DNA of 64,000 nucleotides from Thermoplasmatota archaeon (GTDB lineage: Archaea > Thermoplasmatota > Thermoplasmata > UBA10834), in contig JBFMHR010000003.1 in assembly GCA_040751795.1 (NCBI GenBank), positions 264,421 to 328,420 on the forward strand. The letters run 5' to 3'. This document shows positions 1 through 64,000 of the stretch, piece by piece. The notes under the pieces were generated by a model. The model searched no databases. It was not told the origin of the DNA and worked only from the letters and a program-made list of their open reading frames with translations. Made by a program: the position numbers and the translations under genes. How positions within the stretch are numbered: the stretch's first letter is position 1; each line of letters starts with the position of its first letter.

Positions 1-20
1 TTGAACGGGTCAACCCCGCC

Positions 21-2858
21 ATGGAGAGGTGGTATCCAGGCTCCGCGCCCCTGGTTGGCAAGAGGTGCTACGAGGCCTACCGCTCCCGGTCCTCCCCGTG
101 TCCAGTCTGTCCGGTGGTCAACACCTTCAAGTCCGGGAGGCCGTGCTCGCAGCGCCTCGCGAAGATGGGCCCGGACGGCGAGGACGCGGGATGGCTCGAG
201 GTCCACAGCTTCCCGGTCATCGATGGCCGGACCGGGGAGGTCGAGCAGGTCATCGAGTACCTGAGGGACGTGACCGAGCAGGAGGCCGCCAAGGACTCCT
301 CCCAGATGAGCGAGCTCAGGTACAGGGCCCTCACCGACATCGCCAGCGACGGCGTCCTGGCCGTGGACCGGGCGGGGAAGATCGTCTTCTCGAGCCCCCG
401 AGTGACGGAGATCCTCGGGTATCTGCCGGAGGAGGTCGTGGGCGCCCCCTTCCAGTCGCTGGTCGACAGGGAGTGGCTGAGCGGGCCCGGGTCCGGGGCG
501 CTCCACAAGGCGCTGGAGGGGCGCGAGCGAATCGAGATGAGGTTTGCGCGGAAGGACGGGACGCGGGCGGACGTGGTGGTGTCGTCGTCCCCGGTGTCCT
601 CGGACCGCGGCGTCTTCGACGGCGCGATCGTCGCCATCGCCGACGTCGGCGGGCTGAGGGCGGCCGCCCGCGGGATCACGTTCTCGGAGGACAGTTACAC
701 CAGGGTGTTCCAGACGTCACCGCAGATGATCATGATCGCGCGCGTCTCGGACTCGGCGATACTGGAGGCGAACGACTCCTTCGCCAAGGCCACGGGGTAC
801 GCTCACGGACAGATGGTAGGCAGGAGCTTCAAGGAGCTCGGCATCGTGTCCGAGGACCTGGCCGCGCGCATCGAGCGCGCGCTCGTCGAGACGGGGCTGA
901 TCTTCGACATGGAGGCGGTCATGCACGCCGCCTCCGGAAAGGATATCCCGGTGAGGCTGTCCGCCTACAGGCTCCGTCTCGAGGGGGAGGAGTGCAGCGT
1001 CTTCCTATCCTGCGACATCTCGCTCGTCGAGAAGGGGTCCCACGAGATGGAGCACGAGAGGGATGTGCTGAAGGCCGTCCTGGAGTCGGCCCCCGACGGC
1101 ATCCTGATAGCGTCCCTCGACGGCACGATCGTCGAGTGCAACGCCGCATTCCGCTCGCTGCTCGGGGGCATCCCAAAGGAACATCTCGTCGGCAGGAGCG
1201 CCTACGCCCTGCTGGGCGAGAGCGAGGCCGCACTCGCCAAGAGGATCGAGGAGAAGCTGGTGCACGAGGGCATGGTGAGGGGGGTCGGCTTCACGTTCAA
1301 CCGCAGCGACGGGATATCCGTGGACGCGGAGGTGTCCGCGGCGCTGGTCCGGGGCGCCAGGGGGAAGCCGTTGTACTACGTGGCCGCCGTGCGCGACATG
1401 ACCGACGAGAAGAGGTACCGTGTCTCCCTCGAGAAGGCGCTCAGCGAGCGCAGGCAGATGGAGGCCATCATCGAGAGCAGCCAGGCCGTCGCCATAAGGT
1501 GGCTCGAGGAGCCGGGGTGGCCCGTGGACTACGTCTCGGAGAACGTCAGGAAGTTCGGCTACGAGGCGGCCGAGCTCACCTCCGGCGCCGTCGAGTTCCC
1601 GTCCATAATCCACCCGGACGACAGGGACCGTGTGGTCGCCGAGGCGGGGAGGTTCCTGGAGCAAGGGTCGGATGAGTTCGAGCAGGAGTACAGGATAGTC
1701 TCCCCCGAAGGGAAGGTCGCATGGATATACGACAGGACGACCGTCCTGAGGCGACCGGACGGCAGCGTGGAGGCGTGCCAGGGCGTCCTCGTCGACGTCA
1801 CGGAGATGAGGGATGCCCTGGACAGGCTGTCGCGGACGGAGAGCCAGCTGGCCCTCTTCATGGACTATTCCCCCGTCATGAAGTTCATGAAGGACCGCTC
1901 GGGCAGGTACGTCTACGTGAACAGGAAGCTCTGCGAGGCGGTCGGCATATCCCCTGAGGAATGGCTGGGGAAGACCGACCTGGAGATATTCACCCCCGAG
2001 ACGGCGAAGGGCCTGGCAGACGGCGACAGGACGGTGTTCGAGACGCGCCAGTTCGGGCTGTTCAACGAGGTCATCCCGATGAAGGGCAGGCCGCGCGAGT
2101 TCCTCACCTACAAGTTCCTGGTCCCGAACACGGCCGGAGGGGACGACCTGCTGGCGGGTGTGTCGGTCGACCTGACCGAGGAGAGGAGCAGCGAGAGGGC
2201 CCTGAGGGCGGCGAACGACAAGCTCGAGCTCCTCGGCAGCATGACGCGCCACGACATCGCGAACCAGCTGGCCGTGCTCACCGCCAGGGTGGAGATAGCA
2301 CGCATGGGGGAGACAGACCCGGTGAGGCTCGCATCGTTCAACGAGATGCTCGCATCGTCCAACGCCATACAGGGCCTCCTCAACTTCGCATCCGAGTACC
2401 AGGAGATCGGGTCGAGGGAGCCGGCCTGGATCCCCGTGAGGCTGGCCTTCGCCGCCGGGGTGATAGGGCTCCCCATGCAGGGGGTGCGGGCGGACGTCGA
2501 CGTGGGCGGCCTCGAGGTGTTCGCCGACCCGATGTTCGAGAGGGTCTTCAGGAACCTCGTGGACAACTCCCTGAGGCACGGGGAGAAGGTCTCGAGGGTG
2601 AGGCTGAGCGCTCGCCCCGACGGGAAGGACGTGGTCCTGGTGTACGAGGACGACGGGGTGGGCCTCTCGGCCGAGGCGAAGGCGCGCGTCTTCGAGAAGG
2701 GCTTCGGGAGGCACACGGGGCTCGGCATGTTCATGGTGCGCGGGGTCCTCGCGCTCACCGGGATGGAGATACGCGAGACGGGCGAGGAGGGTTCCGGGGC
2801 GAGGTTCGAGATACGGGTCCCCGAAGGCCGCTTCAGGGACCATGCCGGGAAGGGTTAA
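21..2858 (+). CDS. Multi-PAS domain sensor histidine kinase (possibly 5'-truncated by the window edge)
   Basis: 945-aa ORF with several PAS-like repeats. A HisKA-like H-box (MTRHDIANQLAVL) is followed by a C-terminal HATPase_c signature (DDGVGL...GLGMFMVRG). Codon usage matches neighbouring genes. Confidence 0.8.
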   Translation: MERWYPGSAPLVGKRCYEAYRSRSSPCPVCPVVNTFKSGRPCSQRLAKMGPDGEDAGWLEVHSFPVIDGRTGEVEQVIEYLRDVTEQEAAKDSSQMSELRYRALTDIASDGVLAVDRAGKIVFSSPRVTEILGYLPEEVVGAPFQSLVDREWLSGPGSGALHKALEGRERIEMRFARKDGTRADVVVSSSPVSSDRGVFDGAIVAIADVGGLRAAARGITFSEDSYTRVFQTSPQMIMIARVSDSAILEANDSFAKATGYAHGQMVGRSFKELGIVSEDLAARIERALVETGLIFDMEAVMHAASGKDIPVRLSAYRLRLEGEECSVFLSCDISLVEKGSHEMEHERDVLKAVLESAPDGILIASLDGTIVECNAAFRSLLGGIPKEHLVGRSAYALLGESEAALAKRIEEKLVHEGMVRGVGFTFNRSDGISVDAEVSAALVRGARGKPLYYVAAVRDMTDEKRYRVSLEKALSERRQMEAIIESSQAVAIRWLEEPGWPVDYVSENVRKFGYEAAELTSGAVEFPSIIHPDDRDRVVAEAGRFLEQGSDEFEQEYRIVSPEGKVAWIYDRTTVLRRPDGSVEACQGVLVDVTEMRDALDRLSRTESQLALFMDYSPVMKFMKDRSGRYVYVNRKLCEAVGISPEEWLGKTDLEIFTPETAKGLADGDRTVFETRQFGLFNEVIPMKGRPREFLTYKFLVPNTAGGDDLLAGVSVDLTEERSSERALRAANDKLELLGSMTRHDIANQLAVLTARVEIARMGETDPVRLASFNEMLASSNAIQGLLNFASEYQEIGSREPAWIPVRLAFAAGVIGLPMQGVRADVDVGGLEVFADPMFERVFRNLVDNSLRHGEKVSRVRLSARPDGKDVVLVYEDDGVGLSAEAKARVFEKGFGRHTGLGMFMVRGVLALTGMEIRETGEEGSGARFEIRVPEGRFRDHAGKG

Positions 2859-3564
2859 GATGCCCGAAACCCCTGGCGACGGGGGGACCATGGCAGGGGA
2901 GAGACACGCCGGAGGACGGCCGGGGCGCCGACTGAGGGTGCCCCGGAGGGTTATCGAGGCGGAGGCGTCGTGGGTCTCGTTCACCGTCCTCTTCTTCTGC
3001 ACCGTCTACGTGGTGCTCAAGGTCGACCTGATGTGGTCGGTCTTCGGCATCGCCGCGATGTCCCTCTACGCCCTCCCGATCGTCTCCACCCGGGACCCGT
3101 TCCAGGCCCTGCCGTGGGAGATGACCCTGCTCCTCTCCTCCCCGATAGTGCTGCACATCCTCGAGAGCTCCCGCACCCTCAGCGAGAGCTTCGCATGGTG
3201 GGACGACTTCACCTCCCTCTCGTTCGCGTTCTCGTTCGCGACGATAGGGTTCCTGCTGACGCTCGAGCTCCACATGTACACGGAGGTCAGGATGAACAGG
3301 GCCTTCTCCGTGTTCTTCGTCGTCGTGTTCACCATGGCCGTGTCGGGGTTCTGGCAGATCGGCGAGTACCTCAGCGACGTCCTGTTCGACACTGACAACA
3401 TCGCCTCCGGTGCCCAGGTCATGGAGGAGTTCCTCTGGGTCACGGCCGGGGGCCTCGCCATGGGCCTCGCGTACGGCGCGTACATGAAGGCCATGCCCCT
3501 GTCCAGGCGGCAGGTCCTGGGCCTCGTACATTTCTGGGAGGTGCCCGCGTGGAGGAGAAGCTGA
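2842..3564 (+). CDS. Polytopic membrane protein, paralog A of a tandem pair; start codon uncertain
   Basis: Hydrophobic helices throughout. Shares motifs with the downstream gene: FTMAVSGFWQIGEY versus FTMAMGVSWELMEY, and GLAYGAYMKA versus VASYGAYYLEH. Confidence 0.5.
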   Translation: MPGRVKMPETPGDGGTMAGERHAGGRPGRRLRVPRRVIEAEASWVSFTVLFFCTVYVVLKVDLMWSVFGIAAMSLYALPIVSTRDPFQALPWEMTLLLSSPIVLHILESSRTLSESFAWWDDFTSLSFAFSFATIGFLLTLELHMYTEVRMNRAFSVFFVVVFTMAVSGFWQIGEYLSDVLFDTDNIASGAQVMEEFLWVTAGGLAMGLAYGAYMKAMPLSRRQVLGLVHFWEVPAWRRS

Positions 3565-4250
3565 GGCTGATGTCCCGCGGGATGCAGGCGGGGATGTTGG
3601 GCGTCGTCGTGGGCGGCCTCGTGACGGACAACCTCACCTGGATCCCGGCTGCGGTCGCCTCCCTGGCCATCTCCGAGGTTCCGTCCCTTCTGAGGCGCGA
3701 CCTGAGCATCGTGCTCCCGGTCGAGCTCAACCTGTGGATCGTCCTCGCCCTCTTCCTCCACGTGGTGGGCGGCGTCTCGGGCTTCTACGACTCCCTTCCG
3801 GGGTGGGACCATCTCACCCATGCGATGTCCTCCTCCCTGGTCGCCGCACTGGCCTTCGTCGCAGTCGTCGCCCTGGACAAGTACGTGGAGTCGATATACC
3901 TGCCGTCCGGGTTCCTCGCGCTCTTCATACTCATCTTCACGATGGCCATGGGCGTGTCCTGGGAGCTCATGGAGTACTCCTTCGACTCGGTCGCCGGCAC
4001 CTACATGCAGTACTCCCTCTCGGACACGATGCTCGACCTCCTCTTCGACTGCTTCGCCGGCTTCGTGGTCGCATCCTACGGCGCATACTACCTCGAGCAC
4101 ACGAAGAGGGACCACTTCGTGGAGTCGCTCCAGCTGGACGCGGCGAGGGACAGGATCGCAGCGGCGATAAGGGCCTCCAGGGCCGGGGTCAGCGGCGCCC
4201 CGCCCCTCGGAGGGCTTCCTCCGCCCTCCGGAGGTCCTCCTTCGAGTTGA
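3549..4250 (+). CDS. Polytopic membrane protein, paralog B
   Basis: 233-aa hydrophobic ORF homologous to the upstream ORF. It overlaps that ORF by 16 nt in another frame. Its C-terminal tail converges on mobA. Confidence 0.55.
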   Translation: MEEKLRLMSRGMQAGMLGVVVGGLVTDNLTWIPAAVASLAISEVPSLLRRDLSIVLPVELNLWIVLALFLHVVGGVSGFYDSLPGWDHLTHAMSSSLVAALAFVAVVALDKYVESIYLPSGFLALFILIFTMAMGVSWELMEYSFDSVAGTYMQYSLSDTMLDLLFDCFAGFVVASYGAYYLEHTKRDHFVESLQLDAARDRIAAAIRASRAGVSGAPPLGGLPPPSGGPPSS

Positions 4251-4803
4251 CGTTCCAGAAGCTGAGGAGCTGCCCGTCCACGGCCCGGAGCTCGTCCTCT
4301 CCGACCCTCAGCAGGTCCATTCTCGCCAGGGCGTCCGCGACCTTCCCCCTCCCCGACGCGAGCTCCTCGGCGAAGGCCGCGAGCCCGGCCCCCCTCATGT
4401 AGACCGCCACCAGCGGCTCGAGGTACCCCCGGACCACCGGGACCGCCCCGTCCCTCCCGGCGGCCCGGCGGGCGAGGAGGGCCACGATGTCAGGCCTCAG
4501 GAACGGGACATCGCACGGGGCGACCGCCACGGAGCCGTGCCTCGCCTCCCTGAACGCGTTGCGCAGCCCCTCCAGCGGTCCCCTCCCGGCGGCGCGGTCC
4601 TCGACGACCGCGACCCCATGGCCGAGGACGCGCCGGTACTCGGGCCCGCGGCCCGGCCCGACGGCGACAGTGATGTCGTCCGCCACCTGGGAGAGTGCGT
4701 CCAGCACGCTCAGGACCATGGGGCGGCCGCAGAGCTCGACCAGCCCCTTCTCCCCCCCCATGCGGCTCCCGGCCCCGCCGGCCAGGACCACTCCCGAGAG
4801 CAT
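4189..4803 (-). CDS. mobA: Molybdenum cofactor guanylyltransferase MobA
   Basis: N-terminal LAGGAGSRMG nucleotide-binding motif. Length of 204 aa is typical of MobA. Confidence 0.8.
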   Translation of the reverse strand: MLSGVVLAGGAGSRMGGEKGLVELCGRPMVLSVLDALSQVADDITVAVGPGRGPEYRRVLGHGVAVVEDRAAGRGPLEGLRNAFREARHGSVAVAPCDVPFLRPDIVALLARRAAGRDGAVPVVRGYLEPLVAVYMRGAGLAAFAEELASGRGKVADALARMDLLRVGEDELRAVDGQLLSFWNVNSKEDLRRAEEALRGAGRR

Positions 4804-4922
4804 GCCGACAGGTATCCGGGTGGCTCGTAATCAACCTATCCGGCGGAGCGCACGCCGATGGAGCCAGCAGGCGGAAGGTATTACTACCTCCGACCTGTTC
4901 CGCAGGTTTGAGGAGCGGGTCC

Positions 4923-5969
4923 ATGGCCAAGGTGACGATGGCCCAAGGGGCGGGCGGCGAACGGATGCAGGAGTTCATCCGCGAGTTCGTGCTGAAGGAG
5001 CTCGAGCACGACTTCGGCGAGATCCCCCTGGGCGCCCTCGACGACGCGGCGGTCGTGGACGGCATCGTGTTCACCACGGACACCTACACCGTCAAGCCGC
5101 TCTTCTTCCCGGGAGGGGACATAGGCCGCCTCGCGGTCGCGGGCACCGTCAACGACCTGTCCGTGATGGGCGCGGCCCCGGTGGCCCTCTCCTGCGCGAT
5201 GGTCATCCAGGAGGGTTTCCCGACCGACGACCTCCACACGATCATGAAGAGCCTCAGCTCGACCGCCAGGTCAGCCGGGGTGAGGATCGTCACGGGCGAC
5301 ACGAAGGTCGTCGAGAAGGGGGCCGTCGACGGCCTGTTCATAAACACGAGCGGCATCGGGAGGCGCTCCCCGCACCTGGACCGCAACATCGCGGAGGTCA
5401 GGAGGTCGAGGGGCTTCAGGTGGGAGTGGCCCAACGACTCCGGCGTCGCCGACGGCGACATCATCATCGCGTCAGGGCCGATCGGGAACCACGGCGTGGC
5501 GCTCCTCTCCTTCAGGGAGGGCTACGGGTTCGACACCGTCGTCAAGAGCGACGCGGCCCCGCTGAACCACCTCGTCGCGGAGGCGCTGAAGGTGGGGGGA
5601 GTCACCTCCATGAAGGACCCGACCAGGGGCGGCCTCGCGAACCTGCTCAACGAGTGGTCGGAGAAGTCCTCCGTAGGGATCAGGGTCAGGGAGGAGGACA
5701 TCCCGATGGACGGCCCCGTCCTCGCCGCCTGCGAGATGCTGGGGATAGACCCCCTCGAGGTCGGCAACGAGGGCAAGGTAGTCTTGGCCGTGGTCCCGGA
5801 GAAGGCGGAGGCGGTCCTCGAGGCGATCAGGGCCGTCCCTGAGGGGTCGAGGGCCGCGATCATAGGCGAGGCGAGGAAGGACATCCGCGGCGTGATGATG
5901 GAGACGCACACTGGCGGGAAGAGGGTGCTGGAGCCGCCGGTGGGCGACCCGGTCCCGAGGATCTGCTAG
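4923..5969 (+). CDS. hypE: Hydrogenase maturation factor HypE (carbamoyl dehydratase)
   Basis: AIR-synthase-like fold with N-terminal AQGAGGERMQEF and the diagnostic C-terminal ...PRIC. Start chosen at ATG 4923 within the longer listed ORF. Confidence 0.85.
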   Translation: MAKVTMAQGAGGERMQEFIREFVLKELEHDFGEIPLGALDDAAVVDGIVFTTDTYTVKPLFFPGGDIGRLAVAGTVNDLSVMGAAPVALSCAMVIQEGFPTDDLHTIMKSLSSTARSAGVRIVTGDTKVVEKGAVDGLFINTSGIGRRSPHLDRNIAEVRRSRGFRWEWPNDSGVADGDIIIASGPIGNHGVALLSFREGYGFDTVVKSDAAPLNHLVAEALKVGGVTSMKDPTRGGLANLLNEWSEKSSVGIRVREEDIPMDGPVLAACEMLGIDPLEVGNEGKVVLAVVPEKAEAVLEAIRAVPEGSRAAIIGEARKDIRGVMMETHTGGKRVLEPPVGDPVPRIC

Positions 5970-6481
5970 GCACTGCGCCTGACGAACTCGCGTTCTATCA
6001 TGTCCACTATGGCCGGGAGGCTGGCCGCCACCCTCGGGGTGAGCCCCTCGCGGAAGTTGTCGACGTCCTCGGCCTCTATGGCCACGAAGAACACCTCCTT
6101 CGGCATCCTGTCGGGCACGACCTGCCTCCCCATGGCCAGGGCCGTGGGGATGTTGAAGCCGTGGGGCGAGGTCCCGTGGACGGTCCTCCGGAAGTCCTCC
6201 TCCGTGAGTATGTAGTGGTCCCCCGGGGTGCCCCCCCTCGTCTGTATCGCGTCGATTATGACCACCCTGTCGTGGTCGAGGACCATGTCGAGGAGCTCGA
6301 GCCCGCTCGCCGGGAGCTCCTCTATCGACACGCCCTCCAAGCCCCGCTCCATGAGCATCCTGGCGGCGTATATCCCGACGCCGTCGTCAGAGAGCACGGG
6401 GTTCCCGACTCCCACGATGAGGGTCTTCACGGGCAAGGGTAGCACCTCATGCGTATTCATCCTGTCGGGGTGGAAAATCAT
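5966..6481 (-). CDS. [NiFe] hydrogenase maturation endopeptidase (HycI/FrhD/HoxW family)
   Basis: LIVGVGNPVLSDDGVGIYAARML motif. Lies immediately downstream of mvhA on the same strand. Confidence 0.8.
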   Translation of the reverse strand: MIFHPDRMNTHEVLPLPVKTLIVGVGNPVLSDDGVGIYAARMLMERGLEGVSIEELPASGLELLDMVLDHDRVVIIDAIQTRGGTPGDHYILTEEDFRRTVHGTSPHGFNIPTALAMGRQVVPDRMPKEVFFVAIEAEDVDNFREGLTPRVAASLPAIVDMIEREFVRRSA

Positions 6482-6515
6482 GGATGCGAGGGGCTCCCGC
6501 CCCTCGAGAGGTTTC

Positions 6516-8030
6516 TCAGAAGTTCCTGAGCTTCTCCGCGACCGAGCCGTCCGCCTTCCTGACGGTCACCTCTAGCGCCGGCCCGCCGTTCAGCGAGTGC
6601 GTGCCGCAGGAGTTGCAGGGGTCGTAGCACCTGAAGGCCATCTCGACCTTGTTGAGCAGCCCCTGCGAGACCATCCCGTTGTGGATGAGCGCCTTGGCCG
6701 CCTGCTTCACGCTCGTGTTCATGGCCGCGTAGTTGTTGGTCGTCGCGACGATCATGTTGATCTTGGTGCACAGGCCGTCCTTGTCGGAGGCGTAGTGGTG
6801 TATCAGCGTGCCCCTCGGGGCCTCGCATATGCCCACGCCCTCCTTGGGCGGGTTCCACGGCCCCCTGGTGTCGTCGCTGGTGATGCTCTTGTCCCTCGCG
6901 AGCTCGAGCATGCGCTCGGTGGCGTACTGGAGCTCTATCACGCGCGCCCAGTGGTACGCCAGGGTGTGGTGCACCGGCCCGGTGACGCCCAGGTCCCTCA
7001 TGGTCTTCTTGAACGCCTCGTACTCGGCCTGCGCCAGGGGGGTCGTGTAGCCCTCGCAGACGTTGATCCTGCCGAGCGGTCCGACCCTGTATATGCCGCT
7101 GGAGGGGCCGGTGGTGAAGCCGTTCCAGCCCACGTTCTTGAGGTAGGGCATCTTCATGTAGGTCCAAGGCTCGACGTGCTCCGCTATGACGTCCAGGTAC
7201 TCGCTGGGCTTGAACTTCACGACCTGCTTGCCCTTCTGGTCGACCACCCTTATGTCGCCGTCGTAGAACTGGCTCTTGTTGTTCTTGTCGACCATGCCCA
7301 TGTAGTAGGTCTCGAGGTAGTATGCGTCCTGGTTGAGCACCAGGCCGAGGTAGTCCTTGTTCGCGAGCACGACGTCGTGGAAGAGCTTGATGGTGAACTT
7401 GCCGAACTCGACGCAGCTCTTGGCCATCTCCTCCATCTGCGCGCGCTCCTCCTCGGAGATCTGCTTCGAGACGCCCCCGGGGAGGCCGAACACGGGGTGC
7501 GTCGCCCTGCCCCCGATGATCTCCTGGATCTTCTGGCCGTAGGAGCGGTGCTTGATGACCTCGGCGCCGATCGGGACGCCCACGGCGTCGACGACCCCGA
7601 GGACGTTCCTCTTGTTCGACGGGGCCGACGGCCCGAGGACGAAGTCCGCGGCCGCGAGGGCGTAGAAGTGGGCTATGTGGCTGTGCGTGTACTGCCCCAT
7701 GTAGAAGAGCTCCCTGAGCTTCTTCGCCGTGGCGGTCGGCTCTGCGCTGAACACGGCGTCCAGGGCCTTGGTGGACGCTATGTGGTGGGCCGCCGGGCAC
7801 ACGCCGCAGAGCCTGTTCGTCAGGACGGGCAGCTCCTGCACGTGCCTGCCTATGCAGAACCTCTCGAAGCCCCTGAGCTCCGGGATCTGCATGTAGGCGT
7901 TGGAGACCTCCCCCTTGTCGTCAAGGAATATCTCTATCTTGCCGTGCCCCTCGAGCCGCGTCACGGGGTCGATCGTGATCTTCTTCTCCGTCGTCTTCAC
8001 CGGTGTGTCGTTGATGATCGGTCCTGCCAT
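6516..8030 (-). CDS. mvhA: F420-non-reducing [NiFe] hydrogenase large subunit MvhA
   Basis: N-terminal RLEGHG...RxCGVC Ni-binding motif. C-terminal DPCNSCGTH is followed by a protease-cleavable extension. Length 504 aa. Confidence 0.9.
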   Translation of the reverse strand: MAGPIINDTPVKTTEKKITIDPVTRLEGHGKIEIFLDDKGEVSNAYMQIPELRGFERFCIGRHVQELPVLTNRLCGVCPAAHHIASTKALDAVFSAEPTATAKKLRELFYMGQYTHSHIAHFYALAAADFVLGPSAPSNKRNVLGVVDAVGVPIGAEVIKHRSYGQKIQEIIGGRATHPVFGLPGGVSKQISEEERAQMEEMAKSCVEFGKFTIKLFHDVVLANKDYLGLVLNQDAYYLETYYMGMVDKNNKSQFYDGDIRVVDQKGKQVVKFKPSEYLDVIAEHVEPWTYMKMPYLKNVGWNGFTTGPSSGIYRVGPLGRINVCEGYTTPLAQAEYEAFKKTMRDLGVTGPVHHTLAYHWARVIELQYATERMLELARDKSITSDDTRGPWNPPKEGVGICEAPRGTLIHHYASDKDGLCTKINMIVATTNNYAAMNTSVKQAAKALIHNGMVSQGLLNKVEMAFRCYDPCNSCGTHSLNGGPALEVTVRKADGSVAEKLRNF

Positions 8031-8036
8031 CTCATC

Positions 8037-9050
8037 TCACCCCTTCCTCTTGCGCTCCTTGACGGTCCTCCTCAGAGGGGACTTCGGGAGCGTGAACGCA
8101 TAGAAGGTCCCGAGCGGGTCCTTGACCTGCATCATCATTTCCATTATCTGCTCCTCATTTAACTTTGACTCCGAATCCGTGATGTTGAGGAGGGACGAGA
8201 CGGCGCTCAGCATGCTCGCGCCCTGGTCCGTCACGGCCTTGGTCGGTCCCATGCAGCCCCTGCAGGGCATGTTCGCGTTCGGGCACATGGCGCCGCAGCC
8301 CGCCCTCGTCGCAGGGCCGATGCATATGATGCCCTGGTCGAGGAGGCACTTCTTCGGGTCCGCCTTGATCTCGTACGACTGGTAGATCTTGTCTATGCGC
8401 CTGTTCTTCTCGACCCTCTCCCTCTTGCACTCGTCGCACAGGGTCTTGTCGCTCGCTATGACCGTCCCCTTCGGGGGCAGCGGCGCCCCCTGCGTCACGT
8501 GCTTCGCGACCACGTCGACAGCCAGGGCGATCAGGTTCGTGGTCGGCGGGCAGCCCGGCATGAAGTAGTCGACGTCGACCACCTCCTCCAGGGTCTTGAC
8601 GTCGTCGTAGAACCTGGGCAGCTCGAGCTCGCCCTCGGGCACCTTCGTGTGCTCCTGGGGGTACGTGCCGGCCTTGTTGTCCGTGGACTGGGTCTTCTTG
8701 TACACGGTCTCGAAGACCTCCTCCCTGTTGGTGACGTTGCCCAGGCCGGGCGTGCCGCCGAAGCAGGCGCACGAGCCGAAGCTGATCAGCACGACCGACT
8801 TCTGCCTCAGGACCTTCGCCACGTGCTCGTTCTCGCTGTTCCTTATGGCGCCGTTGTAGAACGACACCGTGATCGACTTGTCGGGCATCTGCTCGATCTC
8901 GTGCAGCTTGCCGTCGAACCCTATCGGCCAGAACACGACGTCCGCTATCGCGTGGACGTCCAGGATCTTGGCGTCGATGTCCAGGAGCGCGACGTCGCAG
9001 CCGCCGCACCCTGCCCCCCAGTACTGCGCGATCTTGATCTTCTCAGCCAT
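8037..9050 (-). CDS. mvhG: [NiFe] hydrogenase small subunit MvhG
   Basis: Cys-rich small-subunit motifs (GCGGCDVA, GSCACFGG, GPATRAGCGAMCP). Sits upstream of the large subunit. Confidence 0.9.
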   Translation of the reverse strand: MAEKIKIAQYWGAGCGGCDVALLDIDAKILDVHAIADVVFWPIGFDGKLHEIEQMPDKSITVSFYNGAIRNSENEHVAKVLRQKSVVLISFGSCACFGGTPGLGNVTNREEVFETVYKKTQSTDNKAGTYPQEHTKVPEGELELPRFYDDVKTLEEVVDVDYFMPGCPPTTNLIALAVDVVAKHVTQGAPLPPKGTVIASDKTLCDECKRERVEKNRRIDKIYQSYEIKADPKKCLLDQGIICIGPATRAGCGAMCPNANMPCRGCMGPTKAVTDQGASMLSAVSSLLNITDSESKLNEEQIMEMMMQVKDPLGTFYAFTLPKSPLRRTVKERKRKG

Positions 9051-9051
9051 C

Positions 9052-9435
9052 TCAGTTCACCTCTCCTGCACCCGTCTTCTTCAGCAAGGCCGCGTACTGA
9101 GGCGACTGGCCCTTCATCCCCGCCTGCTCGATGAGCCTCCACTTCTTGAGGGCGATGATGTGCCTGACGATCTCCGGCTTAGGTATGCCCGTGGCGTCGT
9201 GCAGCTCGTGCACGGTCCTCAGGCCCCGCTCCATCTCCATCAGGAGCGAGTTCCTCTCCAGGTCCACCGCTGCAGCCTTCTGCACGATGAAGCTGTACCT
9301 CGCGTCGGTGATCGCCTCGCCGAAGACGTTGCCGGATGTGGTGAGCTGCCCCTTCTTCCCGAGGAGCCACCTCACCCGCTCGCCCTCGACGGTCCTCCTG
9401 GCCGCCTCTATCCTGGCCTTCCTGTCCATCCTCAT
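9052..9435 (-). CDS. Small winged-helix-like protein (domain X), free-standing homolog of the C-terminal half of the MvhD fusion at 12916..13707
   Basis: 127 aa. LERNSLLMEMERGLRTVHELHDATGIPKPEIVRHIIALKKWRLI aligns with FERSLILELSRGRARSVKELGQIMDVPTDRVLRHIVALRQKNMI of the fusion protein. ATGA overlap with mvhD upstream. Confidence 0.6.
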   Translation of the reverse strand: MRMDRKARIEAARRTVEGERVRWLLGKKGQLTTSGNVFGEAITDARYSFIVQKAAAVDLERNSLLMEMERGLRTVHELHDATGIPKPEIVRHIIALKKWRLIEQAGMKGQSPQYAALLKKTGAGEVN

Positions 9436-9884
9436 TCACCACCTCGCATCGGTGATGGTCCAAGTTCGTTTATCGTCTCGGTGAACTCCGTGATGGTCTT
9501 CTGGAACTTCTCGCCTTCACCGGCGGAGATCCACTCGAGCCTCAGCCTGTCCGGGTCGTAGCCGAACTGCTGTATCAGCATCTTCAGGAGGGCTATCCTC
9601 CTGCGGGTCCTGTAGTTCCCCCCTATGTAGTGGCAGTCCGCCGGGTGGCACCCCGCGACGAGTATGCCGTCCGCGCCCTTCTTGAACGCCCTCAGGACGA
9701 ACTCCGGGTCCACACGGGCCGAGCACATCACCCTGATGACCCTGAAGTAGGGCGGCATCTGCAGCCTGCTCACGCCCGCGAGGTCCGCGCCCGCGTACGA
9801 GCACCAGTTGCAGCAGAACACGATTATCTTCGGCTCGAACGCGTGCTCGGCCGCACCGTGCGCCTCCTTCGCCTCGCTGCTCAT
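9432..9884 (-). CDS. mvhD: Hydrogenase iron-sulfur subunit MvhD ([2Fe-2S])
   Basis: FCCNWCSYAGADLAG ... GCHxxDCHY motifs. 150 aa. ATGA overlaps with genes on both sides. Confidence 0.85.
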   Translation of the reverse strand: MSSEAKEAHGAAEHAFEPKIIVFCCNWCSYAGADLAGVSRLQMPPYFRVIRVMCSARVDPEFVLRAFKKGADGILVAGCHPADCHYIGGNYRTRRRIALLKMLIQQFGYDPDRLRLEWISAGEGEKFQKTITEFTETINELGPSPMRGGE

Positions 9885-12800
9885 CCCTTCACCTCCTGCT
9901 TCTTCGGCTGCTCAAGCGCAGCATCGATCATCGCCAGTATCTGCTCGTCCCTGAAGCCCTTCTGCGTCAGGGCCCCCGCAGGGCACGCGCCCACGCAGGC
10001 GCCGCAGCCCTTGCACAGCCCCACGTTGACGCTGACCATCTTCTTCTTCGGGTCGTCCTTGTGGGGCACGATGTCCAGCGCCTTGTACTCGCAGGTCGGG
10101 ACGCATATGCCGCAGCCGTCGCACAGGCTCTCGTCGACGCTCGCGACTATGCCCTCCGCCTCGAGGGTCGTCTTCGACAGGACGGTCATCGCCCTCGCGA
10201 CGGCCGCCAGGGCCTGGGATATGCTCTCGTCCACGAACTTCGGCCCGTGCGCCAGCCCCGCGAGGTACACGCCCTCGGTGGCGAAGTCGACCGGCCTCAG
10301 CTTCATGTGCGCCTCGAGGAAGAAGCCCTCCTTGGTCAAGGGCACCTTCAGCATCGGCGCGAGCTCCTCGGCGTCGTGCTGCGGCCTGGTGCCTGACGCG
10401 AGGACGAGGTAGTCGGGCCTGAGGACCAGCAGCTTGCCGGTGTCCTCCTCGGTCACCTTGACCTCCAGCTTCCCGCCCTTGTCCTCCACGACGGGCTTCT
10501 TCTCGTCGTCGAACCTGACGAACTTGACGCCCTTCTGCGAGGCCTCCTTGTAGTACTTCTCCCTGAAGCCGTAGGTCCTGATGTCCCTGAACAGGACGTA
10601 GACCTCCGCCTCCGGGTCCTTCTCCTTGACCTTCGTGGCGGCGGTCATCGTGCCCGTGCAGCACACGCGCGAGCAGTTCGGGTGGTCTCCCTCCCTGGAG
10701 CCGACGCACTGTATGAAGGCGTACGACTTCCCCTTGGCCTCGCCCTTCTTGAGCATCTCCTTGAACTCGAGCAGGGTCTTGACGTTCTTGCTCTTCCCGT
10801 AGAGGTACTCGCCCTCGGGCCTGTGCTCCTGCCCGCCGACCGCGAGTATGACAACGCCGTGCTCGACCTCCTTGCCGTCGGCGAGGGTGGTCTTGAAGTT
10901 CCCGACGTACCCCTCGATGTTCTTGACCTTGGCCCCGAGGTGCACGGTTATGTTCTTCTCCGCCCTGACCTCGGCCTCGAGCCTCTTCACGTGCTCCATC
11001 GGGTCGTCGCCGGAGGGCAGGTAGTGCAGCTTCCTCAGGTTGCCCCCGAGCTCCTTCTCCTTCTCCACGAGGTGGACCTTCACGCCCTGCCTGGCGAGCT
11101 CGAGCGCGGCCACCATGCCGCTCACGCCCCCGCCTATGACCAGGGCCTGCTGGTTCACCTTGATGGTGAGGTTCTCGAGCGGCTCCAGGAGCTTCGACTT
11201 GGCGATGGCCATCCTGACGAGGTCCTTGGCCTTCTTGGTGGCGGCCTTGGGCTCGTGCATGTGGATCCAGGAGCACTGGTCCCTGATGTTCGCCATCTCG
11301 AAGAGGTAGGCGTTGAGCCCGGCCTCCCTGATGGTGTTCTGGAACAGCGGCTCGTGGGTCCTGGGCGTGCAGCTCGCGACCACGACCCTGTTGAGCTTGT
11401 GCTCCTCGACCTTGCCCTTGATGCGCTCCTGCGCGTCCTGGGAGCAGGTGTAGAGGTTCTGCTCGGCGTAGACCACGCCCGGCAGCGTCTTGGCGTACTC
11501 CATGACCTCGGGCACATTGACGACGCCGCCGATGTTGATGCCGCAGTGGCACACGAACACGCCGATCCTCGCCTCCTGCCCGCCGACGTCCTTCTCCTTG
11601 GGGTACTCCTTCTTGGTGACGAGCGTGCCCCTGGCGGAGGCTATCTCCGTCCCGGCCCTGGCCGCGGCCCCGCTCGCCTCGGCGACCGTCATGGGTATGT
11701 CCTTGGGGGACGAGAACGCCCCGCTCACGAACACCCCCGGCCTCGAGGTCTCGACCGGGGTGAACACCCCGGTCTGGCAGAAGCCGTCGTCGTTGAGGCG
11801 GAACTTCATGACGCGGCTCAGCGCCTCCGCGTCGGAGGCAGGCGTCAGCCCGACTGCGAGCACCACGAGGTTGAAGACCTCCTCCTTCGGCTCGCCGTCC
11901 TCGGTGTACTTGAGTATGAGGTTCTTGGTCTTCGGGTCCTCGCTGACCGCGGCTATCCTCGACCGGACGAACCTGATCCCGTACTCGTCCTTGGCGCGGT
12001 TGTAGTACTCGTCGAACTGCTTCCCGAACGCCCTCAGGTCCATGTAGAATATCGAGGGCTTGATGTTGCCGCCGTGCTCCTTGGCTATGATGGCCTCCTT
12101 GACGGAGTACATGCAGCACACGCTGGAGCAGTACTCGTTCCCGCAGTGCTCGTCCCTCGAGCCCACGCACTGTATGAAGGCGATCTTCTCGGGTATGTCG
12201 CCGTCGGAGGGCCTCAGGACGGTGCCGAAGTACGGCCCGGTCGCGCTCAGCATCCTCTCGAACTCGATGCTCGTCACGACGTTCTGGTACACGCCGTACC
12301 CGTACTCGGGCTTCAGGCGCGCGTTGAACTCCTCGAAGCCGGGCGAGACTATGATCGACCCGACCTGGATCTCGAACACCCTCTCCTTCTGGTCGTACGC
12401 GACGGCCTTGGCCTTGCACTCCTCGGCGCATATGCCGCAGCCGATGCACCTCTCCGGGTCTATGGAGTAGACCAGCGGCACGGCCTGGGGGTAGCGCACG
12501 AATATGGCCTTGCGGACCTTCGTGCCCTCGTTGTACTCGTCCACGGTCTCGATGGGGCACTTCTGCGCGCAGCTGCCGCAGCCCGTGCACTTGGTCTCGT
12601 CGACCCTGAACGCCCTCTGCTTGACCGTGACGGTGAAGTTGCCCGCCTGCCCGTCCACTATGGCTATGTCCGCGTTCGTTATCAGCTGGATGTTGTGGTG
12701 CCTGCCCGTCGCGACGAGCTTGGGCGCCATGATGCACATGGCGCAGTCGTTGGTCGGGAAGGTCTTGTCCAGCTGGGCCATGACCCCGCCGATGCTCGGC

Positions 12801-12916
12801 TGCTTCTCCACCAGGTACACCTTGTACCCGGAGTCGGCCAGGTCCAGCGCGGACTGGAGGCCGGATATGCCCCCGCCCACGACCATGACGGCGCCGACCT
12901 TGTCAGTTGCGGCCAT
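9881..12916 (-). CDS. hdrA: Large heterodisulfide reductase subunit A: extra N-terminal FAD/thioredoxin-reductase-like module fused to a complete HdrA
   Basis: About 1011 aa. Residues 1-430 (VVGGGISGLQ, ferredoxin CxxCxxCxxxCP) are paralogous to the free 431-aa protein at 15582..16877. Residues ~450-1012 are a standard HdrA: RIGVFVCHCG Fe-S N-domain, second GGGVSG FAD motif, inserted and C-terminal 2x[4Fe-4S] domains. An alternative GTG start lies 3 nt upstream. Confidence 0.9.
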   Translation of the reverse strand: MAATDKVGAVMVVGGGISGLQSALDLADSGYKVYLVEKQPSIGGVMAQLDKTFPTNDCAMCIMAPKLVATGRHHNIQLITNADIAIVDGQAGNFTVTVKQRAFRVDETKCTGCGSCAQKCPIETVDEYNEGTKVRKAIFVRYPQAVPLVYSIDPERCIGCGICAEECKAKAVAYDQKERVFEIQVGSIIVSPGFEEFNARLKPEYGYGVYQNVVTSIEFERMLSATGPYFGTVLRPSDGDIPEKIAFIQCVGSRDEHCGNEYCSSVCCMYSVKEAIIAKEHGGNIKPSIFYMDLRAFGKQFDEYYNRAKDEYGIRFVRSRIAAVSEDPKTKNLILKYTEDGEPKEEVFNLVVLAVGLTPASDAEALSRVMKFRLNDDGFCQTGVFTPVETSRPGVFVSGAFSSPKDIPMTVAEASGAAARAGTEIASARGTLVTKKEYPKEKDVGGQEARIGVFVCHCGINIGGVVNVPEVMEYAKTLPGVVYAEQNLYTCSQDAQERIKGKVEEHKLNRVVVASCTPRTHEPLFQNTIREAGLNAYLFEMANIRDQCSWIHMHEPKAATKKAKDLVRMAIAKSKLLEPLENLTIKVNQQALVIGGGVSGMVAALELARQGVKVHLVEKEKELGGNLRKLHYLPSGDDPMEHVKRLEAEVRAEKNITVHLGAKVKNIEGYVGNFKTTLADGKEVEHGVVILAVGGQEHRPEGEYLYGKSKNVKTLLEFKEMLKKGEAKGKSYAFIQCVGSREGDHPNCSRVCCTGTMTAATKVKEKDPEAEVYVLFRDIRTYGFREKYYKEASQKGVKFVRFDDEKKPVVEDKGGKLEVKVTEEDTGKLLVLRPDYLVLASGTRPQHDAEELAPMLKVPLTKEGFFLEAHMKLRPVDFATEGVYLAGLAHGPKFVDESISQALAAVARAMTVLSKTTLEAEGIVASVDESLCDGCGICVPTCEYKALDIVPHKDDPKKKMVSVNVGLCKGCGACVGACPAGALTQKGFRDEQILAMIDAALEQPKKQEVKG

Positions 12917-13707
12917 CACTGCTCACCTCCGATGACGATGGTCTTGTATGTTGGAGTGAACCCCTCCGGGTGCTCCATCGCTATCATGTTCTTCTGCCTC
13001 AGGGCGACGATGTGCCTCAGGACCCTGTCCGTAGGGACGTCCATGATCTGCCCCAGCTCCTTGACGGACCTGGCCCTGCCCCTGGACAGCTCGAGGATGA
13101 GGCTCCTCTCGAACTCCTCCTCCGTCGAGGCGTCTATGATCTTGTCGAGCTCCGCCGGGTCCAGCTTGTTGCCGTAGGCGTTGCCCTTGTTGACCAGGTT
13201 CAGCTCCCTGCCGACGAGCGCCTTGAGCCTGAAGGTCTCCGACGCGCCGTCCGCTGCGGCCACCCTGTCGCCCAGCCTCTGGTCCTTCCTGACCTTGCTC
13301 GGGCCGAGCCTCCTTATGTTCTCGGTGAACTCGGTCACGACCTTGGAGAACTTCTCCCCCTCGGACGCGGAGACCCACTCCAGCCTGAGCCTCTCGGGCT
13401 CGAGCCCGCTCTCCTCGAGCAGGCGCTTCATCAGCCTCACGCGCTTCTCGGTGTAGTAGTTCCCGGAGATGTAGTGGCAGTCGCCTATGTGGCAGCCGCC
13501 CAGGAGCACGCCGTCCGCCCCGGCCCTGAATATGTCGAGGACGAGGTGGGGGCTGATCCTGGTCGAGCACATGACCCTCACGGCCCTTATGTTCGTGGGG
13601 TACTGGTACCTGCTGACCCCGCACAGGTCGGCGCCCGCGTACGAGCACCAGTTGCACAGGAACCCTATGATCTTCGGCTCGAACTCCGCCTTGGGTGCGT
13701 CGGCCAT
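12916..13707 (-). CDS. MvhD domain fused to C-terminal winged-helix-like domain X
   Basis: The N-terminal ~140 aa are MvhD (FLCNWCSYAGADL, GCHIGDCHY). The C-terminal ~115 aa are homologous to the free-standing ORF 9052..9435. Confidence 0.8.
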   Translation of the reverse strand: MADAPKAEFEPKIIGFLCNWCSYAGADLCGVSRYQYPTNIRAVRVMCSTRISPHLVLDIFRAGADGVLLGGCHIGDCHYISGNYYTEKRVRLMKRLLEESGLEPERLRLEWVSASEGEKFSKVVTEFTENIRRLGPSKVRKDQRLGDRVAAADGASETFRLKALVGRELNLVNKGNAYGNKLDPAELDKIIDASTEEEFERSLILELSRGRARSVKELGQIMDVPTDRVLRHIVALRQKNMIAMEHPEGFTPTYKTIVIGGEQ

Positions 13708-13710
13708 GGC

Positions 13711-15585
13711 TCACACCTCCTCCTGGAGCGCGGCCTTCGCCTCTGCGAGCAGCTGCGCGTCGGTGTAGTTGGTCATGGTTATCGCGCCCTCGGGGCAGGT
13801 CGCGCCGCAGCAGCCGCAGCCCTTGCACGCCGCCACGATGACCTCCGCCAGGCCCTTGTCGTTCTTCCTGAGCGCGCCGTACGGGCACACCTCTATGCAG
13901 GTTCCGCACCCGGTGCACCTGGTCTCGTCGACGACCGAGGTCAGCGCCTCGGCCTGGACGTAGCCCTTGGCCATCGGGATCGCGGCCCTCGAGGCCGCGG
14001 CCGAGCCCTGCGTGACCGCCTCGGTTATGTCCGCCGGGCCCTTGCAGGTCCCGGCGACGTATATGCCGTCGGTGGCGAAGTCGACCGGCCTCAGCTTCAC
14101 GTGCGCCTCCAGGAAGAAGCCCTCCTGGCCCAGCGGCACCTTGAGCATCTTGGACAGCTCGCCCGCGTCCGGCTGCGCCACGAGCGGGGTCGACAGGACG
14201 ACCATGTCGACGGGCATCGTCCTCTCGAGCTTCAGGGTCTCGTGGAAGTACGTGACCTTCAGCTGGTTGTCCTCCATGAAGACCTTGGGCAGGTGGTCGA
14301 GGGTGTACCTGTTGAACTTGACCCTCTTCTCCCTGGCCTTGTTGTAGGTGAGCTCGTGCTCCACGCCGTAGGCCATGACGTCCCTGTTGAACACGGTGAC
14401 CTCGATCTTCTCCGACGGCCCGAGCTTGACCTCCTCGGCCTCGCCCTCGGCCTCGCCGCGCCCGCGCCTCCTGCGCCTGCGCTCGAGGATCTCGTCGGTC
14501 GCCTTCTTCTCGACGGGGATCTTCTCGACGACGGTCCCGGCCTTCTCCATGACCCCGAGCATGTTCTCGTAGTTGTCCACGATGTTGATGGCGTTCTTGA
14601 TGGCGACGTTGCAGCAGATCCTGGAGCAGTAGGACATCTTCTGGCCCCTGGACCCGACGCACTGTATGAACGCCACGCTCTTGAGCTTCGGGAGGGTCTT
14701 CTTCTTGCACAGGATCTCGAACTCCGTCAGGGTGACGACGTTAGGGTACTGGTTGTAGCCGTACAGGCCCTCGGGGACGAACTCCAGCGCACCGGTGGCG
14801 ACGACTATCGTGCCGACCTTGAACTTCTTCCCCTCGCCCCCCTTGGGGGCGATGACGACCTCGTAGTTGCCTATGAAGCCGTCGATGCTCTTGACGGTCG
14901 AGTTCAGGTGCAGCGTGATGTTCTTGTGCCCCTTGACCTTGTCTATCAGGGGCTTTATGGTGTCCGTCGCGCCCTTCTCGGTGACGTAGAGGTTGTTCAG
15001 GAGCCTGACGAAGCCCCCGAGCTCCCCCTCCCTCTCGACGAGGTGCACGGGGAAGCCCATGTCGGCCAGCGAGGCCGCGGCGGTCATCCCGCTGACGCCG
15101 CCGCCAATGACCAGCCCGACCGGCTCGACGTCGACCTTCGCCTCCTCCTGGGGCTTTAGCAGCCTGGCCCTCGCGACGCCCATGCGGATCAGGTCCTTGG
15201 CCTTCTTCGAGGCGAGGTCCTTCTCCTTCATGTGCACCCACGAGCAGTGCTCCCTGATGTTCACGAACGTGAACAGGTACTTGTTGAGGCCGGCGCCCTC
15301 GCAGGTCGCCTGGAACAGGGGCGCGTGCGTCCTGGGCGTGCAGCTCGCCACTATGACCCTGTTCAGGTTGTGCTTCCTGATGGCCTCCCTGATGCTGCCG
15401 AGCCCGTCCTCCGCGCAGGTGTACATGTTCTGGGTCGCGTACACCACGTCGGGGAGCGTCTTCGCGTAGTCCGCCACGGTGGGGACGTCCACGAACCCGC
15501 CTATGTTGCTCCCGCAGGAGCAGACGAACACGCCTATCCTCGGCTTGTCGACCTCGTTGACCTTGTTCTCAGCCATGTCGCTCAT
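13711..15585 (-). CDS. hdrA: HdrA, complete-HdrA module (the C-half of a split large HdrA)
   Basis: Begins MSDMAENKVNEVDKPRIGVFVCSCG. The ATG overlaps the TGA stop of the upstream 431-aa gene (ATGA). Carries FAD-binding GGGVSG, an inserted ferredoxin and a C-terminal 2x[4Fe-4S] ferredoxin domain. Confidence 0.85.
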   Translation of the reverse strand: MSDMAENKVNEVDKPRIGVFVCSCGSNIGGFVDVPTVADYAKTLPDVVYATQNMYTCAEDGLGSIREAIRKHNLNRVIVASCTPRTHAPLFQATCEGAGLNKYLFTFVNIREHCSWVHMKEKDLASKKAKDLIRMGVARARLLKPQEEAKVDVEPVGLVIGGGVSGMTAAASLADMGFPVHLVEREGELGGFVRLLNNLYVTEKGATDTIKPLIDKVKGHKNITLHLNSTVKSIDGFIGNYEVVIAPKGGEGKKFKVGTIVVATGALEFVPEGLYGYNQYPNVVTLTEFEILCKKKTLPKLKSVAFIQCVGSRGQKMSYCSRICCNVAIKNAINIVDNYENMLGVMEKAGTVVEKIPVEKKATDEILERRRRRRGRGEAEGEAEEVKLGPSEKIEVTVFNRDVMAYGVEHELTYNKAREKRVKFNRYTLDHLPKVFMEDNQLKVTYFHETLKLERTMPVDMVVLSTPLVAQPDAGELSKMLKVPLGQEGFFLEAHVKLRPVDFATDGIYVAGTCKGPADITEAVTQGSAAASRAAIPMAKGYVQAEALTSVVDETRCTGCGTCIEVCPYGALRKNDKGLAEVIVAACKGCGCCGATCPEGAITMTNYTDAQLLAEAKAALQEEV

Positions 15586-16877
15586 CCCCCCGCCTGGGCC
15601 ATGGCCTCGACCGCCTTCGCGGCCGCGCTCGAGCCCTGGGCGACCGCCTCGGGTATGTCCGCCGGGCCGGCCGCGTACCCCGCGAGGTACACGCCGGGCT
15701 TGACGGTCCTGCCCGGGCCGAGGATCCTGTCCGCAGACTCCAGGAACCCGAACTCGTCGACCTTCAGCCCGAGTATCTTCGCCAGCTCGGCCGTCTCCTT
15801 CCTGGGCACCAGCGTGGTGGCCAGGACGACGAGGTCGAACTCCTCGGACTGCTGCCTGCCGCCCACGTCGTACACGACGACGGGGTTGTGTGTGTCCGGG
15901 TTCTCCTGGACCGTGGCGTCGGAGTTGATGTACCTGACGCCGTAGTCGCGCTTGGCCCTCTCGACGTACTCGTAGAAGCCCTTGGCGCAGGCCCTCATGT
16001 CCTTGTAGAATATGGTGGACTCGATGTCGTCGTAGTGCTCCCTCGCCAGCATCGACTCCTTGGTCGAGTGCATGCAGCACACGGCGCAGCAGTACGGGTG
16101 CCCGACCTGCGGGTTCCTCGAGCCGACGCACTGTATGAACGCCATCTTCTTCGGCCTCTCCTTGTCGGAGCGCCTCTGGATGTGGCCGTGGGTCGGGCCC
16201 GCGGCGTTGATCATCCTCTCGTACTCCATCGCCGTGAAGACGTTGGGGTACCGGCCGTAGCCGTACTCCGTGGACGGGGTCGGGTCCCAGACGTCGAAGC
16301 CGGTGGCGACTATGATCGCGGCGACCTCTATCTCCAGGACCTGGTCCTTCATCTCGTAGTTGATGGCGCCCCTCTTGCAGACCTTCATGCAGTTTCCGCA
16401 CTTGTCCTTGGTCAGCTTGAGGCAGTGCTCCTTGTCGATGGTCATGACCCTGGGGACGGCCTGCATGAACGGGATGTATATCGCCTTCCTCGTGGTGAGG
16501 CCCATCTCCCAGTCGTTGACGACCTTGCTCGGGCACTTCTCGAGGCACTCCCCGCAGCCGGTGCACTTGGTCTCGTCGACGTACCGGGCCTTCTTGAGCA
16601 CCTTCACCTTGAAGCTGCCGACGCTCCCCTCGACGCCGATCACCTCAGAGTAGGTGATCACATTGGTGTTCGGGTGGCTGAAGCAGTCGGCCATCTTGGG
16701 CGCCAGTATGCATATAGAGCAGTCGTTCGTAGGGAAGGTCTTGTCCAGCTGGGCCATCCTCCCACCGATGCTGGGGGTCTTCTCGACCAGATGGACGATC
16801 AGTCCCTTGTCCGCCAGGTCCAGCGACGCCTGTATCCCGGCGACTCCCCCTCCTATCACCATAACCGCCTTCTCCAT
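15582..16877 (-). CDS. HdrA-like FAD-dependent oxidoreductase module (the N-half of a split large HdrA)
   Basis: 431 aa: VIGGGVAGIQASLDLA, DKTFPTNDC, one ferredoxin CTGCGECLEKCP. Paralogous to residues 1-430 of both large HdrAs. Lacks the RIGVxVCHCG N-domain and the C-terminal ferredoxins. Confidence 0.85.
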   Translation of the reverse strand: MEKAVMVIGGGVAGIQASLDLADKGLIVHLVEKTPSIGGRMAQLDKTFPTNDCSICILAPKMADCFSHPNTNVITYSEVIGVEGSVGSFKVKVLKKARYVDETKCTGCGECLEKCPSKVVNDWEMGLTTRKAIYIPFMQAVPRVMTIDKEHCLKLTKDKCGNCMKVCKRGAINYEMKDQVLEIEVAAIIVATGFDVWDPTPSTEYGYGRYPNVFTAMEYERMINAAGPTHGHIQRRSDKERPKKMAFIQCVGSRNPQVGHPYCCAVCCMHSTKESMLAREHYDDIESTIFYKDMRACAKGFYEYVERAKRDYGVRYINSDATVQENPDTHNPVVVYDVGGRQQSEEFDLVVLATTLVPRKETAELAKILGLKVDEFGFLESADRILGPGRTVKPGVYLAGYAAGPADIPEAVAQGSSAAAKAVEAMAQAGG

Positions 16878-17085
16878 TCAAAGTCCTCCACGAGTCCTAA
16901 ACGATGGTTCCCCTAGTCTACGCCTCACTCGGCTCCGTGATCCTGAACTCAAGGGGTTTGCGCGCCCTGCCGGGCCCCTCTCCGTAACCTTTCCTCTGTA
17001 TTATCTGTTTCGTTGGACGGGCGACGAGTGTCGCGCCCCCGGACCTCACGTCCGTGCGGATATCGTCGGCCGGCAGGCGTCCGCG

Positions 17086-17529
17086 TCACTTGGCCGAAAG
17101 GACCTCCTTCGCCTCGGTGTCCTTCTGGATCTCCGTGACCTTGACCTTGAAGGGGGCCTTCTTCCTGCCTTGCATCCCCTCGGACGCGAACCTCTGGCAG
17201 TTCGGGTATGTGCAGGGGGTGCACTTCTTGTCCTTGCACGACAGCTCTATGAGCACGAGCCTGTCCCTGGTGTCCGCGGCCCCGGTGACCGGCTTCCTGA
17301 CCTCGAACATCTTGGTCATCCGCGTCTCGTAGGGCTTCTTCTTCGGCTCTATCCTGGCGAACCTCTGGCAGTTCGGGTAGGTGCACGGGTCGCACTTCTT
17401 GTCCTTGCACGACAGCTCGATCAGCAGGACCCTGTCGCCCTGCCCCTTCGCCTGGGCCGCCTCCTTGGCGTCCTTCTCCTTCTTCTCCGTCTTCGGTGTC
17501 ATCCTAACAGTCCTTCGCGTTTCATTCAA
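17086..17529 (-). CDS. Small basic Cys-rich protein with an internal tandem duplication (2 x C-x5-C-x2-C-x4-C)
   Basis: Contains LIELSCKDKKC(D/T)PCTYPNCQRFA twice, 57 aa apart. The underlying ~81-nt DNA segments at 17187..17267 and 17358..17438 are about 89% identical. Lys-rich composition in a GC-rich genome. Overlaps the stop of the upstream gene. Confidence 0.55.
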   Translation of the reverse strand: MNETRRTVRMTPKTEKKEKDAKEAAQAKGQGDRVLLIELSCKDKKCDPCTYPNCQRFARIEPKKKPYETRMTKMFEVRKPVTGAADTRDRLVLIELSCKDKKCTPCTYPNCQRFASEGMQGRKKAPFKVKVTEIQKDTEAKEVLSAK

Positions 17530-19087
17530 GCTGCTCAGCGATGGCGACGCTGAGGTCCTTGATCGGTATGTCGACCTGCTCCTTGGGCACCTGGGTCTTG
17601 TTCTCCTGGACGCAGGAGAGGTGTATGAGGCACTTGTAGCACCCCGTCACGAGGCACTCTGCCCCCGTCCTCTTGGCCTCCTTCAGCCTCTCGACCTGCA
17701 GCCTCCTGGAGGTCTCGTCGCAGGTGGCCCATGCGCTCACGCCGCAGCAGAGGGCCTTGTCCCGGACGTTCTCCATCTCCAGGATCTGCGTGCCCTTGGA
17801 GGCGGTCAGGGCGCTCCTGGGCTGGTCGTATATGCCCATGTGCCTGCCGAGCCTGCACGAGTCCTGGAAGGTGAGCTTCCGGGCGCTGTCCTTCAGCCTG
17901 AGCCTGCCCTCCTTGACCAGGTCGTCCACGAACTCCGAGATGTGGACCATCTCGAAGGGGTGGTCCCCGGCCAGCTCCTGGTAGTCCAGGTCGAACGTGC
18001 GCATGCACTCGGGGCACGAGAAGACGACCTTCTTGGCCCCCGAGGCCTTTATGACCTCGAGGTTCTTCTTCATCAGCTTCTGGAGCGCCGCCTCGTCCCC
18101 CGTCCAGTTGAGGTCGTGCCCGCAGCAGACCTCGTCGTTGCTGACGGCCGGGACAATGCCCGCCCTGTTCATAATCTTTACGACCGCCCGGGGTATGCCA
18201 GACAGGTCCAGCTTCCTCTCCTTGAATATCGCGTCGAAGTACGGCGCGCAGCCCGTGAAGAAGAAGACCTCGCCCTTGTCGGCTATCTTGAGTTCGGGGG
18301 TGACCCAGCTGAGCCTGTCCTGCTTGAAGCTCCCGTGGGCCATGATCCTCATCACGCCCTGCATGAGCCCGCCCTGGGAGCAGGCGGGGTCGTTCTCGAG
18401 GGCGACGGCCTCGCCCCTGAGGCCCCGTATGAACCCGGAGTAGTCGACCTTGTACGGGCACATGGAGTTGCACTGCTCGCAGGTGACGCAGGTCCATATG
18501 TCCTTGTCCTTAGAGAGGTTGCCCACCTGCCCCTCGGTCGCCCTCAGGACTATGGTCCTCGGGGCGAACTCGGTGTTGTACTTGGCGACGGGGCAGACGG
18601 TGGTGCACTTCCCGCACTCGACGCAGTCGAAGGCCCCCGTGTCCTCGATGAGCGCGTCTATGCGCTGCTTGAGGGTGTCGGGGTTCCTGGTGGCCCTCTT
18701 CACCTTGGGCATCGGGTTGGGGCCGAGCGCCCTGACCTGCTCGGTGAACTCCTTCATGGTCGCGGCGAACTTCTGGCCCTCCGAGGCGGAGATCCACTCC
18801 AGCCTCATCCGGTCCCTGCCCACGCCGAGCCTGTCGAGGACCTCCTTCACGGACTCCATCCGCTTCTCCGCCTCGACGTTCCCGGATATGTAGTGGCAGT
18901 CGCCAATGTGGCACCCGGCGACGAGCACTCCGTCCGCGCCGAGCTCGAGCGCCCTCACGATGAAGTAAGGCTCGACCCTGCCGGAGCACATCACCCTTAT
19001 GACGCGCGCGTTGGGCGGGTACTGCATCCTGCCCACGCCCGCGAGGTCCGCGCCCGCGTACGAGCACCAGTTGCAGCAGAAGGCCAC
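17522..19087 (-). CDS. MvhD-domain / HdrD-like (HdrC + HdrB) fusion protein; start codon uncertain (GTG at 19087 or CTG at 19118 overlapping the hdrA stop)
   Basis: N-terminal FEPNIVAFCCNWCSYAGADLAG...GCHIGDCHY (MvhD). Two CxxCxxCxxxCP motifs (HdrC-like). C-terminal Cys-rich CCG-type domains (CCGHDL..., ALCCGVSAWATC..., TGCYKC) as in HdrB/HdrD. No ATG or TTG lies between the hdrA stop and the conserved FCC motif. Confidence 0.75.
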   Translation of the reverse strand: MAFCCNWCSYAGADLAGVGRMQYPPNARVIRVMCSGRVEPYFIVRALELGADGVLVAGCHIGDCHYISGNVEAEKRMESVKEVLDRLGVGRDRMRLEWISASEGQKFAATMKEFTEQVRALGPNPMPKVKRATRNPDTLKQRIDALIEDTGAFDCVECGKCTTVCPVAKYNTEFAPRTIVLRATEGQVGNLSKDKDIWTCVTCEQCNSMCPYKVDYSGFIRGLRGEAVALENDPACSQGGLMQGVMRIMAHGSFKQDRLSWVTPELKIADKGEVFFFTGCAPYFDAIFKERKLDLSGIPRAVVKIMNRAGIVPAVSNDEVCCGHDLNWTGDEAALQKLMKKNLEVIKASGAKKVVFSCPECMRTFDLDYQELAGDHPFEMVHISEFVDDLVKEGRLRLKDSARKLTFQDSCRLGRHMGIYDQPRSALTASKGTQILEMENVRDKALCCGVSAWATCDETSRRLQVERLKEAKRTGAECLVTGCYKCLIHLSCVQENKTQVPKEQVDIPIKDLSVAIAEQLE

Positions 19088-19113
19088 TATGTTCGGCTCG
19101 AAACGCTCCTCGG

Positions 19114-22100
19114 TCAGGCGCCCACCTCCTCGTCCTTCCCCTCGGGCGCGAGGAGCGCCTCGAGCATGGTCATGATCTGGTCGGTCTTGAAGTGCTTCGG
19201 CCTTATCGCCCTGGAGCAGCACGCGACCGCGCAGGAGCCGCAGCCCTTGCACAGAGCCTCGTTGATCTTCGACTTGAACACCCCTGGCGAGACCTCCTCG
19301 ACCCTGGGCGCCCCGTACTCGCACAGCTCCTCGCACCTGCCGCATGCGATGCACTTCTCGGGGTCTACCTCCGAGACGACGCCCTCCGCCTCGATGAACG
19401 GCTTGGACAGGACCGTGTTGACCCTGGCGGCCGCCGCAAGGGCCTGGGATATGCTCTCGTCTATGAGCCTCGGGGAGTGCGCCAGGCCGCAGAGGAATAT
19501 GCCGTCGGTGGCGAAGTCGACCGGCCTCAGCTTCATGTGCGCCTCGAGGAAGAAGCCCTCCCTCGTCAGCGGGACCTTGAGCATCTGGGCCAGGTCCTTG
19601 TTGTCAGGGTTGGGCCTGACGGCCGCGTTGAGGACCAGGTAGTCGGGCCTGATGGTCACGGTCTGCTCTATGAACTGCTCGTCCACCTCGACGGTGAGGT
19701 GGCCCCCGTGCTCGCTCACCCTCGGGGGCGACGAGGGGTCGTACCTCAGGAACACCACGCCGAGCCTCGCGGCCTCGTTGTAGTTCTCCTCCCTGAAGCC
19801 GAAGGTCCTGATGTCCCTGTAGAGGACGTACACGGCCGTCCCCGGGTGGTCCTGCTTGATCTTCATCGCGTTGGCCATGGCCGTGGAGCAGCAGATCCTG
19901 GAGCAGTTGGGGTGCTCCTCGTCCCTCGAGCCGACGCACTGGATTATGACCACGCTCTTCGCCTTGAAGTCCTTGCCCGAGACCATCTCCCCGAGGTCGG
20001 TCTGCCTGATGACCTTCGGGTCCTTCCCGAAAAGGTACTGCTCGGGCTCGTGCTCGACGGCCCCCGTCGCCACGACTATGGCGCCGTGCTGGACCTTCTC
20101 CCCGCTCCCGAGGGTGGTCTCGAAGTTGCCGATGTAGCCCTTGACCTCGGCCACGGTGTCCTCCAGGTGGACCTTGATCCTCGGGTCCCCCATGACCTCC
20201 TTCTCCAGCTTCCTGAAGGTCTCCTGGGGGTCGACCCCTATGAGGGTGCGGTGTATCCGCCTGAGGTGGCCGCCGAGGTGCTTGCTCTTCTCCACGACGT
20301 GCACGTCGAAGCCGCTCCTGGCGATCTCCAGGGCGGCGGTCATGCCGCTCAGGCCGCCCCCAATGACGAGCGCGGACTGGGTGACGGGTATCCTGGGCTG
20401 CGGGAGCGCCTCGAGCGTGGCCGCCTTGGCGACGGCCATGCGGACCAGGTCCTTGGCCTTCTCCGTCGCGCGCTCCGGCTCCCTCCTGTGCACCCACGAG
20501 CACTGGTCCCTGATGTTGGCCATCTCGAACAGGTACTTGTTCAGGCCCGCCTCCTTCACAGTGTTCTGGAAGAGCGGCTCGTGGGTCCTGGGGGTGCAGC
20601 TCGCGACCACGACCCTGTTGAGGTCGTGCTTCTCGATGGTCTCCCTGATCTTCTTCTGGGTGTCCTGCGAGCAGGTGTAGAGGTTCTGCTCAGCCACGAT
20701 CACGTGCTGGAGAGTCTTGGCGTACTCCATGACCTCCGGCACGTCCACGACCGAGCCGATGTTGATGCCGCAGTGGCAGACGAAGACGCCGATCCTCGGC
20801 TCCTTGCCCGCGACCTCCTTCTCCTTGGGGTACTCCTTCTTTGTGACGAGTGTCCCCCTGCTCTCCGAGAGGAGCGCCGCCGCCTTGCCGGCGGCGCCGC
20901 TGGCCTGCGCGATCGAGTCGGGGATGTCCTTGGGCCCGGAGAACGCGCCGCACACGTAGACGCCGGGGACGGATGTCTCAACCGGGGACAGCTCGTCCGT
21001 CTCGCAGAAGCCGAACTTGTTGAGGTCGACGCCCAGCACCTTGGCGAGCGCGCCCGTCGCCTCCGGCGGCCTCGCGCCCGCCGAGAGCACCACGAGGTCG
21101 AACGCCTCCTCGGCGATGTCGGCCCCCTCGAGGTAGCTGAGGATGACGTTGCCCGTGGCAGGGTCCTCCTGCAGCTTGGATATCCTGTTGTTCCTGAGGA
21201 CGCGGACGCCGTACTCGTTCTCCGCGCGCATCAGGTATTCCTCGAACTCCTTGCCGAAGGCCCGCGTGTCCATGAAGAAGATGGCCGTGTCGAGGCCCGG
21301 GACGTGCTCCTTGCCGATGACGGCCTGCTTGAGGGCGGCCATGCAGCAGTAGGAGGAGCAGTAGGTGTTCCCCGTCTGCGCGTCCCTCGAGCCGACGCAC
21401 TGGACGAAGGCGATCTTCTTCGGGACGTCGCCGTCCGAGGGGCGGATCACATGCCCCTCCGTCGGGCCCGACGCGCTCAGCATCCTCTCGAACTCGATGT
21501 TGGTCAGGACGTTGGCGTACACCCCGTGCCCGTACTCCGCCTTCTTCGACGCCTCGAAGACGTCGTAGCCGGGGCTGAGGATGATCGAGCCCACCTCGAC
21601 GACCTCCTCCTTGTCCGGCTTCTCGGAGTAGCTGATGGCCTTCGCCTCGCAGAATTTCTCGCAGATGCCGCAGCCGATGCAGAGGCCCCTGTCTATGGTA
21701 TAGACCAGGGGCACGGCCTGGGGGAAGGGCACGTAGATGGCCTTGGCCGGCGCGAGCTCCCTGTCGAAGGCGTTCAGCCCCTCGACCGGGCAGTGCTCCG
21801 CGCAGACGCCGCAGCCCGTGCACTTCTCCTCGATGATGTACCTGGAGCGCCTGGTGAGGGTGACCTTGAAGTCGCCGGCCTTCCCGTCGACCTTCTTGAG
21901 CTCCGCGTTGGTGAGCATGGTGATGTTCTCGTGCCTGCCCGTGGCTACGAGCTTGGGGGACACGATGCACATGGCGCAGTCGTTGGTCGGGAAGGTCTTG
22001 TCCAGCTGGGCCATGGTGCCGCCTATGCTGAGGCCGGCCTCGAGTATGTACACCTTGAAGCCGGAGTCGGCGAGGTCCAGGGCCGCCTGTATGCCGGCGG

Positions 22101-22149
22101 GGCCGCCGCCCACGACGAGGACGGCGCCGACCTTCTTGTGCTCTGCCAT
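19114..22149 (-). CDS. hdrA: Large heterodisulfide reductase subunit A (second copy of the tandem-module architecture)
   Basis: 1011 aa. Same arrangement as 9881..12916, about 60-70% identical to it by eye. Two GxGxxG FAD motifs, RIGVFVCHCG, several 4Fe-4S motifs. Confidence 0.9.
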   Translation of the reverse strand: MAEHKKVGAVLVVGGGPAGIQAALDLADSGFKVYILEAGLSIGGTMAQLDKTFPTNDCAMCIVSPKLVATGRHENITMLTNAELKKVDGKAGDFKVTLTRRSRYIIEEKCTGCGVCAEHCPVEGLNAFDRELAPAKAIYVPFPQAVPLVYTIDRGLCIGCGICEKFCEAKAISYSEKPDKEEVVEVGSIILSPGYDVFEASKKAEYGHGVYANVLTNIEFERMLSASGPTEGHVIRPSDGDVPKKIAFVQCVGSRDAQTGNTYCSSYCCMAALKQAVIGKEHVPGLDTAIFFMDTRAFGKEFEEYLMRAENEYGVRVLRNNRISKLQEDPATGNVILSYLEGADIAEEAFDLVVLSAGARPPEATGALAKVLGVDLNKFGFCETDELSPVETSVPGVYVCGAFSGPKDIPDSIAQASGAAGKAAALLSESRGTLVTKKEYPKEKEVAGKEPRIGVFVCHCGINIGSVVDVPEVMEYAKTLQHVIVAEQNLYTCSQDTQKKIRETIEKHDLNRVVVASCTPRTHEPLFQNTVKEAGLNKYLFEMANIRDQCSWVHRREPERATEKAKDLVRMAVAKAATLEALPQPRIPVTQSALVIGGGLSGMTAALEIARSGFDVHVVEKSKHLGGHLRRIHRTLIGVDPQETFRKLEKEVMGDPRIKVHLEDTVAEVKGYIGNFETTLGSGEKVQHGAIVVATGAVEHEPEQYLFGKDPKVIRQTDLGEMVSGKDFKAKSVVIIQCVGSRDEEHPNCSRICCSTAMANAMKIKQDHPGTAVYVLYRDIRTFGFREENYNEAARLGVVFLRYDPSSPPRVSEHGGHLTVEVDEQFIEQTVTIRPDYLVLNAAVRPNPDNKDLAQMLKVPLTREGFFLEAHMKLRPVDFATDGIFLCGLAHSPRLIDESISQALAAAARVNTVLSKPFIEAEGVVSEVDPEKCIACGRCEELCEYGAPRVEEVSPGVFKSKINEALCKGCGSCAVACCSRAIRPKHFKTDQIMTMLEALLAPEGKDEEVGA

Positions 22150-22150
22150 G

Positions 22151-22609
22151 TCAGACCCCCTCCCCGTAGATCGGGCCGAGCCTCTGGAGCTCGGCGACCA
22201 TCTCCTTCACGACGTTCGCGAACTTCTGCCCCTCGGAGCCCGCTATCCACTCGATCCTGAACCTCTGCGCCTCTATCCCCGCGTCCTCGAGGAACGATGA
22301 CAGGAAGTCGCCGCGCATGGCGGCCTTCTCGTTGCCGTTGATGTAGTGGCAGTCCGCCGGGTGGCACCCGGCGACTATGACGCCGTCCGCCCCGAGCTCG
22401 AAGGCCTTGAGCACGAAGGCAGGGTCCACCCTCCCGGAGCACATGACCCTGACTATCCTCACGTTCGGGGGGTACTGTATCCTGGTCGTACCGGCGAGGT
22501 CGGCCCCCGCGTACGAGCACCAGTTGCAGCAGAAGGCCACGATCCTCGGCTCGTACCCGGCCTGCTCCTCGGCCGCCTCGTGCTTCTTCGCGTGCGTGGT
22601 CACGGTCAC
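22151..22609 (-). CDS. mvhD: MvhD-type [2Fe-2S] subunit (standalone, GTG start overlapping the hdrB stop as GTGA)
   Basis: EPRIVAFCCNWCSYAGADLAG, GCHPADCHY. 153 aa. Confidence 0.8.
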   Translation of the reverse strand: MTVTTHAKKHEAAEEQAGYEPRIVAFCCNWCSYAGADLAGTTRIQYPPNVRIVRVMCSGRVDPAFVLKAFELGADGVIVAGCHPADCHYINGNEKAAMRGDFLSSFLEDAGIEAQRFRIEWIAGSEGQKFANVVKEMVAELQRLGPIYGEGV

Positions 22610-23523
22610 GACCCCCTGAGCTTCCGCAGGAGCGAGTGGGCCGACACGTGGTGCGTGTCGAAGCCCAGCGAGATCGGGTCTATGCCCATGGCGAGCGCCT
22701 GGAACTGGGAGACGTGCATCACGGGGATGCCGTCCTTGGAGAAGGCCTTCTGGGCGTTGTCGAACTGGAGGAGGCAGAACGGGCAGCCCGTGACGACGCA
22801 GTCCGCGCCCACGGCCCCGATCTTCCTGCACTTGTCCTCGGTGAGCGAGTTGGCCAGGTCCACGACGTGCGACCTCACGCCGCCGCCCGCGCCGCAGCAG
22901 TCGAGCTTGTCGTCGTAGTCCACGCTCGTCGCGCCGCACGCCTCGACTATGTTGTCCAGGAGGACGGGGTTGTTGGGGTCGTCTATGGTCCTGCTCTCGG
23001 TCGGCCTGAGGTAGTGGCAGCCGTAGTGGACCGCGACCCTGATGTTCTTCAGCGGCCGCTTCACCTTCGCCTGGATGGCCTCGATCCCGATGTCCTTGGC
23101 CATGAGCTCGATGTAGTGCCGGACGGTGACGGGCTCGAAGACCCTCCTCTTCCCCTCGCTCTTCTTCGGCACGCCGGTGTACTTCTTGCCGACCTGCGCC
23201 AGGACCCTGTTCACCTTGCCCATGCTCTTCGGGTCCTTGAGGTACTCGGTGGCCTTCATGAGGGACGTCAGGCAGCCGTTGCAGACCGTCAGGATGTCCC
23301 TCCTCTCGTCCTGCGCCAGGACGAGGTTCCTCGCCGCGAGGAGCAGCCAGGTCTCCTTGTCGGTGGAGTAGAATATCCCCGGGACGGGGCAGCACGAGAA
23401 CTCGGGTATGTCCTTGACGTCGAGGTCGAAGCCGTCCTTGCCGCAGACCCATCTCACGGCGTACTCGATGCCCGGGTACCTGTTGGGTATGACGCACCCG
23501 AAGAAGTAGGCGTAGGACGTCAC
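22606..23523 (-). CDS. hdrB: Heterodisulfide reductase subunit B
   Basis: Two CCG domains (CCPVPG..., CCGAGGG...CPFC). GTG start preceded by GGAGGTG. 305 aa. Confidence 0.9.
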   Translation of the reverse strand: MTSYAYFFGCVIPNRYPGIEYAVRWVCGKDGFDLDVKDIPEFSCCPVPGIFYSTDKETWLLLAARNLVLAQDERRDILTVCNGCLTSLMKATEYLKDPKSMGKVNRVLAQVGKKYTGVPKKSEGKRRVFEPVTVRHYIELMAKDIGIEAIQAKVKRPLKNIRVAVHYGCHYLRPTESRTIDDPNNPVLLDNIVEACGATSVDYDDKLDCCGAGGGVRSHVVDLANSLTEDKCRKIGAVGADCVVTGCPFCLLQFDNAQKAFSKDGIPVMHVSQFQALAMGIDPISLGFDTHHVSAHSLLRKLRGS

Positions 23524-24104
23524 GGGTTCACCTCCGACTCGATGCCGATGAGCTTGTCGTACTTGGAGGCGTGGACGAGGACGCCGATCTCCCTGAGGAC
23601 GTTCTTGAAGCCCGGGCTGAACGTGTGGATCTCGCCGAGGCCCAGCTCCTTCCTTATCTTGTTGATCTCCTCGTCGGGCTTGACGCTCTGGCCGTACCTG
23701 ACCAGGTTGGTGGCCGCGACCTTTATGAACGGCGGTATGACGCCCTCGCGGACGGCGATGTGCCTCAGCGCGATCATGACCTCGGCCGGGTTGATGTCGG
23801 CGGGGCAGTGCTCGTAGCACCTGTAGCACGTGGCGCAGACCCACCTGGTGCCGAGCGTGTAGTTCTTCAGCCCGAACTGGCAGAACTTCATGATGCTCCT
23901 GGTCTTGTAGTCGATCTTGAGGCTGATGGGGCACACGCCGGTGCAGTTGCCGCACTGGAGGCAGGTCATGACGTCCTTGCCGCTGTACTTCTTGATCTCC
24001 TTGGCGAAGCCGGGCTCCAGCTGGGACTCGTCGATGACCTTCTCCTCGACCAGCTCCTCCTTGAGCCCGCTGATGAAAGTCTTCTCGACCTCTCCCATGC
24101 TCAC
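23520..24104 (-). CDS. hdrC: Heterodisulfide reductase subunit C
   Basis: Two [4Fe-4S] motifs: CLQCGNCTGVCP and CATCYRCYEHCP. 194 aa. Confidence 0.9.
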   Translation of the reverse strand: MSMGEVEKTFISGLKEELVEEKVIDESQLEPGFAKEIKKYSGKDVMTCLQCGNCTGVCPISLKIDYKTRSIMKFCQFGLKNYTLGTRWVCATCYRCYEHCPADINPAEVMIALRHIAVREGVIPPFIKVAATNLVRYGQSVKPDEEINKIRKELGLGEIHTFSPGFKNVLREIGVLVHASKYDKLIGIESEVNP

Positions 24105-26188
24105 ACCTCCGCCCCGGCCTTCTTCTTGGCCGCCCTAGGGTGCCCGTTCGCGGACAGGGCCGCGACGAGCTCCGAGCATATCTGGTCGTCGGTGAACTGC
24201 CTGGCGGTGATGGCCGTCTGCGGGCACGAGGCCGCGCAGGTGCCGCAGCCGTGGCACAGGGCCTCTATGATCCTGGCCCTGGTCCTCCCCTCCTCGTTCT
24301 GGAAGAGCTCGGGGGCGCCGTACGGGCACAGCTCCGTGCACAGGCCGCACCCGACGCACAGCGACTCGTCTATCTGGACCGTTATGGGCTCGACCCTGAC
24401 CTTGCCGGTGAGCATCAGCGCCGCCGCGGACGACGCGGCCGCCTTGGCCTGGGCCACGGAGTCGGGGATGTCCTTCGGCGCCTGCGCGCACCCGGCCAGG
24501 AAGACGCCGTCCGTGGCGGTGTCGACCGGCCTGAGCTTCGGGTGCGCCTCGGCGAAGAACCCGTCGGCGCTGACCGGGAGGCTGAGGATCTTGCCGATGC
24601 GCTTGCTCCCCTCGGACGGGAGCAGCCCCACGGAGAGGACGACCAGGTCGAACTGCCTCTCGGTGATCTTGTTCAGCAGGGTCTCCTCGGCCCTGATCAT
24701 TATGCTCTTGGTCTCGGGGTCCTGGCTCAGCTTCGCCGGCCTGCCCCGGATGAACTCGACCCCGAACTCCTCCCTCACCCTGTGGTAGAGCTCCTCGAAG
24801 CCCTTGCCGAACGCCCTGATGTCGTTGTAGTAGACCGCTATCTCGGTCTCGGGCTCGTGCTCCTTGATGATCTGGGCGTTCTTGATGGCGTACATGCAGC
24901 AGACGCGGGAGCAGTAGTTCCTGTCGATCTTCTTGTTCCTGGACCCGACGCACTGTATGAACGCCACGCGCTTCGGGACCTTCTTGTCCGAGGGGCGTAT
25001 GAGGTGCCCGCCGGTCGGGCCGGAGGCGTTGAGGAGCCTCTCCAGCTCCAGGGCGGTGATGACGTTCTCGTACTCCCAGTACTTGTAGACGCCCTTCTTC
25101 ATGGGCACGTATGTCTCGAAGCCGGTCGCGACGATGATCGTGCCGACCTTGAGGTCGAGGACCTCGTCCTCCATCTTGTGGTCGATGGCCTTGTTGGCGC
25201 ACTCCTTGACGCAGAGGAGGCACTTGCCGCTCTTGAAGTGCAGGCAGTTCTCCTTGTCGACGGTGTACTTGAGGGGCACGGCCTGCGGGAAGGGGACGTA
25301 TATGGCCTTCCTCTTGCCGAAGCCCATGTCGAACTCGTTCTCCACCTTCACGGGGCAGACCTCGGCGCAGACGCCGCAGCCGACGCACTTGTCCTCGTGC
25401 ACGAACCTGGCCTTGCGCCGGACCTTGACGTCGTAGTTGCCGATGTAGCCCTTGACGTCCTCGACCTCGGAGTAGGACAGGAGGGTGACGTTGGGGTGCC
25501 TGGCGAGCTCGACCATCTTCGGGGCGAGTATGCAGATCGCGCAGTCGCCCGTGGGGAAGGTCTTGTCCAGCTGGGCCATGACGCCCCCGATGCTCGGCTT
25601 GGACTCGACCAGGTAGACCTTGAAGCCCATGTTGGCGAGGTCGAGCGTGGCCTGTATGCCGGCGACGCCGCCTCCAACGACCAGCGCCTTGGGCTCGACC
25701 GGCACCTCCCTCGACTCCAGGGGGGCGAGCCTCGCGGCCTTCGAAACCCCCATGCGGACGAGGTCTATGGCCTTCTCGGTGGCCTTCTCCTTCTCCTGGT
25801 TGTGGACCCAGGAGCACTGCTCCCGGATGTTGACCATGTGGAGCACATACGGGTTCAGGCCGGCCCTCTGGATGCAGGCCCTGAAGGTCGGCTCGTGCAT
25901 CCTGGGTGAACAGGACGCGATGACGACGCGGTCGACGTTGGCCTCCTTGATCGCCTTGACGATCTCCTCCTGGCCTAGGTCGGAGCACGTGTACTTGTTG
26001 TCCCTGGCGACGACGACCCCGGACATCTTCGCCGCCTCCTCGGTGACCTTCGGGCAGTCCACCACTCCAGCTATGTTGCTGCCGCAGTGGCACACGAAGA
26101 CCCCGATCCTGGGCGTGGTCGTCTCGGCTTGGGTTGTCTTTTCCGTGCTTGTCAAAGGTTCCTCTTTCAGAGGCTCGGGCGACCCCAT
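24101..26188 (-). CDS. hdrA: Heterodisulfide reductase subunit A (standard single-module form)
   Basis: PRIGVFVCHCGSNI N-domain, GGGVAGIQ FAD motif, inserted and C-terminal ferredoxin domains. Start taken at ATG 26188, preceded by GGAGGGGG. The longer ORF reaching 26260 has no support. Confidence 0.88.
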   Translation of the reverse strand: MGSPEPLKEEPLTSTEKTTQAETTTPRIGVFVCHCGSNIAGVVDCPKVTEEAAKMSGVVVARDNKYTCSDLGQEEIVKAIKEANVDRVVIASCSPRMHEPTFRACIQRAGLNPYVLHMVNIREQCSWVHNQEKEKATEKAIDLVRMGVSKAARLAPLESREVPVEPKALVVGGGVAGIQATLDLANMGFKVYLVESKPSIGGVMAQLDKTFPTGDCAICILAPKMVELARHPNVTLLSYSEVEDVKGYIGNYDVKVRRKARFVHEDKCVGCGVCAEVCPVKVENEFDMGFGKRKAIYVPFPQAVPLKYTVDKENCLHFKSGKCLLCVKECANKAIDHKMEDEVLDLKVGTIIVATGFETYVPMKKGVYKYWEYENVITALELERLLNASGPTGGHLIRPSDKKVPKRVAFIQCVGSRNKKIDRNYCSRVCCMYAIKNAQIIKEHEPETEIAVYYNDIRAFGKGFEELYHRVREEFGVEFIRGRPAKLSQDPETKSIMIRAEETLLNKITERQFDLVVLSVGLLPSEGSKRIGKILSLPVSADGFFAEAHPKLRPVDTATDGVFLAGCAQAPKDIPDSVAQAKAAASSAAALMLTGKVRVEPITVQIDESLCVGCGLCTELCPYGAPELFQNEEGRTRARIIEALCHGCGTCAASCPQTAITARQFTDDQICSELVAALSANGHPRAAKKKAGAEV

Positions 26189-26324
26189 GGTTCCCCCTCC
26201 TACTCGACTTGCCGCGTCGAAGTGCCGGATGGCCCGAGTGACCCCGCGGGAAGGCACCATTTCCTGCCGACTGGCGCTCCCACTCAGACCAGGTGTCGGA
26301 CGAGTGCAGATAATAAAGAGGTGC

Positions 26325-26334
26325 TTAATATAGG
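26325..26334 (-). promoter_or_regulatory. Putative TATA box (CCTATATTAA) for the hdrA-hdrC-hdrB-mvhD-hdrA operon
   Basis: AT-rich element about 137 nt upstream of the hdrA start, in an otherwise GC-rich intergenic region. Only a sequence pattern. Confidence 0.3.
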
Positions 26335-26620
26335 TTTCGTTGCGCGTCTTTCGAAAAACGCAGGCCTCCAGGCGATAATCGTTAAAGTTGCCGTGGCGGG
26401 TTGTAGGTTCAATTTCAGCGATGGGCTCAGAATTTCGAAAATCGTATAATTGACGTTTCTCGTTGCCCCCTTTCGCAACGAACCTGCGCCCGCCATCGTG
26501 AGGCGGACGTCCTGTAAAGAGTTTTCTGAGGCCGTGTTCCCGGGTGCCAAGGCCCGGGCGACGGCCTTCGTACCTTCTGCCCGTAAGGCGCCGCGGCCAT
26601 GTGCCCCGCGCCTGCCGCCC

Positions 26621-27703
26621 TCAGGCCCCCTTCTTCCGGTACCTGTGGGCGATGTAGCAGCTCCCCTCGCGGGACACCATGCAGGGGCCCATTGGGGTCG
26701 CAGGGGTGCAGGCGTTGCCGAACAGGGGGCACTCCTCGCTCGTCAGGATGCCTCGCAGCATCTCCCCGCACCTGCAGCCCTCCACCTCGCCGTACTCCTT
26801 CTCCTCCACGGGCCTGAGCAGGTCCTCGAACCTCCGCCTCGCGTCGTGCGCCTCGAACCTGCGCCTCAGGGCGAGCCCGCTGCCTGGTATGATCGGGAAG
26901 CCCCTCCAGAGGACGTCGGACGGCTCGAACACGTCGTCAATCGCCTTCACCGCCGTCGGGTTCCCTTCGCGGTGGACCACCCTGGTGTACTCGTTCTCGA
27001 CCTCAGCCCTGCCCTCCTGGACCTGGCGGGCCAGCATGTACACGGCCATGAGGAGGTCGAGCGGCTCGAAGCCCGCGACGACCTGCGGGATCTTGTACTG
27101 CTTGGACAGGAACTCGTACGGCTTCGTGCCGATGATGGTGCTCACGTGCCCGGGCTGGATCATGCCCTGGAGCCTCACCTCCCCCATGCCGGCGATGGCC
27201 GCCAGAGCGGGGGGCACGGTCCTGTGGCAGCTGATGACGGAGAAGTTGTCGGGCGGGTCGGAGAGGACCGCCGAGGCGGTCGTCGGCGCCGTCGTCTCGA
27301 ACCCGATGCCCATGAAGACCACCTCCTTCCTCGACCTCCTCGCGAGGGCGACGGCATCGTCCACGCCGAACACTATGTGCACGTCCGCCCCTTCGGCCTT
27401 CGCATCGTTGAGTGAGCCCTCCTCGCCCGGGACCTTCATGACATCGCCGAAGGCCGCGACGGTGACGCCCGCCCTGGCAAGGGCGAGCACCTCCTCCACC
27501 TCCTTGGGCGGCGTGACGCAGACGGGGCACCCTGGCCCCTGCCTTATGTCGACGCCGACGCGCCTGAACTCGGTGTCGAGCCCGAACCTCATCAGGGTGT
27601 CCTGGTGGGTCCCGCAGACGTGCATGACCGTGAGGTCGAGCCCCATGGATTCGAGCCTGTCGAGGACCTTCCTCGATGTCTCCCTGTCCCTCAGCTTATA
27701 CAT
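26621..27703 (-). CDS. hypD: Hydrogenase maturation factor HypD
   Basis: CGTHQD, GPGCPVC and FETT motifs, plus C-terminal Cys motifs. 360 aa. Confidence 0.9.
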   Translation of the reverse strand: MYKLRDRETSRKVLDRLESMGLDLTVMHVCGTHQDTLMRFGLDTEFRRVGVDIRQGPGCPVCVTPPKEVEEVLALARAGVTVAAFGDVMKVPGEEGSLNDAKAEGADVHIVFGVDDAVALARRSRKEVVFMGIGFETTAPTTASAVLSDPPDNFSVISCHRTVPPALAAIAGMGEVRLQGMIQPGHVSTIIGTKPYEFLSKQYKIPQVVAGFEPLDLLMAVYMLARQVQEGRAEVENEYTRVVHREGNPTAVKAIDDVFEPSDVLWRGFPIIPGSGLALRRRFEAHDARRRFEDLLRPVEEKEYGEVEGCRCGEMLRGILTSEECPLFGNACTPATPMGPCMVSREGSCYIAHRYRKKGA

Positions 27704-28070
27704 CCGGCACCACGACCCTGAGGTTCTTCACGGTGCATTCCCTCCCGCCAGAAATCCTGGCGAGCCCGCCGCACTTAGGGCACTCGAGTATGGGGACAGA
27801 CCGGTGAGGCGTGTCCTCGGAGGGGGACATGGCCCCCCTGAACCCGCAGTCGCACTCGATGGTCCCCTTGACTGGGACGATTGTCAGCTTCGACCCCTTG
27901 AGGATGCTGTCCTTGGTGAGCACCTCGTAGGCGAACCTGAGCTGCTCCTCGCCGAGCATGGTGAACTCCCCGAGCTCGAGGACCACCTCCTCGACCCTCT
28001 CGGCCTTCCACTTCCTGGCCTCATCGACGATGCCATCGACCATCTGGCTCATGACGGAGAACTCGTGCAT
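27696..28070 (-). CDS. hypA: Hydrogenase nickel incorporation protein HypA
   Basis: MHEFS N-terminus and a CxxC...CxxC zinc site. 124 aa. Confidence 0.85.
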   Translation of the reverse strand: MHEFSVMSQMVDGIVDEARKWKAERVEEVVLELGEFTMLGEEQLRFAYEVLTKDSILKGSKLTIVPVKGTIECDCGFRGAMSPSEDTPHRSVPILECPKCGGLARISGGRECTVKNLRVVVPDV

Positions 28071-28073
28071 CGC

Positions 28074-28301
28074 CTAGGCCCCCGTGTCCCCCTGCGAGAG
28101 GAGCTGCCGGAACAGATCCAGGGTCTTCTCGGCATCCTCCCTGTCGAGTATCTCTATGGCGTAGCCGGCGTGGACGATGACGAAGTCCCCGACCTTCGCG
28201 TCGACGAGCGACACGTTGGCGGTCCTGGTCACGCCGCCGAAGTCGACGGTCGCCATCACGCCGTCTATGGACTTGACCTCGGCTGGGACGGCAAGGCACA
28301 T
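28074..28301 (-). CDS. hypC: Hydrogenase assembly chaperone HypC
   Basis: Characteristic MCLAVP N-terminus. 75 aa. Confidence 0.85.
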   Translation of the reverse strand: MCLAVPAEVKSIDGVMATVDFGGVTRTANVSLVDAKVGDFVIVHAGYAIEILDREDAEKTLDLFRQLLSQGDTGA

Positions 28302-28336
28302 CGGACGGTCAGTATGTGGGTCCCGTTGATAAACAT

Positions 28337-30544
28337 TTAGCCGAGCCGCGCGCCAGCTATCGCGTTCTGGCCGGTCGATATCCCGCCGTCCCCGTTGGGG
28401 ACCCTCTCATCCCCGACGAACTCGAGCCCCCTCGCCTCGACCGCCTGCTTCACCCACGCGGTCACGGGCCCGCTGAACGACACGCCGCCGGTGAGGCCAA
28501 CCTGTCTCAGCCCCTCCGACGAGGCGCGGTCACAAGCCCGGTCCGCGAGTCCCGAAACGAGCGTCTTCACGAACGATGCGGCTGCGTCCGCCCTCTCCCG
28601 GTCGGACTCGGGTTTGAGCCCCATGAGCTGCGACAGCATCGGCACGGTCTGGGCCACTTCCACCTTCCCGTCCATCCTGAACTCCAGGTCGAAGAGTACG
28701 TCGGGCCTCCCCGCCTCCAGCCACCTCTCGAGCTTGATCGCCGGCTCGCCCTCGTAGGTCCTCCTGCAGCAGACGCCCAGGATGCACGAGACCGCGTCGA
28801 GGACGCGGCCCATGCTCGAGGCCGTCACGCTCCTCGGGAGCATCTTCGCGTAGATGTCTGCGGCCTCCCCGTCGACCATCGTCGGCTCCATCCCCGCCAT
28901 GAGCTGCACTGCGGTGACGACCCTCCTAGGATCGGTCACAGCCCTGTCACCGCCGAGTAGCGGGATACCCTGGAGGGTCCCGAACCGCACATAGCCGTCG
29001 TAGTCCGCGACCATGCTCTCCCCCCCCCACGAGGTCCCGTCGTCGCCGTAGCCAGTGCCGTCCCAGGTGAGGCACGCGAGCGGCCCATCGATGCCCCTGT
29101 CTATCTTGAGCGCGGCCGCGTGCGCGTGGTAGTGCTGCGTCTCGAACATCGGGCAACCGAACTCCTTCGCGAGCCTGCGCGCTACGATGCGGGTCGAGTA
29201 CCTCGGGTGCTTGTCGAGGCCTATGGCCTCGACCTCCTTCACTCCGAGCAGCCTCGCGAGGTGGTGGACCGCGTCGTCGAGGTACTGCAGCGTAGGGTGC
29301 TGCTGCGACTCGCCGACGTACTGTGTCAGGAACACCTCGCCGTTCCTGCTGACCGAGCCGGTGACGTCCCACTGGGCCCCGACACCGACCACGGAGCGCC
29401 CGTGGTTCGCCTTGATCGGGACGGGGACGAACCCCCTGGACTTGCGCGTGAAGTTGGTCAGCCCGGAGTTGACCTTGACGACCGTGTCGTCGCACCGGTG
29501 GATGATCCGCCTGTTGTGCAGGAGGTAGGCGTCGAGCCCCAGCTCGAACGCCTTCTCGTTCTCGACCACCATCGGCTCGCCCGGCGGGTTGGCCGAGGTC
29601 ATTATCACCCCGTCGGCCCTGAGGTGCCTGAACATGAGCAGGTGCGCTGCGGAGTAGGGGAGCATGACGCCGACGTTGCCGAGGCCGGGCGAGACCTTCT
29701 CCAGCTCCTCGGCCCTCTCCGGCCTCTTGCGCAGAAGGACAATCGGGCGCTGCGGGGATGTCAGGAGCACCCGCTCCTGGTCGCCAACGGCGGCGTATTC
29801 CTCGACGGTGCGGAGGTCCCGCATCATGACCGCGTAGGGCTTGTCACCGCGCCGGTAGACCTTCCTCAGCCTCGGGGCGTTCGAGAGGGTGCAGACTATG
29901 TGCATGCCGCCCCACCCCTTGAGGAGGCCGACGGAGCCGCCGTCCACCCTCTTCGCGAACTCCTCGAACGGGTCGCCCGGGACGACGTCCCGGGCGTTAT
30001 CATATAACGTGTACGTAGGGCCGCATGCCGGGCAGGACAGGGTCTGCGCGTGGAACCGCCGGTCCTCGGGCGACAAGTACTCCCCGTGACACGACGGGCA
30101 TGGGGGGAAGTCCGACATGCTCGTCCTCGCCCTGTCGAACGGCACATCTGCAATGACGGTGAACCTCGCCCCGCACTCCGTGCAGTTGGTGAAGGGGAAG
30201 AGGTGCCTCCTGTTCCCCTCCTCGTTGAAGTCGTCGGCGCATCGCTGGCATATCGCGGTGTCGGTCGGGATGAGGGACACTCTCCTCCCATCTGTGCTCT
30301 CCGCGATTCTGAACTCCCCGAGCTCTTCCTCGGTGTCCTCGATGTCCGCCCGGTCGATCCTGGCCAGCGACGGCAGCGCCTCCCTTAGGCGCCGGAGGAA
30401 CTCCTCGGCGTCCCTGTCGACGTGGACCTCGACGTTGGAGCCGTTGTTCAGGACGTACCCCTTCAGGCCCATGGCCTTCGCGACCCTGAACACGGTGGGC
30501 CTGAAGCCGACCCCCTGGACTACGCCGTACACGGTTACCTTCAT
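28337..30544 (-). CDS. hypF: Carbamoyltransferase HypF
   Basis: Acylphosphatase domain (VQGVGFR), two CxxC...CxxC zinc fingers, YrdC-like and Kae1-like domains. 735 aa. Confidence 0.9.
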   Translation of the reverse strand: MKVTVYGVVQGVGFRPTVFRVAKAMGLKGYVLNNGSNVEVHVDRDAEEFLRRLREALPSLARIDRADIEDTEEELGEFRIAESTDGRRVSLIPTDTAICQRCADDFNEEGNRRHLFPFTNCTECGARFTVIADVPFDRARTSMSDFPPCPSCHGEYLSPEDRRFHAQTLSCPACGPTYTLYDNARDVVPGDPFEEFAKRVDGGSVGLLKGWGGMHIVCTLSNAPRLRKVYRRGDKPYAVMMRDLRTVEEYAAVGDQERVLLTSPQRPIVLLRKRPERAEELEKVSPGLGNVGVMLPYSAAHLLMFRHLRADGVIMTSANPPGEPMVVENEKAFELGLDAYLLHNRRIIHRCDDTVVKVNSGLTNFTRKSRGFVPVPIKANHGRSVVGVGAQWDVTGSVSRNGEVFLTQYVGESQQHPTLQYLDDAVHHLARLLGVKEVEAIGLDKHPRYSTRIVARRLAKEFGCPMFETQHYHAHAAALKIDRGIDGPLACLTWDGTGYGDDGTSWGGESMVADYDGYVRFGTLQGIPLLGGDRAVTDPRRVVTAVQLMAGMEPTMVDGEAADIYAKMLPRSVTASSMGRVLDAVSCILGVCCRRTYEGEPAIKLERWLEAGRPDVLFDLEFRMDGKVEVAQTVPMLSQLMGLKPESDRERADAAASFVKTLVSGLADRACDRASSEGLRQVGLTGGVSFSGPVTAWVKQAVEARGLEFVGDERVPNGDGGISTGQNAIAGARLG

Positions 30545-30553
30545 CGGCTACCC

Positions 30554-31228
30554 CTACAGCCCGAGCGCGGACACGAGCTCGTCCAACCCCCTGCCGCGCC
30601 TCGTGTCCATCATTATGACCTTGGCCCCGGGGTTGATCCTCCTCGCGTCCCTCTCGAGTATCCTCGGATCGACGCCCATCGCCTCCGCGAGGTCGACCTT
30701 GTTGATGACTATGATGTCCGAGAACGCGAATATCGGCGGGTGCTTCCTGACCATGTCGTCGCCCTCCGTGACGCTGATGACCACGACGCGCACGTGCGAG
30801 CCGACGGGGAAGTCGACGGGGCAGACCAGGTTGCCCACGTTCTCAATGAAGAGGTAGTCCAGCTCCTCCAGGGGGAGGTCCTCGAGAGCGTGGTCCACCA
30901 GGTGGGCGTCGAGGTGGCACTCCTTCCCCGTGTTGATGTTCGCGGCGGGTATGCCGTGCGATACGAACCTCTGGTAGTCGTCGTCGCCCGAGACGTCCCC
31001 CGCGATGGCCGCCGCCCTCTTGCCCTTGGACCTCAGGTGGTCCACGAGCTTCTCGATGATCAGGGTCTTGCCGGAACCGATGGCCCCTAGGAAGTCGAAC
31101 GCCCTGATGCCGTGCTCGTCGAGGAGGGCCCGGTTGTGGTCGGCGATGTGCCGGTTCTCGGAGAGGATGTCCTTCTCCATCTCGACCGTGACGACCTTGT
31201 GCATGCCCGTGAATCCGGCCTGGCCCAT
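30554..31228 (-). CDS. hypB: Hydrogenase nickel incorporation GTPase HypB
   Basis: P-loop GAIGSGKT. ENVGNLVCP metal-binding motif. Confidence 0.9.
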   Translation of the reverse strand: MGQAGFTGMHKVVTVEMEKDILSENRHIADHNRALLDEHGIRAFDFLGAIGSGKTLIIEKLVDHLRSKGKRAAAIAGDVSGDDDYQRFVSHGIPAANINTGKECHLDAHLVDHALEDLPLEELDYLFIENVGNLVCPVDFPVGSHVRVVVISVTEGDDMVRKHPPIFAFSDIIVINKVDLAEAMGVDPRILERDARRINPGAKVIMMDTRRGRGLDELVSALGL

Positions 31229-31292
31229 TAATATTTTGGCCCGGCGGGCCCGTGCGCCGTCGCGACGCGTGAGTTAAAAGGATGGGAGGGGG

Positions 31293-32708
31293 CTACTTGC
31301 CCCTCTCCTTCTTCTCCTCAACTGGTTTCTCCTCTTCCTCGACGGCCCTGGTGACCTTGGCCTTCAGCTCCTTGTTCTCGTCGAGGACGCCTGTGAGGAC
31401 GCCCATGATGTCCTTGAAGCCGAGGTCGTTCGGCCTCGCGAGCCTGTTCAGGACGGACATGGCGGAGCTGTCGCTTGCGACGCTCATGCTCTCGATCATC
31501 TGCCCGAGGTCGAAGCCCGCCCTCGCGCTGCTGCCGCCCGCGAACACCTTGAGGTCCGCGCTGCTGAGCGCCTTGGCGGTCTCTATGCCGATCTCCTTCT
31601 GCATGTCGACCAGCTTCTCGGCCACGAGGGCCCTGATGGCCTCGGGGCCGAACCTGTTGAGGGCGTCCTGGAGCTTCATCTTGGCCTCGGCATCGGCGAG
31701 ACCCCTCTCCCTGATGGGGGACGCCTCACCCTTCGCCTTCTCGGTCAGGTAGATCCTGTCGCCCTCACCGTCGAGCCTCTTCTGCTCCTTGTTGATCTCC
31801 TCGACCTCCTTGTTCTGGTTGGCGACGACGAGGGCCTTCTGCTTCATGATCTCGGCCATCTTGACCTCTTCGACCCTGACGACCTCGTACTGCTCGGCGA
31901 CGGCGACCTTCTGCTGCTCGGCGACGGCCTTGTCCTTCTCCTGCTCCCTCTTGGCCACCTCCTCGTCCCTGCGGATCTCCCGCTTCTTGGCCTCCTCGTC
32001 CGTCTCCGCCTCCTTGAGCCTGGCGATCTTCCTCTGCTCGGCGTTCTTCTGGCGCGCCTCGCTGTTGATCTGCTCCTCGATGATGGAGGAGATGTCCTTG
32101 ATCACGTGCGGGGGCTCCTCCTCGCCGTACTCGGCCTTGGTCGGGTCCTTGAAGTCCACCAGCTCGATGTCCTTGAGGTCTATGCCCCAGTGCTGGATGG
32201 CCTCCCTCAGGGAGGGGGTCACCGTCTCGATGATGTCCTCCCTGTTGTTGATGATCTCCCTGATTGTCTTCTTGGTGCACGCGTCCCTGGTGGTCGCCAT
32301 CACAATCTGCGCCACCTGCTGCTCGAGCTCGTGGATGTTGCCCCCGAACCTCTGGGCGGCCTTCACCGGCTCCGTCACAGCGACGTACGTGATGATGTTG
32401 CAGAGGAACCTCGCCCTGTCGATGTCGAACGACATGAAGTTCGCGACATCGATGGTGATCATCCTGAGCGGGACCCTGTGGACCGTCATGCCCAGCCCGA
32501 ACAGGAAGAACCAGCTCGGGATCTTGAAGTACGCAGCCTTGCCCACAGTGTTGTACTCCTTGTGCGGCGAGAGCACGCGCATCTTGCCCTTCTGGATCAC
32601 GACGTCGACGTAGTCCGCGGGGACGATGGTGTACATCGCCGCGAAGATCGCGAACAGCAGCAGGATGCTGAAGAGGATGATCAGTATGAGCATCCAGGTC
32701 TCGATCAT
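31293..32708 (-). CDS. SPFH/band-7 (flotillin-like) membrane protein
   Basis: N-terminal TM helix, SPFH domain, long Glu/Lys-rich coiled coil. 471 aa. Confidence 0.85.
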   Translation of the reverse strand: MIETWMLILIILFSILLLFAIFAAMYTIVPADYVDVVIQKGKMRVLSPHKEYNTVGKAAYFKIPSWFFLFGLGMTVHRVPLRMITIDVANFMSFDIDRARFLCNIITYVAVTEPVKAAQRFGGNIHELEQQVAQIVMATTRDACTKKTIREIINNREDIIETVTPSLREAIQHWGIDLKDIELVDFKDPTKAEYGEEEPPHVIKDISSIIEEQINSEARQKNAEQRKIARLKEAETDEEAKKREIRRDEEVAKREQEKDKAVAEQQKVAVAEQYEVVRVEEVKMAEIMKQKALVVANQNKEVEEINKEQKRLDGEGDRIYLTEKAKGEASPIRERGLADAEAKMKLQDALNRFGPEAIRALVAEKLVDMQKEIGIETAKALSSADLKVFAGGSSARAGFDLGQMIESMSVASDSSAMSVLNRLARPNDLGFKDIMGVLTGVLDENKELKAKVTRAVEEEEKPVEEKKERGK

Positions 32709-32956
32709 GCGCTCACCTTCTTCATCGCGGTCAGGACGAGCGTCCCGTCGTACAGCCGCCCCGCGATCATCCGGTGCGGCAGTAGGGTGACGATGTCCTC
32801 CTTCTCGACGTAGATGTCCTTGCCGTCGTTCAGGTCCCTGTACGCGCTCTCCAAGTCCTCGATCGTGCGGAAGATGATCCTGTCCCCCTTGGCCTTGTCG
32901 CCAAGGATGAGCTCCTCTACGGAGTAGATCTTCTTCCCCTCCGGGCTCTGTCTCAT
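32705..32956 (-). CDS. Small soluble hypothetical protein translationally coupled (ATGA overlap) to the flotillin gene
   Basis: 83-aa ORF with a 4-nt overlap. No recognisable motif. Confidence 0.45.
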   Translation of the reverse strand: MRQSPEGKKIYSVEELILGDKAKGDRIIFRTIEDLESAYRDLNDGKDIYVEKEDIVTLLPHRMIAGRLYDGTLVLTAMKKVSA

Positions 32957-33099
32957 GGTACCAATTCCCCCAGCTTCATTTCCTGGCGCGGCGCCTAGCT
33001 GCCGCGCCTTCTGGCCTCAAGAACGTCGTCGACCTTTATTAACACAGAGGGTGGGAATCCGTGCATCGGCTGCGCCGGAGCTGGCACATCAGCGCCCCC

Positions 33100-33528
33100 T
33101 CATATCCTGGAGCCGATGAGGAAGAGCTGGGGCAGGGATCCGACGAGGGCTGTCAGGAAGATCAGGGCAATGGCGAGGACGAAGTGCATCGTCACGATGG
33201 AGACGATGATCGAGATTGCGAGGACAACCAGGGACACGACCCAGACCGCCGTGAACTTGACCGCCTTCCGCCCGGGCGAGCCGCCGATCCAGGGGAAGTC
33301 GTTCAGGAAGTCGTCCCTGCCCTCCGCGCGCTGCATCTTGCGGATCATGTGCTCGCTGGGCGGCCTGGAGAGGAGCCACGCTCCGCACCTGGGGCAGTTC
33401 GTCCCCCGTTGGTTGAAGCCAATCCGCTTCTCGCACTTGGGGCACCGCAAGTCCTCAGCTCCGTCGTCGTATGATAGCAGGTGGCGCCTCATGAACCCTT
33501 CTGACCGGTCATGGCCCGTCAGATCCAT
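33100..33528 (-). CDS. Zinc-ribbon (CPKC...CPRC) membrane protein
   Basis: N-terminal CxxC-x14-CxxC followed by two hydrophobic helices. Start at ATG 33528. Overlaps the upstream small membrane ORF by 10 nt. Confidence 0.5.
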   Translation of the reverse strand: MDLTGHDRSEGFMRRHLLSYDDGAEDLRCPKCEKRIGFNQRGTNCPRCGAWLLSRPPSEHMIRKMQRAEGRDDFLNDFPWIGGSPGRKAVKFTAVWVVSLVVLAISIIVSIVTMHFVLAIALIFLTALVGSLPQLFLIGSRI

Positions 33529-33824
33529 CTGTCGGAAGGGTAGGAGTCCTTGTGGAGGACCAGGGACACGAGGGCGAAGGCGATCACGAAGTTGAAGAAC
33601 ACCAGGAAGAAAGTGACGATGTACCCGCCCGACATGAAGGGGTTGTCGAACTCCTCTTCTGCCCACGGGACGACCCAGATGAGGACCAGGGCGTCCGCGA
33701 CCACGGTGGCCAGGGCCGCCACCGCGGCGATGGCCATCCGCCTTCCCCGCTCCTCATCGTCCGCGGCGAAGTCATCCTTCAGTTTCGGCTCCTCGGAGCT
33801 CATCATCCTCTGGGAGGTGAGCAT
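33519..33824 (-). CDS. Small membrane protein
   Basis: 101 aa with two hydrophobic segments. First gene of the flotillin-containing run. Confidence 0.4.
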   Translation of the reverse strand: MLTSQRMMSSEEPKLKDDFAADDEERGRRMAIAAVAALATVVADALVLIWVVPWAEEEFDNPFMSGGYIVTFFLVFFNFVIAFALVSLVLHKDSYPSDRWI

Positions 33825-33932
33825 GCCTGCGCTACAACTATGTTGCGGGACTTGGCGCCCGCAGGGTTGATAACGGCGGACCGGGATTCGGCGAGTCGCC
33901 AGGGTTTCCCGTGGCTGAGGGGCAGGACCGTC

Positions 33933-34871
33933 ATGAGTGTGAGGTTCAGGAAGTACGACCCCGCGCTAGATTTCCTCGGGGTCCGGAAGATGCTGGTGGA
34001 AACGTTCGACGCATTCGACAGGCCCCTGAACTGGCGGATCGAGAGATGGAACTACGCCAGGCACTTCGAGGCCCCATACCTCTGCCGGGACGAGGAGATC
34101 ACTCCGGAGAAGAGCCGCGACGCCATCCGGTTCTGGGAAGCCTCCGTGGGGATATGGGAGGACGAGGAGGACGGGGTCGTCGGGGCGGTCCACACTGAGC
34201 ATCCCGCGCTCGGGGACGCGTTCATCCAGAGGCACCCTAGGCATCTGGACCTACTCGGGGACATGCTGGACTACGCGGAGTCGCACCTGGCAGACAGGGG
34301 GAGGGGAGTGCTCAGGACATTCGTCTACGAGCACGACAGGGACATGCTGTCCCTGGTGGAGGCCCGCGGCTACAGGAAGATCGAGGAGGACTGGGACTAC
34401 GACCAGGAGATCTCCGTGAGGGACCTGCCCCTTCCGGACCTGCCGAGCGGGTATTCGATAGTCTCGATGGCCGAGATGGACGACCTCGAGGCGAGGGGGC
34501 GGGCGTTCGGCCTGGGCTTCGACCATCCAGAGCCGATCCACTGGGCGCCCGTCCACGTCTACGAGGAGCTCCAGCGCGCTCCCGACTACAGGAGGGGCCT
34601 CGACCTGTGCGCGGTCGCACCTGACGGAGAGATCGCCTCGTTCTGCATTGTGTGGTACGACACCCGCAACAGGATAGGAGTCCTCGAACCGGTCGGGACG
34701 GTCCCGCGGCACAGGAAGATGGGGCTGGCGAAGGCGGTGATATCCGAGGGGGCGAGGCGGATCGCGGCCATGGGCGCCGAGAGGTTGATAGTTGGCGGAG
34801 GTCAGGAGTACTATGGGAAGATGGGATTCCGGAAGACCCACACCTGCTTCGGATGGACGAAGACCATCTGA
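33933..34871 (+). CDS. GNAT-family N-acetyltransferase
   Basis: C-terminal acetyl-CoA binding signature (RHRKMGLAKAV...). Start at ATG 33933, taken from the longer listed ORF. Confidence 0.65.
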   Translation: MSVRFRKYDPALDFLGVRKMLVETFDAFDRPLNWRIERWNYARHFEAPYLCRDEEITPEKSRDAIRFWEASVGIWEDEEDGVVGAVHTEHPALGDAFIQRHPRHLDLLGDMLDYAESHLADRGRGVLRTFVYEHDRDMLSLVEARGYRKIEEDWDYDQEISVRDLPLPDLPSGYSIVSMAEMDDLEARGRAFGLGFDHPEPIHWAPVHVYEELQRAPDYRRGLDLCAVAPDGEIASFCIVWYDTRNRIGVLEPVGTVPRHRKMGLAKAVISEGARRIAAMGAERLIVGGGQEYYGKMGFRKTHTCFGWTKTI

Positions 34872-35231
34872 TCATACCGTCGCGACCGCCATCCGCCTCG
34901 GAATGCTGCCTGGTCCGGGGAACTCTGCAGCTGGTCGGGCGAGATGTGCCTATGAATGGGGCAGAGGGATTCAAGCTCCTGCAGAGCCAATGTGTCCGGA
35001 GCCTGAGGAAATCAAGCGGGACTTCGTACGGGGACGACCCGTTTGAGTCCTCCGCTACCCCCCCTCATCGCCATCAACGAGATCGATCTGCGCCTGAAGG
35101 TTGATCGCCTCAGGCCGGCACGGCAAGCCCCCTTAGATGGACAGCCGCCCAGCAGTAGGCATGTGTCCGACAACTTTAAAGTTCACATACATAATGGGAT
35201 ATATCCGATAATTATTCATATTAGTGGCACA

Positions 35232-35861
35232 ATGAGATATATTGTGACATTCCGACTGAACGGACACGGACTCCCGCGTTACATTCGAGAGGGGGACAAG
35301 GTCGAGCGCATCTATCGGGTACTGCTGAGCAGACGCGGGGCGGGCCAGACGTGGTATCGTATCGCCAAGGCAGCTGATGTGAGCTACGGCTGGGCCCATC
35401 ACATCTTGCAGAACTTGGAGCGCGACGGCCTGATTGATGGGTCAAGGGTAATCGAGCCCCGATCACTGTTCTTGAAGTGGGCGCGGAGAAGGGATCGCAG
35501 GCTATTTCGAGAATACAACATCCAGGAGCCAGATGAACTCATCTCCGAATCGAAACTCGACCACGCATTCACTGGCTACTTCGCCGAGAACCACCTGGGT
35601 CGGTACCTGTTCCCGCGTTTGCGGGAATTCTACGTCAAGGCGGATGACAGAATGAAGTGGCATCAGCTCCTCACGAGGCATGGATATGTAGGCAGGGGGA
35701 ACACGCTGGTTCTCCTGGCCGACGACCATGTGTTCTTCGAAAGACAGAATGTCGACGGCTACCCTCTTGTGTCTACACAGCAGCTGATTGCCGACCTTTA
35801 CCGCACTGGGGCTGAGTGCGCAGAGGCAGCTGACATCTTGGTCTCGAAGGTCTACCCATGA
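35232..35861 (+). CDS. AbiEi-like antitoxin / wHTH transcriptional regulator (type IV toxin-antitoxin, inferred)
   Basis: N-terminal winged helix (ERIYRVLLSRRGAGQTWYRIAKAADVSYGWAHHILQNLERDGLI). 4-nt overlap with the downstream nucleotidyltransferase gene. Local GC is markedly lower than the surroundings. Confidence 0.5.
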   Translation: MRYIVTFRLNGHGLPRYIREGDKVERIYRVLLSRRGAGQTWYRIAKAADVSYGWAHHILQNLERDGLIDGSRVIEPRSLFLKWARRRDRRLFREYNIQEPDELISESKLDHAFTGYFAENHLGRYLFPRLREFYVKADDRMKWHQLLTRHGYVGRGNTLVLLADDHVFFERQNVDGYPLVSTQQLIADLYRTGAECAEAADILVSKVYP

Positions 35862-36658
35862 CCGTACCGCTCTATGATCCGCAGGAAACCGATGCGGCAT
35901 TGACAGCCCTTGGGGAACTCTCGAGGTCGTTGCCAGAACCATTCCTCCTCATGGGTGGATGGGCCGTCTACCTCACCGTCAATGAGTCCTTCAGCAGAGC
36001 ACACGGATCGCCGTATCTCGGTTCCCGGGACATCGACGTATGCTTTCACGTCGAACCCGATCAGACCGTGGAGGCTCTGCGTACCAGCACGTTCGCCAAG
36101 GCCTTGAGCATCGTCAGAGAGGCTGGCTATACACCCCACGGCTCCTTCCGATTCTGCAAGGTGATCCGCAGAGTCGACGGAATGGTTCTGACCGAGGAGG
36201 CAGCGAAGAGGCATCCGCTCCACGAGACCTCCTACCTTTACGTCGATATGATGGTGGACAACGTACATCCGCAACACAAGCACATCTTCAGATGCGACCC
36301 GCTCGATGAACCCCTGGCGGCTCGTGTGTTCGAAAGCGGTGAGGTTGTCCGGCGATCATTGGGGGACTTCAGAGTCCACACTCCTGCTCCGGCGTCCCTG
36401 CTCGCCACAAAACTGAGGTCTATTCCCAAGCGACAACTGGATGACAAGCTCTGGAAGGATGCATGCGATATCTACTCTCTCATATGGCATTCATCGGAGG
36501 ACTATTCGTCAATACTCGCGAAGGTGAGGAAGGAGTATCCCGATGGTTGCTCGGCGGCGCGTGGGGCGATGACGGATGAGGTCGTGGCTCGGGCCGCCCA
36601 TCATATCGGAATCGGGGACGATGAGTTCGCGAGCGTTGTCGATCTCCTGGATGGATGA
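35858..36658 (+). CDS. AbiEii/DUF1814-like nucleotidyltransferase (putative toxin)
   Basis: MGGWAVYL...GSRDIDVCFHV matches the GG-x-AL...R-x-S-x-D-x-D pattern of nucleotidyltransferase-fold toxins. Confidence 0.55.
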   Translation: MTVPLYDPQETDAALTALGELSRSLPEPFLLMGGWAVYLTVNESFSRAHGSPYLGSRDIDVCFHVEPDQTVEALRTSTFAKALSIVREAGYTPHGSFRFCKVIRRVDGMVLTEEAAKRHPLHETSYLYVDMMVDNVHPQHKHIFRCDPLDEPLAARVFESGEVVRRSLGDFRVHTPAPASLLATKLRSIPKRQLDDKLWKDACDIYSLIWHSSEDYSSILAKVRKEYPDGCSAARGAMTDEVVARAAHHIGIGDDEFASVVDLLDG

Positions 36659-36754
36659 CGCGACGCTTTCCGCAGACATCCTCCAGACTCCGCCTGGGCA
36701 GCATGCCCGAAGCCGGAGGATTTCAGACGACGCCATGCCCGGCACCCCCGGTGC

Positions 36755-36760
36755 AAAAAA
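36755..36760 (-). terminator. Oligo-T tract (TTTTTT) downstream of tRNA-Trp
   Basis: T6 run about 47 nt 3' of the tRNA on the minus strand. Archaeal terminators are typically oligo-T. Confidence 0.3.
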
Positions 36761-36806
36761 CCCCTTGATTTCTCGGACCGATGACTATACTGGCTATGCC
36801 TAGGAG

Positions 36807-36981
36807 TGGGGGCAGAGGGATTTGAACCCCCATCGACGGGTTTCCTCCACGCGGAGAGCGACTCCGCGCGTTCTACGGACTATGGGTCATCGCTCCAGTT
36901 ACTCATCACTGGTCAGCAAACCCAACGGAAATCATTCCCATAACTGGAGCCCGTAAGGATACCAGGTTACCCCATACCCCC
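36807..36981 (-). tRNA. tRNA-Trp (anticodon CCA) with a 102-nt intron at the canonical 37/38 position; the intron carries box C/D-like motifs
   Basis: Exons fold by hand. Acceptor GGGGGUA/UGCCCCC with discriminator A. T-arm GGGGG-UUCAAAU-CCCUC. Anticodon stem ACGGG/CCCGU, loop CUCCAG. Intron contains GUGAUGA and CUGA, and CTGGAG complementary to the anticodon-loop CTCCAG (BHB-like). No encoded CCA. Confidence 0.75.
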
Positions 36982-37181
36982 AGAGTGGTTTGGACGCCGG
37001 GGAGCCTACTTCTTCCTCAGCTTCTGAGCTCTCTTCCGTCTCCTCATCTTCTTCTTGCGCCACTTCCATCGCTGCTTGCCGCGCTTCTTCCAGGCACGTG
37101 AGCTCCTCTTCATCGGTCAGACTCCCTCGCGTCTTTTGGGCGTACAACGCCCCCCTTTTATATGTCTTTTGGAGGCCAAGG

Positions 37182-37305
37182 CGGGCCGGTCGGGACTTTC
37201 GGGCGCTTCGGGCGCCTTTCGAACCCGAGACCACTGGCTTGCCTCACCGCCCCTTAAGGGGCGGATTAGAAGGCCAGTGCTATATCCTGACTAAGCCACC
37301 GGCCC
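37182..37305 (-). tRNA. Candidate tRNA-Arg (anticodon UCU) with two putative introns (27 nt at 37/38, about 22 nt in the T-loop)
   Basis: Perfect 7-bp acceptor GGGCCGG/CCGGCCC. D-arm GCUUAGUCAGGAUAUAGC. Anticodon stem CUGGC/GCCAG, loop CUUCUAA. T-stem UCGGG/CCCGA encloses UUCGAAA plus a GGCGCCCGAAGCGCC hairpin insert. Confidence 0.4.
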
Positions 37306-37440
37306 ACGCCTGGCCTCGGTGTAGAAGAGCCGCCGCCGTATTAAAGCTTGGTTGCAGGCCCGGCGCCCAAGGCGATAGTGCTCTAGCTCCCTGGCTCCGG
37401 GGTTACATTAAAAGCGATGCACAGCCCTCAAGGTGGTCGG

Positions 37441-38223
37441 ATGGCCGCGATAGAGATATTCGAACTCAAGAAGACCGACCTCCGCAACGCCGTGGTAATA
37501 GACGGCTTCCCGAGCGTGGGCCTGGTCAGTTCCATAGTGGCGAACTACCTGATAGCGCTCCTGAAGATGGAGTACGTCGCGGTCATGGACTCCGACCTGT
37601 TCCCGACGGTGTCCCTCATCAGGGACTCGGAACCGCTCGGGCCCGCGCGCGTATACGCACGCCCCCGCCTCAAGGACGGGGAGCAGCAGGTCGTCGTCTT
37701 CTCGACCGAGATACAGCCCTCAGCGCAGCTCCTCAGGCCCCTGGGGACGGCGATCATAGACTTCGCCATCGCCCAGCGCTGCAGGCTCGTGATATCCGCG
37801 GGCGGCCTGATCGTGGAGAGGGGAGAGGACGAGGCCGGCCAGGAGGAGGAGATCGGCGAGGTCGCCGTCTACGGCACCGGCAGCACGGACGCGGCCCAGG
37901 AGCTCCTGAAGGAGGCCGACGCGGAGCCGTTCCTCGAGGGCGTGATCTCCGGCACCGCGGGGGTGCTGCTCAACGAGGGCAAGAGGAGGCAGGTCGACGT
38001 CATCACCCTCCTCGCGGAGGCAAGGCCCGACGTCGCAGACGCCAGGGCGGCCGCGCTGATACTCGCGGCCATTGACCAGATGGTCCTCCACATGAACCTC
38101 AACGTCGAGCCGCTGTGCAAGGAGGCGGAGAGGCTAGAGGCGCAGCTGAAGGTGCTGCACAAGGACGCCGCGCGCCAGAGCAGGGGGCAGTCACCCAACA
38201 ACAAGGTCGAGGGGTACTACTAG
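37441..38223 (+). CDS. PAC2-family protein (proteasome assembly chaperone-like, PbaA/PbaB family)
   Basis: VVIDGFPSVGLVSSIVANYL motif typical of the PAC2/COG1938 family. 260 aa. Confidence 0.5.
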   Translation: MAAIEIFELKKTDLRNAVVIDGFPSVGLVSSIVANYLIALLKMEYVAVMDSDLFPTVSLIRDSEPLGPARVYARPRLKDGEQQVVVFSTEIQPSAQLLRPLGTAIIDFAIAQRCRLVISAGGLIVERGEDEAGQEEEIGEVAVYGTGSTDAAQELLKEADAEPFLEGVISGTAGVLLNEGKRRQVDVITLLAEARPDVADARAAALILAAIDQMVLHMNLNVEPLCKEAERLEAQLKVLHKDAARQSRGQSPNNKVEGYY

Positions 38224-38437
38224 GCCCAATCAATTCGCTCAGGGTGCCGGACCGTGAACCAGAGCTGTCGGGGCAGGCCCGTGGATGTCATCCGCTCTCC
38301 GCTGGGCTGCATGCAGGAGCGCGGTTCCAGGCCCGTCTGGGTGCCGCCGCGTCACGTTTCATATAGCTGGGCGGAGTTCCGTTGACGTGCCCGAGTGACG
38401 CCGACCAGAGTATGCGGCCATCCTGCGGTTCGGCCGG

Positions 38438-39628
38438 GTGCGCCTCCATCTAGGTGAATCGATGATCGAGTGGATCTACAACGCGCTCATAGTGTTGTTC
38501 GTGATCGCGTGGGTCCTGGCGGTGAAGAGGCCCGGTGCGCTCCGGTTCCTCGCCCCTCTCGCATCCAGGAAGAAGGTCACCCTCGCGATGGCGTGGACCC
38601 TCTTCCTCGCGTTGGCGCTCACCTTCGTCATCTCGTTCGATTACATGGAACAGAGCCACGACATCGATGATGCTGTAGAGGCAGCCGTCGAGAGCTACCT
38701 AGAAGGGACGAACCCCTACACAGACCCCGTGGTGCCGCGGTTCAAGGAGATGGGGCACTTCGTCCTCTTCGGCGGGCTCGGCGACGGCGAGATCGAGTGG
38801 GCCTACGGGCCCTACAACTACCTTCCTGTTGACTTGCTGTTCTACGCTGCGTCGTACGAGGCGATGGGGGGTCTGGGTTCCCCATACTGGTTCGTCCTGA
38901 CGAACCTGCTGCTGTCGTCATTCGCCCTCGCGCTCCTCAACAGGCTCCTGAAGGTGGATTGGCTGTTGTACGCCCCCGCCGCGGGTTGCATCGTCCTCTT
39001 CCTCGCCTTTGACAATACCAGCCTCACGCTCCTCCTGATGGTCGCCGCGGTGGTCGCCAGGGAACAGCTGCGTGCGCACCGCGAGGTCGCATCCCTTGTC
39101 CTCCTGGGGGTCGCATCCCTGACGAAGGTGTTCGCAGGCATCCCGTTCGTGTGCTTCCTCCTGCGCGACATTCAATGTGCGCTGAAGGCGAGGGACTGGC
39201 GGTCGCTGGCCCAGACCGGTGCCGCCGCGGCGGCCTGCGGACTGCTGGCCTTCCTCGTCATATATCCTTTCGGGACTTCCGACGTCCTCGACTCGACCGT
39301 CTTCATATACTCCAGCGGCGAGGAACGCGAGGACAGGCCCATGGGGGGCACGCTGCTCAGCGAACTCCCCCTGGATAGCGACTACTACTCCGTGATCAGC
39401 ATCGCGTCCATCGTCGCCGCCCTTGCCGTCAGCCTCCGCTTCAAGAACCTCAACGACAGGGTCCTCATCGTCTCCATGGCCGTCCTGCTCGTGTCCGTGA
39501 AGAGCACGTTCGCCCCGTTCTCGGTGGTCGCGCTCTTCATCGTCCTGCGCGCCAGAGGGATCACCCTCGGCGGCAAGGGGGAGGTCGCTCCACCGGCCCC
39601 TGGAGAGGCCGTCAGGCCCCCGTCGTGA
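38438..39628 (+). CDS. Polytopic integral membrane protein (possible glycosyltransferase-like), function unknown
   Basis: At least 9 predicted TM helices, about 396 aa. Confidence 0.55.
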   Translation: MRLHLGESMIEWIYNALIVLFVIAWVLAVKRPGALRFLAPLASRKKVTLAMAWTLFLALALTFVISFDYMEQSHDIDDAVEAAVESYLEGTNPYTDPVVPRFKEMGHFVLFGGLGDGEIEWAYGPYNYLPVDLLFYAASYEAMGGLGSPYWFVLTNLLLSSFALALLNRLLKVDWLLYAPAAGCIVLFLAFDNTSLTLLLMVAAVVAREQLRAHREVASLVLLGVASLTKVFAGIPFVCFLLRDIQCALKARDWRSLAQTGAAAAACGLLAFLVIYPFGTSDVLDSTVFIYSSGEEREDRPMGGTLLSELPLDSDYYSVISIASIVAALAVSLRFKNLNDRVLIVSMAVLLVSVKSTFAPFSVVALFIVLRARGITLGGKGEVAPPAPGEAVRPPS

Positions 39629-39797
39629 TGCCGACGGACGCCGTACCCTTACACGCGCCCGGCCGTAACCTGTTCGGGGCCCGAAGGTCGGCGCGGATGC
39701 CCATGCTGCCCACCCCGTTCTTCCTAAAGTAATATCTATTGTTTCAACCATCCGCAACAGAAGCGATGTTTAATCGCACGAACTTCGAGGTGTTCCG

Positions 39798-41135
39798 ATG
39801 GTAGCGCAAAAAGCTTCAATCAAGACCGAGGTCCCCGGCCCCAAGTCCGTGGAGCTCGGCAAGCTGCGGGAGAAGTACCTGTCGAAGGGAGTCGGCATAG
39901 TCGCCCCGGTGTACATCGAGAAGGCCGAAGGGTCCCTCCTGTACGACGTCGACGGCAACGTCTTCATCGACATGGGGAGCGGGATAGGCGTCAACAACGT
40001 GGGCAACAGGCCCCCGGAGGTCGTGGCGGCGGTCAAGGCCCAGGCGGACAAGTTCCTCCACCTGTGCTTCCAGGTCACCCCGTACGAGAGCTACCTCCGC
40101 CTCGCCCAGAAGCTCGCGGAGTCCGCGCCAGGCAAGGGTTTGACGAAGTCGGTCCTGTACAACTCGGGCGCCGAGGCGGTGGAGAACTCCGTCAAGATCT
40201 CGAGGCACTACACGAAGAAGCCGGCGGCCTTCTCGTTCGTCCACGCGTTCCACGGCCGGACCATGATGGCCATGGCCCTGACCTCGAAGGAGATGCCCTA
40301 CAAGGCGGGGTTCGGGCCGCTGCCGGAGACCTACAAGGTCGAGTTCGCCTACTGCTACAGGTGCCCCCTGAACATGACGTACCCGTCCTGCGGCGTCGCC
40401 TGCGCGGACAAGATCGACGAGACGTGGTCGAAACCCCAGTTCCAGGGCAAGGTCGCGTGCCTAATAGGTGAGCCGATCGCGGGCGAGGGCGGTTTCATCG
40501 TCCCGCCCAAGGAGTTCTTCGCGAAGGTCACCAAGATCTGCAGGAAGCACGGTGCCGTGTACATAGACGACGAGATCCAGACCGGCGCCGGGAGGACGGG
40601 CAGGATGTGGTGCGTCGAGCACTGGCCTGGCGTCGAGCCGGACATGCTGGTCAGCGGCAAGGGCATAGGCGGAGGGTTCCCGGTGTCCGCCACCACGGGC
40701 AAGCCGGAGATCATGGACGCGCCGCAGGTCGGCGGCCTGGGCGGCACGTTCGGAGGCAACCCGGTCGCGTGCTCCGCGGCCCTGGCCCAGTGGCCGGTGA
40801 TCGAGAAGGCGTTGAAGAACGTCCCGAAGGTGAACGCCTACATGACGAGGAGGCTCTCCGAGCTGCAGAAGCGCTTCCCCATCATCGGCGACGTCAGGGG
40901 CATGGGCGCGATGATGGCCGTCGAGCTGGTCAGCGACCCGAAGGCCAAGACCCCGGCCGTCAACGAGACCAAGGCGATCAAGGCCGCGGCGCTGAAGAAG
41001 GGCCTCCTGCTCCTGACCTGCGGCACCTATGACAACGTCATAAGGATGCACCCGTCGATGGTGATGCCGCCGGAGGTCCTCGAGCAGGCGATGGACATCC
41101 TCGAGGCCAGCTTCGCCGAGGCCGTCAAGGCGTAG
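39798..41135 (+). CDS. Class-III PLP-dependent aminotransferase (4-aminobutyrate/acetylornithine aminotransferase family)
   Basis: GSGIGVNNVGN, DEIQTGAGRTG, and a PLP-lysine region SGKGIGGGFP. 445 aa. Confidence 0.85.
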   Translation: MVAQKASIKTEVPGPKSVELGKLREKYLSKGVGIVAPVYIEKAEGSLLYDVDGNVFIDMGSGIGVNNVGNRPPEVVAAVKAQADKFLHLCFQVTPYESYLRLAQKLAESAPGKGLTKSVLYNSGAEAVENSVKISRHYTKKPAAFSFVHAFHGRTMMAMALTSKEMPYKAGFGPLPETYKVEFAYCYRCPLNMTYPSCGVACADKIDETWSKPQFQGKVACLIGEPIAGEGGFIVPPKEFFAKVTKICRKHGAVYIDDEIQTGAGRTGRMWCVEHWPGVEPDMLVSGKGIGGGFPVSATTGKPEIMDAPQVGGLGGTFGGNPVACSAALAQWPVIEKALKNVPKVNAYMTRRLSELQKRFPIIGDVRGMGAMMAVELVSDPKAKTPAVNETKAIKAAALKKGLLLLTCGTYDNVIRMHPSMVMPPEVLEQAMDILEASFAEAVKA

Positions 41136-41282
41136 GCGCCCAGGCGCCCGAAACCCTTCTCAAACCCCCTCTTTGCTTCTCCAGGCGATGCCCCCTCAGG
41201 GACGGCCACCGGCCCGCCCCCTGTGCGAAACTATAAAATATACTTTCATTATTTCAAGTTGGCTTTAACGGAGGCACACGAG

Positions 41283-42233
41283 ATGTCATCGAAGGGCATG
41301 AGCAAGACCTCCAGGACGGTCTGGACCGTCCTGGTAGTGGCACTGACGGGCGTTGCAGCGTTCACCGGCGGGTACTTCGTCGGCGCGATGGTGGCCGACA
41401 CCGACGACGGTTTCACCGTCGTCGACGACTACGGCAGGACTGTGACCCTCGACGCGATACCCGAGAGGATCATCTCGATAGCGCCGTCGCCGACCGAGAT
41501 ACTGTTCGCCATCGGCGCCGGCCCCCAGATCGTCGGGGTGGACAACTACAGCGACTACCCCGAGGCGGCGGTCTCGCTCCCCAAAGTGGGCGACTACACC
41601 CTGAACCTCGAGGCGGTCGCGTCGCTCCAGCCGGACCTCATCGTGGGAGGCGACCTCGTCCCCCTGGCGCAGCTGGAGCAGCTGGAGGCGCAGGGGATAC
41701 CGTACGTCCTCCTCGCTGACAGGACCCTCGAGGACGTCCTGAAGACCATAAGGCTCGCAGGCGTCATCACTGGCCACGTCGCCGAGGCCGACGCGGTCGC
41801 GGACGCCCTCTCGGAGAGGATAGACGCGGTCAAGGAGAAGACCCTAGACCCCGGCGTCGTCAAGCCCAGGGTGTACATCGAGTACGACGAGTTCATGGGC
41901 CTCTGGACATACGGTCCAGGGTCCTTCGGGGACGACCTCATCATGGCCGCGGGCGGCATCAACATAGCGCACAACACGAGCTCGGAGTACCCGATGGTCG
42001 AGAGCGAGTTCGTCATCGCGCAGAACCCCGAGATCATCGTATACACCACCGGGCCCTGGTCGACCCTCAACGAGGACACCTACATCAACCGGCCCGGCTG
42101 GGACGTGATCGACGCGGTCGTCGACGGGGACATATACGGCATGGACGCGAACCTGATCAGCAGGTACGGGCCGAGGATAGTGGACTGCCTCGAGATGCTC
42201 GCGGAGATCATCCACCCAGAGCTGTTCGAGTGA
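41283..42233 (+). CDS. ABC transporter substrate-binding protein (Fe3+-siderophore/cobalamin, BtuF/FhuD-like)
   Basis: N-terminal signal/TM anchor. ISIAPSPTEILFAIGAGPQIVGVDNYSDYPE is typical of class III periplasmic binding proteins. Confidence 0.75.
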   Translation: MSSKGMSKTSRTVWTVLVVALTGVAAFTGGYFVGAMVADTDDGFTVVDDYGRTVTLDAIPERIISIAPSPTEILFAIGAGPQIVGVDNYSDYPEAAVSLPKVGDYTLNLEAVASLQPDLIVGGDLVPLAQLEQLEAQGIPYVLLADRTLEDVLKTIRLAGVITGHVAEADAVADALSERIDAVKEKTLDPGVVKPRVYIEYDEFMGLWTYGPGSFGDDLIMAAGGINIAHNTSSEYPMVESEFVIAQNPEIIVYTTGPWSTLNEDTYINRPGWDVIDAVVDGDIYGMDANLISRYGPRIVDCLEMLAEIIHPELFE

Positions 42234-42243
42234 GCAGGAGCCG

Positions 42244-43344
42244 GTGATGCACCCTGGGAAGGGAGAGGCCGAGTCCGCGGGCGTGGACTTCCCGAGGCTC
42301 ATGAGGCGGAGGTTCGTATGGCTCGTCAGCCTCGCGGCCGGGCTGGCCGCGTCGGTGATCGCGGCGGTCCTCGTGGGCACCCTCGGGCCCATCGGCCCGG
42401 GCATCCCCGAATACATCTCCTTCAGGGAGGCCATCGGGGCCATCTTCCTCCAGCAGGGGGACTGGCCCTCCTACTTCTCTGACGTGTTCTGGGACGTGCG
42501 GATCCCCAGGGTCCTGCTCGCGGCGGCGGTAGGCGCGTCGCTCGCGTGCGCCGGCACCGCGATGCAGGCCGTGTTCAGGAACCCCATGGCCGACCCCTAC
42601 ATAGTAGGCGTGTCGTCCGGCGCATCAGTCGGAGCGGTCGTGGCCGGCCTGATGGGGTTCGCGACAATCGCGGTGATCGGCGCGCTGATAACCCCTGCGC
42701 TGGCGTTCACGACCGCGCTCCTCACGGTCTTCGTGGTCTACTCCCTGGGCGTCGTCGGGGGGAAGGTGTACGTCAACACCCTCCTCCTCTCAGGGGTCGC
42801 GGTCGCCGCGTTCCTCGGCGCCGTGGTCTCCGTGCTGATTTACTTCGCGGGCCAGCAGTACCACAGGATAATCTTCTGGCTCCTCGGGAGCCTTTCGCTC
42901 GCGTCGTGGTCGGCGTTCGCGGTGGTCGCGATCGCCGCCGCGATCGGGATAGTCCTAGTGTTCATATCGAGCAGGGACTTGAACGCCCTGCTCCTCGGCG
43001 AGGAGACCGCCCACAACCTCGGCGTCGACCCGGAGGGCCTCAAGACACTAATGCTGGTCGTGGCCGCGGTGATGACGGCGGCCGCCGTCGCGTTCACGGG
43101 CGTCATAGGTTTCGTCGGCCTGATCATACCGCACATGGTCAGGCTCGTGGTCGGGGCGGACCACCGCATCCTCGTCCCCGCGGCGACCATGTCGGGGGCG
43201 ATATTCCTGATCTGGGCGGACACGGCCGCCAGGACGATCATCGCCCCCACCGAGCTGCCGGTGGGCATCATCACGGCCCTCTGTGGAGGGCCGTTCTTCC
43301 TCTACCTCCTCAGGAGGAACCGGCTGGCGGGTGAGGACCGATGA
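42244..43344 (+). CDS. ABC transporter permease (FecCD/BtuC family)
   Basis: About 10 TM helices with a conserved FecCD signature region. Adjacent to the binding protein and the ATPase. Confidence 0.85.
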   Translation: MMHPGKGEAESAGVDFPRLMRRRFVWLVSLAAGLAASVIAAVLVGTLGPIGPGIPEYISFREAIGAIFLQQGDWPSYFSDVFWDVRIPRVLLAAAVGASLACAGTAMQAVFRNPMADPYIVGVSSGASVGAVVAGLMGFATIAVIGALITPALAFTTALLTVFVVYSLGVVGGKVYVNTLLLSGVAVAAFLGAVVSVLIYFAGQQYHRIIFWLLGSLSLASWSAFAVVAIAAAIGIVLVFISSRDLNALLLGEETAHNLGVDPEGLKTLMLVVAAVMTAAAVAFTGVIGFVGLIIPHMVRLVVGADHRILVPAATMSGAIFLIWADTAARTIIAPTELPVGIITALCGGPFFLYLLRRNRLAGEDR

Positions 43345-44597
43345 GGCTGGAGGTGAAGGGGCTCTCCTACTCATTCGGGGACAAGAAGGTCCTGAAGGAC
43401 GTGTCCTTCGAGGTCAGGCCGGGGGAGTTCATGGGGCTCATGGGCCCCAACGGCTCGGGGAAGACGACGCTCCTCCGCTGCATCATGAACTACCTCGGGC
43501 CCCCCGAGGGCTCGGTCCTCATTGACGGCCATGAGCTGCAGGGCTGCCCCCCCGAGAAGCTGGCCCGCACATTCGCGGTGGTGCCCCAGAGCTCCTCGAC
43601 CGACTTCACGTTCTCCGCGTACGACATAGTGATGATGGGTCGCATCCCCCACAGGGCCAGCAAGTTCGCGGGCCCGTCGAGGGAGGACGCGGACGCCGTC
43701 AGGGGCGCCATGGAGAGGACCCGCACGTGGGCCATGGCGAGCAGGCCCTTCTTCGCCCTGAGCGGCGGGGAGAGGCAGAGGGTGATCATAGCCAGGGCGG
43801 TGGCCCAGCAGCCGGAGGCCTTCCTTCTGGACGAGCCCACGGTCTACCTCGACATCAACGGACAGCTCGAGGTCATGGACCTCATCAGGAGCCTCAACGA
43901 GGAGGAGGGCCTCACGGTCATCGCGGTCCTGCACGACGTGAACGTCGCCGCGCGGTACTGCGACAGGATAGCCCTCCTGAGCAACGGGTGGCTCGAGGCC
44001 ATCGGCCCGCCGGCCGAGGTTCTCACACCTGGGGTCATACAGAGCGTGTACGGCGTGGAGGTCGCCGTGAGGAAGGACCCGTTCACGGACGCGGTCTACG
44101 TGATGCCGCGGTCATCGGTCGCGCCGGCGCCCAGGCACGGGCGCAGGGTGCACGTCCTGTGCGGCGGCGGGGCCGGAGGCCCCGTCCTGAAGGCGATCGC
44201 GGATGCGGGATACGGCGTGTCGACCGGGGTGTTGAACGTCCTGGACTCCGACTTCGAGAACGCCAGGGACCTGCACATACCGGCCGTCCCGGAGGCCCCT
44301 TTCGCCGCCGTGAGCGACGCGGCGCACGAGGAGAACCTGAGGCTGATAGGCGAGTCGGAGACGGTCGTGGTGTCGCCGTTCCCCGTCGGGCCAGGCAACT
44401 TCAGGAACATCGAGGCGGCGGAGCACGCCCTCCGCTCGGGCAAGAGGGTAGTGGTCCTCATGCCCGGCGACCCGTCCTCCGTGGACTTCGTCGGCGGGAG
44501 GGCCGCCGAGGCCATCAAGGGTTTGATTAGGTCGGGAGCGATTGAGGTCAAGAGCCTCGACGAGGCGCTGAAGCGCCTCCACGGGCCGGACGGGTGA
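43341..44597 (+). CDS. ABC transporter ATP-binding protein with an approximately 150-aa C-terminal extension
   Basis: Walker A GPNGSGKTT, signature LSGGERQR, Walker B LLDEPT. Residues ~265-418 (VHVLCGGGAGGPVLKAIADAGYGV...VVLMPGD) form an extra domain of unknown function. Confidence 0.85.
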   Translation: MRLEVKGLSYSFGDKKVLKDVSFEVRPGEFMGLMGPNGSGKTTLLRCIMNYLGPPEGSVLIDGHELQGCPPEKLARTFAVVPQSSSTDFTFSAYDIVMMGRIPHRASKFAGPSREDADAVRGAMERTRTWAMASRPFFALSGGERQRVIIARAVAQQPEAFLLDEPTVYLDINGQLEVMDLIRSLNEEEGLTVIAVLHDVNVAARYCDRIALLSNGWLEAIGPPAEVLTPGVIQSVYGVEVAVRKDPFTDAVYVMPRSSVAPAPRHGRRVHVLCGGGAGGPVLKAIADAGYGVSTGVLNVLDSDFENARDLHIPAVPEAPFAAVSDAAHEENLRLIGESETVVVSPFPVGPGNFRNIEAAEHALRSGKRVVVLMPGDPSSVDFVGGRAAEAIKGLIRSGAIEVKSLDEALKRLHGPDG

Positions 44598-45400
44598 CGG
44601 GGTTGAAGGAGAGGCCTCTGAGGGACCTGAAGCGCAACACGGAGATGCTGATCCTGGTGGGGCTCATAAGGTCGCCCTCGGCCAGGCTCAGGGACGTCGC
44701 GGAAGGGCTCGGCATCACCGTGCAGGCGGTCAGCCAGTACACGAACCAGATGCGCAAGGAAGGGCTCCTCCTCGAGCGCAAGGGCCTCCTCAGGCCCAGC
44801 AGGAAGGGCATGCAGGCCCTGCAGGAGCACTTCTCCAGCATCAAGCAGGACGTGGACGAGATCCTCAGGGGCATAAGCGTCGTGGACAGGTGCGTCGCCG
44901 TCGCCGGCACGCCGGTCAGGAAGGGGTCCCCTGTCGGTCTCGCCATGGAGGACGGGATGATGATGGCCTTCGCCGGCGCGAAGAGCTCATCCACCGGTGT
45001 CGCCCTGGAGGACGCCGAGGAGGGGGACGACGTGCTCGTCGGGCGGCTGGAGGGCATACTCGACATGGACCTCGGCAAGCTCCTGGTGCTGGAGGCACCG
45101 TCGGAGCTGGACGGGGGCTCCAAGGCCGCCGACATCGGGCAGGCCAGGCAGAAGGTGGAGGACTTCTCCCCGGGCCTTCTCGCAGCCGGCGACACCGTCG
45201 GGGCGGCCCTGCTGATGAAGGCCAGCGGGGAGATGCTAACGCTCCACGCGCCAGTGGAGTCCGCGATGAGCGCCCTGAGCAAGGGCGTCGACGTGGTCTA
45301 CTGCGGGACCAGGGAGTCCTGCGAGCTGATGATCGAGGCGGTGGCGAAGCTCAAGGCGGACACGGGCTACGACATCAAGTGGCGGACCTTCAGACTGTGA
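44594..45400 (+). CDS. Winged-helix transcriptional regulator with an uncharacterised C-terminal domain
   Basis: N-terminal wHTH (ARLRDVAEGLGITVQAVSQYTNQMRKEGLL). 4-nt overlap with the ABC ATPase gene. Confidence 0.5.
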   Translation: MTGLKERPLRDLKRNTEMLILVGLIRSPSARLRDVAEGLGITVQAVSQYTNQMRKEGLLLERKGLLRPSRKGMQALQEHFSSIKQDVDEILRGISVVDRCVAVAGTPVRKGSPVGLAMEDGMMMAFAGAKSSSTGVALEDAEEGDDVLVGRLEGILDMDLGKLLVLEAPSELDGGSKAADIGQARQKVEDFSPGLLAAGDTVGAALLMKASGEMLTLHAPVESAMSALSKGVDVVYCGTRESCELMIEAVAKLKADTGYDIKWRTFRL

Positions 45401-45442
45401 TTTTCAGGTGGCAGGGCTAAATCCCGCCATTCGGATTCACCC

Positions 45443-46021
45443 GTGGTGAGCGCGGTGGATGTGGCAGGTGCCGTGGAGGCAAGGAGGGCCAAGAGGGTCC
45501 TGTCCGAGCGTGCAGTCGAGGACGAGAAGGTGCGGGCTCTCGCGGAGGCGGCGCGCCTCTCCGCGTCCTGCTTCAACAACCAGCCATGGAGGCTGGTGTT
45601 CTGCAGGGGCGAGGGGGCCCTGGAAGCCGTCAAGGGGGCGCTGTCCAAGGGGAACGCGTGGGCGACGAGGTCACCCCTAATCATAGCCGTGGCGGCGAGG
45701 CCGCCCGACGACTGCCAGCTCAGCGACCGCAGGGACTACTTCCTCTTCGACTGCGGGCTCGCGATTGGCCAGCTGGAGCTCGCGGCCACGGCGATGGACC
45801 TAATCGCCCACCCGATCGCCGGCTTCGACCCACTGAAGGTGAAGGCCGCCCTGGGGATACCTGAGGACCACACGGTGATAACCCTCGTGATATGCGGCTA
45901 CCCCGGGACCGACGATTCGCTGCTCTCCGACAAGCAGAGGGAGGCCGAGAGGTCCCGGCCAGAGAGGAAGCCCCGGGGGGAGAATCTCTTCGCGGACGGG
46001 TGGGGCCGCCCCCTCGCCTGA
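45443..46021 (+). CDS. Nitroreductase-family protein
   Basis: Resemblance to the nitroreductase fold (RxS...FNNQPWRLVF, dimeric flavoprotein family). 192 aa. Confidence 0.65.
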   Translation: MVSAVDVAGAVEARRAKRVLSERAVEDEKVRALAEAARLSASCFNNQPWRLVFCRGEGALEAVKGALSKGNAWATRSPLIIAVAARPPDDCQLSDRRDYFLFDCGLAIGQLELAATAMDLIAHPIAGFDPLKVKAALGIPEDHTVITLVICGYPGTDDSLLSDKQREAERSRPERKPRGENLFADGWGRPLA

Positions 46022-46080
46022 CCCCGGCAAGGCATATATCGGGCCTGTGACCATCGGGAGGCAGTCCGGAGGCTGTCCAG

Positions 46081-47016
46081 ATGATGCGGTTCTACGTTGT
46101 CGAGGCCGGTGAGCTGAAGAGGGTCGAGACCGCGCAGATGCGCGAGGTCCTCTGGATCGACCTCGTGGCGCCGTCCCCGGAGGAGGTCGAGGAGCTCCAC
46201 AGGGAGTTCGGCATCGACCTCCAGGACATCGCGGACTGCCTCGACCCGAACGAGCGCTCCAGGATAGAGGTCGAGGAGAGGTACGATCTCCTCGTCCTGC
46301 GCAGCCTGCTGGCCGACGAGCGCGCCCCGGACAGGATCCAGACGATGCCCATCGGCATCATATCCACGAAGGACCAGATCATCACCGTCCGGATAGGGGC
46401 CTCGTTCCATGCGGAGGACGTCTGCTCCGACATGAAGAGGAGGCCCCGCCTCGAGACGAAGGAGGACCTCTTCCTCGCCCTCGTGAGGCGCGTCCACCGC
46501 GACATGGAGAGGACCGTGAGGCCGATGGAGCGCAGGATAGGCGCCATCCAGGAGACTATCCTCCACGCCAAGAGCGCGGAGGTCGCGCACAGCGCCTTCG
46601 CCCTGAGCAACGGGCTCATCCTCCTCAACACGGCCCTGCTGTCGAACATGAACGCCATCTCCCTGCTCCCCCGCATGAAGCAGCTGCACATGACCAAGGA
46701 GCGGCTCGACCTGGCGGAGGACATCGAGAACGACGTGGCGCAGCTCTACGAGATGACCACGATCTACCGGGAGATCATGTCCAACATCCTGAACGCCTAC
46801 GAGACGGCCGTCTCGAACAACCTGTCGTTCATAATGAAGACCCTCACCACTATCAGCCTGATCCTGATACTGCCCACCCTGGTGGCCAGCCTGTACGGCA
46901 TGAACGTCGACCTCCCGTTCCAGGGGGACCCGAACGCCTTCTGGTTCGTCATCGGCGTCTCAGCGGTCTGCGTCGCGGGGCTCTGGGTGCTCTTCCGCCT
47001 CAAGAGGATCCTCTGA
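46081..47016 (+). CDS. corA: Magnesium transporter CorA
   Basis: C-terminal two TM helices with the YGMNVDLPF (GMN) motif. 311 aa. Confidence 0.85.
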   Translation: MMRFYVVEAGELKRVETAQMREVLWIDLVAPSPEEVEELHREFGIDLQDIADCLDPNERSRIEVEERYDLLVLRSLLADERAPDRIQTMPIGIISTKDQIITVRIGASFHAEDVCSDMKRRPRLETKEDLFLALVRRVHRDMERTVRPMERRIGAIQETILHAKSAEVAHSAFALSNGLILLNTALLSNMNAISLLPRMKQLHMTKERLDLAEDIENDVAQLYEMTTIYREIMSNILNAYETAVSNNLSFIMKTLTTISLILILPTLVASLYGMNVDLPFQGDPNAFWFVIGVSAVCVAGLWVLFRLKRIL

Positions 47017-47125
47017 CCTCGGTCCCCACCGCGGGGACGGCCCCGGCCGGCGGGCCTCCATGGCTTACCCAGGCGGGGGTGCCAGCACATGTATTTAACA
47101 CCGGGATGTCATATCCAGCATCAGA

Positions 47126-47422
47126 GTGGCCATGGTCTCCGCGGTCGACGTGTCGATGGGGCTCCTGTTGGGCGTCTCAGCGTTCCTGCTGGTGCTCTCC
47201 CTCGTGTCGTACAGGAGGAGCGGGATCCGCTCCGTGCTCCTCCTGTCGGAGGGCCTCTCGGTGCACGTAGTGGTCACATCGCTGCTCATCGGGCTAGGAT
47301 ACACCACGGACTGGCTCGATAAGGTCGACGGGACCCTGATGGCCGTGGCCGACGCGGTCATCCTCCTCTCCGTGGTTCTCCTGGGGCACTTCGGAGGTAG
47401 GCCCGGTGCCGGACCCTCTTGA
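47126..47422 (+). CDS. Small membrane protein
   Basis: 98 aa with three hydrophobic segments. Overlaps the start of the downstream regulator. Confidence 0.4.
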   Translation: MAMVSAVDVSMGLLLGVSAFLLVLSLVSYRRSGIRSVLLLSEGLSVHVVVTSLLIGLGYTTDWLDKVDGTLMAVADAVILLSVVLLGHFGGRPGAGPS

Positions 47423-47981
47423 GCTGGCCAGCAGGAAGAAGATATTCGAGTGCGTCAGGGGCAGCCCTGGCATACACTTCAGGGAGATCCAGCGCCGCAC
47501 CAACCTGCCCATCGGGGTCCTGGAGTACCACCTGAACTACCTCGTGGACCACTCGTTGCTGTCGCTGGACAAGCAGGAGAGCTTCTCGAGGTACTTCCCG
47601 AGCGGCCAGGTCAGCGCCGACAAGCAGCGGATACTGTCCGCCCTGAGGCAGGAGATCCCCCGCGGCATCATCCTCTACCTGATGGGCCACCCGGGGGCGA
47701 CGCACGGGGAGGTCCTGAGCAACTTCACCATATCCGGGGGGACCCTCTCGTACCACGTGAAGAAGCTCGTGTCGAGGGGCGTGGTGAAGCTCGACAAGGT
47801 CGGCCGCGAGTCGAGGCTGACCGTGATAGACCCGGACAAGGTGGCGGACCTGCTGATAATCTACAGGCGCACATTCCTGGACAAGCTGGTCGACGACTTC
47901 GTGGCCATGTACGTCGAGAACAAGGGCAGGGCCGTCCCGGCGGAGCAGTCCTCAGAACCAGGCGCCGACAGGACCGGGTGA
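47406..47981 (+). CDS. Tandem winged-helix (ArsR-like) transcriptional regulator
   Basis: Two HTH-like repeats (IHFREIQRRTNLPIGVLEYHLNYL and THGEVLSNFTISGGTLSYHVKKL). GTG start. Confidence 0.55.
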   Translation: MPDPLELASRKKIFECVRGSPGIHFREIQRRTNLPIGVLEYHLNYLVDHSLLSLDKQESFSRYFPSGQVSADKQRILSALRQEIPRGIILYLMGHPGATHGEVLSNFTISGGTLSYHVKKLVSRGVVKLDKVGRESRLTVIDPDKVADLLIIYRRTFLDKLVDDFVAMYVENKGRAVPAEQSSEPGADRTG

Positions 47982-47988
47982 GCCCGGC

Positions 47989-49218
47989 TCACTTGCCCCT
48001 GTAGTACCTGTTCTTCTCGAGCACGACCGTGTCGCTCTGGTCGTCCTTCGAGGCCCTCCTCGCGGCCACCGCGAGGCCGGCCCCGCCGGCCGCGACGAGC
48101 CCGATGAGTATGCCCGCGACCGTCGACATCGCGGAGGTCCCTATGATGTTCCCGTCAGGGAGGTCCACCACGGCCCCGCCGCCAGGGCTGGGGAAGAGCC
48201 CGATGCTGGGGTCGTGCGTTATCTGGAGCGTCGACTCGTCCACTGGGGCCGACAGGTAGACCTTGAGCGCCTCGCCGTCGGTCCTGTAGTAGGTCTTGAG
48301 GTCCTCGAAGGTGTCGCCCGCAACCACCGTGCTGAGGCACTCCGGCGCCCACGAGAAGAAGCTGGTCTCGTTGGTCTCCAGGAAGGCGAACAGCTGCTTG
48401 AACTGGCTCCTGTGCTGGAACGAGTGCATTATCAGGTCGCCGTCGACGGTCGTCTCGTTGACGTCGGGGTCGCTCGTGCTCACTTCGTCGCTCTGGAACC
48501 CCTCGAAGACGTACTGCTCGTCCATCGCCGTGGGGGTGAAGTTGCCGAACTCCATCATCATCAGCCCGATGTCGAGGGCCAGGTGGTCCGCGTCGATGGG
48601 GGTGTTGATGTCGACCGTGATGTCGAACTTCAGCTCCGTGGAGCCGTTGACCGGGTAGAGCCCCTCGTCTATGGCCCCGCCGAACGTCGACGAGAAGTTG
48701 GACGAGGATATGACGAAGTCCACGGTCACCTCGGCCCAGTCCTCGATGATCACGATGCCGGGCGTCCCCGGTTCGGGGTTCCCGTCCTCGAAGGCGATCC
48801 TCTTGTTCATGGACACAGAGGAGTGCATGGAGAAGTAGGCCGTTGATGTCCCGTCCCCTTCGTCCACTATCTCGGGGACGTCTGAGGTCCAGGTGGCGTG
48901 CTCCATGGACGCGTGGTAGGGCACCTCGTCCAGGATCAGCCCGGCCTCCGCGCTCTCGTTGTAGCCGAGTATCGAGGAGAACACGAACCCGTAAGAGCGG
49001 TTGTCGGGCGAATCGTCCTCCATGATCGCGGCAGCGGGGAAGAGCGTGGATATCGCGATGCTCATGTTGTCGGTGGAGAGCACGACGTAGCCCTCCTCGA
49101 CCTCGTAGGAGATGTCCCCGTCCTCGGCGGAGGCGGGAGCCGTGGCTGCGAATTGGAGCAGCAGTGCCAGCGTCAGGGACACTGCTAGGATAGTAAGGGC
49201 CCCCGATCTTTTCCTCAT
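47989..49218 (-). CDS. Secreted/surface glycoprotein with a C-terminal TM anchor
   Basis: Signal peptide (MRKRSGALTILAVSLTLALLL). At least 8 N-x-S/T sequons. C-terminal hydrophobic helix plus a basic tail (AARRASKDD). Confidence 0.6.
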   Translation of the reverse strand: MRKRSGALTILAVSLTLALLLQFAATAPASAEDGDISYEVEEGYVVLSTDNMSIAISTLFPAAAIMEDDSPDNRSYGFVFSSILGYNESAEAGLILDEVPYHASMEHATWTSDVPEIVDEGDGTSTAYFSMHSSVSMNKRIAFEDGNPEPGTPGIVIIEDWAEVTVDFVISSSNFSSTFGGAIDEGLYPVNGSTELKFDITVDINTPIDADHLALDIGLMMMEFGNFTPTAMDEQYVFEGFQSDEVSTSDPDVNETTVDGDLIMHSFQHRSQFKQLFAFLETNETSFFSWAPECLSTVVAGDTFEDLKTYYRTDGEALKVYLSAPVDESTLQITHDPSIGLFPSPGGGAVVDLPDGNIIGTSAMSTVAGILIGLVAAGGAGLAVAARRASKDDQSDTVVLEKNRYYRGK

Positions 49219-49504
49219 CGTGATAGCATCATCATGTTGGCCTTTATTAAGCAATTTGGTACACAGCTCGAAATGCCGAGGCGCCGCGGCGTCCATTCGG
49301 AGAGGGCCCGCACCCCCGCCCTTCGGCCGCCGCCTTCCGGTCGGTAAACGCCGCAAATATAACTGGAGTCCTCAGGGCGTACTGACCTCATCGGTTAACA
49401 ATGTTATACATTGGTGGGGGTTTAACTACGTCCAGGAACGTAGTCGGTCCAGCACCCTTGGCACGGTGCTTGACATAGGAGAGAATAGGGGAGGAACAAG
49501 AGAC

Positions 49505-50326
49505 ATGCACTACAAGAGAGCATCAGCGATGCTCGCGGTCGCCCTGATGGCGTTCGTGCCGTTCGGGATGATCGTGAGCGCAGCGGAGGAACCAGCGACA
49601 CCGATGCCCTTCACCGCACCAGGTGAAGTGACCCCCGGGATCGCCGACCCGAACATGGAGTACGCGGTGTACTTCGCCGACAACATGGCCTTCACCCCGC
49701 AGTGGAGGCTCGGCAACCTCGTGAGGGTCGAGACGATGGTCCTGAAGGCCTTCGAGACGAACGCCGACGGCCTCGTGAACGCCTCGGACATACCCGTTGC
49801 GGTGAACACCAACATCACGTCGGGCGTGGTGTACGACCAGGCCGCCCTCCTTGGGAACCCGGACAACATCCTCTGGACATGGATGGTATCCGTCCCTTCG
49901 ATAACCGTGACCATGACCGGTGAGAAGGGCGACGTGCACACGTTCGCCTCCGACTTCACCGACGGGATATCGGACGCGGACCTCGTGACCAGGGAGACGA
50001 ACAAGGCCGGCCATCTGATCTACGGCTTCCTCTGGGACACCGAGGGCGCCACTGTGCTCGGCGGCGTGTACAGGGTCTCCGTGGACATCGGGAGCGCATA
50101 CCCGGTGACAATGGCCGTCAGGAGCCTGGTCGTCGCGGAGGATGCGGACCCGATAGGGTACGAGGAGCTGCCTGCTGGGACGCTCGACGCGTTCGTATCG
50201 GGCACCGGCGGAGTCGTCGGTGACGATGCGTACATCTACCTCGGCGTCCTGATCGCCAAGGGCGGCAGCTCGGGCGGCGGCGGTGGCAACGGCGGCAGTG
50301 GCGGGGGCCACGGCCGCGGCAGATGA
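49505..50326 (+). CDS. Secreted protein, tandem paralog 1, with a Gly-rich C-terminal tail
   Basis: Signal peptide. YAVYFADNM..PQWRLGNLVR(V/I)ETMVLK and NKAGHLIYGFLWDT are shared with the downstream paralog. Tail GGSSGGGGGNGGSGGGHGRGR. Confidence 0.6.
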   Translation: MHYKRASAMLAVALMAFVPFGMIVSAAEEPATPMPFTAPGEVTPGIADPNMEYAVYFADNMAFTPQWRLGNLVRVETMVLKAFETNADGLVNASDIPVAVNTNITSGVVYDQAALLGNPDNILWTWMVSVPSITVTMTGEKGDVHTFASDFTDGISDADLVTRETNKAGHLIYGFLWDTEGATVLGGVYRVSVDIGSAYPVTMAVRSLVVAEDADPIGYEELPAGTLDAFVSGTGGVVGDDAYIYLGVLIAKGGSSGGGGGNGGSGGGHGRGR

Positions 50327-50532
50327 GGGGACCTCCTCAGACCGCACGAAACCACATCAAACCCGTTCAGCGTTTTCCTTAGTCCTTGCCGTCACTGACA
50401 CCGGGCGCGCGCACGCGACTTAACGCCGATATTTTGAATATTGAACTATCCATATATAAATACCACCGACGACCTACTGCGCGCTGCGCCAGGGGCAACA
50501 CTGGCGCATGACGAACGGGGGAGACATCTGAG

Positions 50533-51450
50533 ATGAAGTACAGTAGGGGAACAGCCATGGCTGTTGTCGCCATCTTGGCGATCATGCCATCGGCTTGGCT
50601 TGTGAGCGCGCATGAGGAGACCAGCCCACTGCCCATAACGCCTGCGGACTCCGCACCTGGCTACGCCGTGTATTTCGCAGACAATATGGTGTACGGCCCG
50701 CAGTGGCGCCTCGGCAACCTCGTGAGGATCGAGACGATGGTGCTGAAGCTTGACGACTACAACAATGACGGGCTCGCGAACGCTCTGGACCTACCGCTGG
50801 AGGTGAATGGGACGGTGGACCCGACAGACGACGTCGTGTACACCCAGACGGCTCTGATCGGGGACCCGTTGCTCCTGCTCGGGACGTACATGGTCTCGGC
50901 GCCGGAGATACTCATAACGATACAGAGCGACGAGCGCGGCCCGTACAGGTTCTATGGCATGTTCGATGACTCCGGCACCTATGTGCCGGTGCTGGACGGG
51001 GAAGGGGCAGGCGCCCTGACCCGGGAGATCAACAAAGCCGGCCACCTGATATACGGCTTCCTCTGGGACACATCCGCCGAGGACGTGACCGTTGGACGCT
51101 ACAGCGTATCGGTCCAGCTGCCTCCAGCATATCCGATATCGATAGCCATAAGGAACTACTACGTGAGCGAGGACATCGACGGCGACGGCGAGCAGGGGGA
51201 GCGTCTGCCTGGCCCACCGACCGAAGAGGTCCCGCCGGACTACTTCCTCGAGCTCGACGCGGTCACGGACCCGGTCCTGACCGGCCAGGGCGGCGTGGAT
51301 GCAGCGGCCAATGCGGCTTTCATCTACCTTGGCGAGATCATCCTCGGAGGCGGGAGCGGCACGGGCGGGGACAACGGCGGGGAGAACGGCAACCCCGACT
51401 CCGGAGGCAATCAGAACGGCCTCCTGGGGAACCGTCACGCGCACAAGTGA
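50533..51450 (+). CDS. Secreted protein, tandem paralog 2
   Basis: Same conserved blocks as 49505..50326. Gly/Asn-rich tail. AT-rich promoter-like sequence upstream. Confidence 0.6.
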   Translation: MKYSRGTAMAVVAILAIMPSAWLVSAHEETSPLPITPADSAPGYAVYFADNMVYGPQWRLGNLVRIETMVLKLDDYNNDGLANALDLPLEVNGTVDPTDDVVYTQTALIGDPLLLLGTYMVSAPEILITIQSDERGPYRFYGMFDDSGTYVPVLDGEGAGALTREINKAGHLIYGFLWDTSAEDVTVGRYSVSVQLPPAYPISIAIRNYYVSEDIDGDGEQGERLPGPPTEEVPPDYFLELDAVTDPVLTGQGGVDAAANAAFIYLGEIILGGGSGTGGDNGGENGNPDSGGNQNGLLGNRHAHK

Positions 51451-51660
51451 GGGCCGATGAGGGCGCGCGGACAGACCGCCGGCACGCCCTCCCTCAAACC
51501 ATTTCCACCCTCTTTTCCTTTTGAATCCTGCGACGTCTGGCTATGATGCAATGAGGATTGTGCTAGCATTTGATTCTTGTACCACAAACCACTTATCAAG
51601 TGCCCCGTGTTGGTCGATTCAGAAACGGCGAGACCGTTTCCGAAGAGAAGGTGAGGTAAG

Positions 51661-51921
51661 ATGATATCGAAGGTATGGATCGCGCTGGCACTCGGCGCCG
51701 CGTTCATGGTCGGCGGAGTGGCCGTCGTATCGGCCGCGGGCAACATGAACGGCGACTGTGACCAGATCCAGGACCAGCTCAAGGACGGCACTGGCGACAA
51801 CTGCCAGGACGAGACCCTAGAGGACGGCACGTGCGACTCGTGCAACGACTACGACTGGGACTTCCTCTACGGCGAGACCGAGCTGGAGCCCCCGTATCAG
51901 TCTGCATGTGGACAGGAATAA
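51661..51921 (+). CDS. Small secreted acidic Cys-rich protein (6 Cys, DG-repeat)
   Basis: Signal peptide followed by about 60 aa. Two D-G-T-(G/C)-D-x-C-x-D-E/Y units. SD-like GAGGTAAG upstream. Confidence 0.5.
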   Translation: MISKVWIALALGAAFMVGGVAVVSAAGNMNGDCDQIQDQLKDGTGDNCQDETLEDGTCDSCNDYDWDFLYGETELEPPYQSACGQE

Positions 51922-52084
51922 CCGCATAGTCATCTGCAAAGGGTCTCCCCTAAGTCTCCTTTGTGTCAAGGGCCGCGGTTTCCTGCCCACACAACCTTTT
52001 TCCCATCCTCCGTCCCGCGACGTGCGGGAACTGGCCCAGGGGCCGGCAGCGGCGCCCTGGGCGGACAATTTTTTATCACCCATC

Positions 52085-53392
52085 ATGCCATACTCCCCGA
52101 CCATGAGGATCGATTCGAGGCTCGTCAAGAGGATCCGCAAAGAATTCCCGGCCGCCGAAGCGGACCCCGCCGGCCGCCCGCGCGCCTTCCTGGACAACGG
52201 TGCTGGCACGCTCGTGACGATGCGCAGCGCGGAGCGCGAGGCCATGGCGAGGATTGACTGGTGTGCGAACGTCGGGAACCTGTTCCCCGAGTCGCTGGGG
52301 GCGGAGGAGACCATCCTCGAGGGCAGGCAGGCGGTGTCAGATCTGCTCGGCGCGAGCGGCCCCGACACCATCCTGTCGGGGGAGTCCGCGACATCGCTCC
52401 TGTTCAACCTCAGCTACGCGATGGGGCGCGAGTTCACAGGCGAGGAGAACGTCGTCACCACTGGCTACGAGCACTACACCAACATCAACCCGTGGGTCGA
52501 GCTGGGCGAGGAGGAGAGGATAATGCAGCTCCGGTTCGCGGAGTTCGACCGCGACACCGGCCGCATAGACCTCGAGACGCTGTCGGACCTGGTCGACGGG
52601 GACACGAAGGTCGTGAGCGTCAGCGCGGCCTCGAACGTCCTCGGGACCAGGACCGACCTGAAGGAGGTCGGGAAGATCGCCAGGGACGCCGGGGCGTACT
52701 TCATCGTGGACGCGGTCCACCACATCGCCCATGGCGCGACCGACGTCAGGGCGATCAAGTGCGACGCACTCGTGTTCTCAGGCTACAAGCTCTTCTCCAG
52801 GCACGGGAGCTTCATGTACCTGAGCCCGGAGCTGATCGAGGGGCTCACCCCGTACAAGGTCCTCCCCTCGCCCAAGCACGGGCCGGAGAAGTGGGAGTGG
52901 GGCACGCGCGACCAGGCGATGTTCGCCGCGGCCGCCGGCGCCATAGACTACGTCGCATGGGTCGGGGATCCCTCCGCGAAGAGGCCCCCGTCCCCCGGCA
53001 AGCAGAGGCGCGCGAGGCTCCTGGAGGCGTTCGAGGCGATCGAGGAGTACGAGAAGACCATCTCGGACCTGGTCCTGAACGGCCGGGGCAAGCTGAGGGG
53101 GCTGCTGGACATCCCTGGCCTGACGCTCTACGGGCCGCCCGACACCAGGGGCAAGATGGGCCGGGACCCGACCTTCTCGTTCAAGGTCGACGGATGGGAC
53201 GACCGGAAGCTGTCGAAGCTGCTGTGGGACAAGTACGCCTTGGCGGTGGGCGCGGAGGACTACTTCTCCCGGGTGCCGGCCCTCTACGAAGCCGAGACGA
53301 TGCTCAGGGCGACCTTCGTCCACTACAACACGGAGCAGGAGGCCATGTCCCTCCTGAGGGCGCTGAACGAGGTGGCCGAGAGGAGGCGCTGA
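52085..53392 (+). CDS. Class-V aminotransferase / cysteine desulfurase-like PLP enzyme
   Basis: Fold-type I signature. Putative PLP-lysine in FSGYKLFSRHGS. Start chosen at ATG 52085 within the longer ORF. Confidence 0.7.
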   Translation: MPYSPTMRIDSRLVKRIRKEFPAAEADPAGRPRAFLDNGAGTLVTMRSAEREAMARIDWCANVGNLFPESLGAEETILEGRQAVSDLLGASGPDTILSGESATSLLFNLSYAMGREFTGEENVVTTGYEHYTNINPWVELGEEERIMQLRFAEFDRDTGRIDLETLSDLVDGDTKVVSVSAASNVLGTRTDLKEVGKIARDAGAYFIVDAVHHIAHGATDVRAIKCDALVFSGYKLFSRHGSFMYLSPELIEGLTPYKVLPSPKHGPEKWEWGTRDQAMFAAAAGAIDYVAWVGDPSAKRPPSPGKQRRARLLEAFEAIEEYEKTISDLVLNGRGKLRGLLDIPGLTLYGPPDTRGKMGRDPTFSFKVDGWDDRKLSKLLWDKYALAVGAEDYFSRVPALYEAETMLRATFVHYNTEQEAMSLLRALNEVAERRR

Positions 53393-53681
53393 GAGCCGCG
53401 TCGGCGGGGAGCTGGATGGTCACTAGCCGGGTCAACGCTATAAAGAGCTGTCGGCATCTGGCTATCCCCGAAACCCTTCTAATTCCGTTCCACCTTTTGA
53501 AACTTGCACCACAATGGGTATAGGTGCCATCGTCCGCTCAGCGTTCGAAGCGCAGTTAGGGCGACAAGGGGACTCCGAGCCTCTAAGGCTCCAGATTCGT
53601 CGTCTCGCGGTTGCGCAGGAAGACCCGGTCGGTCGGCAGGGGTCGCATCCTCGCCGAGGGCCAGGGGAAGAGGTGAAGAAC

Positions 53682-54410
53682 ATGGAGAGGAAGTTCGAGA
53701 GTGAGCTGGCAGGGCAGATCGCCCGGCGCCACAGGAACCCGCTGAAGGGCAGGATGAATGTCCTGCTGGCGGCCTTGGTGTCGTGCGTGGTCATGGTCGC
53801 CGCGGCAGCCGCCGTCCTGTCGATGCAGGCGAGCGCGAGCCTGGGCGGGCCGACGGAATATGTGAGCGTGTTCTCCAACGAGGACTACCTCATCAACCTA
53901 GACGGCACCGTGGCATACAAGGAGTACGCCGACGGCGAGGTGGTCGATGACACGTTCCTCGTGAAGAGGAACTCCGAGCTCAAGTGGACCGAGTTCGACA
54001 CGCCTGGCCTATCGACGGTCGACTACACGAAGGTCGTGTACTCGGTCAACGTGAAGCTGAGGGACATATCCTCGTTCGCCGACGGAGTCGGCGGGATGGT
54101 CGTGGCGGACCTGGCGGTCGCCGGGTTCGTGCAGTACAGCCCGTGGATATCCTCCACGAACGTCTGCGTCAACGGGGTCGAGGTCTCGGCATCGGCGGGC
54201 ATAACGCTGGGCACGCTGCCGTACATGACGACCTCGTTCGACGCGGCGACGGGCACTCTGAGCGCCCAGGTCATCCTCCCGACGGACATCACGTACAACA
54301 ACGACGACGTGGTCTCGATCTTCGTGATGTTCAAGACGGTCGAGGTAGACCTCGTTATCTCGGGCAGCGAGATCGGGTTCCCGGACTACCAGGTCACGAC
54401 CGAGGGTTGA
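53682..54410 (+). CDS. N-terminally membrane-anchored extracellular protein
   Basis: Short basic N-terminus, one TM helix (VLLAALVSCVVMVAAAAAVL), then a beta-rich Thr/Val-rich domain. SD GAGGTGAAG. Confidence 0.55.
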   Translation: MERKFESELAGQIARRHRNPLKGRMNVLLAALVSCVVMVAAAAAVLSMQASASLGGPTEYVSVFSNEDYLINLDGTVAYKEYADGEVVDDTFLVKRNSELKWTEFDTPGLSTVDYTKVVYSVNVKLRDISSFADGVGGMVVADLAVAGFVQYSPWISSTNVCVNGVEVSASAGITLGTLPYMTTSFDAATGTLSAQVILPTDITYNNDDVVSIFVMFKTVEVDLVISGSEIGFPDYQVTTEG

Positions 54411-54576
54411 GACATCCTCCTGAGTGCCGAGGCACTCAAAACCCCAACGGGCCCTGGAGACTGAGCGTCCCCAGGGCCGGCAGATTTTCCGAGTCCCACG
54501 ATGAGCCGGGCTGCGATGCCAGTGGGATTAAAAGTGGGAAGGAGGCCACGGGGCCTCCGTTTGATCGGGTTTGCGC

Positions 54577-56052
54577 CTACTTCTTGTTGTAGTACTTCGA
54601 CCAGTCGCCCGGCTGCGAGCCCTTGCTCCTCTCGTAGGAGCCACGGTCGCCCCTCCCGGGCTTCTTCCCGGAGGATGAGACGGCCGCGATCGCGACGACT
54701 ATCAGCACTATCACGACCGCCCCGACCAGCAGCAGGAACACCGGCAGTTTGGTCGTCGTGTCGGCGTTGACGTCGACGAGCGCCTCGGACGAGTAGACCG
54801 GGTCGTGTATGATGCTGTCCCCGCCGGGGAACACCATCGCGCCGAGCGCCACGAAGCCGGTGAAGACCTGCAGCTCGCCGGCGACCTTCGCCCACGCCAT
54901 CACCCTGTGGCCGGCCATGATCTGCACCTTGACCAGCTCGGGCTCTCCGTCGACGGTGACGCTGTCGACCCACGTCAGCTGCCCTATGTCGGTGAGGTCT
55001 GTCCCGAAGGTCAGCCTGGTCTGCGTGAGCTGCCTCGGCCTGATGAGGTCGCCCGTGGTCTCGTTGACCTCGAGCTCACCCTCGACCGACGCGCAGTTCA
55101 TCACGCCGACCTGGTTGGTGTAGGTCAGCATCTTCATCTCCATCCATGTCGCCATGAGCGGGGAGACGAAGTTGCCCACGAGGCTGTGGAACTCGATCAG
55201 GACGGCCGGGTTCGTGTTGTTGGGGTCGTAGTCCCAGCCCTGGATCTCCTGGTCCCACTTGACGTCGTACTTCATGATCTTGCCCTCGGCCTGGAGGGGC
55301 TCGAGCCTCTCCGCGCTCATGAAGAGCATCTTCCCGAGCGGCCCGCTCGTGACCGTCACCCTCCATTGCGGGAGGGAGACGTTGTCGTACTGGGCGAGGT
55401 CCGCCGTCAGGTGGAAGGTCAGGGTCAGCTCGTTGAGCATGTCGTCGCCGGTGTCCGCCTCGGCGGACTCGTCGACGAGCTCGTAGGGCAGGTCGGTCGC
55501 CGTCAGGCTGAAGTCCCAGGCCCGGCTCTCCTCCGTCCCGGTCTCGATGACCTCGGAGGCGTCCCACGAGGTGTTGAGGTCGACCTTCTTGTAGGCCGTC
55601 TCCTCGTACGCGTAGTCGAGGAACTTGCCGTCCTCGTAGGTCCTGGTGTAGTTCACGAGCCCGTCGTCGTCCGAGTCGTTGAACTCGAGCATCGAGTCGA
55701 GCTTCACTGCGTACATCGTGTACACCTTGACCGTCGCGTTCTCCTCGATCATCTCGCCGTCCATGTTGTACACCTGGGCGAGCCCGAGGTACCGCGCCTT
55801 GATGGTCACGAAGTACACGGCGTTCTCGTTGTCCTCTGTCCCCCAGACGATGCCGAACGCAGCGTCCGTGCCGAACTTGACGAAGAAGTGGTCCCCGCCG
55901 CCGAGCACCTCGGTGGCGCCGTCCTCCGTCTCGATCTGGTCATCCAGGGCGACGACCTCTGCAGCCGCCTGTGCAGGCACTGCGAGCACGCCCATGACCA
56001 TCATGAGCACCGCCGTCACCGCGAATGTCGCGATTGCCTTCATTCCTTTCAT
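54577..56052 (-). CDS. Surface glycoprotein with a signal peptide and a C-terminal TM anchor
   Basis: Signal peptide ...AVPAQAAAE. Multiple N-x-S/T sequons. C-terminal TM plus a basic tail. AAGGAG SD. Confidence 0.65.
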   Translation of the reverse strand: MKGMKAIATFAVTAVLMMVMGVLAVPAQAAAEVVALDDQIETEDGATEVLGGGDHFFVKFGTDAAFGIVWGTEDNENAVYFVTIKARYLGLAQVYNMDGEMIEENATVKVYTMYAVKLDSMLEFNDSDDDGLVNYTRTYEDGKFLDYAYEETAYKKVDLNTSWDASEVIETGTEESRAWDFSLTATDLPYELVDESAEADTGDDMLNELTLTFHLTADLAQYDNVSLPQWRVTVTSGPLGKMLFMSAERLEPLQAEGKIMKYDVKWDQEIQGWDYDPNNTNPAVLIEFHSLVGNFVSPLMATWMEMKMLTYTNQVGVMNCASVEGELEVNETTGDLIRPRQLTQTRLTFGTDLTDIGQLTWVDSVTVDGEPELVKVQIMAGHRVMAWAKVAGELQVFTGFVALGAMVFPGGDSIIHDPVYSSEALVDVNADTTTKLPVFLLLVGAVVIVLIVVAIAAVSSSGKKPGRGDRGSYERSKGSQPGDWSKYYNKK

Positions 56053-56224
56053 CTCCTTACCGCCTCATTGCCGAGGCCTCTCTGGACATGACGAGGCCGT
56101 CCCGGGGTATATGAACCCTGAGCACGGTTTTGCAGCCGATTTGCACCCCCTTCGCACGTCCTCGGACCGCCCGCGAGACCCCTGCGAAAGGGGTATTAGG
56201 GAGCCATCCCGTTCGAGGTCCCGT

Positions 56225-58981
56225 ATGCCACGCCCAGCGGTGTCGCAGAACGAGCGCCTGCTCCTGCACCTGCTCGAGATGGACGCCCACAGGGACGAGC
56301 CGGAGGTGCCCATGGGCGCCAGCCAGGAGGGCATAGCGAACCGCCTGGGTACGCAGGTCCACAATGCCTCGCGCGCCCTCTCCGGGCTGGAGTCGGAGGG
56401 CCTGGTAATGGACCGGCTGGCCCACGTCCGGGGCGCCCCCAAGAGGCGCAGGGCCTACTTCCTGACCGACAAGGGCCACCGCGCTGCGGGGAAGGTCAGG
56501 GACGGCCTCCTCCGGTCGAAGGTGGTGTTCGAGGAGCGAGGGCGCGCCGAGGAGATGCCCCTGGGGGAGGCGCTGAAGCGCATCAAGGCGTCGGCCGGCT
56601 CCGTCGGGGGCTTCCTCGACCTCGTCGACATGGCGCGGGGCGCCGAGGTGCTCAGGTCGGAGGACGTCTCGCGCAGGCTCTCCCCGTCGGCGCGCCCAGA
56701 GAGGTTCGCGGAGGCGGCCTCCGGCAGGCCCAAGGTGTCCGCGTTCTTCGGCCGGGAGGCGGAGAAGAGGGCGGTCCTCGGCCACATAGCGGGCGACTCG
56801 TCGGTGATGCTGATCTGGGGCATACCCGGCATCGGCAAGACATCGCTCTCCTCCAGGGTCTTCGACGAGCTCTCCGGCCACCATCACCTCTTCTGGTACT
56901 CGTTCCATCCATGGGACACGGAGGAGCACTTCATGTCGGTCCTCTCGAGGTTCCTCGAGTCGGCCAACCGCACGTCGACGGCGGAGGCGGTCAGGCGCGG
57001 CGCCGCCTCGGGGGACCTGTTCGCCCCGGTCGCCAGCGACCTGGCGGCGCTCGACGCCGTCATCTTCCTCGACGACGTCCAGAAGGCCTCGCAGAGGCTC
57101 GCGATGACCGTCGCGCTGCTGCTGGAGGCCGTGAGGTCTTCGGGCAGGTGCAAGGCGGTGCTCATGTCAAGGGAGCTCCCCCCGTTCTTCTCCAGGACGG
57201 GGGAGGGGAGCCTCACCCTGGAGCTCTCCGGGCTCGACCATGCGTCCGCGAAGAAGTTCGCGGAGAGCGCCAGGGCGAAGGACCCAGTCCTCGCCGCCGA
57301 CGCGAGCCGCGGCCACCCGCTCCTGCTGAGCCTCATGTCGCGGAGCGGCGTCGGCGAGTCCCGCGGGGACGTCCTGTCCTTCATGGACCGCGAGGTCAGC
57401 AGGTCTCTCCCCCCTGAGGAGCGGGGGATGCTGGAGCTCCTCTCCATCTTCAGGCACCCGGTCCCCCCTGAGGCGATACTCGGCTCCGGCGACTCCGCCT
57501 TGGTGGGCCTGAGGGAGAAGGCCCTGGTGGTCGAGGAGGAGGGGGGCGTCTGGACGCACGACATCCTGAGGGAGTTCTTCGCCTCGCGGCTGAGCCCCGA
57601 GTCGAGGGCCGCCCTGCACGGGAGGGCCGCGAGGTACTGCGAGGGCAGGGAGGGCTCGGACTGGTCGCTGGAGAGCCTGTACCACTACGTCCAGGCCGGC
57701 GACTTCGCCGCTGCCAGGCGCGTGTCCGTCAGGGACTTCGAGGGGATGTCCGAGGAGTTCCCGCAGGAGACGCTCGATTGCCTGCAGCAGGTCCACGCGC
57801 ACTCCGACCCCGGCCCAGAGACGGCGGACCTGCTCTTCCGCATGGCCGGCCTGAGCGAGTCCCTCGGAGACGACGCCTCCGCGACCAAGCACTACGGGTC
57901 GTGCCTGGCACTCCTCCCCGCCGAGGGCAGCTCCGAGAAGAGGGCCCTGGTGCTCGAGTCCCTCGGGAAGCTGAAGACCCGGGCGGAGGAGTGGGCGGAG
58001 TCCTTCGCAGCCCACGAGAAGGCGCTGAGGATCTACCAGGAGTCGGGCGACGCCGAGGGCCAGGTCAGGGAGTGGCTGAACATCGGCGGGGCCCACAGGA
58101 AGCACGGCGACCACGCGAAGGCGAGGGACGCCTACTCGGAGGCGCTCTCCATAGCCACGAAGAGGGAGGACAGGGCGGCCCAGGCCGCGTGCGTGAACAA
58201 CGTCGCGTTGCTGGACTGGGACGAGGGGATGCTGAAGGACGCAGAGGCCCGGCTCAAGGAGTCGGTGAGGCTCGCGCACGCGGTGCGCGACCATAGGGGC
58301 GAGGCCGTGGGGCTGGAGAACCTGGCGGAGCTCCTCAGGACCCAGGCGCGCCTGTCCGAGATGACCGCGCTGATGCGTGAGTCGTCCGAGGCCTTCCGAC
58401 GGGCGGGGGAGATCGAGGAGTACAAGAGGCTCCAGGCTGCCTGCGCGGAGTCCATGGACCTGCAGGGGAAGGGCGACGAGGCGATCGCCCTCTGCAGGGA
58501 CGCCCTCTCGGACCCGGAGCTGAGGAGGCGCGTCGGCCTCCTGAGGAGGCCGTCGCGGTACGACCGCGGCGACGTCGCCCTCTCCATGACGCTCATCGGC
58601 CTGCTCAGGTCCTCCGGGGACCTGAAGGGTGCGGAGGCCGAGATAGGCCGGCTCGTCCAGATGGCCGAGTCATCGGACGACCATGAGCTCCGTGCCAAGG
58701 CCAGGGTCGAGCTCTCCCTCGTGAGGGAGGGCTCCGGCGACCTCGACGGCGCCTCCCGCGAGCTCGCCGCCGCGGAGTCCATCCTCAGGTCCCTGGGCGA
58801 CAGGCGCGGCCTCGTCGCTGTGCACATCCTGCTGGGCAACATCGCCGAGAAGAGGGGGGACTACGACGCCGCCCGCGCACAGTACTCGGAGGCGGTCAGG
58901 CAGGCCGAGTCGCTCGGCGACGGGGCGGCGCTGGCGTCCGCGGCGGGGAACCTGGAGTCCCTGGACGCGCCTGCCAGGTGA
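56225..58981 (+). CDS. STAND-class NTPase regulator: N-terminal wHTH, P-loop ATPase, C-terminal TPR repeats
   Basis: wHTH (IANRLGTQVHNASRALSGLESEGLV). Walker A GIPGIGKTSL and Walker B VIFLDDVQ. About 400 aa of TPR-like helical repeats. Confidence 0.75.
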   Translation: MPRPAVSQNERLLLHLLEMDAHRDEPEVPMGASQEGIANRLGTQVHNASRALSGLESEGLVMDRLAHVRGAPKRRRAYFLTDKGHRAAGKVRDGLLRSKVVFEERGRAEEMPLGEALKRIKASAGSVGGFLDLVDMARGAEVLRSEDVSRRLSPSARPERFAEAASGRPKVSAFFGREAEKRAVLGHIAGDSSVMLIWGIPGIGKTSLSSRVFDELSGHHHLFWYSFHPWDTEEHFMSVLSRFLESANRTSTAEAVRRGAASGDLFAPVASDLAALDAVIFLDDVQKASQRLAMTVALLLEAVRSSGRCKAVLMSRELPPFFSRTGEGSLTLELSGLDHASAKKFAESARAKDPVLAADASRGHPLLLSLMSRSGVGESRGDVLSFMDREVSRSLPPEERGMLELLSIFRHPVPPEAILGSGDSALVGLREKALVVEEEGGVWTHDILREFFASRLSPESRAALHGRAARYCEGREGSDWSLESLYHYVQAGDFAAARRVSVRDFEGMSEEFPQETLDCLQQVHAHSDPGPETADLLFRMAGLSESLGDDASATKHYGSCLALLPAEGSSEKRALVLESLGKLKTRAEEWAESFAAHEKALRIYQESGDAEGQVREWLNIGGAHRKHGDHAKARDAYSEALSIATKREDRAAQAACVNNVALLDWDEGMLKDAEARLKESVRLAHAVRDHRGEAVGLENLAELLRTQARLSEMTALMRESSEAFRRAGEIEEYKRLQAACAESMDLQGKGDEAIALCRDALSDPELRRRVGLLRRPSRYDRGDVALSMTLIGLLRSSGDLKGAEAEIGRLVQMAESSDDHELRAKARVELSLVREGSGDLDGASRELAAAESILRSLGDRRGLVAVHILLGNIAEKRGDYDAARAQYSEAVRQAESLGDGAALASAAGNLESLDAPAR

Positions 58982-58998
58982 CCCCGGGCCGTCCCGCC

Positions 58999-59910
58999 TC
59001 ACCCGGTCCTCTGCAGGAACTCGGCGATGCCGAAACCTATCTTGCCGGCGATCGTGTACCTCGCCAGCGCCTCGTTCATCGTCGCGAGCGCCTTCCCCTC
59101 GGGGGACACGTGGTGCAGGTCCACCTTCCTGACCACGGACCCGAAGACCCTGTGGCTCCCGCCCTCGGAGTCGCGGAGGGTCATGTCGAACGACTTGATG
59201 TTCCTGCCGGAGTCCGCGTTGACGTTCAGGTCTGCGCCCGTCACCGGGACGTTCCTCCCGTCCGCGAAGACGAAACCGGCGTGGACGGTCCCTTCCTCGG
59301 TGACGAGCTTGGTCAGGTTGAACGCGTGCGACTCGGAGAACTGGCAGGTCAGCCATGTCCACCCCTTGGGCGCCCCCCAGTCCCTGGCGCCCCACGAGTG
59401 GTCCCTCTCCCCGAGGGCGCTGACCTCGAAGTCGTCGAGGCCGGTCGAGAGCCTCCCGGTGAGCCTTCCCACCTGCTCCATATGCTCCGAGGCGACCTCC
59501 CTGGACGCGCGCTCCCCGTGCGCGGACACGCACTCGCGGTAGTCGAAGACCTCGTTCAGCGCCTCGAACCGCAGGTCGAGCTCCACGTGGCTCTTCCTGG
59601 CCTTCCTCTCAGTGGTCCTCTCCATGCCGCCGCTGAACGACAGCCTCCAGCTCCTCTCCGGTTCGAGGAGCTCGAACCTGAGCCCCTTCGCCTGTATTGT
59701 CGGGCCGTCGAAGGGGACGGAGTCCTTGAGCCCCACCACGGAGCCGTCGGGCATCATGAAGTAGCAGAACACCTCCTTCAACCCGAGGTTGGGCTTGAGC
59801 CCGACCCTCATGAACCCGCACAGGTCCTTCGCGCGGTCGTAGAAGTTGAAGTAGAAGCTCTCGCTCCAGTGCCGGTGCTCCCCGAACGGGTGTACCACGT
59901 CCGCGTGCAT
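58999..59910 (-). CDS. Hypothetical protein (Trp-rich, possibly a CrtC/AttH-like beta-barrel fold)
   Basis: 303-aa ORF with consistent codon usage (HSWGARDWGAPKGWTW). 4-nt gap to the downstream PEP-utilizing enzyme gene. Confidence 0.45.
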   Translation of the reverse strand: MHADVVHPFGEHRHWSESFYFNFYDRAKDLCGFMRVGLKPNLGLKEVFCYFMMPDGSVVGLKDSVPFDGPTIQAKGLRFELLEPERSWRLSFSGGMERTTERKARKSHVELDLRFEALNEVFDYRECVSAHGERASREVASEHMEQVGRLTGRLSTGLDDFEVSALGERDHSWGARDWGAPKGWTWLTCQFSESHAFNLTKLVTEEGTVHAGFVFADGRNVPVTGADLNVNADSGRNIKSFDMTLRDSEGGSHRVFGSVVRKVDLHHVSPEGKALATMNEALARYTIAGKIGFGIAEFLQRTG

Positions 59911-59913
59911 GTC

Positions 59914-62538
59914 TCAGCCCTCCTGTATCAGTATCGTCCCCTCGTTCCCGTCCACCGTGACCCTCTGCCCGGTCCTCAGCATCCTAGTGGCCCCCATGAC
60001 CGCCGTCACCGCGGGGATCCCGTACTCCCTCGACACCACTGCCCCGTGGGAGAGGATCCCGCCCGTCTCCGTCACCAGGCCCCCGAGCTTGGAGAACACG
60101 GCGGTCCAGCCAGGATCGGTGTTCGACGTCACGAGGATCTCCCCCTCGAGCAGCTCCGAGACCTGCTCGATGGAGCTGACCACCCTGACCGTCCCTGTCA
60201 CCACCCCGGGGCTCGCGGACGTGCCCGTGATCCTCACCGCGCCCTCGCGGACCGCGACGGTGTCGTCGAACTCGTGGTCGCCGCGGAGGAACTTGGGGGG
60301 CAGCACGTCCTTGTAGGCCTCGAAGTCCCGCCTCCTCTGCGCCACGGGGGCGGCGACGGCCTCGGCGTCACCGCCGTGCGCGATCGCGAAGACCTCCTCC
60401 TTGCTGAGGAAGAACACGTCGGTGGGGTCCGGGAGGACGCCCCTCTCATGGAACCTGCGCCCGAACTCGAGGAAGAGGCGCCTCTGCCTCGCTATCTGGT
60501 GGTCCAGGTAGAAGCGCTGGTTCTCGCGGAACGTGAGGTAGGTCTGCGCGTAGCCCATGACGGTCTTCAGGGCCAGCCTCCTGGCGAATCCCCACCTCAT
60601 CCTCGACACCCTGCCCAGGATGTCCTTCTCCGCGGCCGTCCTCTCCGCCCTCTTCCTCCGTTCCAGCTCCTCGAGGTCCAGGTTGCTGGAGCCGGCGAGC
60701 GACTTGACCACGTCGACGACGAGGGAGGGGTCGTCCCTCCACCTCGGGAAGAATATCTCCCTCGTGTGGGACCGGTGTCCGTACTCGTCGATGAATCTCC
60801 CGAGCTCGCGGGCGAAGCCGCCCATCTCCCCGTCGGTTGCGAGCCGCGCCAGGAACTCCCGCGACGACAGGGTCCCGAGGGCCCTGAGCACCCTCTCGTC
60901 CCCCCTCGCCGACCTGGCGAGAGCGGCGAGGGCGATGTTGGTCTTGATCGTCTTGTTGTCCTCCAGCCCGGAGATGAGCTTGGCGTAGAGCGCCCCCGAC
61001 CTGTCGCCGAGCCAGTCCGCGAGCCACCTCTTCAGCATGAGGTTCGTCCCTATGCTGTGGGTGACCATCCCGTACCTGATCAGCCTGTAGTGCTTCAGGT
61101 AGGCCCTCTCCATGGCCCTGAACTCGTCGACCAGCTGCCCGTCCGAGAGCCCGCCGAGGTCGAGGGAGTCGAACCTCCCCATCTGGCGGAGGAATCCGGC
61201 GGCCCACTCCCGGTACGCCCTGTCGGTCCTGGGTATCATCCCGTCGGGGTCCAGGAGGGCGACCCTGACCTCCGCCCAAAGCCTCCTCACCGCCCTGGTC
61301 CTCGCGCCGGCTATCCTGGCCTGGTCCGCCTCGGGGAAGTAGTTGAGGAGCTCCTTGGTGCGCGAGAAGCGCGGGTTGTAGGTGAAGACCTCCTCGAGGA
61401 CGGCCGAGCTGAAGTAGACGTGCCCCTTGTGCACCCTGATCAGGTCGCCCTCGGTCAGGTCCCTGTAGCCCATGACCCTCGCGCCCTCGTGGTTGACGAT
61501 GTCGGTCAGGTACGAGCCGAGGAGGGAGAAGAACAGCGGGGACGTGACGTCGGCCCAGTACTCGTCTCCGTACGCCCTGGTCCAGAGCGCGCCCTCCCCA
61601 CTTCGGGAGGCAGTCACGGGCCTGGACTGGAGGACGAACACCCTGTCGCCCTCGATGGCCCACTCGATGTCCTGGGGCCCGCCGAAGTGCCCCTCGATCC
61701 TGGTGCCGATGTCCACCAGCAGCCTCAGCTCCGCGTCCGAGACGGAAGGGACAGTGCGGTCCTCCTCGCGGACCTCCGAGACGGCGCTCCCGCCGGGGCT
61801 GAGGAGGACCTGCTTCGCCTTGTCGTTGATGGCCCTGCTGACCACCTCCCCGGACCGCCTGTCGCACTCGAACCTGTCCGGGGTGACGAGCCCGGAGGCG
61901 ATCGCCTCGCCCAGGCCCCAGCTGGCCTCGATGAGCATCCTGTCGCTCCGGCCCCTCACCGGGTCGACGGTGAAGAGTATCCCGGAGGACCTCGCGTCGA
62001 CCATCCGCTGCACCACGACGGCGATCCCGTGCCGGAGGTGGTCCACGCGCGAGTCGTCCCTGTACGCGATGGCCCTCTCGTTCCAGTACGACGCCCAGCA
62101 GCGCTTGACCATGTGCGGGACGTCCGCCGTGGGCACGTTCAGGTAGGAGTCGAGCTGCCCCGCGAAGGAGGCGTCCTCGAGGTCCTCGGAGACCGCCGAC
62201 GACCTCACCGCCCATAGCGCGTCCGGGCCCGCGCGCGAGAGCTCCCCGAGGATGGCCCCGGAGAGCCCTTCGTCGGCTCCCGCGGAGGCGATCATCCCCT
62301 TGACCCTCCGGGACAGCTCCGACGGCCGCCCGGTCCCGGCGCCCCCGAGCAGCTCCGCGACGGCGTCGCGCAGGCCCGTGGACCGCATGAACGCGTCGTA
62401 CTCCCCGACAGGTATCACTATGCCGTCGGGGACTGGGAAGCCCGCGGACACGAGCCTGTGGAGGTTCGCGGCCTTCCCGCCGACGGTCAGAGTGTCGACC
62501 CCCCCGAGCTCGGAGAGGCGCATGCACCGGTCGGTCAT
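59914..62538 (-). CDS. PEP-utilizing enzyme family protein (PEP synthase / rifampicin-phosphotransferase-like architecture)
   Basis: N-terminal PPDK_N ATP-grasp nucleotide-binding domain. C-terminal phospho-His mobile domain (TGGILSHGAVVSREYGIPAV). No PEP-binding TIM barrel. 874 aa. Confidence 0.8.
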   Translation of the reverse strand: MTDRCMRLSELGGVDTLTVGGKAANLHRLVSAGFPVPDGIVIPVGEYDAFMRSTGLRDAVAELLGGAGTGRPSELSRRVKGMIASAGADEGLSGAILGELSRAGPDALWAVRSSAVSEDLEDASFAGQLDSYLNVPTADVPHMVKRCWASYWNERAIAYRDDSRVDHLRHGIAVVVQRMVDARSSGILFTVDPVRGRSDRMLIEASWGLGEAIASGLVTPDRFECDRRSGEVVSRAINDKAKQVLLSPGGSAVSEVREEDRTVPSVSDAELRLLVDIGTRIEGHFGGPQDIEWAIEGDRVFVLQSRPVTASRSGEGALWTRAYGDEYWADVTSPLFFSLLGSYLTDIVNHEGARVMGYRDLTEGDLIRVHKGHVYFSSAVLEEVFTYNPRFSRTKELLNYFPEADQARIAGARTRAVRRLWAEVRVALLDPDGMIPRTDRAYREWAAGFLRQMGRFDSLDLGGLSDGQLVDEFRAMERAYLKHYRLIRYGMVTHSIGTNLMLKRWLADWLGDRSGALYAKLISGLEDNKTIKTNIALAALARSARGDERVLRALGTLSSREFLARLATDGEMGGFARELGRFIDEYGHRSHTREIFFPRWRDDPSLVVDVVKSLAGSSNLDLEELERRKRAERTAAEKDILGRVSRMRWGFARRLALKTVMGYAQTYLTFRENQRFYLDHQIARQRRLFLEFGRRFHERGVLPDPTDVFFLSKEEVFAIAHGGDAEAVAAPVAQRRRDFEAYKDVLPPKFLRGDHEFDDTVAVREGAVRITGTSASPGVVTGTVRVVSSIEQVSELLEGEILVTSNTDPGWTAVFSKLGGLVTETGGILSHGAVVSREYGIPAVTAVMGATRMLRTGQRVTVDGNEGTILIQEG

Positions 62539-62644
62539 GGTATCGGCGTCGGCCGGCGCCAGTCCGCGACAACGTGGCCCCGGCCAGGCCAGTGCCGTGA
62601 ACCGGTTGCGGGGTGATAAACTGTTCCATCCGACGCGGGCCGGC

Positions 62645-63115
62645 CTACCTCCACCGGCGCACGCTGAGGCGGAGTATGTCCGTCCCCCTAAGCTCGGCGA
62701 CCAGCCTGTTGTCGCCGTCGACCACGGGCAGGTCGTTCAGGTGGTGGTCTACCATCAGCTGCGTGGCGTGCACCAGGAGCTCGTCGCGGGCGACCCTGAT
62801 CGGCTTAGCCATCACCTGGTTCACCCTCTCGTCGGCTATCTCCGCGAGCATCCTCAGGAACGAGGTCATCCCGGCGGGCCTCACGCCGAGCATGTACCCG
62901 GCGTGCCTGAGGAGGACCTCCTGCGTGACCGTCCCGGCGAGGCGGCCCTCCCCGTCCACCACGTACACCTTGTGGCTCGCGCTCTCCTCTATCATCGCCT
63001 CCACCGCCTCGCGGAGCGTCGCGTCCGTGCGCACGGTGACGGGCCCCGAGACCGCCTCGGCCCTCTCGAGGACCTCCGACACCCTGATCTCGCCGACAGG
63101 CTTGTCCTCCACCAT
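62645..63115 (-). CDS. CBS-domain pair protein
   Basis: Two CBS-like repeats. 156 aa. Confidence 0.7.
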   Translation of the reverse strand: MVEDKPVGEIRVSEVLERAEAVSGPVTVRTDATLREAVEAMIEESASHKVYVVDGEGRLAGTVTQEVLLRHAGYMLGVRPAGMTSFLRMLAEIADERVNQVMAKPIRVARDELLVHATQLMVDHHLNDLPVVDGDNRLVAELRGTDILRLSVRRWR

Positions 63116-63131
63116 CAGACCCCCTCCGGGC

Positions 63132-63986
63132 CTACTCCCTCTTGATCATGACCTCCATCTGCGGGTACGGGACCTCGATGTCGGCATCCGTCAGCTTGTT
63201 GTAGATCTCCTCGACCAGCCGGTCCCTCGCCTCCACGCGGGCCGAGTTGTCGTTGACCCAGCATATGACCTTGAAGGCCAGGGCGGAGTCGCCCATGCTG
63301 TCGAAGAGTATCAGGGGCTTGCGGCTCTCATCCGTGAGGAGCGAGTAGGGCGAGGCCTCGATGGCGCTCATGATCGCCTTCCGCACCTTCCTCGGGTCGG
63401 AGCCGTAGGCGACGTTCACGTCGACGTTGACCCTGGCCGGGTCCGAGACGTTGCTCACGCGGATGATCTTGTCGTTCACCAGCTTGTTGTTGGGGAGGGA
63501 GATCACCGTCGCGTCGGAGTACCTGTACAGCCTGCAGGTCCTGAGGCCTATCCTCCGGACCTCGCACCAGTCGCCGTCTGAGAGGATGATCATGTCCCCC
63601 TCGGCGAACGGCCGGTCGAGGAGGAGGAACACGCCGCTGAAGAAGTTGGAGAGCGTGTCCTGGGCGGCGAACGCGAGCACCATGGAGACGACTACGCCGC
63701 CCGCCACGAACATGGTGAGGTCCACGCTGAGCACATCGAGGACGTACCCGAGCGCGGCGAGCCCGATGACCACGACCCCGAGCTTCTCCACGACGGGGAC
63801 GAGCACGTCGTCGATGTTGCTGGTGGTCTTCTTGGCGATCATCTTGCCGTAGTACACGAGGATCTGCTTGAACAGCTTGTAGGCGAGGTAGAATATGACG
63901 AGGACCACGACCACGCTGTAGAGCGACAGGACGAGGTCCCTCATGTCCAGCGGGAAGTGCATGTGGAGCGCGTCGAGGGAGTTCAC
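63132..63986 (-). CDS. Mechanosensitive channel MscS family (N-terminus may lie beyond the window)
   Basis: Three TM helices followed by the MscS beta-domain. Conserved pore-lining helix region AQDTLSNFFSGVFLL. Confidence 0.75.
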   Translation of the reverse strand: MNSLDALHMHFPLDMRDLVLSLYSVVVVLVIFYLAYKLFKQILVYYGKMIAKKTTSNIDDVLVPVVEKLGVVVIGLAALGYVLDVLSVDLTMFVAGGVVVSMVLAFAAQDTLSNFFSGVFLLLDRPFAEGDMIILSDGDWCEVRRIGLRTCRLYRYSDATVISLPNNKLVNDKIIRVSNVSDPARVNVDVNVAYGSDPRKVRKAIMSAIEASPYSLLTDESRKPLILFDSMGDSALAFKVICWVNDNSARVEARDRLVEEIYNKLTDADIEVPYPQMEVMIKRE

Positions 63987-64000
63987 GACGCCGAACGCGA

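Follow-up and report, generated by a model that had tools for sequence, protein, structure and literature searches.

The winged-helix domain X, a dedicated ~120-aa extension of the [2Fe-2S] adaptor protein MvhD, probably acts as a docking domain of an HdrA-based electron-bifurcating system, judging from comparative sequence evidence. X is nearly always fused to, or adjoins, MvhD beside HdrA, for which reason a structural role in docking, and not gene regulation, is most likely. Two copies are encoded in the window (the whole stretch of 64,000 nucleotides that was analysed), each in a cassette of HdrA, MvhD and X, and as part of the same explanation we consider it probable that the region belongs to a single long operon in an uncultured Thermoplasmatota archaeon. 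The two cassettes comprise:

15582..16877, minus strand: HdrA-N, separate gene of cassette 1 (431 aa), with a TrxR-like FAD module and an inserted ferredoxin domain (Pfam Pyr_redox_2, Fer4)
13711..15585, minus strand: HdrA-C, separate gene of cassette 1 (624 aa), carrying, besides a second TrxR module, the N-terminal Fe-S domain of HdrA and, at its C-terminus, a 2x[4Fe-4S] ferredoxin domain
12916-13707, minus strand: MvhD-X fusion of cassette 1 (263 aa)
13294..13707, minus strand: MvhD domain of the fusion, a [2Fe-2S] adaptor (FlpD, PF02662, E=5e-54, residues 13-135)
12919..13293, minus strand: X domain of the fusion, predicted as three short helices, one long helix and a winged helix
9881..12916, minus strand: double HdrA #2 (type II, BamE-like), N- and C-modules fused (1011 aa; Pfam Pyr_redox_2, Fer4)
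9432..9884, minus strand: separate MvhD (150 aa; FlpD, PF02662, E=1e-56)
9052..9435, minus strand: standalone X (127 aa), of the MvhD-associated winged-helix family, with marginal Pfam HTH_IclR and HTH_5 matches

All six open reading frames occur where a preliminary description had placed them, and they are tightly coupled. ATGA overlaps join HdrA-N to HdrA-C, HdrA #2 to MvhD, and MvhD to X (the translational coupling of the last pair had been recognised), the MvhD-X/HdrA #2 junction is a TGATG overlap, and the spacers between HdrA-C and MvhD-X and between X and the following mvhG gene measure 3 nt and 1 nt. The first ATGA had been located exactly at the fusion junction of the large HdrA; this holds within alignment resolution, because the split lies in the ~38-residue linker between the modules (residues 412-449 of the fused HdrA). 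MvhD and X are split directly after the MvhD motif LGPS, where the fusion reads on. Pyr_redox_2 and Fer4 domains are found in the HdrA genes (Pfam), and the cysteine motifs CNWC, MCS and GCHIGDCHY of the fusion's MvhD are also present in the separate copy.

By pairwise BLASTP alignment the two cassettes are diverged paralogues, with similarity far above chance. HdrA-N (residues 12-412) aligns to residues 17-411 of the fused HdrA with 46% identity (E=3e-128) and HdrA-C (16-622) to residues 450-1003 with 44% (E=5e-161); the MvhD copies share 61% identity (E=3e-66), and standalone X shares 30% over 112 aa with the C-terminal half of the fusion (E=5e-16). The earlier term "duplicated" thus stands for paralogy; it overstates recency, because the cassette pair is conserved across phyla, and the comparisons point to an ancient conserved pair that arose by neither recent nor local duplication. 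All cassette genes are under purifying selection (dN/dS 0.06-0.19; 0.06 for HdrA-N, 0.10 for HdrA-C, 0.17 for fused X and 0.19 for standalone X), so neither cassette is a decaying pseudogene copy. Conservation of X between genomes (73-81%) is near that of the catalytic subunits.

Both cassettes originally described are real, and the count was incomplete: directly upstream lies a third (17522-22149), made up of a double HdrA and an MvhD-HdrC/B fusion. The neighbouring genes are:

5966..6481, minus strand: hydrogenase maturation protease, HycI-like (Pfam HycI)
6516..8030, minus strand: MvhA-like [NiFe]-hydrogenase large subunit (Pfam NiFeSe_Hases)
8037..9050, minus strand: MvhG-like [NiFe]-hydrogenase small subunit (Pfam Oxidored_q6), starting 1 nt past the X stop codon
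17086..17502, minus strand: small Cys-rich protein with the internal repeat LIELSCKDKKCxPCTYPNCQRFA (x2), kept in two further loci (L004 and L005)
~17522..19116, minus strand: MvhD-HdrC-HdrB-like fusion of the third cassette (Pfam FlpD 6e-56, Fer4_17, CCG 1e-22)
19114..22149, minus strand: double HdrA #3 of the third cassette (Pfam), 58% identical to HdrA #2
22606..23955, minus strand: CCG-domain (HdrB/HdrD-like) protein (Pfam CCG 8e-30, two stretches)
24101..26260, minus strand: canonical-type HdrA (719 aa; Pfam), heading the hdr gene array, Glu/Lys pair retained

The small Cys-rich protein has no family match in Pfam or NCBIfam. The MvhD-HdrC-HdrB-like fusion, in the order FlpD, 2x[4Fe-4S] and two CCG domains, places a disulfide-reductase-type module where the MvhD-X fusion has X; its reading frame lacks a canonical start codon, with CTG where an orthologue has TTG.

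Two surveys (PMC12054007, PMC11237513) catalogue type II HdrA, which has two TrxR domains, and fusions of HdrA with MvhD (HdrA2, type Ia); duplicated and fused HdrAs with MvhD as a further part are also reported, from Asgard and TACK archaea. The 1011-aa HdrAs of the window are type II; those two surveys list no domain after MvhD, no pair of split and fused cassettes and no Thermoplasmatota. Double HdrA #2 aligns to the canonical HdrA 5odc_A in permuted order (residues 11-371 to 147-509, 447-601 to 2-156 and 845-999 to 497-648). The Glu/Lys pair of the bifurcating FAD is retained in the separate HdrA-N and in the N-module of HdrA #2 (E220/K273), whose C-module has K/T at these sites; G/A replace the pair in the C-module of HdrA #3. 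Among the fused HdrAs of the window the pair is hence retained in N-modules only, unlike the separate HdrA-C, which keeps both residues. BamE, a fused and domain-permuted HdrA dimer, likewise has the bifurcating-FAD lysine only in its N-terminal TrxR module (bioRxiv 10.64898/2026.04.10.717634). According to PMC12054007 both TrxR modules of type II HdrA retain the key residues, which the fused copies in the window have lost in the C-module.

Residues 1-138 of the fusion, like the separate MvhD, are clearly homologous to the solved MvhD/VhuD of methanogen Mvh-Hdr complexes (PDB 5ODC, 7BKB, 8RVU, 9SW2; E=1e-45 to 1e-54, and 1.5e-54 for the fusion against 5odc_D), with predicted folds at TM 0.92-0.94 and all cysteine motifs present. 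The solved chains (129-141 aa) all lack an X extension, and their partner is a single-module HdrA homodimer, where the window has two-module HdrAs, fused or split.

An exhaustive search with an X-only HMM returned 278 representative clusters (138 at E<=1e-10), with matches spanning profile positions ~5-118, beyond the HTH. Among the best 150 of the 278 there were 76 MvhD-X fusions, 68 short or standalone proteins and 6 others, and in 75 of the 76 fusions X starts <=13 residues from the MvhD end. An independent DNA pattern covering only X positions 21-114 found 120 loci, 118 of them true X, in 118 species genomes. These genomes contain 124 X domains, of which 112 form fusions with MvhD and 5 more directly follow an MvhD reading frame; HdrA lies <=1.5 kb from 121 of the 124, and directly downstream of 114. 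Phylogenetic profiling, as suggested at the outset, thus shows X tracking MvhD and HdrA and almost never occurring away from them. The order HdrA-N, HdrA-C, MvhD-X, double HdrA, MvhD, (HdrCB), (MvhG, MvhA) recurs in Thermoplasmata, Bathyarchaeia, Asgard archaea, Desulfobacterota and Chloroflexota, with rearranged gene order in the bacterial versions.

Each fission state of the window occurs fused elsewhere. One locus encodes HdrA(N+C)-MvhD-X in a single 1366-aa reading frame (L072), another HdrA-MvhD (1230 aa) with X as a separate gene behind it (L048), and three a double HdrA fused to MvhD (L016, L022, L041); HdrA-MvhD-X occurs twice (P0140, P0174) and MvhD-X-HdrA-N(GltD) three times (L106, P0263, P0269), in P0269 as part of HdrA-C-MvhD-X-HdrA-N(GltD). 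Such comparative fusions and adjacency, together with the purifying selection and the cryo-EM precedent described below, strongly support the initial proposal that HdrA-N, HdrA-C, MvhD and X belong to one physical complex.

The X family carries the signature R.RWLVGKE..L...GNVYGE, then a winged helix-turn-helix (wHTH) and G..P.Y; no curated model in Pfam or NCBIfam covers it. Structure prediction makes X a conserved winged-helix module, a nature that had gone unrecognised in the preliminary description. The AF2 model of MvhD-X is a single confident unit (pLDDT 88, pTM 0.87, X mostly >90), and the N-terminal helices of X rise from pLDDT ~65 alone to >90 within the fusion.

Since X is a winged-helix domain, a regulatory role is formally conceivable: X could bind DNA as a transcription factor of ArsR/SmtB type and autoregulate the hdr/mvh operon, with the [2Fe-2S] domain of the fused MvhD as redox sensor. 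We regard this as unlikely, even though the best PDB fold matches of the predicted wHTH are SmtB, CzrA, BigR and NolR and the X profile matches the ArsR-family structure 8qkf over the HTH (E=1.4e-5). The weak sequence similarity covers helix 2, helix 3 and the wing, whereas the N-terminal segment and the wing motif are X's own. Matches to ArsR/SmtB models fall below curated thresholds (18 bits against a cut-off of 55 for the NCBIfam ArsR model with standalone X), marginally excepting HTH_IclR and HTH_5 (23.7 bits against 22) in Pfam for the standalone copy; fused X matches no Pfam, NCBIfam or HTH model. Conservation peaks at N36 (GNVYGE loop), P112/Y114 (wing) and E58, none of which belongs to the recognition helix; the residues that this helix exposes are variable. 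In favour of regulation, the standalone copy has a basic pI of 10.1, but the family is mostly acidic or neutral (median pI 6.4; 62% acidic). Fusions of enzymes with regulators are known, e.g. PutA, and one cluster is adjoined by an additional, divergently oriented X-like reading frame with regulator-like placement (L091). Against this, the 112 fused copies are C-terminal extensions of an electron-transfer subunit, located between HdrA genes and not at operon edges, some X domains sit inside polypeptides of 1366 to 1737 aa, and standalone X is translationally coupled on both sides, to mvhD and mvhG. A search of the operon's intergenic regions, a weak test, found no convincing operator-like palindrome. 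The ArsR-type regulator label that X usually receives in annotation is most likely a mislabelling of a docking piece.

An unusually basic X encoded on its own between mvhD and mvhG is a lineage-specific trait. It is confined to one Thermoplasmata clade, always in the order MvhD, X, MvhG, MvhA, where other lineages have HdrCB. Its net charge of +8 puts it at the basic extreme of the family, and its branch is long: identity reaches only 27-31% to any fused X, against 68-94% among orthologues and 68-83% within its own clade. Its dN/dS is somewhat above that of its neighbours. The high charge and long branch are compatible with a functional change, and X might be integral to MvhD-type adaptors generally while this copy has exchanged the function of fused X for a new role, for example in nucleic-acid binding or as a hydrogenase-specific assembly factor or chaperone. 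We find this rather improbable, given that standalone X retains the whole family signature, including the positions that are invariant between it and the fused lineage (A11, A12, R20, L24, G26, L31, N36, E60, R61, V75, E77, L78, G109 and P112), that the two genes part, with overlapping ATGA, exactly where the MvhD and X domains meet, and that a Chloroflexi genome with an independent MvhD/X fission has an ordinary X with GNVYGE.

Under the docking interpretation, the operon would encode an HdrA-based flavin electron-bifurcating system of several modules that receives electrons from the Mvh-type [NiFe] hydrogenase. Each double HdrA, or HdrA-N plus HdrA-C pair, would form a pseudo-dimeric flavoprotein core of the BamE or type II HdrA kind, served by one MvhD adaptor. 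X, not a free transcription factor, would pack onto MvhD and dock it to an adjoining redox module: the next HdrA core for the widespread fused form seen in cassette 1, or a GltD-bearing, NAD(P)H-oxidising HdrA-N for the bacterial fused form. The second copy, which in this lineage became a separate gene, most likely helps to dock the MvhAG hydrogenase to MvhD and HdrA #2. Electrons would pass from H2 through MvhAG and MvhD to the bifurcating FAD of the HdrA N-module, and from there to CCG/HdrCB-type modules and ferredoxin. We infer the physical contact of X, its docking partner and the direction of electron flow, and the choice of docked module follows from gene order and fusions only.

The only structural precedent for X is BamF of the class II benzoyl-CoA reductase of Geobacter metallireducens. 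BamF, the partner of BamE, is an MvhD-homologous [2Fe-2S] adaptor >100 aa longer than classical MvhD, and its wHTH contacts BamI of the electron-input module by cryo-EM (preprint, bioRxiv 10.64898/2026.04.10.717634). Both systems combine a double HdrA with an extended adaptor (263 aa in the window). BamF is described with two Rossmann-fold domains, whereas the MvhD-X model has one alpha/beta domain, and the extensions may be analogous rather than homologous. The partners also differ: on the Bam side they are BamGHI, an NADH/ferredoxin module, and BamBC, a tungsten module, and in the window the Mvh [NiFe] hydrogenase together with CCG modules and further HdrA cores. None of the 120 DNA-pattern loci holds a bam-like cluster or MvhD-X followed by NuoE/F/G-like genes.

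That the cassettes are separate, independently acting Hdr-type enzymes, merely co-transcribed, with X capping or stabilising the MvhD C-terminus and bridging nothing, would fit their ancient divergence (44-61% identity), differing flavin-site residues and MvhD fusion partners (X vs HdrC/B) and the bacterial rearrangements, but is very improbable in view of a pair kept adjacent and in order across phyla, a cassette 1 that usually lacks its own donor or acceptor module except where a GltD domain has been inserted, and the cross-cassette fusions MvhD-X-HdrA-N and that of P0269. In many anaerobic archaea and bacteria, X is thus most likely a structural part of large electron-bifurcating complexes.

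X, the winged-helix (wHTH) domain of about 120 aa that is fused to MvhD in one cassette of the window and forms a standalone gene in the next, is a previously undescribed, widely conserved MvhD-associated domain, and a two-core hdr gene array is conserved alongside it. An ORF and Pfam survey of the window places both copies in a long, closely packed minus-strand gene array that spans 5966-32708. The coordinates of the six genes in the preliminary description are exact, and all six lie on the minus strand.

Genes of the array, listed from its head
head of the array, minus strand: hypB, hypF, hypA and hypD, in that order
24101-26260, minus strand: canonical-type HdrA, after the hyp genes
22606-23955, minus strand: CCG protein
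19114-22149, minus strand: double HdrA (HdrA#3) of the third cassette
about 17522-19116, minus strand: MvhD-HdrC/HdrB-like fusion of the third cassette
17086-17502, minus strand: small Cys-rich repeat protein, between the third cassette and a gap
15582-16877, minus strand: HdrA-N
13711-15585, minus strand: HdrA-C
12916-13707, minus strand: MvhD-X fusion (263 aa)
9881-12916, minus strand: double HdrA (HdrA#2)
9432-9884, minus strand: separate MvhD
9052-9435, minus strand: standalone X
downstream of standalone X, minus strand: MvhG, MvhA and a HycI-type protease, in that order

Pfam matches bear out both the flavoprotein/ferredoxin makeup typical of HdrA and the assignment of the MvhD parts to FlpD. 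ATGA overlaps join HdrA-N to HdrA-C, HdrA#2 to MvhD, and MvhD to X, a TGATG overlap joins MvhD-X to HdrA#2, and the other junctions are 1-3-nt spacers. The gap upstream of HdrA-N, 208 nt, separates it from the small Cys-rich gene. The preliminary description, sound on its six genes, does not include the third cassette, whose MvhD is joined to an HdrC/B-like CCG module instead of X.

Several features of the array deserve mention in their own right. The small Cys-rich protein (17086-17502, minus strand; ~138 aa) contains two copies of LIELSCKDKKC(D/T)PCTYPNCQRFA, with the pattern C-x4-C-x2-C-x4-C, and is kept in the related loci L004 and L005 (137 aa). Searches of Pfam and NCBIfam gave it no family match, and a role in the hdr system as a small metal or Fe-S protein is possible. 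Near the conserved N-terminus of the MvhD-HdrC/B fusion gene (19105-19125, minus strand), none of the start codons ATG, GTG or TTG is present. The TGA stop of HdrA#3 sits in ‘CTGA’ in the window and in ‘TTGA’ in the L004 orthologue (245-260), where a TTG start overlaps the stop. The window gene has CTG where the L004 orthologue starts, which could reflect loss of the start codon, a rare case of initiation at CTG, or termination-reinitiation. Flanking the hydrogenase end of the array are a 945-aa multi-PAS histidine kinase (21-2858, plus strand) and two ~235-aa ORFs without a Pfam family match (2842-4250). The corresponding end in L001, L004 and L005 has a PAS/HATPase sensor that resembles this kinase and includes a receiver domain, along with a pair of DUF2238-family ORFs close in length to the two in the window. 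The PAS histidine kinase is a more conventional operon-regulator candidate than X.

The cassettes with split and fused HdrA are true paralogues. Pairwise alignment matches all their parts at 30-61% identity (E=5e-161 to 5e-16): HdrA-N with residues 17-411 of the fused HdrA (46%, E=3e-128), HdrA-C with residues 450-1003 (44%, E=5e-161), the two MvhD copies with each other (61%, E=3e-66), and standalone X with the C-terminal half of the MvhD-X fusion (30%, E=5e-16). Relative to the L004 orthologues, dN/dS is 0.06-0.12 for the HdrA, MvhD, MvhG and MvhA genes, 0.19 for standalone X and 0.17 for the X part of the fusion, and purifying selection acts on all the genes compared. Conservation between genomes is 73-81% for X, 80-90% for the catalytic subunits and 55-61% for HycI. 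The preliminary description would have been undermined if one cassette were a decaying pseudogene copy; neither is, because dN/dS is low (0.06-0.19) and the ORFs and Cys motifs are intact.

What had been called a duplicated cassette holds as a paralogous pair but not as a recent local duplication, since the same two-cassette order is common to several phyla. The array HdrA-N / HdrA-C / MvhD-X / double HdrA / MvhD / HdrCB / MvhG / MvhA recurs in Bathyarchaeia, Asgard archaea and Thermoplasmata, and bacteria have the variant orders HdrA-C / MvhD-X / HdrA-N(GltD) and double HdrA / MvhD / MvhD-X / HdrA-N / double HdrA / MvhD. Because the ordered array recurs across lineages, the split-HdrA plus MvhD-X cassette and the fused-HdrA plus plain-MvhD cassette constitute a conserved pair, and an ancient one. 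Five long contigs share the layout of the window but vary in instructive ways: in L002 there are two MvhD-X fusions besides a separate MvhD and a separate X, and in L001 HdrA-N is a 901-aa protein with a Fer4_20/GltD-type NAD(P)H module. Two features are specific to the lineage of the window: the MvhD-HdrCB fusion of the third cassette, and a separate X gene between mvhD and mvhG, a position that HdrCB occupies in other lineages.

Each fission state in the window is found fused in some other locus. L072 encodes HdrA(N+C)-MvhD-X in a single 1366-aa ORF, the Chloroflexi locus L048 has an HdrA-MvhD fusion followed by a separate X, double HdrA-MvhD fusions occur in L016, L022 and L041, and L106 has an MvhD-X-HdrA-N(GltD) fusion. 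The preliminary suggestion that HdrA-N, HdrA-C, MvhD and X form one assembly gains support from these fusions and from the cross-phylum association of X with MvhD and HdrA.

Standalone X passes two Pfam models marginally (HTH_IclR, 24 bits, and HTH_5, 23.7 bits, each with a cut-off of 22). Its homologues, ~125-aa proteins of 70-94% identity in uncultured Thermoplasmata, ‘Methanobacteriota’ and RBG ‘Euryarchaeota’ MAGs, are usually labelled by pipelines as ‘ArsR family transcriptional regulator’ or ‘hypothetical protein’. The main rival to a role in the enzyme complex would make X a true ArsR-type regulator, perhaps one that senses redox state via MvhD. The wHTH similarity is in its favor, but X scores 18 bits against NCBIfam HTH_metalloreg (ArsR), far under the curated cut-off of 55, and fused X has no match at all to the Pfam HTH models. 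In the AlphaFold2 prediction, X begins with three short helices, which a single long helix and a canonical winged helix follow. The MvhD-X fusion is modelled as one confident unit (pLDDT 88, pTM 0.87), with the wHTH elements (helices 215-222 and 226-238, strands 242-248 and 251-256) at pLDDT >90. The N-terminal helices of X have pLDDT ~65 when modelled alone and >90 in the fusion, a comparison across runs with different alignments that is only suggestive of their packing on MvhD. Foldseek searches of the PDB with X alone returned generic weak wHTH matches (SmtB, CzrA, BigR, Z-alpha; E >1e-3).

An X-only profile of 126 positions, used for an exhaustive HMM search of 1.84 billion representatives, recovered 278 clusters, 138 of them at E<=1e-10, and the matches cover nearly the whole profile. 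The family is recognized by R.RWLVGKE..L...GNVYGE, followed by a long helix, then the wHTH and finally G..P.Y. Conservation is centered on the GNVYGE loop and the G..P.Y wing, and the best-conserved positions (N36, E58, P112 and Y114) are not on the exposed face of the recognition helix, which argues against a regulator, in which conservation would be expected to center on the DNA-reading helix. The basic charge of the standalone copy in the window (pI 10.1) would suit DNA binding by a regulator, but this copy is the basic extreme of a mostly acidic to neutral family (median pI 6.4). The standalone clade is 68-83% identical within itself and 27-31% identical to any fused X, and for fused X identity falls gradually, from 79% to about 40%, into Bathyarchaeia. 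Operator-like inverted repeats in the intergenic regions of the operon amounted to short GC-rich matches at chance level, a result that is uninformative for archaeal regulators.

Among the best 150 of the 278 clusters, 76 are MvhD-X fusions, 68 are short or standalone and 6 have another architecture, and in all but one of these fusions X starts no more than 13 residues past the end of MvhD. Large X-containing proteins are HdrA-MvhD-X or HdrA-MvhD-X-HdrA(GltD) fusions. In an independent test, one genome per GTDB species was scanned with a 282-nt degenerate DNA pattern of fixed spacing that covers X positions 21-114 only. This gave at least 120 loci, and 118 of the 120 listed hold a true X by HMM. 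Among the matches listed, X is fused to MvhD in the same ORF in 112 of 124 cases and has an MvhD ORF directly upstream in 5, and the other 7 are mostly at locus edges; an HdrA-like gene lies within 1.5 kb of 121 of the 124 X domains and directly downstream of 114. The archaeal hosts among these matches are Thermoplasmata, Methanomassiliicoccales, Bathyarchaeia, Prometh-, Heimdall- and Hermodarchaeota, and the bacterial hosts are Desulfobacteraceae, Syntrophobacteraceae, Syntrophaceae, Thermodesulfobacteriota, Chloroflexota and Clostridia. The preliminary description would have been undermined by X homologues in contexts unrelated to Hdr/Mvh; instead, fusion or adjacency to MvhD and HdrA is near-universal among the matches listed.

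Such overwhelming fusion inside enzyme polypeptides, together with the translational coupling of standalone X between structural genes, argues against the regulator. In its favor is L091, a Thermoproteota MAG locus with an MvhD-X fusion and a second, standalone X-like ORF (1749-2111, minus strand; 121 aa, E=7e-14). This ORF is divergent from the hdr array, adjoins HdrA-N (2498-3796, plus strand), and retains ‘RVRWIAGR’ and the wHTH without the GNVYGE loop. It is placed as a regulator gene might be, a hint that X and an operon regulator are evolutionarily linked. Overall, the genomic behavior of X marks it as a probable part of the enzyme. A rare alternative X architecture is found in two representatives from the profile search, P0153 (756 aa) and P0168 (516 aa), which have two X-like stretches mid-protein without MvhD, followed in one by a 2x[4Fe-4S] ferredoxin domain.

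The three MvhD copies of the window match FlpD (PF02662) over its full length (182, 190 and 188 bits; cut-off 22.3) and solved MvhD chains by phmmer (E down to 1.5e-54). MvhD-X and the separate MvhD contain all cysteine motifs (CNWC, MCS and GCHxxDCHY), and FCCNWCSYAG, VMCSGR and GCHIGDCHY can be read directly in the MvhD-HdrCB translation. The MvhD part of the fusion model has TM-scores of 0.92-0.94 to the solved chains, which are all 129-141 aa long and lack an extension, whereas that of the 263-aa MvhD-X exceeds 100 aa.

In other lineages, MvhD-X proteins can have a degenerate first Cys motif (P0141, P0145, P0215, P0224, P0238 and P0275), where CNWC is replaced by CDW-A, CNWS, CTWS, CNWG or CNWA; by sequence, some may have lost or altered the [2Fe-2S] site yet retained X. 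In the MvhD-X gene of at least 17 bacterial loci, an in-frame TGA falls exactly on the first Cys codon of GCHxGDCHY (‘...VLVAG[TGA]HFGDCHYL’): L106 (6754-6756), L120, L053, L070, L065, L087, L069, L122, L078, L121, L102, L023, L104, L071, L074, L082 and L030. The hosts are Desulfobacteraceae, Syntrophobacterales and relatives. Given its position at a conserved Cys, the TGA predicts selenocysteine-containing MvhD-X proteins. Selenocysteine explains only part of the N-truncated MvhD-X gene calls: the 165-175-aa class does follow the in-frame TGA, but the ‘MCSGRVDP...’ class reflects missed non-ATG starts (TTG in L006).

Both double HdrAs have two TrxR-like FAD modules (GxGxxG motifs at 14 and 595 in HdrA#2 and at 14 and 597 in HdrA#3), and split HdrA-N and HdrA-C jointly cover the fused-protein spans 17-411 and 450-1003. 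Relative to canonical 5odc_A, the domains of the double HdrA are permuted (11-371 to 147-509, 447-601 to 2-156 and 845-999 to 497-648). The Glu/Lys pair that marks a bifurcating FAD (PMC12054007; E356/K409 in 5ODC numbering) is kept in the N-modules of all three units. The C-modules of the fused HdrAs lack it (K/T in HdrA#2, G/A in HdrA#3) and split HdrA-C (13711-15585) retains both residues, so the BamE-like hallmark of a single bifurcating FAD is found in HdrA#2 and HdrA#3 but not in the split pair. This does not extend to a rule that split HdrA-C keeps the flavin Lys and fused HdrA loses it: across at least 120 loci, the C-module Lys is retained in 54 of 71 fused (76%) and 51 of 61 split proteins. 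Because most C-modules elsewhere keep Lys, the Glu/Lys loss in fused C-modules is lineage-specific. The HdrA-N partner of MvhD-X is often of the ‘type III / HdrL-like’ form (e.g., L001 1099-3804, L042 4425-6158, L017 3793-5511 and L045 3789-5459), in which a GltD/NfnB-like domain that binds NAD(P)H (Fer4_20 + Pyr_redox_2) is inserted. This form suggests that NAD(P)H is a donor or acceptor of the split-HdrA cassette in bacteria and some Thermoplasmata. HdrA-N of the window (431 aa) lacks this domain.

Type II (two-TrxR) HdrA and HdrA-MvhD fusions were already catalogued (PMC12054007, PMC11237513), with no mention in either paper of a domain after MvhD. For a wHTH on an MvhD-type adaptor there is one relevant precedent, BamF of the class II benzoyl-CoA reductase of Geobacter metallireducens (PDB 29QY, 29RC and 29RN), the sole relevant match of a literature search on MvhD with winged helix or helix-turn-helix. 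In the 2026 cryo-EM preprint on this enzyme, the wHTH of BamF contacts the electron-input module, and BamE is described as a ‘fused HdrA dimer’ with a domain permutation and one bifurcating and one non-bifurcating FAD (bioRxiv 10.64898/2026.04.10.717634). Like BamE, HdrA#2 and HdrA#3 are fused and permuted two-module HdrAs with the Lys/Glu pair in one FAD module only; like BamF, MvhD-X has an extension of >100 aa on MvhD that includes a winged helix-turn-helix. BamF is described with two Rossmann-fold domains, to which the MvhD-X model, with one alpha/beta MvhD domain, then helices and the wHTH, does not obviously correspond. The match of MvhD-X and double HdrA to BamF/BamE is an analogy of architecture, not demonstrated membership.

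How might X function within such an enzyme? Each HdrA unit would be a pseudo-dimeric flavin core paired with an MvhD [2Fe-2S] relay, and X would pack on MvhD and dock it to the module encoded next. X is encoded before MvhG in the window; bacterial X is encoded before the GltD-bearing HdrA-N or fused to it. Fused X may dock onto another HdrA core or, in bacteria, onto the GltD-bearing, NAD(P)H-oxidizing HdrA-N, and the partner of standalone X in the window lineage is probably the MvhAG hydrogenase. MvhAG would take electrons from H2 and MvhD would relay them to the bifurcating FAD in the N-module of an HdrA, where they would be split between CCG/HdrCB-type modules (high potential) and ferredoxin (low potential). 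We tentatively propose, as a possibility we consider rather unlikely as a whole, that MvhD-X is a dedicated inter-module coupler whose wHTH bridges two flavin cores, one of split HdrA-N/HdrA-C and one of fused double HdrA (with HdrCB and Mvh hydrogenase), in a ‘tandem bifurcation’ super-complex common to Asgard archaea, Bathyarchaeia, Thermoplasmatota, Desulfobacterota and Chloroflexota.

Flavin-based electron bifurcation in methanogens, sulfate reducers and acetogens has HdrA/MvhD modules at its core, as it does, based on genomes, in Asgard and Bathyarchaeia archaea. X may bear on how the large two-module HdrAs are wired to their donors and acceptors. An un- or mis-annotated ‘ArsR regulator’ becomes a defined domain family with a clear signature, which corrects the annotation, and the HdrA-N / HdrA-C / MvhD-X / double HdrA / MvhD / HdrCB / MvhGA array proves common to two domains of life. 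X also provides structural biology with a concrete target, and allows the wHTH-mediated docking of modules described for BamF to be tested as a general design principle. Should the MvhD-X coupler be real, it would generalize a principle of module coupling for which benzoyl-CoA reductase is the single example to date, and the X family, now labelled as ArsR regulators, would be a diagnostic marker of the tandem-bifurcation super-complex.

Follow-up and report, generated by a model that had tools for sequence, protein, structure and literature searches.

Flavin-based electron bifurcation has HdrA and MvhD modules at its core in methanogens, methane oxidisers, sulfate reducers, acetogens and degraders of aromatic compounds. 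The solved complexes containing MvhD that we used for comparison were MvhAGD-HdrABC, Fdh-Hdr-Fmd and Elp-Hdr (PDB 5odc, 7bkb and 8rvu). Their canonical MvhD/VhuD/FlpD chains (PF02662) are 129–141 residues long and have no C-terminal winged helix, and a PDB sequence search with MvhD matched no chain longer than 141 residues. The MvhD part of a 263 residue fusion and a separate 150 residue MvhD, both encoded in the window, by which we mean the whole 64,000-nucleotide stretch of DNA from a Thermoplasmatota archaeon that was analysed, are 50–60% identical to these subunits, with a TM-score of approximately 0.9. The domain that is the subject of this work, referred to here as X, is an addition to the MvhD of the solved complexes and is found in the window both at the C-terminus of an MvhD fusion and as a separate protein.

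The first-pass annotation of this DNA was not aware of any described MvhD subunit with a winged helix-turn-helix, a statement that is now outdated. BamF, a component of the class II benzoyl-CoA reductase of G. metallireducens, is an MvhD homologue that is more than 100 residues longer than others, and a cryo-EM preprint (10.64898/2026.04.10.717634) reports that its winged helix-turn-helix interfaces with BamI, linking BamGHI to BamED, where BamE is a fused HdrA dimer. The same preprint describes a large rotation of the BamF-containing arm between BCRII states, and it was the sole paper found in our literature search that joins MvhD with a winged helix. Like the fusion protein of the window, BamF has an MvhD [2Fe-2S] domain and more than 100 additional residues that contain a winged helix-turn-helix, and it is encoded directly after the fused HdrA dimer BamE, just as X usually sits beside a tandem HdrA. 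The two differ in that BamF has Sec19 and "two Rossmann-fold domains", whereas the window proteins have a cysteine and one MvhD domain. In addition, the partners of BamF are BamGHI, whereas the neighbours of X in the window are HdrA genes and a [NiFe]-hydrogenase, and one of the window copies of X is, unlike BamF, a separate polypeptide. There are no AOR-type or NuoEFG-type genes in the window cluster, which indicates that it does not encode a benzoyl-CoA reductase, only a probable relative of the adaptor of that enzyme. X is probably a variant of a feature that has been described once, the winged helix of BamF; its setting here is an archaeal Hdr/Mvh cluster, and one copy is, unusually, a polypeptide of its own next to the hydrogenase genes.

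Type II (tandem) HdrA clusters of methane-metabolising archaea, with their MvhD neighbours, were the subject of a 2025 survey (PMC12054007). The 1011 and 1012 residue HdrAs of the window resemble the type II HdrA of that survey in having two thioredoxin-reductase-like regions and in being followed by MvhD genes. A winged helix or X domain on MvhD is absent from the survey, as a search of its text for "helix" returned nothing.

The hdr/mvh gene string and its two copies of X

The window has a GC content of 65%, and the third-position GC of its real genes is approximately 0.9. Its hdrA, hdrBC-like, mvhD, mvhGA and hyp genes form a single long, translationally coupled string on the minus strand, running from approximately 26260 down to 5966, and the genes and domains of the window located below are all on that strand. 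The string starts with the genes for an HdrA-like protein of 719 residues (24101–26260) and an HdrC-like ferredoxin (23520–24104), followed by a further gene (22606 to approximately 23520) and a plain MvhD (approximately 22151–22609). A 448 residue ORF at 22151–23497, which could be taken for an unknown domain joined to MvhD, was rejected: its first 300 residues are Arg-rich and come from an out-of-frame read-through, which leaves this plain MvhD as its only real part. There follow a tandem HdrA of 1011 residues (19114–22149), an MvhD-HdrC-HdrB fusion (17522 to approximately 19117), a Cys-rich protein of 147 residues (17086–17529), and an HdrA that is split into an N-terminal half of 431 residues (15582–16877) and a C-terminal half of 624 residues (13711–15585), the latter directly upstream of the mvhD-X fusion gene.

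The fusion gene (12916–13707) encodes 263 residues, of which residues 5–142 form the MvhD domain (13282–13695), as delimited by hmmsearch, PDB chain matches and Foldseek, and residues 143–258 form the X domain (12934–13281), as delimited by BLASTP against the 127 residue protein and hmmsearch with an X profile (E = 2e-53). Its stop codon overlaps the start of the gene for a second tandem ("type II") HdrA of 1012 residues (9881–12919), in which Pfam models identified two Pyr_redox_2/FAD regions and Fer4. This HdrA gene lies between the fusion gene and mvhD, which encodes a plain [2Fe-2S] MvhD/FlpD subunit of 150 residues (9432–9884; PF02662, E = 1e-56) and is directly upstream of the free-standing X gene (9052–9435; 127 residues, ATG start). 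Immediately downstream of X are mvhG, for the small subunit of a [NiFe]-hydrogenase (8037–9050; 337 residues, PF01058), mvhA, for the large subunit (6516–8030; 504 residues, PF00374), and the gene for a HycI-type hydrogenase maturation protease (5966–6481). X is accordingly present in two settings in the window: fused, with a split HdrA on one side and a tandem HdrA on the other, and separate, between a tandem HdrA and MvhGA. The stop codon of mvhD and the start codon of the free X share the sequence ATGA, which is preceded by a GGAGGTGGTG-like ribosome-binding site, and only 1 nt separates the X stop codon from the ATG of mvhG. Through this overlap and this 1-nt gap the free X is translationally coupled to mvhD and to mvhG, as expected of stoichiometric subunits.

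The proposal that the 127 residue protein and the C-terminus of the 263 residue MvhD fusion share a domain was borne out by BLASTP, which aligned residues 8–118 of the former with residues 148–258 of the latter (30% identity, 54% positives, E = 5e-16). By this sequence comparison, the free X and residues 143–258 of the fusion are paralogues, far beyond chance. The shared unit is approximately 115 residues long and includes an N-terminal helical part, so that it is larger than the helix-turn-helix block (EL..ATG.....IVRHI.AL) through which it had originally been recognised. Of that block, EL...RHI.AL is common to both proteins, while the "ATG" tripeptide is present in the 127 residue protein only. 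A six-frame HMM scan of the window identified four MvhD domains but no X domains other than these two, and the X family profile matched both X copies, over positions 2–127, with E = 1e-63 and, for the fused copy, approximately 1e-53.

A complete MvhD/FlpD domain (PF02662, E = 5e-54) makes up the first 140 residues of the fusion and is 61% identical to the separate 150 residue MvhD. Both proteins matched the PF02662 profile over its whole length (positions 1–123 of 123), scoring 182 bits (fusion) and 190 bits (separate MvhD) where the cut-off is 22.3, and alignment to the solved chains showed the [2Fe-2S] cysteine motifs CNWC...C...GCHxGDCHY to be present in both proteins. The MvhD part of the fusion matched PDB chains 5odc_D, 8rvu_F and 7bkb_F with E values of 1e-54 to 1e-45, with a Foldseek TM-score of 0.9. 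Together, the complete MvhD in the fusion and the homology of the X copies indicate that the split pair of mvhD and X is the equivalent of the fused mvhD-X.

Fold and sequence conservation of X

X is confidently predicted to contain a winged helix-turn-helix. In the AlphaFold2 model of X, residues 45–118 had pLDDT values above 90 and formed a long helix, two short helices and a beta-hairpin, and this model, along with Pfam matches slightly over the cut-offs, upheld the earlier description of X as winged-helix-like. In the free X the winged helix-turn-helix core (long helix, H2, H3 and beta-hairpin wing) comprises residues 58–116 (9088–9264), and the signature motif N-terminal to it (R-x-R-W-L-L-G-K...G-N-V-F-G-E) comprises residues 20–41 (9313–9378). 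The model has no alpha5 helix, the protein ending right after the wing. The first 45 residues were of low confidence when X was modelled alone. The model of the whole fusion was compact (pLDDT 86.5, pTM 0.84), and in it the pLDDT of the N-terminal part of X rose from approximately 55 to approximately 90, a rise that may partly stem from the deeper alignment (23 versus 15 sequences).

The family signature is a unit of approximately 115 residues with the motif R-x-R-W-L-x-G-K...G-N-V-Y/F-G-E followed by a winged helix with a P-x-Y wing. Among 131 X domains the strongest conserved columns were those of the N-terminal motif (R20, R22, W23, G26 and K27, then G35, N36, V37, Y38, G39 and E40), with column conservation of 0.86 for R22, 0.73 for G35, 0.87 for N36, 0.88 for Y/F38 and 0.72 for E40. 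Further conserved residues were E58, R61, I64, S74, V75 and L96, together with P112 and Y114 in the wing. Conservation of the recognition helix was only moderate in these 131 domains, the most conserved residues being elsewhere. There was no conserved cysteine column among them, and the free X has no cysteine.

X does not have a model of its own in Pfam or NCBIfam. Its fold and its weak profile matches point to DNA-binding families, namely ArsR/SmtB, IclR, MarR and TrmB. Residues 61–105 of the free X scored 24 bits with HTH_IclR and 23.7 bits with HTH_5/ArsR (cut-off of 22 in both cases); the fused X had no comparable Pfam match, and HTH_5 did not match it at all. HTH_5 was matched at E ≤ 0.01 in half of 18 diverse X domains (9/18), with the first member scoring below the cut-off. 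The NCBIfam ArsR/SmtB model HTH_metalloreg gave 18 bits for X against a cut-off of 55, and a PDB profile search with X identified an ArsR-family regulator at E = 5.6e-5. Compared with ArsR/SmtB, IclR and MarR factors, X is without ArsR-type metal or cysteine sites and without a C-terminal dimerisation helix, and it has a family-specific N-terminal motif and an obligate linkage and fusion to MvhD/HdrA. The structure and profile searches confirmed the winged-helix fold and did not place X in a non-DNA-binding family; structure searches of this kind cannot separate DNA-binding from protein-binding winged helices.

Distribution and gene context of X

Searching 1.84 billion representative proteins with the X profile identified 284 clusters (50% identity) at E ≤ 0.001, and 143 at E ≤ 1e-10, with matches that span positions of approximately 5–118, the whole X unit. 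X is conserved well outside this locus, in many phyla, and the observation is far more general than could be known to a reader of the window alone. The recurrent attachment to MvhD claimed in the first-pass annotation also held well outside this locus. Among the 150 representatives listed, approximately half have MvhD immediately N-terminal of X, and the others are free proteins of 100–130 residues. A few large fusions are also among the 150 representatives listed: HdrA-Fer4-MvhD-X-Fer4-Fer4_20-Pyr_redox_2 (P0275, 1737 residues), MvhD-X-Fer4-GltD-like (P0256), HdrA/Fer4-MvhD-X (P0137, P0184 and P0222) and X-X-Fer4 (P0145). The redox polyproteins that contain X are 700–1700 residues long and have X between MvhD and Fer4/GltD modules, and this position in the interior of a polyprotein is a linker position between electron-transfer modules.

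The free X has 153 orthologues at ≥70% identity, of approximately 123–130 residues and all from Thermoplasmata-type MAGs, which are publicly labelled "ArsR family transcriptional regulator" or hypothetical; the public label of the MvhD-X fusions is just "hydrogenase iron-sulfur subunit". The order tandem HdrA, MvhD, X, MvhG, MvhA and HycI is identical in three other genomes (L001, L065 and L066), and the L001 orthologue of the mvhD-X fusion has 269 residues.

A genome scan with a narrow X alignment identified 59 loci in both archaea and bacteria. The archaea were Bathyarchaeia, Jord-, Frey- and Odinarchaeota, Hadarchaeota, Methanocellales, Methanomassiliicoccales, Thermoplasmata, Thermococci and Archaeoglobi, and the bacteria were Chloroflexi, Bacillota, Thermodesulfobacteriota/Desulfobacterales/Syntrophobacterales, Eiseniibacteriota and WOR-3. 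A further protein search added ANME-1 (Methanophagales) and NC10 to the carriers of X. For a census of gene context, the 59 loci and L001 were combined and the ORFs of these 60 loci were labelled with HMMs made from the window proteins. The 60 loci had 74 X-bearing ORFs (53 MvhD-X, three HdrA-MvhD-X and 18 free X), counts that hold for the members with [ED][EK]GNVYGE, which are the subset that the narrow alignment samples.

In this subset MvhD was fused directly before X in 56 of the 74 ORFs, an mvhD ORF directly preceded eight of the 18 free X, and most of the other free X adjoined an hdrA or a GltD-like gene. The downstream neighbour was an HdrA in 58 of the 74 cases, 44 of these HdrAs having at least 850 residues, and the upstream neighbour was an HdrA in at least 47 of the 74. 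The linkage of X to MvhD and HdrA, both by position in the genome and by fusion, is strict, and nearly all of the X-bearing ORFs are flanked by hdrA genes, mostly of the tandem type. The recurrent cassette was a split or tandem HdrA', MvhD-X, a tandem HdrA and MvhD, with or without MvhG and MvhA, and the fused copy of the window sits in exactly this HdrA'-MvhD-X-tandem HdrA arrangement. The two-gene split of HdrA (approximately 435 and 570–650 residues) was found in many other loci too, and a free X between mvhD and mvhG is peculiar to the lineage of the window.

As a separate observation, a TGA codon replaces the first Cys codon of GCHxGDCHY in the MvhD-X frame of six Desulfobacterota loci, and this in-frame TGA at the GCH position indicates selenocysteine. 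Short forms that start with "MCSGRVD..." were considered as selenocysteine truncations and rejected; the two that were checked (L061 and L063) are mis-called starts with an intact CNWC upstream.

One locus bears on the relationship of X to BamF. L061 (P0218) encodes two proteins of the AOR type, for which the PDB gives BamB as the best match (4z3w_A, E = 1.4e-115), and a ferredoxin that matches BamC best (4z3w_E, E = 7e-51), and then a tandem HdrA of 973 residues, MvhD-X, an oxidoreductase resembling GltD, and HdrC- and HdrB-like proteins. MvhD-X occupies the BamF position in this class II benzoyl-CoA reductase-like cluster. Based on that position and on the matching length and architecture, we think it likely, although not proven, that the winged helix of BamF is an X domain, an assignment made by architecture, length and the L061 gene cluster rather than by alignment. 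Among the 120 MvhD-X proteins listed from a search with six short MvhD-X forms there was no Geobacter-named protein, and when metagenomes were scanned with X from the protein in the BamF position, only a near-identical contig matched.

Proposed docking role of X and alternatives

We consider it probable that X is a non-catalytic docking module of approximately 115 residues that extends the MvhD-type [2Fe-2S] adaptors of HdrA-based, flavin-based electron-bifurcating complexes, and that it binds protein and not DNA. The N-terminal helical segment with R-x-R-W-L-x-G-K...G-N-V-Y-G-E would pack on MvhD and/or HdrA, and the winged helix would hold the adjoining electron-input or electron-output module, bringing the iron-sulfur clusters within transfer distance. 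For the fused copy the partner may be the tandem HdrA encoded downstream, and for the free copy it may be the HdrA/MvhG side of the hydrogenase arm. The first-pass annotation had left open whether X is a redox-coupled DNA-binding module or a structural adaptor, and we favour the latter because X is embedded in the middle of polyproteins and sits between hdrA genes in archaea and bacteria alike. The former is disfavoured because the family has no conserved cysteine, is on average neutral to acidic, and has its strongest conservation outside the recognition helix. A docking role would also fit the whole-fusion model, which is compact and in which the N-terminal part of X is confident only when modelled with MvhD. 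Overall, the earlier interpretation of the locus is partly supported.

There are also points against docking. A winged helix alone cannot tell DNA binding from protein binding, and the basic charge of the free X of the window (net +9, pI 10.3) and of its 120 closest orthologues (mean net charge +5.3) would suit nucleic-acid binding. Canonical MvhAGD-HdrABC complexes work without X, and why X should be needed next to MvhG lacks an explanation.

A wider form of the docking proposal, which we put forward tentatively, is that X winged helices are a general connector by which MvhD joins an HdrA bifurcation module to a further redox module. Candidates for the latter are a second tandem HdrA, an NAD(P)H oxidoreductase of the GltD/NfnB type, BamGHI and a hydrogenase. 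The free, unusually basic X of this Thermoplasmata lineage could also moonlight as a DNA- or RNA-binding regulator when unassembled.

That X is an ArsR/MarR-type DNA-binding transcription factor of the hdr/mvh genes and, when fused, is coupled to the redox state of the [2Fe-2S] cluster in MvhD, appears unlikely. This role would be consistent with the HTH_IclR and HTH_5 scores, the match to an ArsR-family regulator of known structure and the public annotation of the orthologues, as well as with the basic charge of the free-standing X and its orthologues. However, the family as a whole is not basic (mean net charge of -0.7, range of -14 to +9, median pI 6.4), so that charge speaks against DNA binding across the family, while members of the basic, free-standing subfamily may bind DNA. 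Neither a conserved Cys nor a metal site of the ArsR type is present in X, the NCBIfam ArsR score is far below its cut-off, and the most conserved positions of X lie outside the recognition helix. X is found inside large redox polyproteins, and its gene neighbours are conserved across archaea and bacteria, two groups with different promoters. BamF, the single MvhD with a winged helix to have been characterised structurally, uses that winged helix for a subunit contact. The first-pass annotation had pointed to TTTCGAAA palindromes as examples of inverted repeats to look for upstream of the hdr operons. Two are indeed present in the AT-rich intergenic DNA (26261–26620) that precedes the first hdrA; the one reported at 26349 is there, and the second is at 26433 rather than at 26436. 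The count of TTTCGAAA was, however, judged against a shuffle of the whole window, which ignores the local AT-richness.

It seems rather improbable that X is instead an allosteric or regulatory winged-helix subunit that binds a small ligand or stabilises conformational states of HdrA/MvhD, and is not a mere tether. The analogy for such a role is DsrD, a small winged-helix protein that was once thought to bind DNA and reportedly activates DsrAB. The strict association with enzyme genes and the fusions suit this role in the same way as they suit an adaptor; the large rotations of the BamF-containing arm are also compatible with it, as is a G-N-V-Y-G-E loop that is conserved as strongly as a functional site. 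Against it, X has no recognisable ligand-binding pocket or cofactor motif, DsrD was not among the top structural matches of X, and nothing in our data tells regulation from plain docking. Lastly, a chance or low-complexity similarity between the two proteins, with the 127 residue ORF not being a real gene, is already refuted by the pairwise E value, a third-position GC of 0.91 that is like that of the other real genes of the window, the 153 close orthologues and 284 family clusters, and the synteny conserved in three other genomes.

The docking proposal for X is incremental with respect to what was known, as both MvhD as an adaptor and the winged helix as an interface had been described, and no new mechanism is indicated. 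It bears on how HdrA/MvhD modules are wired to differing electron donors and acceptors. Recognition of the X domain would allow the annotation of many proteins that carry it to be corrected, and would make X a sequence marker of complexes that use an MvhD adaptor to join a tandem HdrA to a further module. It would also extend a feature seen once, in benzoyl-CoA reductase, to Bathyarchaeia, Asgard archaea, Thermoplasmata, ANME-1, Chloroflexi, Bacillota and Desulfobacterota. If X is indeed a general connector, the widespread HdrA'-MvhD-X-tandem HdrA-MvhD-MvhGA arrangement would encode a daisy-chain of at least two bifurcating flavins in many uncultured archaea and bacteria, which offers a testable hypothesis on how bifurcating modules are chained.

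Gene structure within the hdr/mvh string

Among the minus-strand hdr/mvh genes, one HdrA is encoded at 13711-16877 by two genes of 431 and 624 residues with overlapping stop and start codons. A frameshift error was considered as the source of this split and rejected, because the same division (about 435 and 570-650 residues) is seen again in, among others, Bathyarchaeia, Asgard archaea and Methanocellales. The split HdrA is therefore a conserved arrangement.

The string also encodes MvhD variants that do not carry the winged-helix domain X. A 1011-residue tandem HdrA is directly followed by an MvhD-HdrC-HdrB triple fusion (17522 to about 19117, minus strand) with FlpD, Fer4 and CCG domains. 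The true start of the fusion is uncertain, since the ORF as listed (610 residues) begins within the upstream gene; its homologues have about 531 residues. A fourth, plain MvhD (about 22151-22609, minus strand) was concealed inside a 448-residue ORF, which we rejected as a whole because its N-terminal part is an arginine-rich, out-of-frame read. The gene at 22606 to about 23520 (minus strand), between this MvhD and an HdrC-like ferredoxin, is possibly HdrB-like.

Also within the hdr cluster is a cysteine-rich protein of 147 residues (17086-17529, minus strand) in which LIELSCKDKKCxPCTYPNCQRFA is present twice, an internal duplication. The protein had no above-threshold Pfam match and no NCBIfam match; possibly it serves as a small subunit that binds a metal or a cluster.

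Region upstream of the string

A complete [NiFe]-hydrogenase maturation set, hypD, hypA, hypF and hypB (26621-31228, minus strand), is situated directly upstream. The AT-rich intergenic DNA that separates hypD from the first hdrA contains two TTTCGAAA palindromes (26349-26356 and 26433-26440) spaced 84 nt apart, for which a whole-window shuffle that ignores the AT-richness around both sites gave an expectation of 0.17.

X-domain proteins in other genomes

The cluster at positions 1-13632 of locus L061 resembles that of benzoyl-CoA reductase in having BamB- and BamC-like genes, here together with a tandem HdrA and an MvhD-X fusion. BamGHI and BamD are replaced by a GltD/NfnB-like NAD(P)H oxidoreductase and separate HdrC- and HdrB-like genes.

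Three representatives of the X family (P0145, P0160 and P0201) have two X domains in tandem without MvhD, and one of these, P0145 (756 residues), terminates in a 4Fe-4S dicluster domain.

In-frame TGA codons in MvhD-X

At six loci from Desulfobacterota MAGs (L048 and L051-L055; e.g., L054, 9581-10336), an in-frame TGA codon in MvhD-X coincides exactly with the first cysteine position of the GCHxGDCHY motif, and gene callers break the gene into a 67-residue ORF and a 120-170-residue ORF. In the Thermodesulfobacteriota MAG locus L048 (2811-5784 and 10356-13372), the pair of tandem HdrA and putative selenocysteine MvhD-X adjoins genes for methylene-tetrahydrofolate reductase (MTHFR) and a GcvH-domain protein; a PAS histidine kinase and a sigma-54 response regulator are encoded after this pair. 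The position of the TGA codon indicates that the MvhD-X proteins of all six loci contain selenocysteine.

Follow-up and report, generated by a model that had tools for sequence, protein, structure and literature searches.

An archaeal Thermoplasmata operon with one [NiFe] hydrogenase and four HdrA units, three of them asymmetric type II cores, that may form a tethered, H2-fed assembly

The MvhAGD-HdrABC complex of Methanothermococcus thermolithotrophicus (PDB 5ODC; related structures 8RVU and 7BKB) is the solved Mvh-Hdr complex, with an HdrA homodimer, and several other HdrA systems have been described. ANME archaea and methanogens carry type II and tandem HdrA proteins with two FAD modules, between which the N-terminal domain and Cys197 are complementary (PMC9012536, PMC12054007); such proteins have been proposed to form their own heterodimer (PMC9012536), and type II HdrA, for which there is no biochemistry, has been described as a fusion of A6 and A12 (PMC12054007). 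The Hdr-type methylene-THF reductases (HdrCBA-MvhD-MetVF) of Moorella thermoacetica and Sporomusa ovata have an MvhD subunit and an HdrA with an extra N-terminal flavin module and a C-terminal HdrA part that lacks the inserted ferredoxin domain; one flavin site carries the bifurcation signature, and S. ovata HdrA, with two such sites, pulls down MvhD, HdrB and MetF (PMC9430772). HdrL or type III HdrA, which is HdrA with a GltD or NfnB insert (PMC2702500, PMC5947623, PMC9012536), occurs in Desulfobacterium autotrophicum, Syntrophobacter fumaroxidans and ANME-1 as a large HdrA-like protein followed by mvhD, without a matching hydrogenase. [quoted passage not shown]

The cluster described here lies in a 64-kb stretch of DNA (the window) from an uncultured Thermoplasmata archaeon. 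All of its hydrogenase and Hdr genes are intact ORFs on the minus strand, and the single strand had been read correctly in an earlier note on this DNA. The full set covers ~19.7 kb, a conserved operon pair of ~20 kb, and not the 17 kb (9881-26188) proposed there, an interval whose upper end is the correct hdrA start but which leaves out the last mvhD (9432-9884), mvhG and mvhA. The four HdrA-type genes counted in that note hold as units but not as genes, for there are five hdrA ORFs with seven FAD (thioredoxin-reductase-like) modules, matching the NCBIfam HdrA2 model at 524-1035 bits; it had also overlooked the asymmetric, type II nature of three of the four. Its four MvhD domains are confirmed (PF02662, E = 1e-54 to 1e-57), but one gene (17522-19117) had been entered under both MvhD and HdrD-like. 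The single hdrCB and mvhGA that it listed are present. The HdrA/MvhD pattern of profile matches is far above chance level.

The gene stoichiometry is seven FAD modules to four MvhD, two disulfide-reductase modules and one hydrogenase. The supposed excess of HdrA and MvhD is real in that the units outnumber the hydrogenase and HdrBC; MvhD itself is not in excess, its four domains facing four MvhD-dockable HdrA modules, because each type II core has a single MvhD-entry branch. Only the hydrogenase (one) and the disulfide-reductase modules (two: HdrBC and an MvhD-fused HdrD-like module) are under-represented. The genes are joined by 4-nt ATGA, GTGA or CTGA overlaps, with a sole internal gap of 208 nt, and make up two translationally coupled blocks.

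Hydrogenase maturation genes flank the block. Upstream, on the minus strand, are hypB (30554-31228; Pfam cobW/HypB/UreG, E = 1.4e-21), encoding the Ni-inserting GTPase, the carbamoyltransferase gene hypF (28337-30544; HypF_C_2, E = 1.7e-55, with zf-HYPF and Acylphosphatase), hypC (28074-28301; HupF_HypC, E = 1.1e-26), hypA (27696-28070; E = 2.8e-24) and hypD (26621-27703; E = 3.4e-130); an identical hypB-F-A-D to hdrA order is seen in locus L056. Downstream are a maturation endopeptidase (5966-6481, minus; HycI, TIGR00072, E = 1e-30) and, on the plus strand and convergent with the operon, hypE (4695-5969; AIRS and AIRS_C), whose frame has a GC3 of 0.88 and whose true start is probably downstream of 4803. 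A MobA-like gene (4189-4803; PF12804 at 115 bits, under the NCBIfam MobA cut-offs) is divergent from hypE. It had been taken as a hint of a Mo/W-enzyme partner, but it is a weak one: it does not belong to the operon and has no molybdoenzyme near it.

The hydrogenase is encoded by mvhG (8037-9050; small subunit, Oxidored_q6, NF045875 VhuG, E = 1.8e-66) and by mvhA (6516-8030), whose group-3c-like large subunit (NiFeSe_Hases; NF041785 VhuA, 410 bits) has both Ni-binding CxxC motifs (CGVC at 75, DPCNSCGTH at 472) and a cleavable C-terminal tail.

Unit 1 is a canonical HdrA-HdrC-HdrB-MvhD set. Its type I HdrA (24101-26188) aligns end to end with 5ODC_A (E = 5e-269, residues 3-644) and has the full set of four domains and every cluster ligand: the N-terminal cysteines, Cys194/197, eight cysteines of the inserted ferredoxin domain, four of HA4 and eight of the C-terminal ferredoxin domain; E356 and K409 are kept. 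The ATG at 26188 that starts the gene follows GGAGGGGG; upstream there is a TATA-like CCTATATTAAG, the 432-nt spacer to hypD (26189-26620) being AT-richer. With an ATGA overlap follows hdrC (23520-24104; TIGR03290 CoB_CoM_SS_C, E = 3.5e-35), with two CX2CX2CX3C motifs, then hdrB (22606-23523; two Pfam CCG matches, E = 8e-30), which has two complete C..CC..CxxC motifs and scores 324 bits against the TIGR03288 cut-off of 345, and a plain mvhD (22151-22609; 152 aa, FlpD, E = 1e-53), whose GTG start overlaps the hdrB stop. HdrB, HdrC, MvhD, MvhG and MvhA all carry the motifs expected from MvhAGD-HdrABC; the locus differs from that system in its three additional asymmetric HdrA cores and in its 7:4:2:1 gene stoichiometry.

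These three cores each pair an HdrA' with an HdrA, fused in units 2 and 4 and split in unit 3. HdrA' combines Cys197 with the FAD domain and an inserted ferredoxin domain of two clusters, and lacks the N- and C-terminal Fe-S domains; its partner has those two Fe-S domains and lacks Cys197 and the inserted ferredoxin domain. Aligned to 5ODC_A, the halves are complementary in all three cores and in every ortholog. Each HdrA'/HdrA pair mimics the HdrA homodimer of the solved complex, but with a single MvhD-entry and a single ferredoxin branch.

In unit 2, the fused protein (19114-22149; 1011 aa, HdrA2 at 992 bits in three stretches) keeps Cys194/197, the inserted ferredoxin domain, E356 and K409 in its N half, while its C half has the N- and C-terminal Fe-S domains without Cys197 or the inserted domain, E356 being replaced by G and K409 by A. 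It is followed by a 531-aa fusion of MvhD with an HdrD-like (HdrC plus HdrB) module (17522-19117; FlpD, E = 8e-56, a Fer4 dicluster and two CCG matches in one frame), which contains the CX2CX2CX3C and the CCG motif twice each; loci L032, L040 and L044 encode mvhD and hdrD separately. Unit 3 begins, after the 208-nt spacer (16878-17085) in which an internal promoter may lie, with a 431-aa HdrA' (15582-16877; HdrA2 positions 139-562, 537 bits) that has Cys194/197, eight inserted-ferredoxin cysteines, the HA4 cysteines, E356 and K409 and consists of the FAD and inserted ferredoxin domains only, without N- or C-terminal domains. Its partner HdrA (13711-15585; 624 aa), starting with the ATG at 15585, has both terminal Fe-S domains, lacks Cys197 and the inserted domain, and retains E356 and K409 in 25/25 close orthologs. 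The unit 4 fusion (9881-12919; 1012 aa, HdrA2 at 1035 bits in three stretches, 5ODC_A at E = 4e-217) shows the complementary pattern of unit 2, with K at 356 and T at 409 in its C half, conserved in ~34 orthologs, and is joined by an ATGA overlap to a plain mvhD (9432-9884; 150 aa, FlpD, E = 1.2e-56). E356 and K409 are both reported as conserved in three quarters (75%) of type II sequences (PMC12054007). In units 2 and 4 the C half has lost them, and its FAD may be non-bifurcating; this makes a strict 'tandem bifurcation' reading less secure.

The MvhD of unit 3 (12916-13707; 263 aa, FlpD at residues 13-135, E = 5e-54) has a 125-aa C-terminal winged-helix-like extension, homologous (30% identity, E = 5e-16) to a free-standing 127-aa, ArsR/SmtB-like winged-helix protein encoded at 9052-9435. 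A type II hdrA follows the MvhD-extension in 87/89 locus instances (median gap 21 nt). The two are also found as one polypeptide, in P0390 (HdrA-MvhD-extension-linker-HdrA') and P0341 (MvhD-extension-linker-HdrA'), with P0249 being HdrA-MvhD-extension; these stem from metagenomic protein sets and some could be mis-called. A further small protein, orf147 (17086-17502), has two invariant ELSCKDxKCxPCTYPNCQRF repeats with eight cysteines, all eight invariant across 62 sequences, and is probably an Fe-S or metal protein. Its 209 homologs are all unnamed and from Thermoplasmata-type metagenomes, some with PF04060 'FeS'. Its AF2 model was unusable (pLDDT 39).

The gene order is identical in at least 18 related Thermoplasmata MAG loci, with orthologs 70-94% identical. 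Three to five units surround one hydrogenase, unit 1 being missing from loci L010 and L030 and a fifth unit present in L008 and L020. Eight close relatives have a GltD/NfnB-like insert of the HdrL type in their unit 3 HdrA' (e.g. L017, 5633-8338); orf147 occurs in 19 loci without the insert and is absent from 8/8 loci with it, and the present locus has orf147 and no NAD(P)H-binding insert. Homologous units adjoin MetV and MetF in Syntrophales (L066-L074) and, in other Thermoplasmata MAGs, FrhB/FdhB-like proteins (L040, L042, L048) and Flx-like NAD-binding/Fe-S proteins (L050, L053, L061, L069).

With the ANME and methanogen systems (Chadwick et al. 2022, PMC9012536; PMC12054007) our locus shares HdrA copies in excess of HdrBC, HdrD-like genes within the cluster and, in its type II cores, the two complementary FAD modules; split unit 3 corresponds to the A6 plus A12 pair and units 2 and 4 to their fusion (PMC12054007). 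It differs in being linked to a hydrogenase rather than to FdhB and a non-catalytic molybdopterin protein, and in having three cores per operon together with the MvhD extension and the 8-Cys protein. The order HdrA' then HdrA is that of S. ovata; the text on ANME HdrA3/4 gives the opposite. Syntrophales loci with homologs of units 3 and 4 (52-55% identity) have the order hdrC-hdrB-hdrA'(GltD)A-mvhDext-hdrA'A-mvhD-metV-metF; in our locus the [NiFe] hydrogenase occupies the place of MetVF, metV and metF are absent from the window, and so is the GltD/NAD(P)H insert. BamE follows the same logic as several joined cores, a likeness by description rather than sequence, but there are no Bam genes here and the donor is the hydrogenase.

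We tentatively propose, at a probability of roughly 0.45, that the four cores are not free-standing enzymes awaiting other donors but parts of a multi-core, H2-fed assembly. The position of the MvhD-extension before type II hdrA genes, and its fusion to the next HdrA' elsewhere, favour this, the fusions suggesting that consecutive units are physically joined; the evidence for complex formation consists of gene order and these few fused polypeptides. The winged-helix extension would act as the tether between a core and the HdrA' of the core after it, so that block 2 would yield one two-core assembly of unit 3, MvhD-extension, unit 4, MvhD, the 127-aa protein and MvhGA. Block 1 would supply the disulfide-reducing exits, unit 1 with HdrBC and unit 2 with MvhD-HdrD, together with the 8-Cys protein; its link to block 2 is a guess, as the plain MvhD of unit 1 and unit 2 carry no tether. 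The CCG motifs of HdrB and the HdrD-like module, the HdrC motifs, the MvhD cysteines and the Ni motifs of MvhA, all present, are in keeping with such an assembly. So are the complementary halves of the three cores, for which the literature proposal of a self-made heterodimer offers a precedent, the overlapping genes, the flanking hyp genes, the lack of any other donor gene in the 64-kb window and the order kept in 18 loci.

The earlier note had instead suggested hydrogenase-independent bifurcating complexes, each extra unit docking another donor such as formate dehydrogenase, F420H2 or ferredoxin. In the form weighed here, the partner is a donor or acceptor encoded elsewhere in the genome and could also be NAD(P)H, MetFV or, for F420H2, a protein of the FrhB type that oxidises it. 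The idea is supported in part. For this locus we consider it unlikely, although it is the alternative to which we give most weight: the diverse neighbours and inserts of homologous units make docking of other donors conceivable, and hydrogenase-free MvhD is common in sulfate reducers (PMC2702500) and ANME (PMC9012536), but the cluster, and the 64-kb window as a whole, encode neither a Mo/W enzyme nor Fdh, Frh, MetF or Flx, nor does conserved synteny supply such a partner, and the units are coupled translationally to one another and to mvhGA, inside the hyp genes, with the fusions pointing to physical coupling between neighbouring units. Less probable again is that the four cores are interchangeable on one MvhAGD hydrogenase, forming separate 1:1 complexes at different times, swapped by acceptor (HdrBC, HdrD-like or none) or growth condition. 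A single hydrogenase beside four MvhD paralogs that are 53-61% identical to one another and each adjoin a core of their own, the variable unit content among relatives and the symmetry-breaking mixed complexes known in methanogens (discussed in PMC9012536) fit this; however, all cores would be co-expressed from a single operon whose stop and start codons overlap, and the placing and fusions of the MvhD-extension are left unexplained.

A role of the winged-helix proteins as redox-sensing transcription factors of the operon, with no structural part, is compatible with every other reading and would cover the free 127-aa protein and possibly the extension; we find it unlikely, and the least probable of these three. 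The free protein is annotated publicly as 'ArsR family transcriptional regulator', is basic (pI ~10; median of the free form 9.8), matches Pfam HTH_5 (23.7 bits) and HTH_IclR (24 bits) barely over cut-off and has an AF2 model (pLDDT 91) resembling ArsR/SmtB repressors, and an HTH regulator of hdr genes, HdrR, is known in Methanosarcina (PMC11218639). Against this, the Foldseek matches to the PDB are weak (best SmtB, E = 0.011, TM 0.43-0.55), the extension, where fused, has an acidic median pI of 5.9, unlike a DNA binder, and the domain is rare (350 matches in 1.84 billion representatives) and set inside HdrA-MvhD-extension-HdrA' polypeptides; clusters hold as many as three or four copies of it, which is odd for a regulator. 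The free basic paralog may nonetheless simply be one. That the extra copies are decaying duplicates, pseudogenes or assembly artefacts is effectively refuted. The overlapping ORFs 13711-16566 and 15582-16877 resemble a frameshift at first sight, but the overlap of the unit 3 hdrA start with the hdrA' stop is a clean ATGA junction in every relative. The unit 2 mvhD-hdrD lacks a canonical start codon, but probably starts with a CTG that has a good Shine-Dalgarno sequence and stands where orthologs carry ATG, GTG or TTG. ORFs are intact, all cofactor ligands are kept, paralogs are 41-61% identical and the order is conserved.

Returning to the tethered, H2-fed assembly, it would overall carry out flavin-based electron bifurcation driven by H2, perhaps in two stages, with reduced ferredoxin (or the 8-Cys protein) as the low-potential product and a disulfide as the high-potential acceptor, or alternatively a partner encoded elsewhere such as MetF. 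CoM-S-S-CoB is an unlikely substrate here, since the lineage is reported without Mcr: two related MAGs are assigned by the literature to UBA10834 (Ca. Gimiplasmatales), an order reported without Mcr and with the Wood-Ljungdahl pathway (Zinke preprint 10.1101/2020.03.09.984617; PMC11264602). The type II core is a known but biochemically unstudied type, and its adjoining of other redox partners elsewhere indicates that the HdrA'A-MvhD family is modular, as the earlier note had supposed; as homologous units in relatives pair with MetVF, FrhB-like, Flx-like and GltD modules, it is possible that the cores of this archaeon also have partners encoded elsewhere in its genome.

On the minus strand of the window, where G+C is about 65% and shadow ORFs are abundant, profile searches picked out one coherent gene set, built around four groups of HdrA and MvhD genes that we call units 1 to 4 in transcription order. 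Unit 1 consists of hdrA (24101-26188), hdrC (23520-24104), hdrB (22606-23523) and mvhD (22151-22609), all minus-strand like the genes that follow. Unit 2 has a double HdrA of 1011 aa (19114-22149) and an MvhD-HdrD-like fusion (17522-19117), and is followed by the gene for a cysteine-rich protein (the 8-Cys protein, 17086-17502). Unit 3, beyond a 208-nt spacer (16878-17085), has separate genes for a 431-aa HdrA′ (the half with FAD and an inserted ferredoxin domain; 15582-16877) and its 624-aa HdrA partner (13711-15585), then an MvhD with a 125-aa C-terminal extension (12916-13707). Unit 4 consists of a double HdrA of 1012 aa (9881-12919) and mvhD (9432-9884), after which come a 127-aa winged-helix protein (9052-9435), mvhG (8037-9050), mvhA (6516-8030) and a maturation protease (5966-6481). 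The protease and a complete hypABCDEF set flank the hdr/mvh block on both sides: hypB (30554-31228), hypF (28337-30544), hypC (28074-28301), hypA (27696-28070) and hypD (26621-27703) lie upstream on the minus strand, and hypE (4695-5969, plus strand) is convergent with the operon. Both hypE and hypC were concealed by longer shadow ORFs. In the cluster as a whole, ORFs at 16949-17410, 17535-18497, 18510-19067, 22151-23497 (a long form), 26284-26550, 4487-5842, 5084-5467 and 5472-5911 were rejected as shadow or over-extended frames, with no Pfam match or with a true gene in another frame.

The cluster thus holds five hdrA ORFs with seven FAD modules, four MvhD domains, one hdrBC, one hdrD-like module and one mvhGA. 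An earlier note, made from the sequence alone, had counted four HdrA genes, four MvhD genes, one hdrCB, one HdrD-like module and one mvhGA; the profile searches agree with it on units, while as genes its four HdrAs are five ORFs, and one MvhD and the HdrD-like module that it listed apart, although each is present, share a single polypeptide. It had also placed the whole set upstream of position 9881, below which the last mvhD and mvhGA in fact fall, and the nearby MobA it mentioned does exist as a MobA-like gene (4189-4803), but outside the operon and divergent from hypE. Decay of the extra copies to pseudogenes, which that note had allowed for, is excluded. What looks like a frameshift in unit 3 is a pair of ORFs that overlap cleanly by ATGA, and all relatives have the gene divided in this way.

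Stop and start codons overlap by 4 nt at most gene junctions of the cluster, which gives two translationally coupled blocks; the disulfide-reductase modules are both in the first, the hydrogenase is in the second, and neither block has the other's enzyme. Just two non-coding spacers in the cluster are of any size, and both were inspected by eye: one is the 208-nt spacer at 16878-17085, the other a 432-nt spacer between hypD and hdrA (26189-26620), where an AT-rich stretch with CCTATATTAAG is a plausible archaeal TATA box. The internal spacer may contain a second promoter, in which case the cluster would form two transcription units. The conserved start position of the unit-2 mvhD-hdrD gene (19114-19120, minus strand) has no ATG, GTG or TTG; a CTG there overlaps the preceding stop as CTGA, with GGAGGTG 6 nt 5′ of it, and in orthologs the same codon is ATG (the majority), GTG or TTG. 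Either rare CTG initiation or a start through translational coupling could apply. Elsewhere we observed a sensor histidine kinase of 945 aa with multiple PAS domains (21-2858, plus strand), a few kb from the cluster, and a double-wHTH protein at 47406-47981; the rest of the 64-kb window holds housekeeping genes only, and the hydrogenase is the sole partner encoded near the cores.

All seven HdrA modules were aligned to the solved HdrA of the Methanothermococcus thermolithotrophicus MvhAGD-HdrABC complex (5ODC_A, whose numbering is used here), its sequence being reconstructed from its alignment. Only the unit 1 HdrA has the full type I feature set, namely four domains (the N-terminal cluster domain, the TrxR-like FAD domain with the HA4 cluster and its cysteines, and the inserted and C-terminal ferredoxin domains, each with 2x[4Fe-4S]) together with Cys194/197, E356 and K409; each of the six other modules is without some of these. 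The HdrA′ modules (the N halves of units 2 and 4, and the 431-aa unit 3 gene) have Cys194/197, the inserted ferredoxin domain (8/8 Cys), HA4 and E/K, and have neither the N-terminal cluster domain nor the C-terminal ferredoxin domain. The 624-aa partner in unit 3 has the N-terminal domain, the C-terminal ferredoxin domain, HA4 and E/K, and has neither Cys194/197 nor the inserted ferredoxin domain; the C halves of units 2 and 4 share this pattern, with G/A and K/T respectively at 356/409. Thus the inserted ferredoxin domain is confined to the HdrA′ half and the C-terminal one to the HdrA half, a pattern kept in orthologs. Units 2 and 4 have two TrxR-like FAD modules per polypeptide and unit 3 is the unfused pair; both unit 3 genes keep E/K, whereas in the second FAD module of each fused HdrA (9881-12919 and 19114-22149) E356 is replaced by G or K and K409 by A or T. 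These substitutions are fixed clade-wide, and E and K are retained in more distant relatives.

In domain content, each HdrA′/HdrA pair imitates a homodimer of HdrA in which the MvhD-entry and ferredoxin branches occur once each. With a single MvhD-entry branch per type II pair, the four MvhD domains match four dockable modules, and the real imbalance is one hydrogenase and two disulfide-reductase ends per four cores. Paralogs within the window are 41-61% identical, which marks them as old duplicates that have been retained. A search of the PDB found no solved structure of a fused (type II) HdrA. Type II HdrA has been described as an A6-like plus A12-like fusion forming a self-heterodimer, and the two-FAD polypeptides of units 2 and 4 match it; their C halves differ from it at E356 and K409, the residues associated with bifurcating flavins, which type II HdrA is expected to keep at both flavin sites. 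Both residues are conserved in 75% of type II sequences, which has been read as both domains being capable of bifurcation (PMC12054007).

No catalytic motif is disrupted in HdrB, the HdrD-like module, HdrC, MvhD or MvhA: HdrB carries a pair of CCG motifs for non-cubane clusters, HdrC two ferredoxin-type motifs, and the unit-2 HdrD-like fusion both sets. MvhA and MvhG have VhuA (410 bits) and VhuG (224 bits) as their top NCBIfam families, scores that lie under the curated cut-offs of 800 and 450; the Ni-binding CxxC pairs CGVC and CNSC are present, as expected for a group-3c [NiFe] hydrogenase, together with MvhD. The canonical MvhAGD-HdrABC complex comes from an equimolar 1:1:1:1:1:1 gene set, from which this locus departs, and its substrate CoM-S-S-CoB presupposes a methanogenic host with Mcr. 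The ferredoxin-domain insert that characterises type III HdrA/HdrL, GltD/NfnB-like and NAD(P)H-binding, is absent from all window copies. Also absent from the window are an MTHFR or DUF5981 gene, in contrast to the Hdr-type MTHFR clusters (HdrCBA-MvhD-MetVF) in which metV and metF adjoin hdrCBA-mvhD, and the flxABC genes for NAD-binding and Fe-S subunits that stand beside hdr and the MvhD-like flxD in FlxABCD-HdrABC. A Qmo-like reading was put aside: there is no QmoC-type membrane subunit, and the qmoC model matches the HdrC part only, scoring 64 bits where the cut-off is 300.

Scanning species-representative genomes gave 74 related loci (numbered L0xx, each with 10 kb on either side), the nearest being in uncultured Thermoplasmata MAGs at 80-94% amino-acid identity. 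Two of the closest, RBG_13_57_23 and RBG_19FT_COMBO_56_21, have been placed in the order UBA10834 (Ca. Gimiplasmatales), an order reported to be without mcr, to possess CODH/ACS and an H4F Wood-Ljungdahl pathway, and to be a candidate methylotrophic acetogen; the same papers name just ‘HdrA-D, MvhAGD’ (10.1101/2020.03.09.984617; PMC11264602). The synteny comparison that the earlier note proposed shows the entire order from unit 2 to mvhA in 18 loci. Variants include L010 and L030, without unit 1 and the 127-aa protein; L008 and L020, with a fifth unit of an additional hdrA′A and mvhD-ext (an mvhD with the extension); and L056, in which unit 1, hdrA′A and mvhD-ext are followed directly by hdrA′A. 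In one MAG only (L028, CAWBDD010000021.1, 8368-14883), the matches to hdrA, hdrA′A, mvhD and the 127-aa protein are split, most likely through assembly indel errors rather than as real pseudogenes.

The unit-3 MvhD extension (12916-13302) is homologous to the free 127-aa protein (9052-9435; E = 5e-16). Used alone as a query it gave only 12 close matches, and a profile from 29 loci-derived sequences was used instead; the alignment of these 29 diverse copies defines a conserved domain that contains no cysteine, has FRLRxL, GNVYG and a helix-turn-helix, and is rare (350 matches among 1.84 billion representative proteins). The AF2 model of the 127-aa protein (pLDDT 91) has helices and an ArsR/SmtB-like winged helix, H-H-H plus a two-strand wing; its Foldseek matches in the PDB are weak (SmtB, CzrA and NolR, E = 0.01-0.05, best 0.011, TM 0.4-0.57), and Pfam HTH_5 scores 23.7 bits. 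The protein is thus predicted to have the winged helix-turn-helix fold of ArsR/SmtB regulators. In 87 of 89 cases the next gene after mvhD-ext is a type II hdrA, at a median gap of 21 nt. Single polypeptides also exist with the arrangements HdrA-MvhD-ext (P0249), HdrA-MvhD-ext-linker-HdrA′(GltD) (P0390) and MvhD-ext-linker-HdrA′(GltD) (P0341), and fusions of this kind are textbook evidence for a physical link between successive cores. The fused extension is usually acidic (median pI 5.9) and the free form basic (median 9.8; about 10 for the window copy), which suggests functional divergence, perhaps between structural tether and regulator. Position, charge, rarity and fusions argue for a structural role of the fused extension.

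The 8-Cys protein (17086-17502, minus strand) carries two invariant ELSCKDxKCxPCTYPNCQRF repeats with eight cysteines, whose CX2CX4C part resembles the PF04060 ‘FeS’ motif; its AF2 model has pLDDT 39, and its 209 homologs, all unnamed, are essentially confined to Thermoplasmata-type metagenomes. In eight loci of close relatives (L011, L013, L017, L021, L023, L025, L051 and L063) the unit-3 hdrA′ has a GltD/NfnB-like NAD(P)H-binding insert of about 470 aa at the position of the inserted ferredoxin (L017, 5633-8338), the same site as in 1483-aa fusions of bacterial relatives (L069, 5919-10370). The 8-Cys gene is found in none of these eight loci, whereas 19 of the 21 loci that lack the insert have it. 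Because the eight probably form one clade, the exclusion may reflect a single evolutionary event.

We propose that units 3 and 4 and MvhAG form one H2-fed two-core assembly, with the MvhD extension as holder, and that units 1 and 2 would supply the HdrBC and HdrD-like exits. Low-potential electrons would leave through ferredoxin or the 8-Cys protein, in whose place relatives have an NAD(P)H module. At high potential, the acceptor would be some disulfide or else the product of a gene located elsewhere, for instance MetF. To this mechanism as a whole, from two-core assembly to ferredoxin and disulfide acceptors, we give a probability of 0.45. A bolder form, which we regard as doubtful, gives the winged-helix extension the specific task of linking type II HdrA cores in head-to-tail series, as a modular ‘bifurcation cascade’ whose number of flavin cores varies (2 to 5 in the loci seen), fed here by a single [NiFe] hydrogenase and ending in HdrBC and the HdrD-like module, with ends exchangeable elsewhere (8-Cys protein, GltD insert, MetVF, FrhB/Flx-like).

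The wider family gives some weight to the view of the earlier note that the surplus HdrA/MvhD modules are independent, hydrogenase-free platforms docking varied donors. Distant Thermoplasmata and Methanomassiliicoccales MAGs have up to four tandem [hdrA′A-mvhD-ext] with a terminal [hdrA′A-mvhD] after them, and Syntrophales, Desulforamulus and one Bacillota MAG have hdrC-hdrB-hdrA′(GltD)A-(mvhD-ext)-hdrA′A-mvhD. In Syntrophales metV and metF adjoin the units, as in the Moorella/Sporomusa type methylene-THF reductase cluster; other homologous units neighbour FrhB/FdhB-like proteins or, in L050, L053 and L061, Flx-like trios. Such varied neighbours mark the HdrA′A-MvhD family as combinatorial and support the general idea; in this lineage, however, the hydrogenase is the only partner encoded nearby, and fully independent platforms here seem rather improbable. 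That the four cores are alternatives on one hydrogenase we consider unlikely. Less probable again is that the winged-helix proteins are regulatory, which would be compatible with any of the other models; the indirect evidence on sequence-specific DNA binding is that the free form is basic and the fused form acidic, and that in other organisms the domain occurs inside Hdr polypeptides.

That HdrA and MvhD can outnumber hydrogenase and HdrBC is already known (PMC2702500, PMC9012536), as are fused and tandem asymmetric HdrAs (PMC9012536, PMC12054007, PMC11237513, PMC9430772) and the ‘type II’ or heterodimeric logic, in ANME archaea (PMC9012536), methane-metabolising archaea generally (PMC12054007) and the HdrA of S. 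ovata and M. thermoacetica (PMC9430772). GltD inserts in HdrA, and HdrD-like genes in such clusters, are also known. In the literature on such systems we found no description of a conserved operon with four cores and a single hydrogenase, of the putative winged-helix tether on MvhD or the rule for its position, of MvhD fused to HdrD, of the 8-Cys protein or the way it and the GltD insert exclude each other, or of C halves that have lost E356/K409 as those of units 2 and 4 have.

Type II HdrA is widespread, in ANME, Asgard and TACK archaea, acetogens, syntrophs and sulfate reducers. It has reportedly had no biochemical study (PMC12054007). This locus offers a clean natural system, in which a conserved operon pair unites three type II cores and a canonical one with a single hydrogenase and two disulfide-reductase ends, and its proposed tethering domain gives a concrete, testable prediction of inter-core wiring. 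If the multi-core reading fails, it is a well-annotated case of the known phenomenon of HdrA/MvhD exceeding hydrogenase or HdrBC. If that reading is true, HdrA/MvhD gene-copy excess in many genomes need not mean many separate enzymes, and it bears on how Mcr-lacking Wood-Ljungdahl Thermoplasmata obtain low-potential electrons from H2. A true cascade would represent a quaternary architecture new to flavin-based electron bifurcation, and could be the route by which a non-methanogenic Wood-Ljungdahl-type archaeon obtains low-potential ferredoxin from H2.
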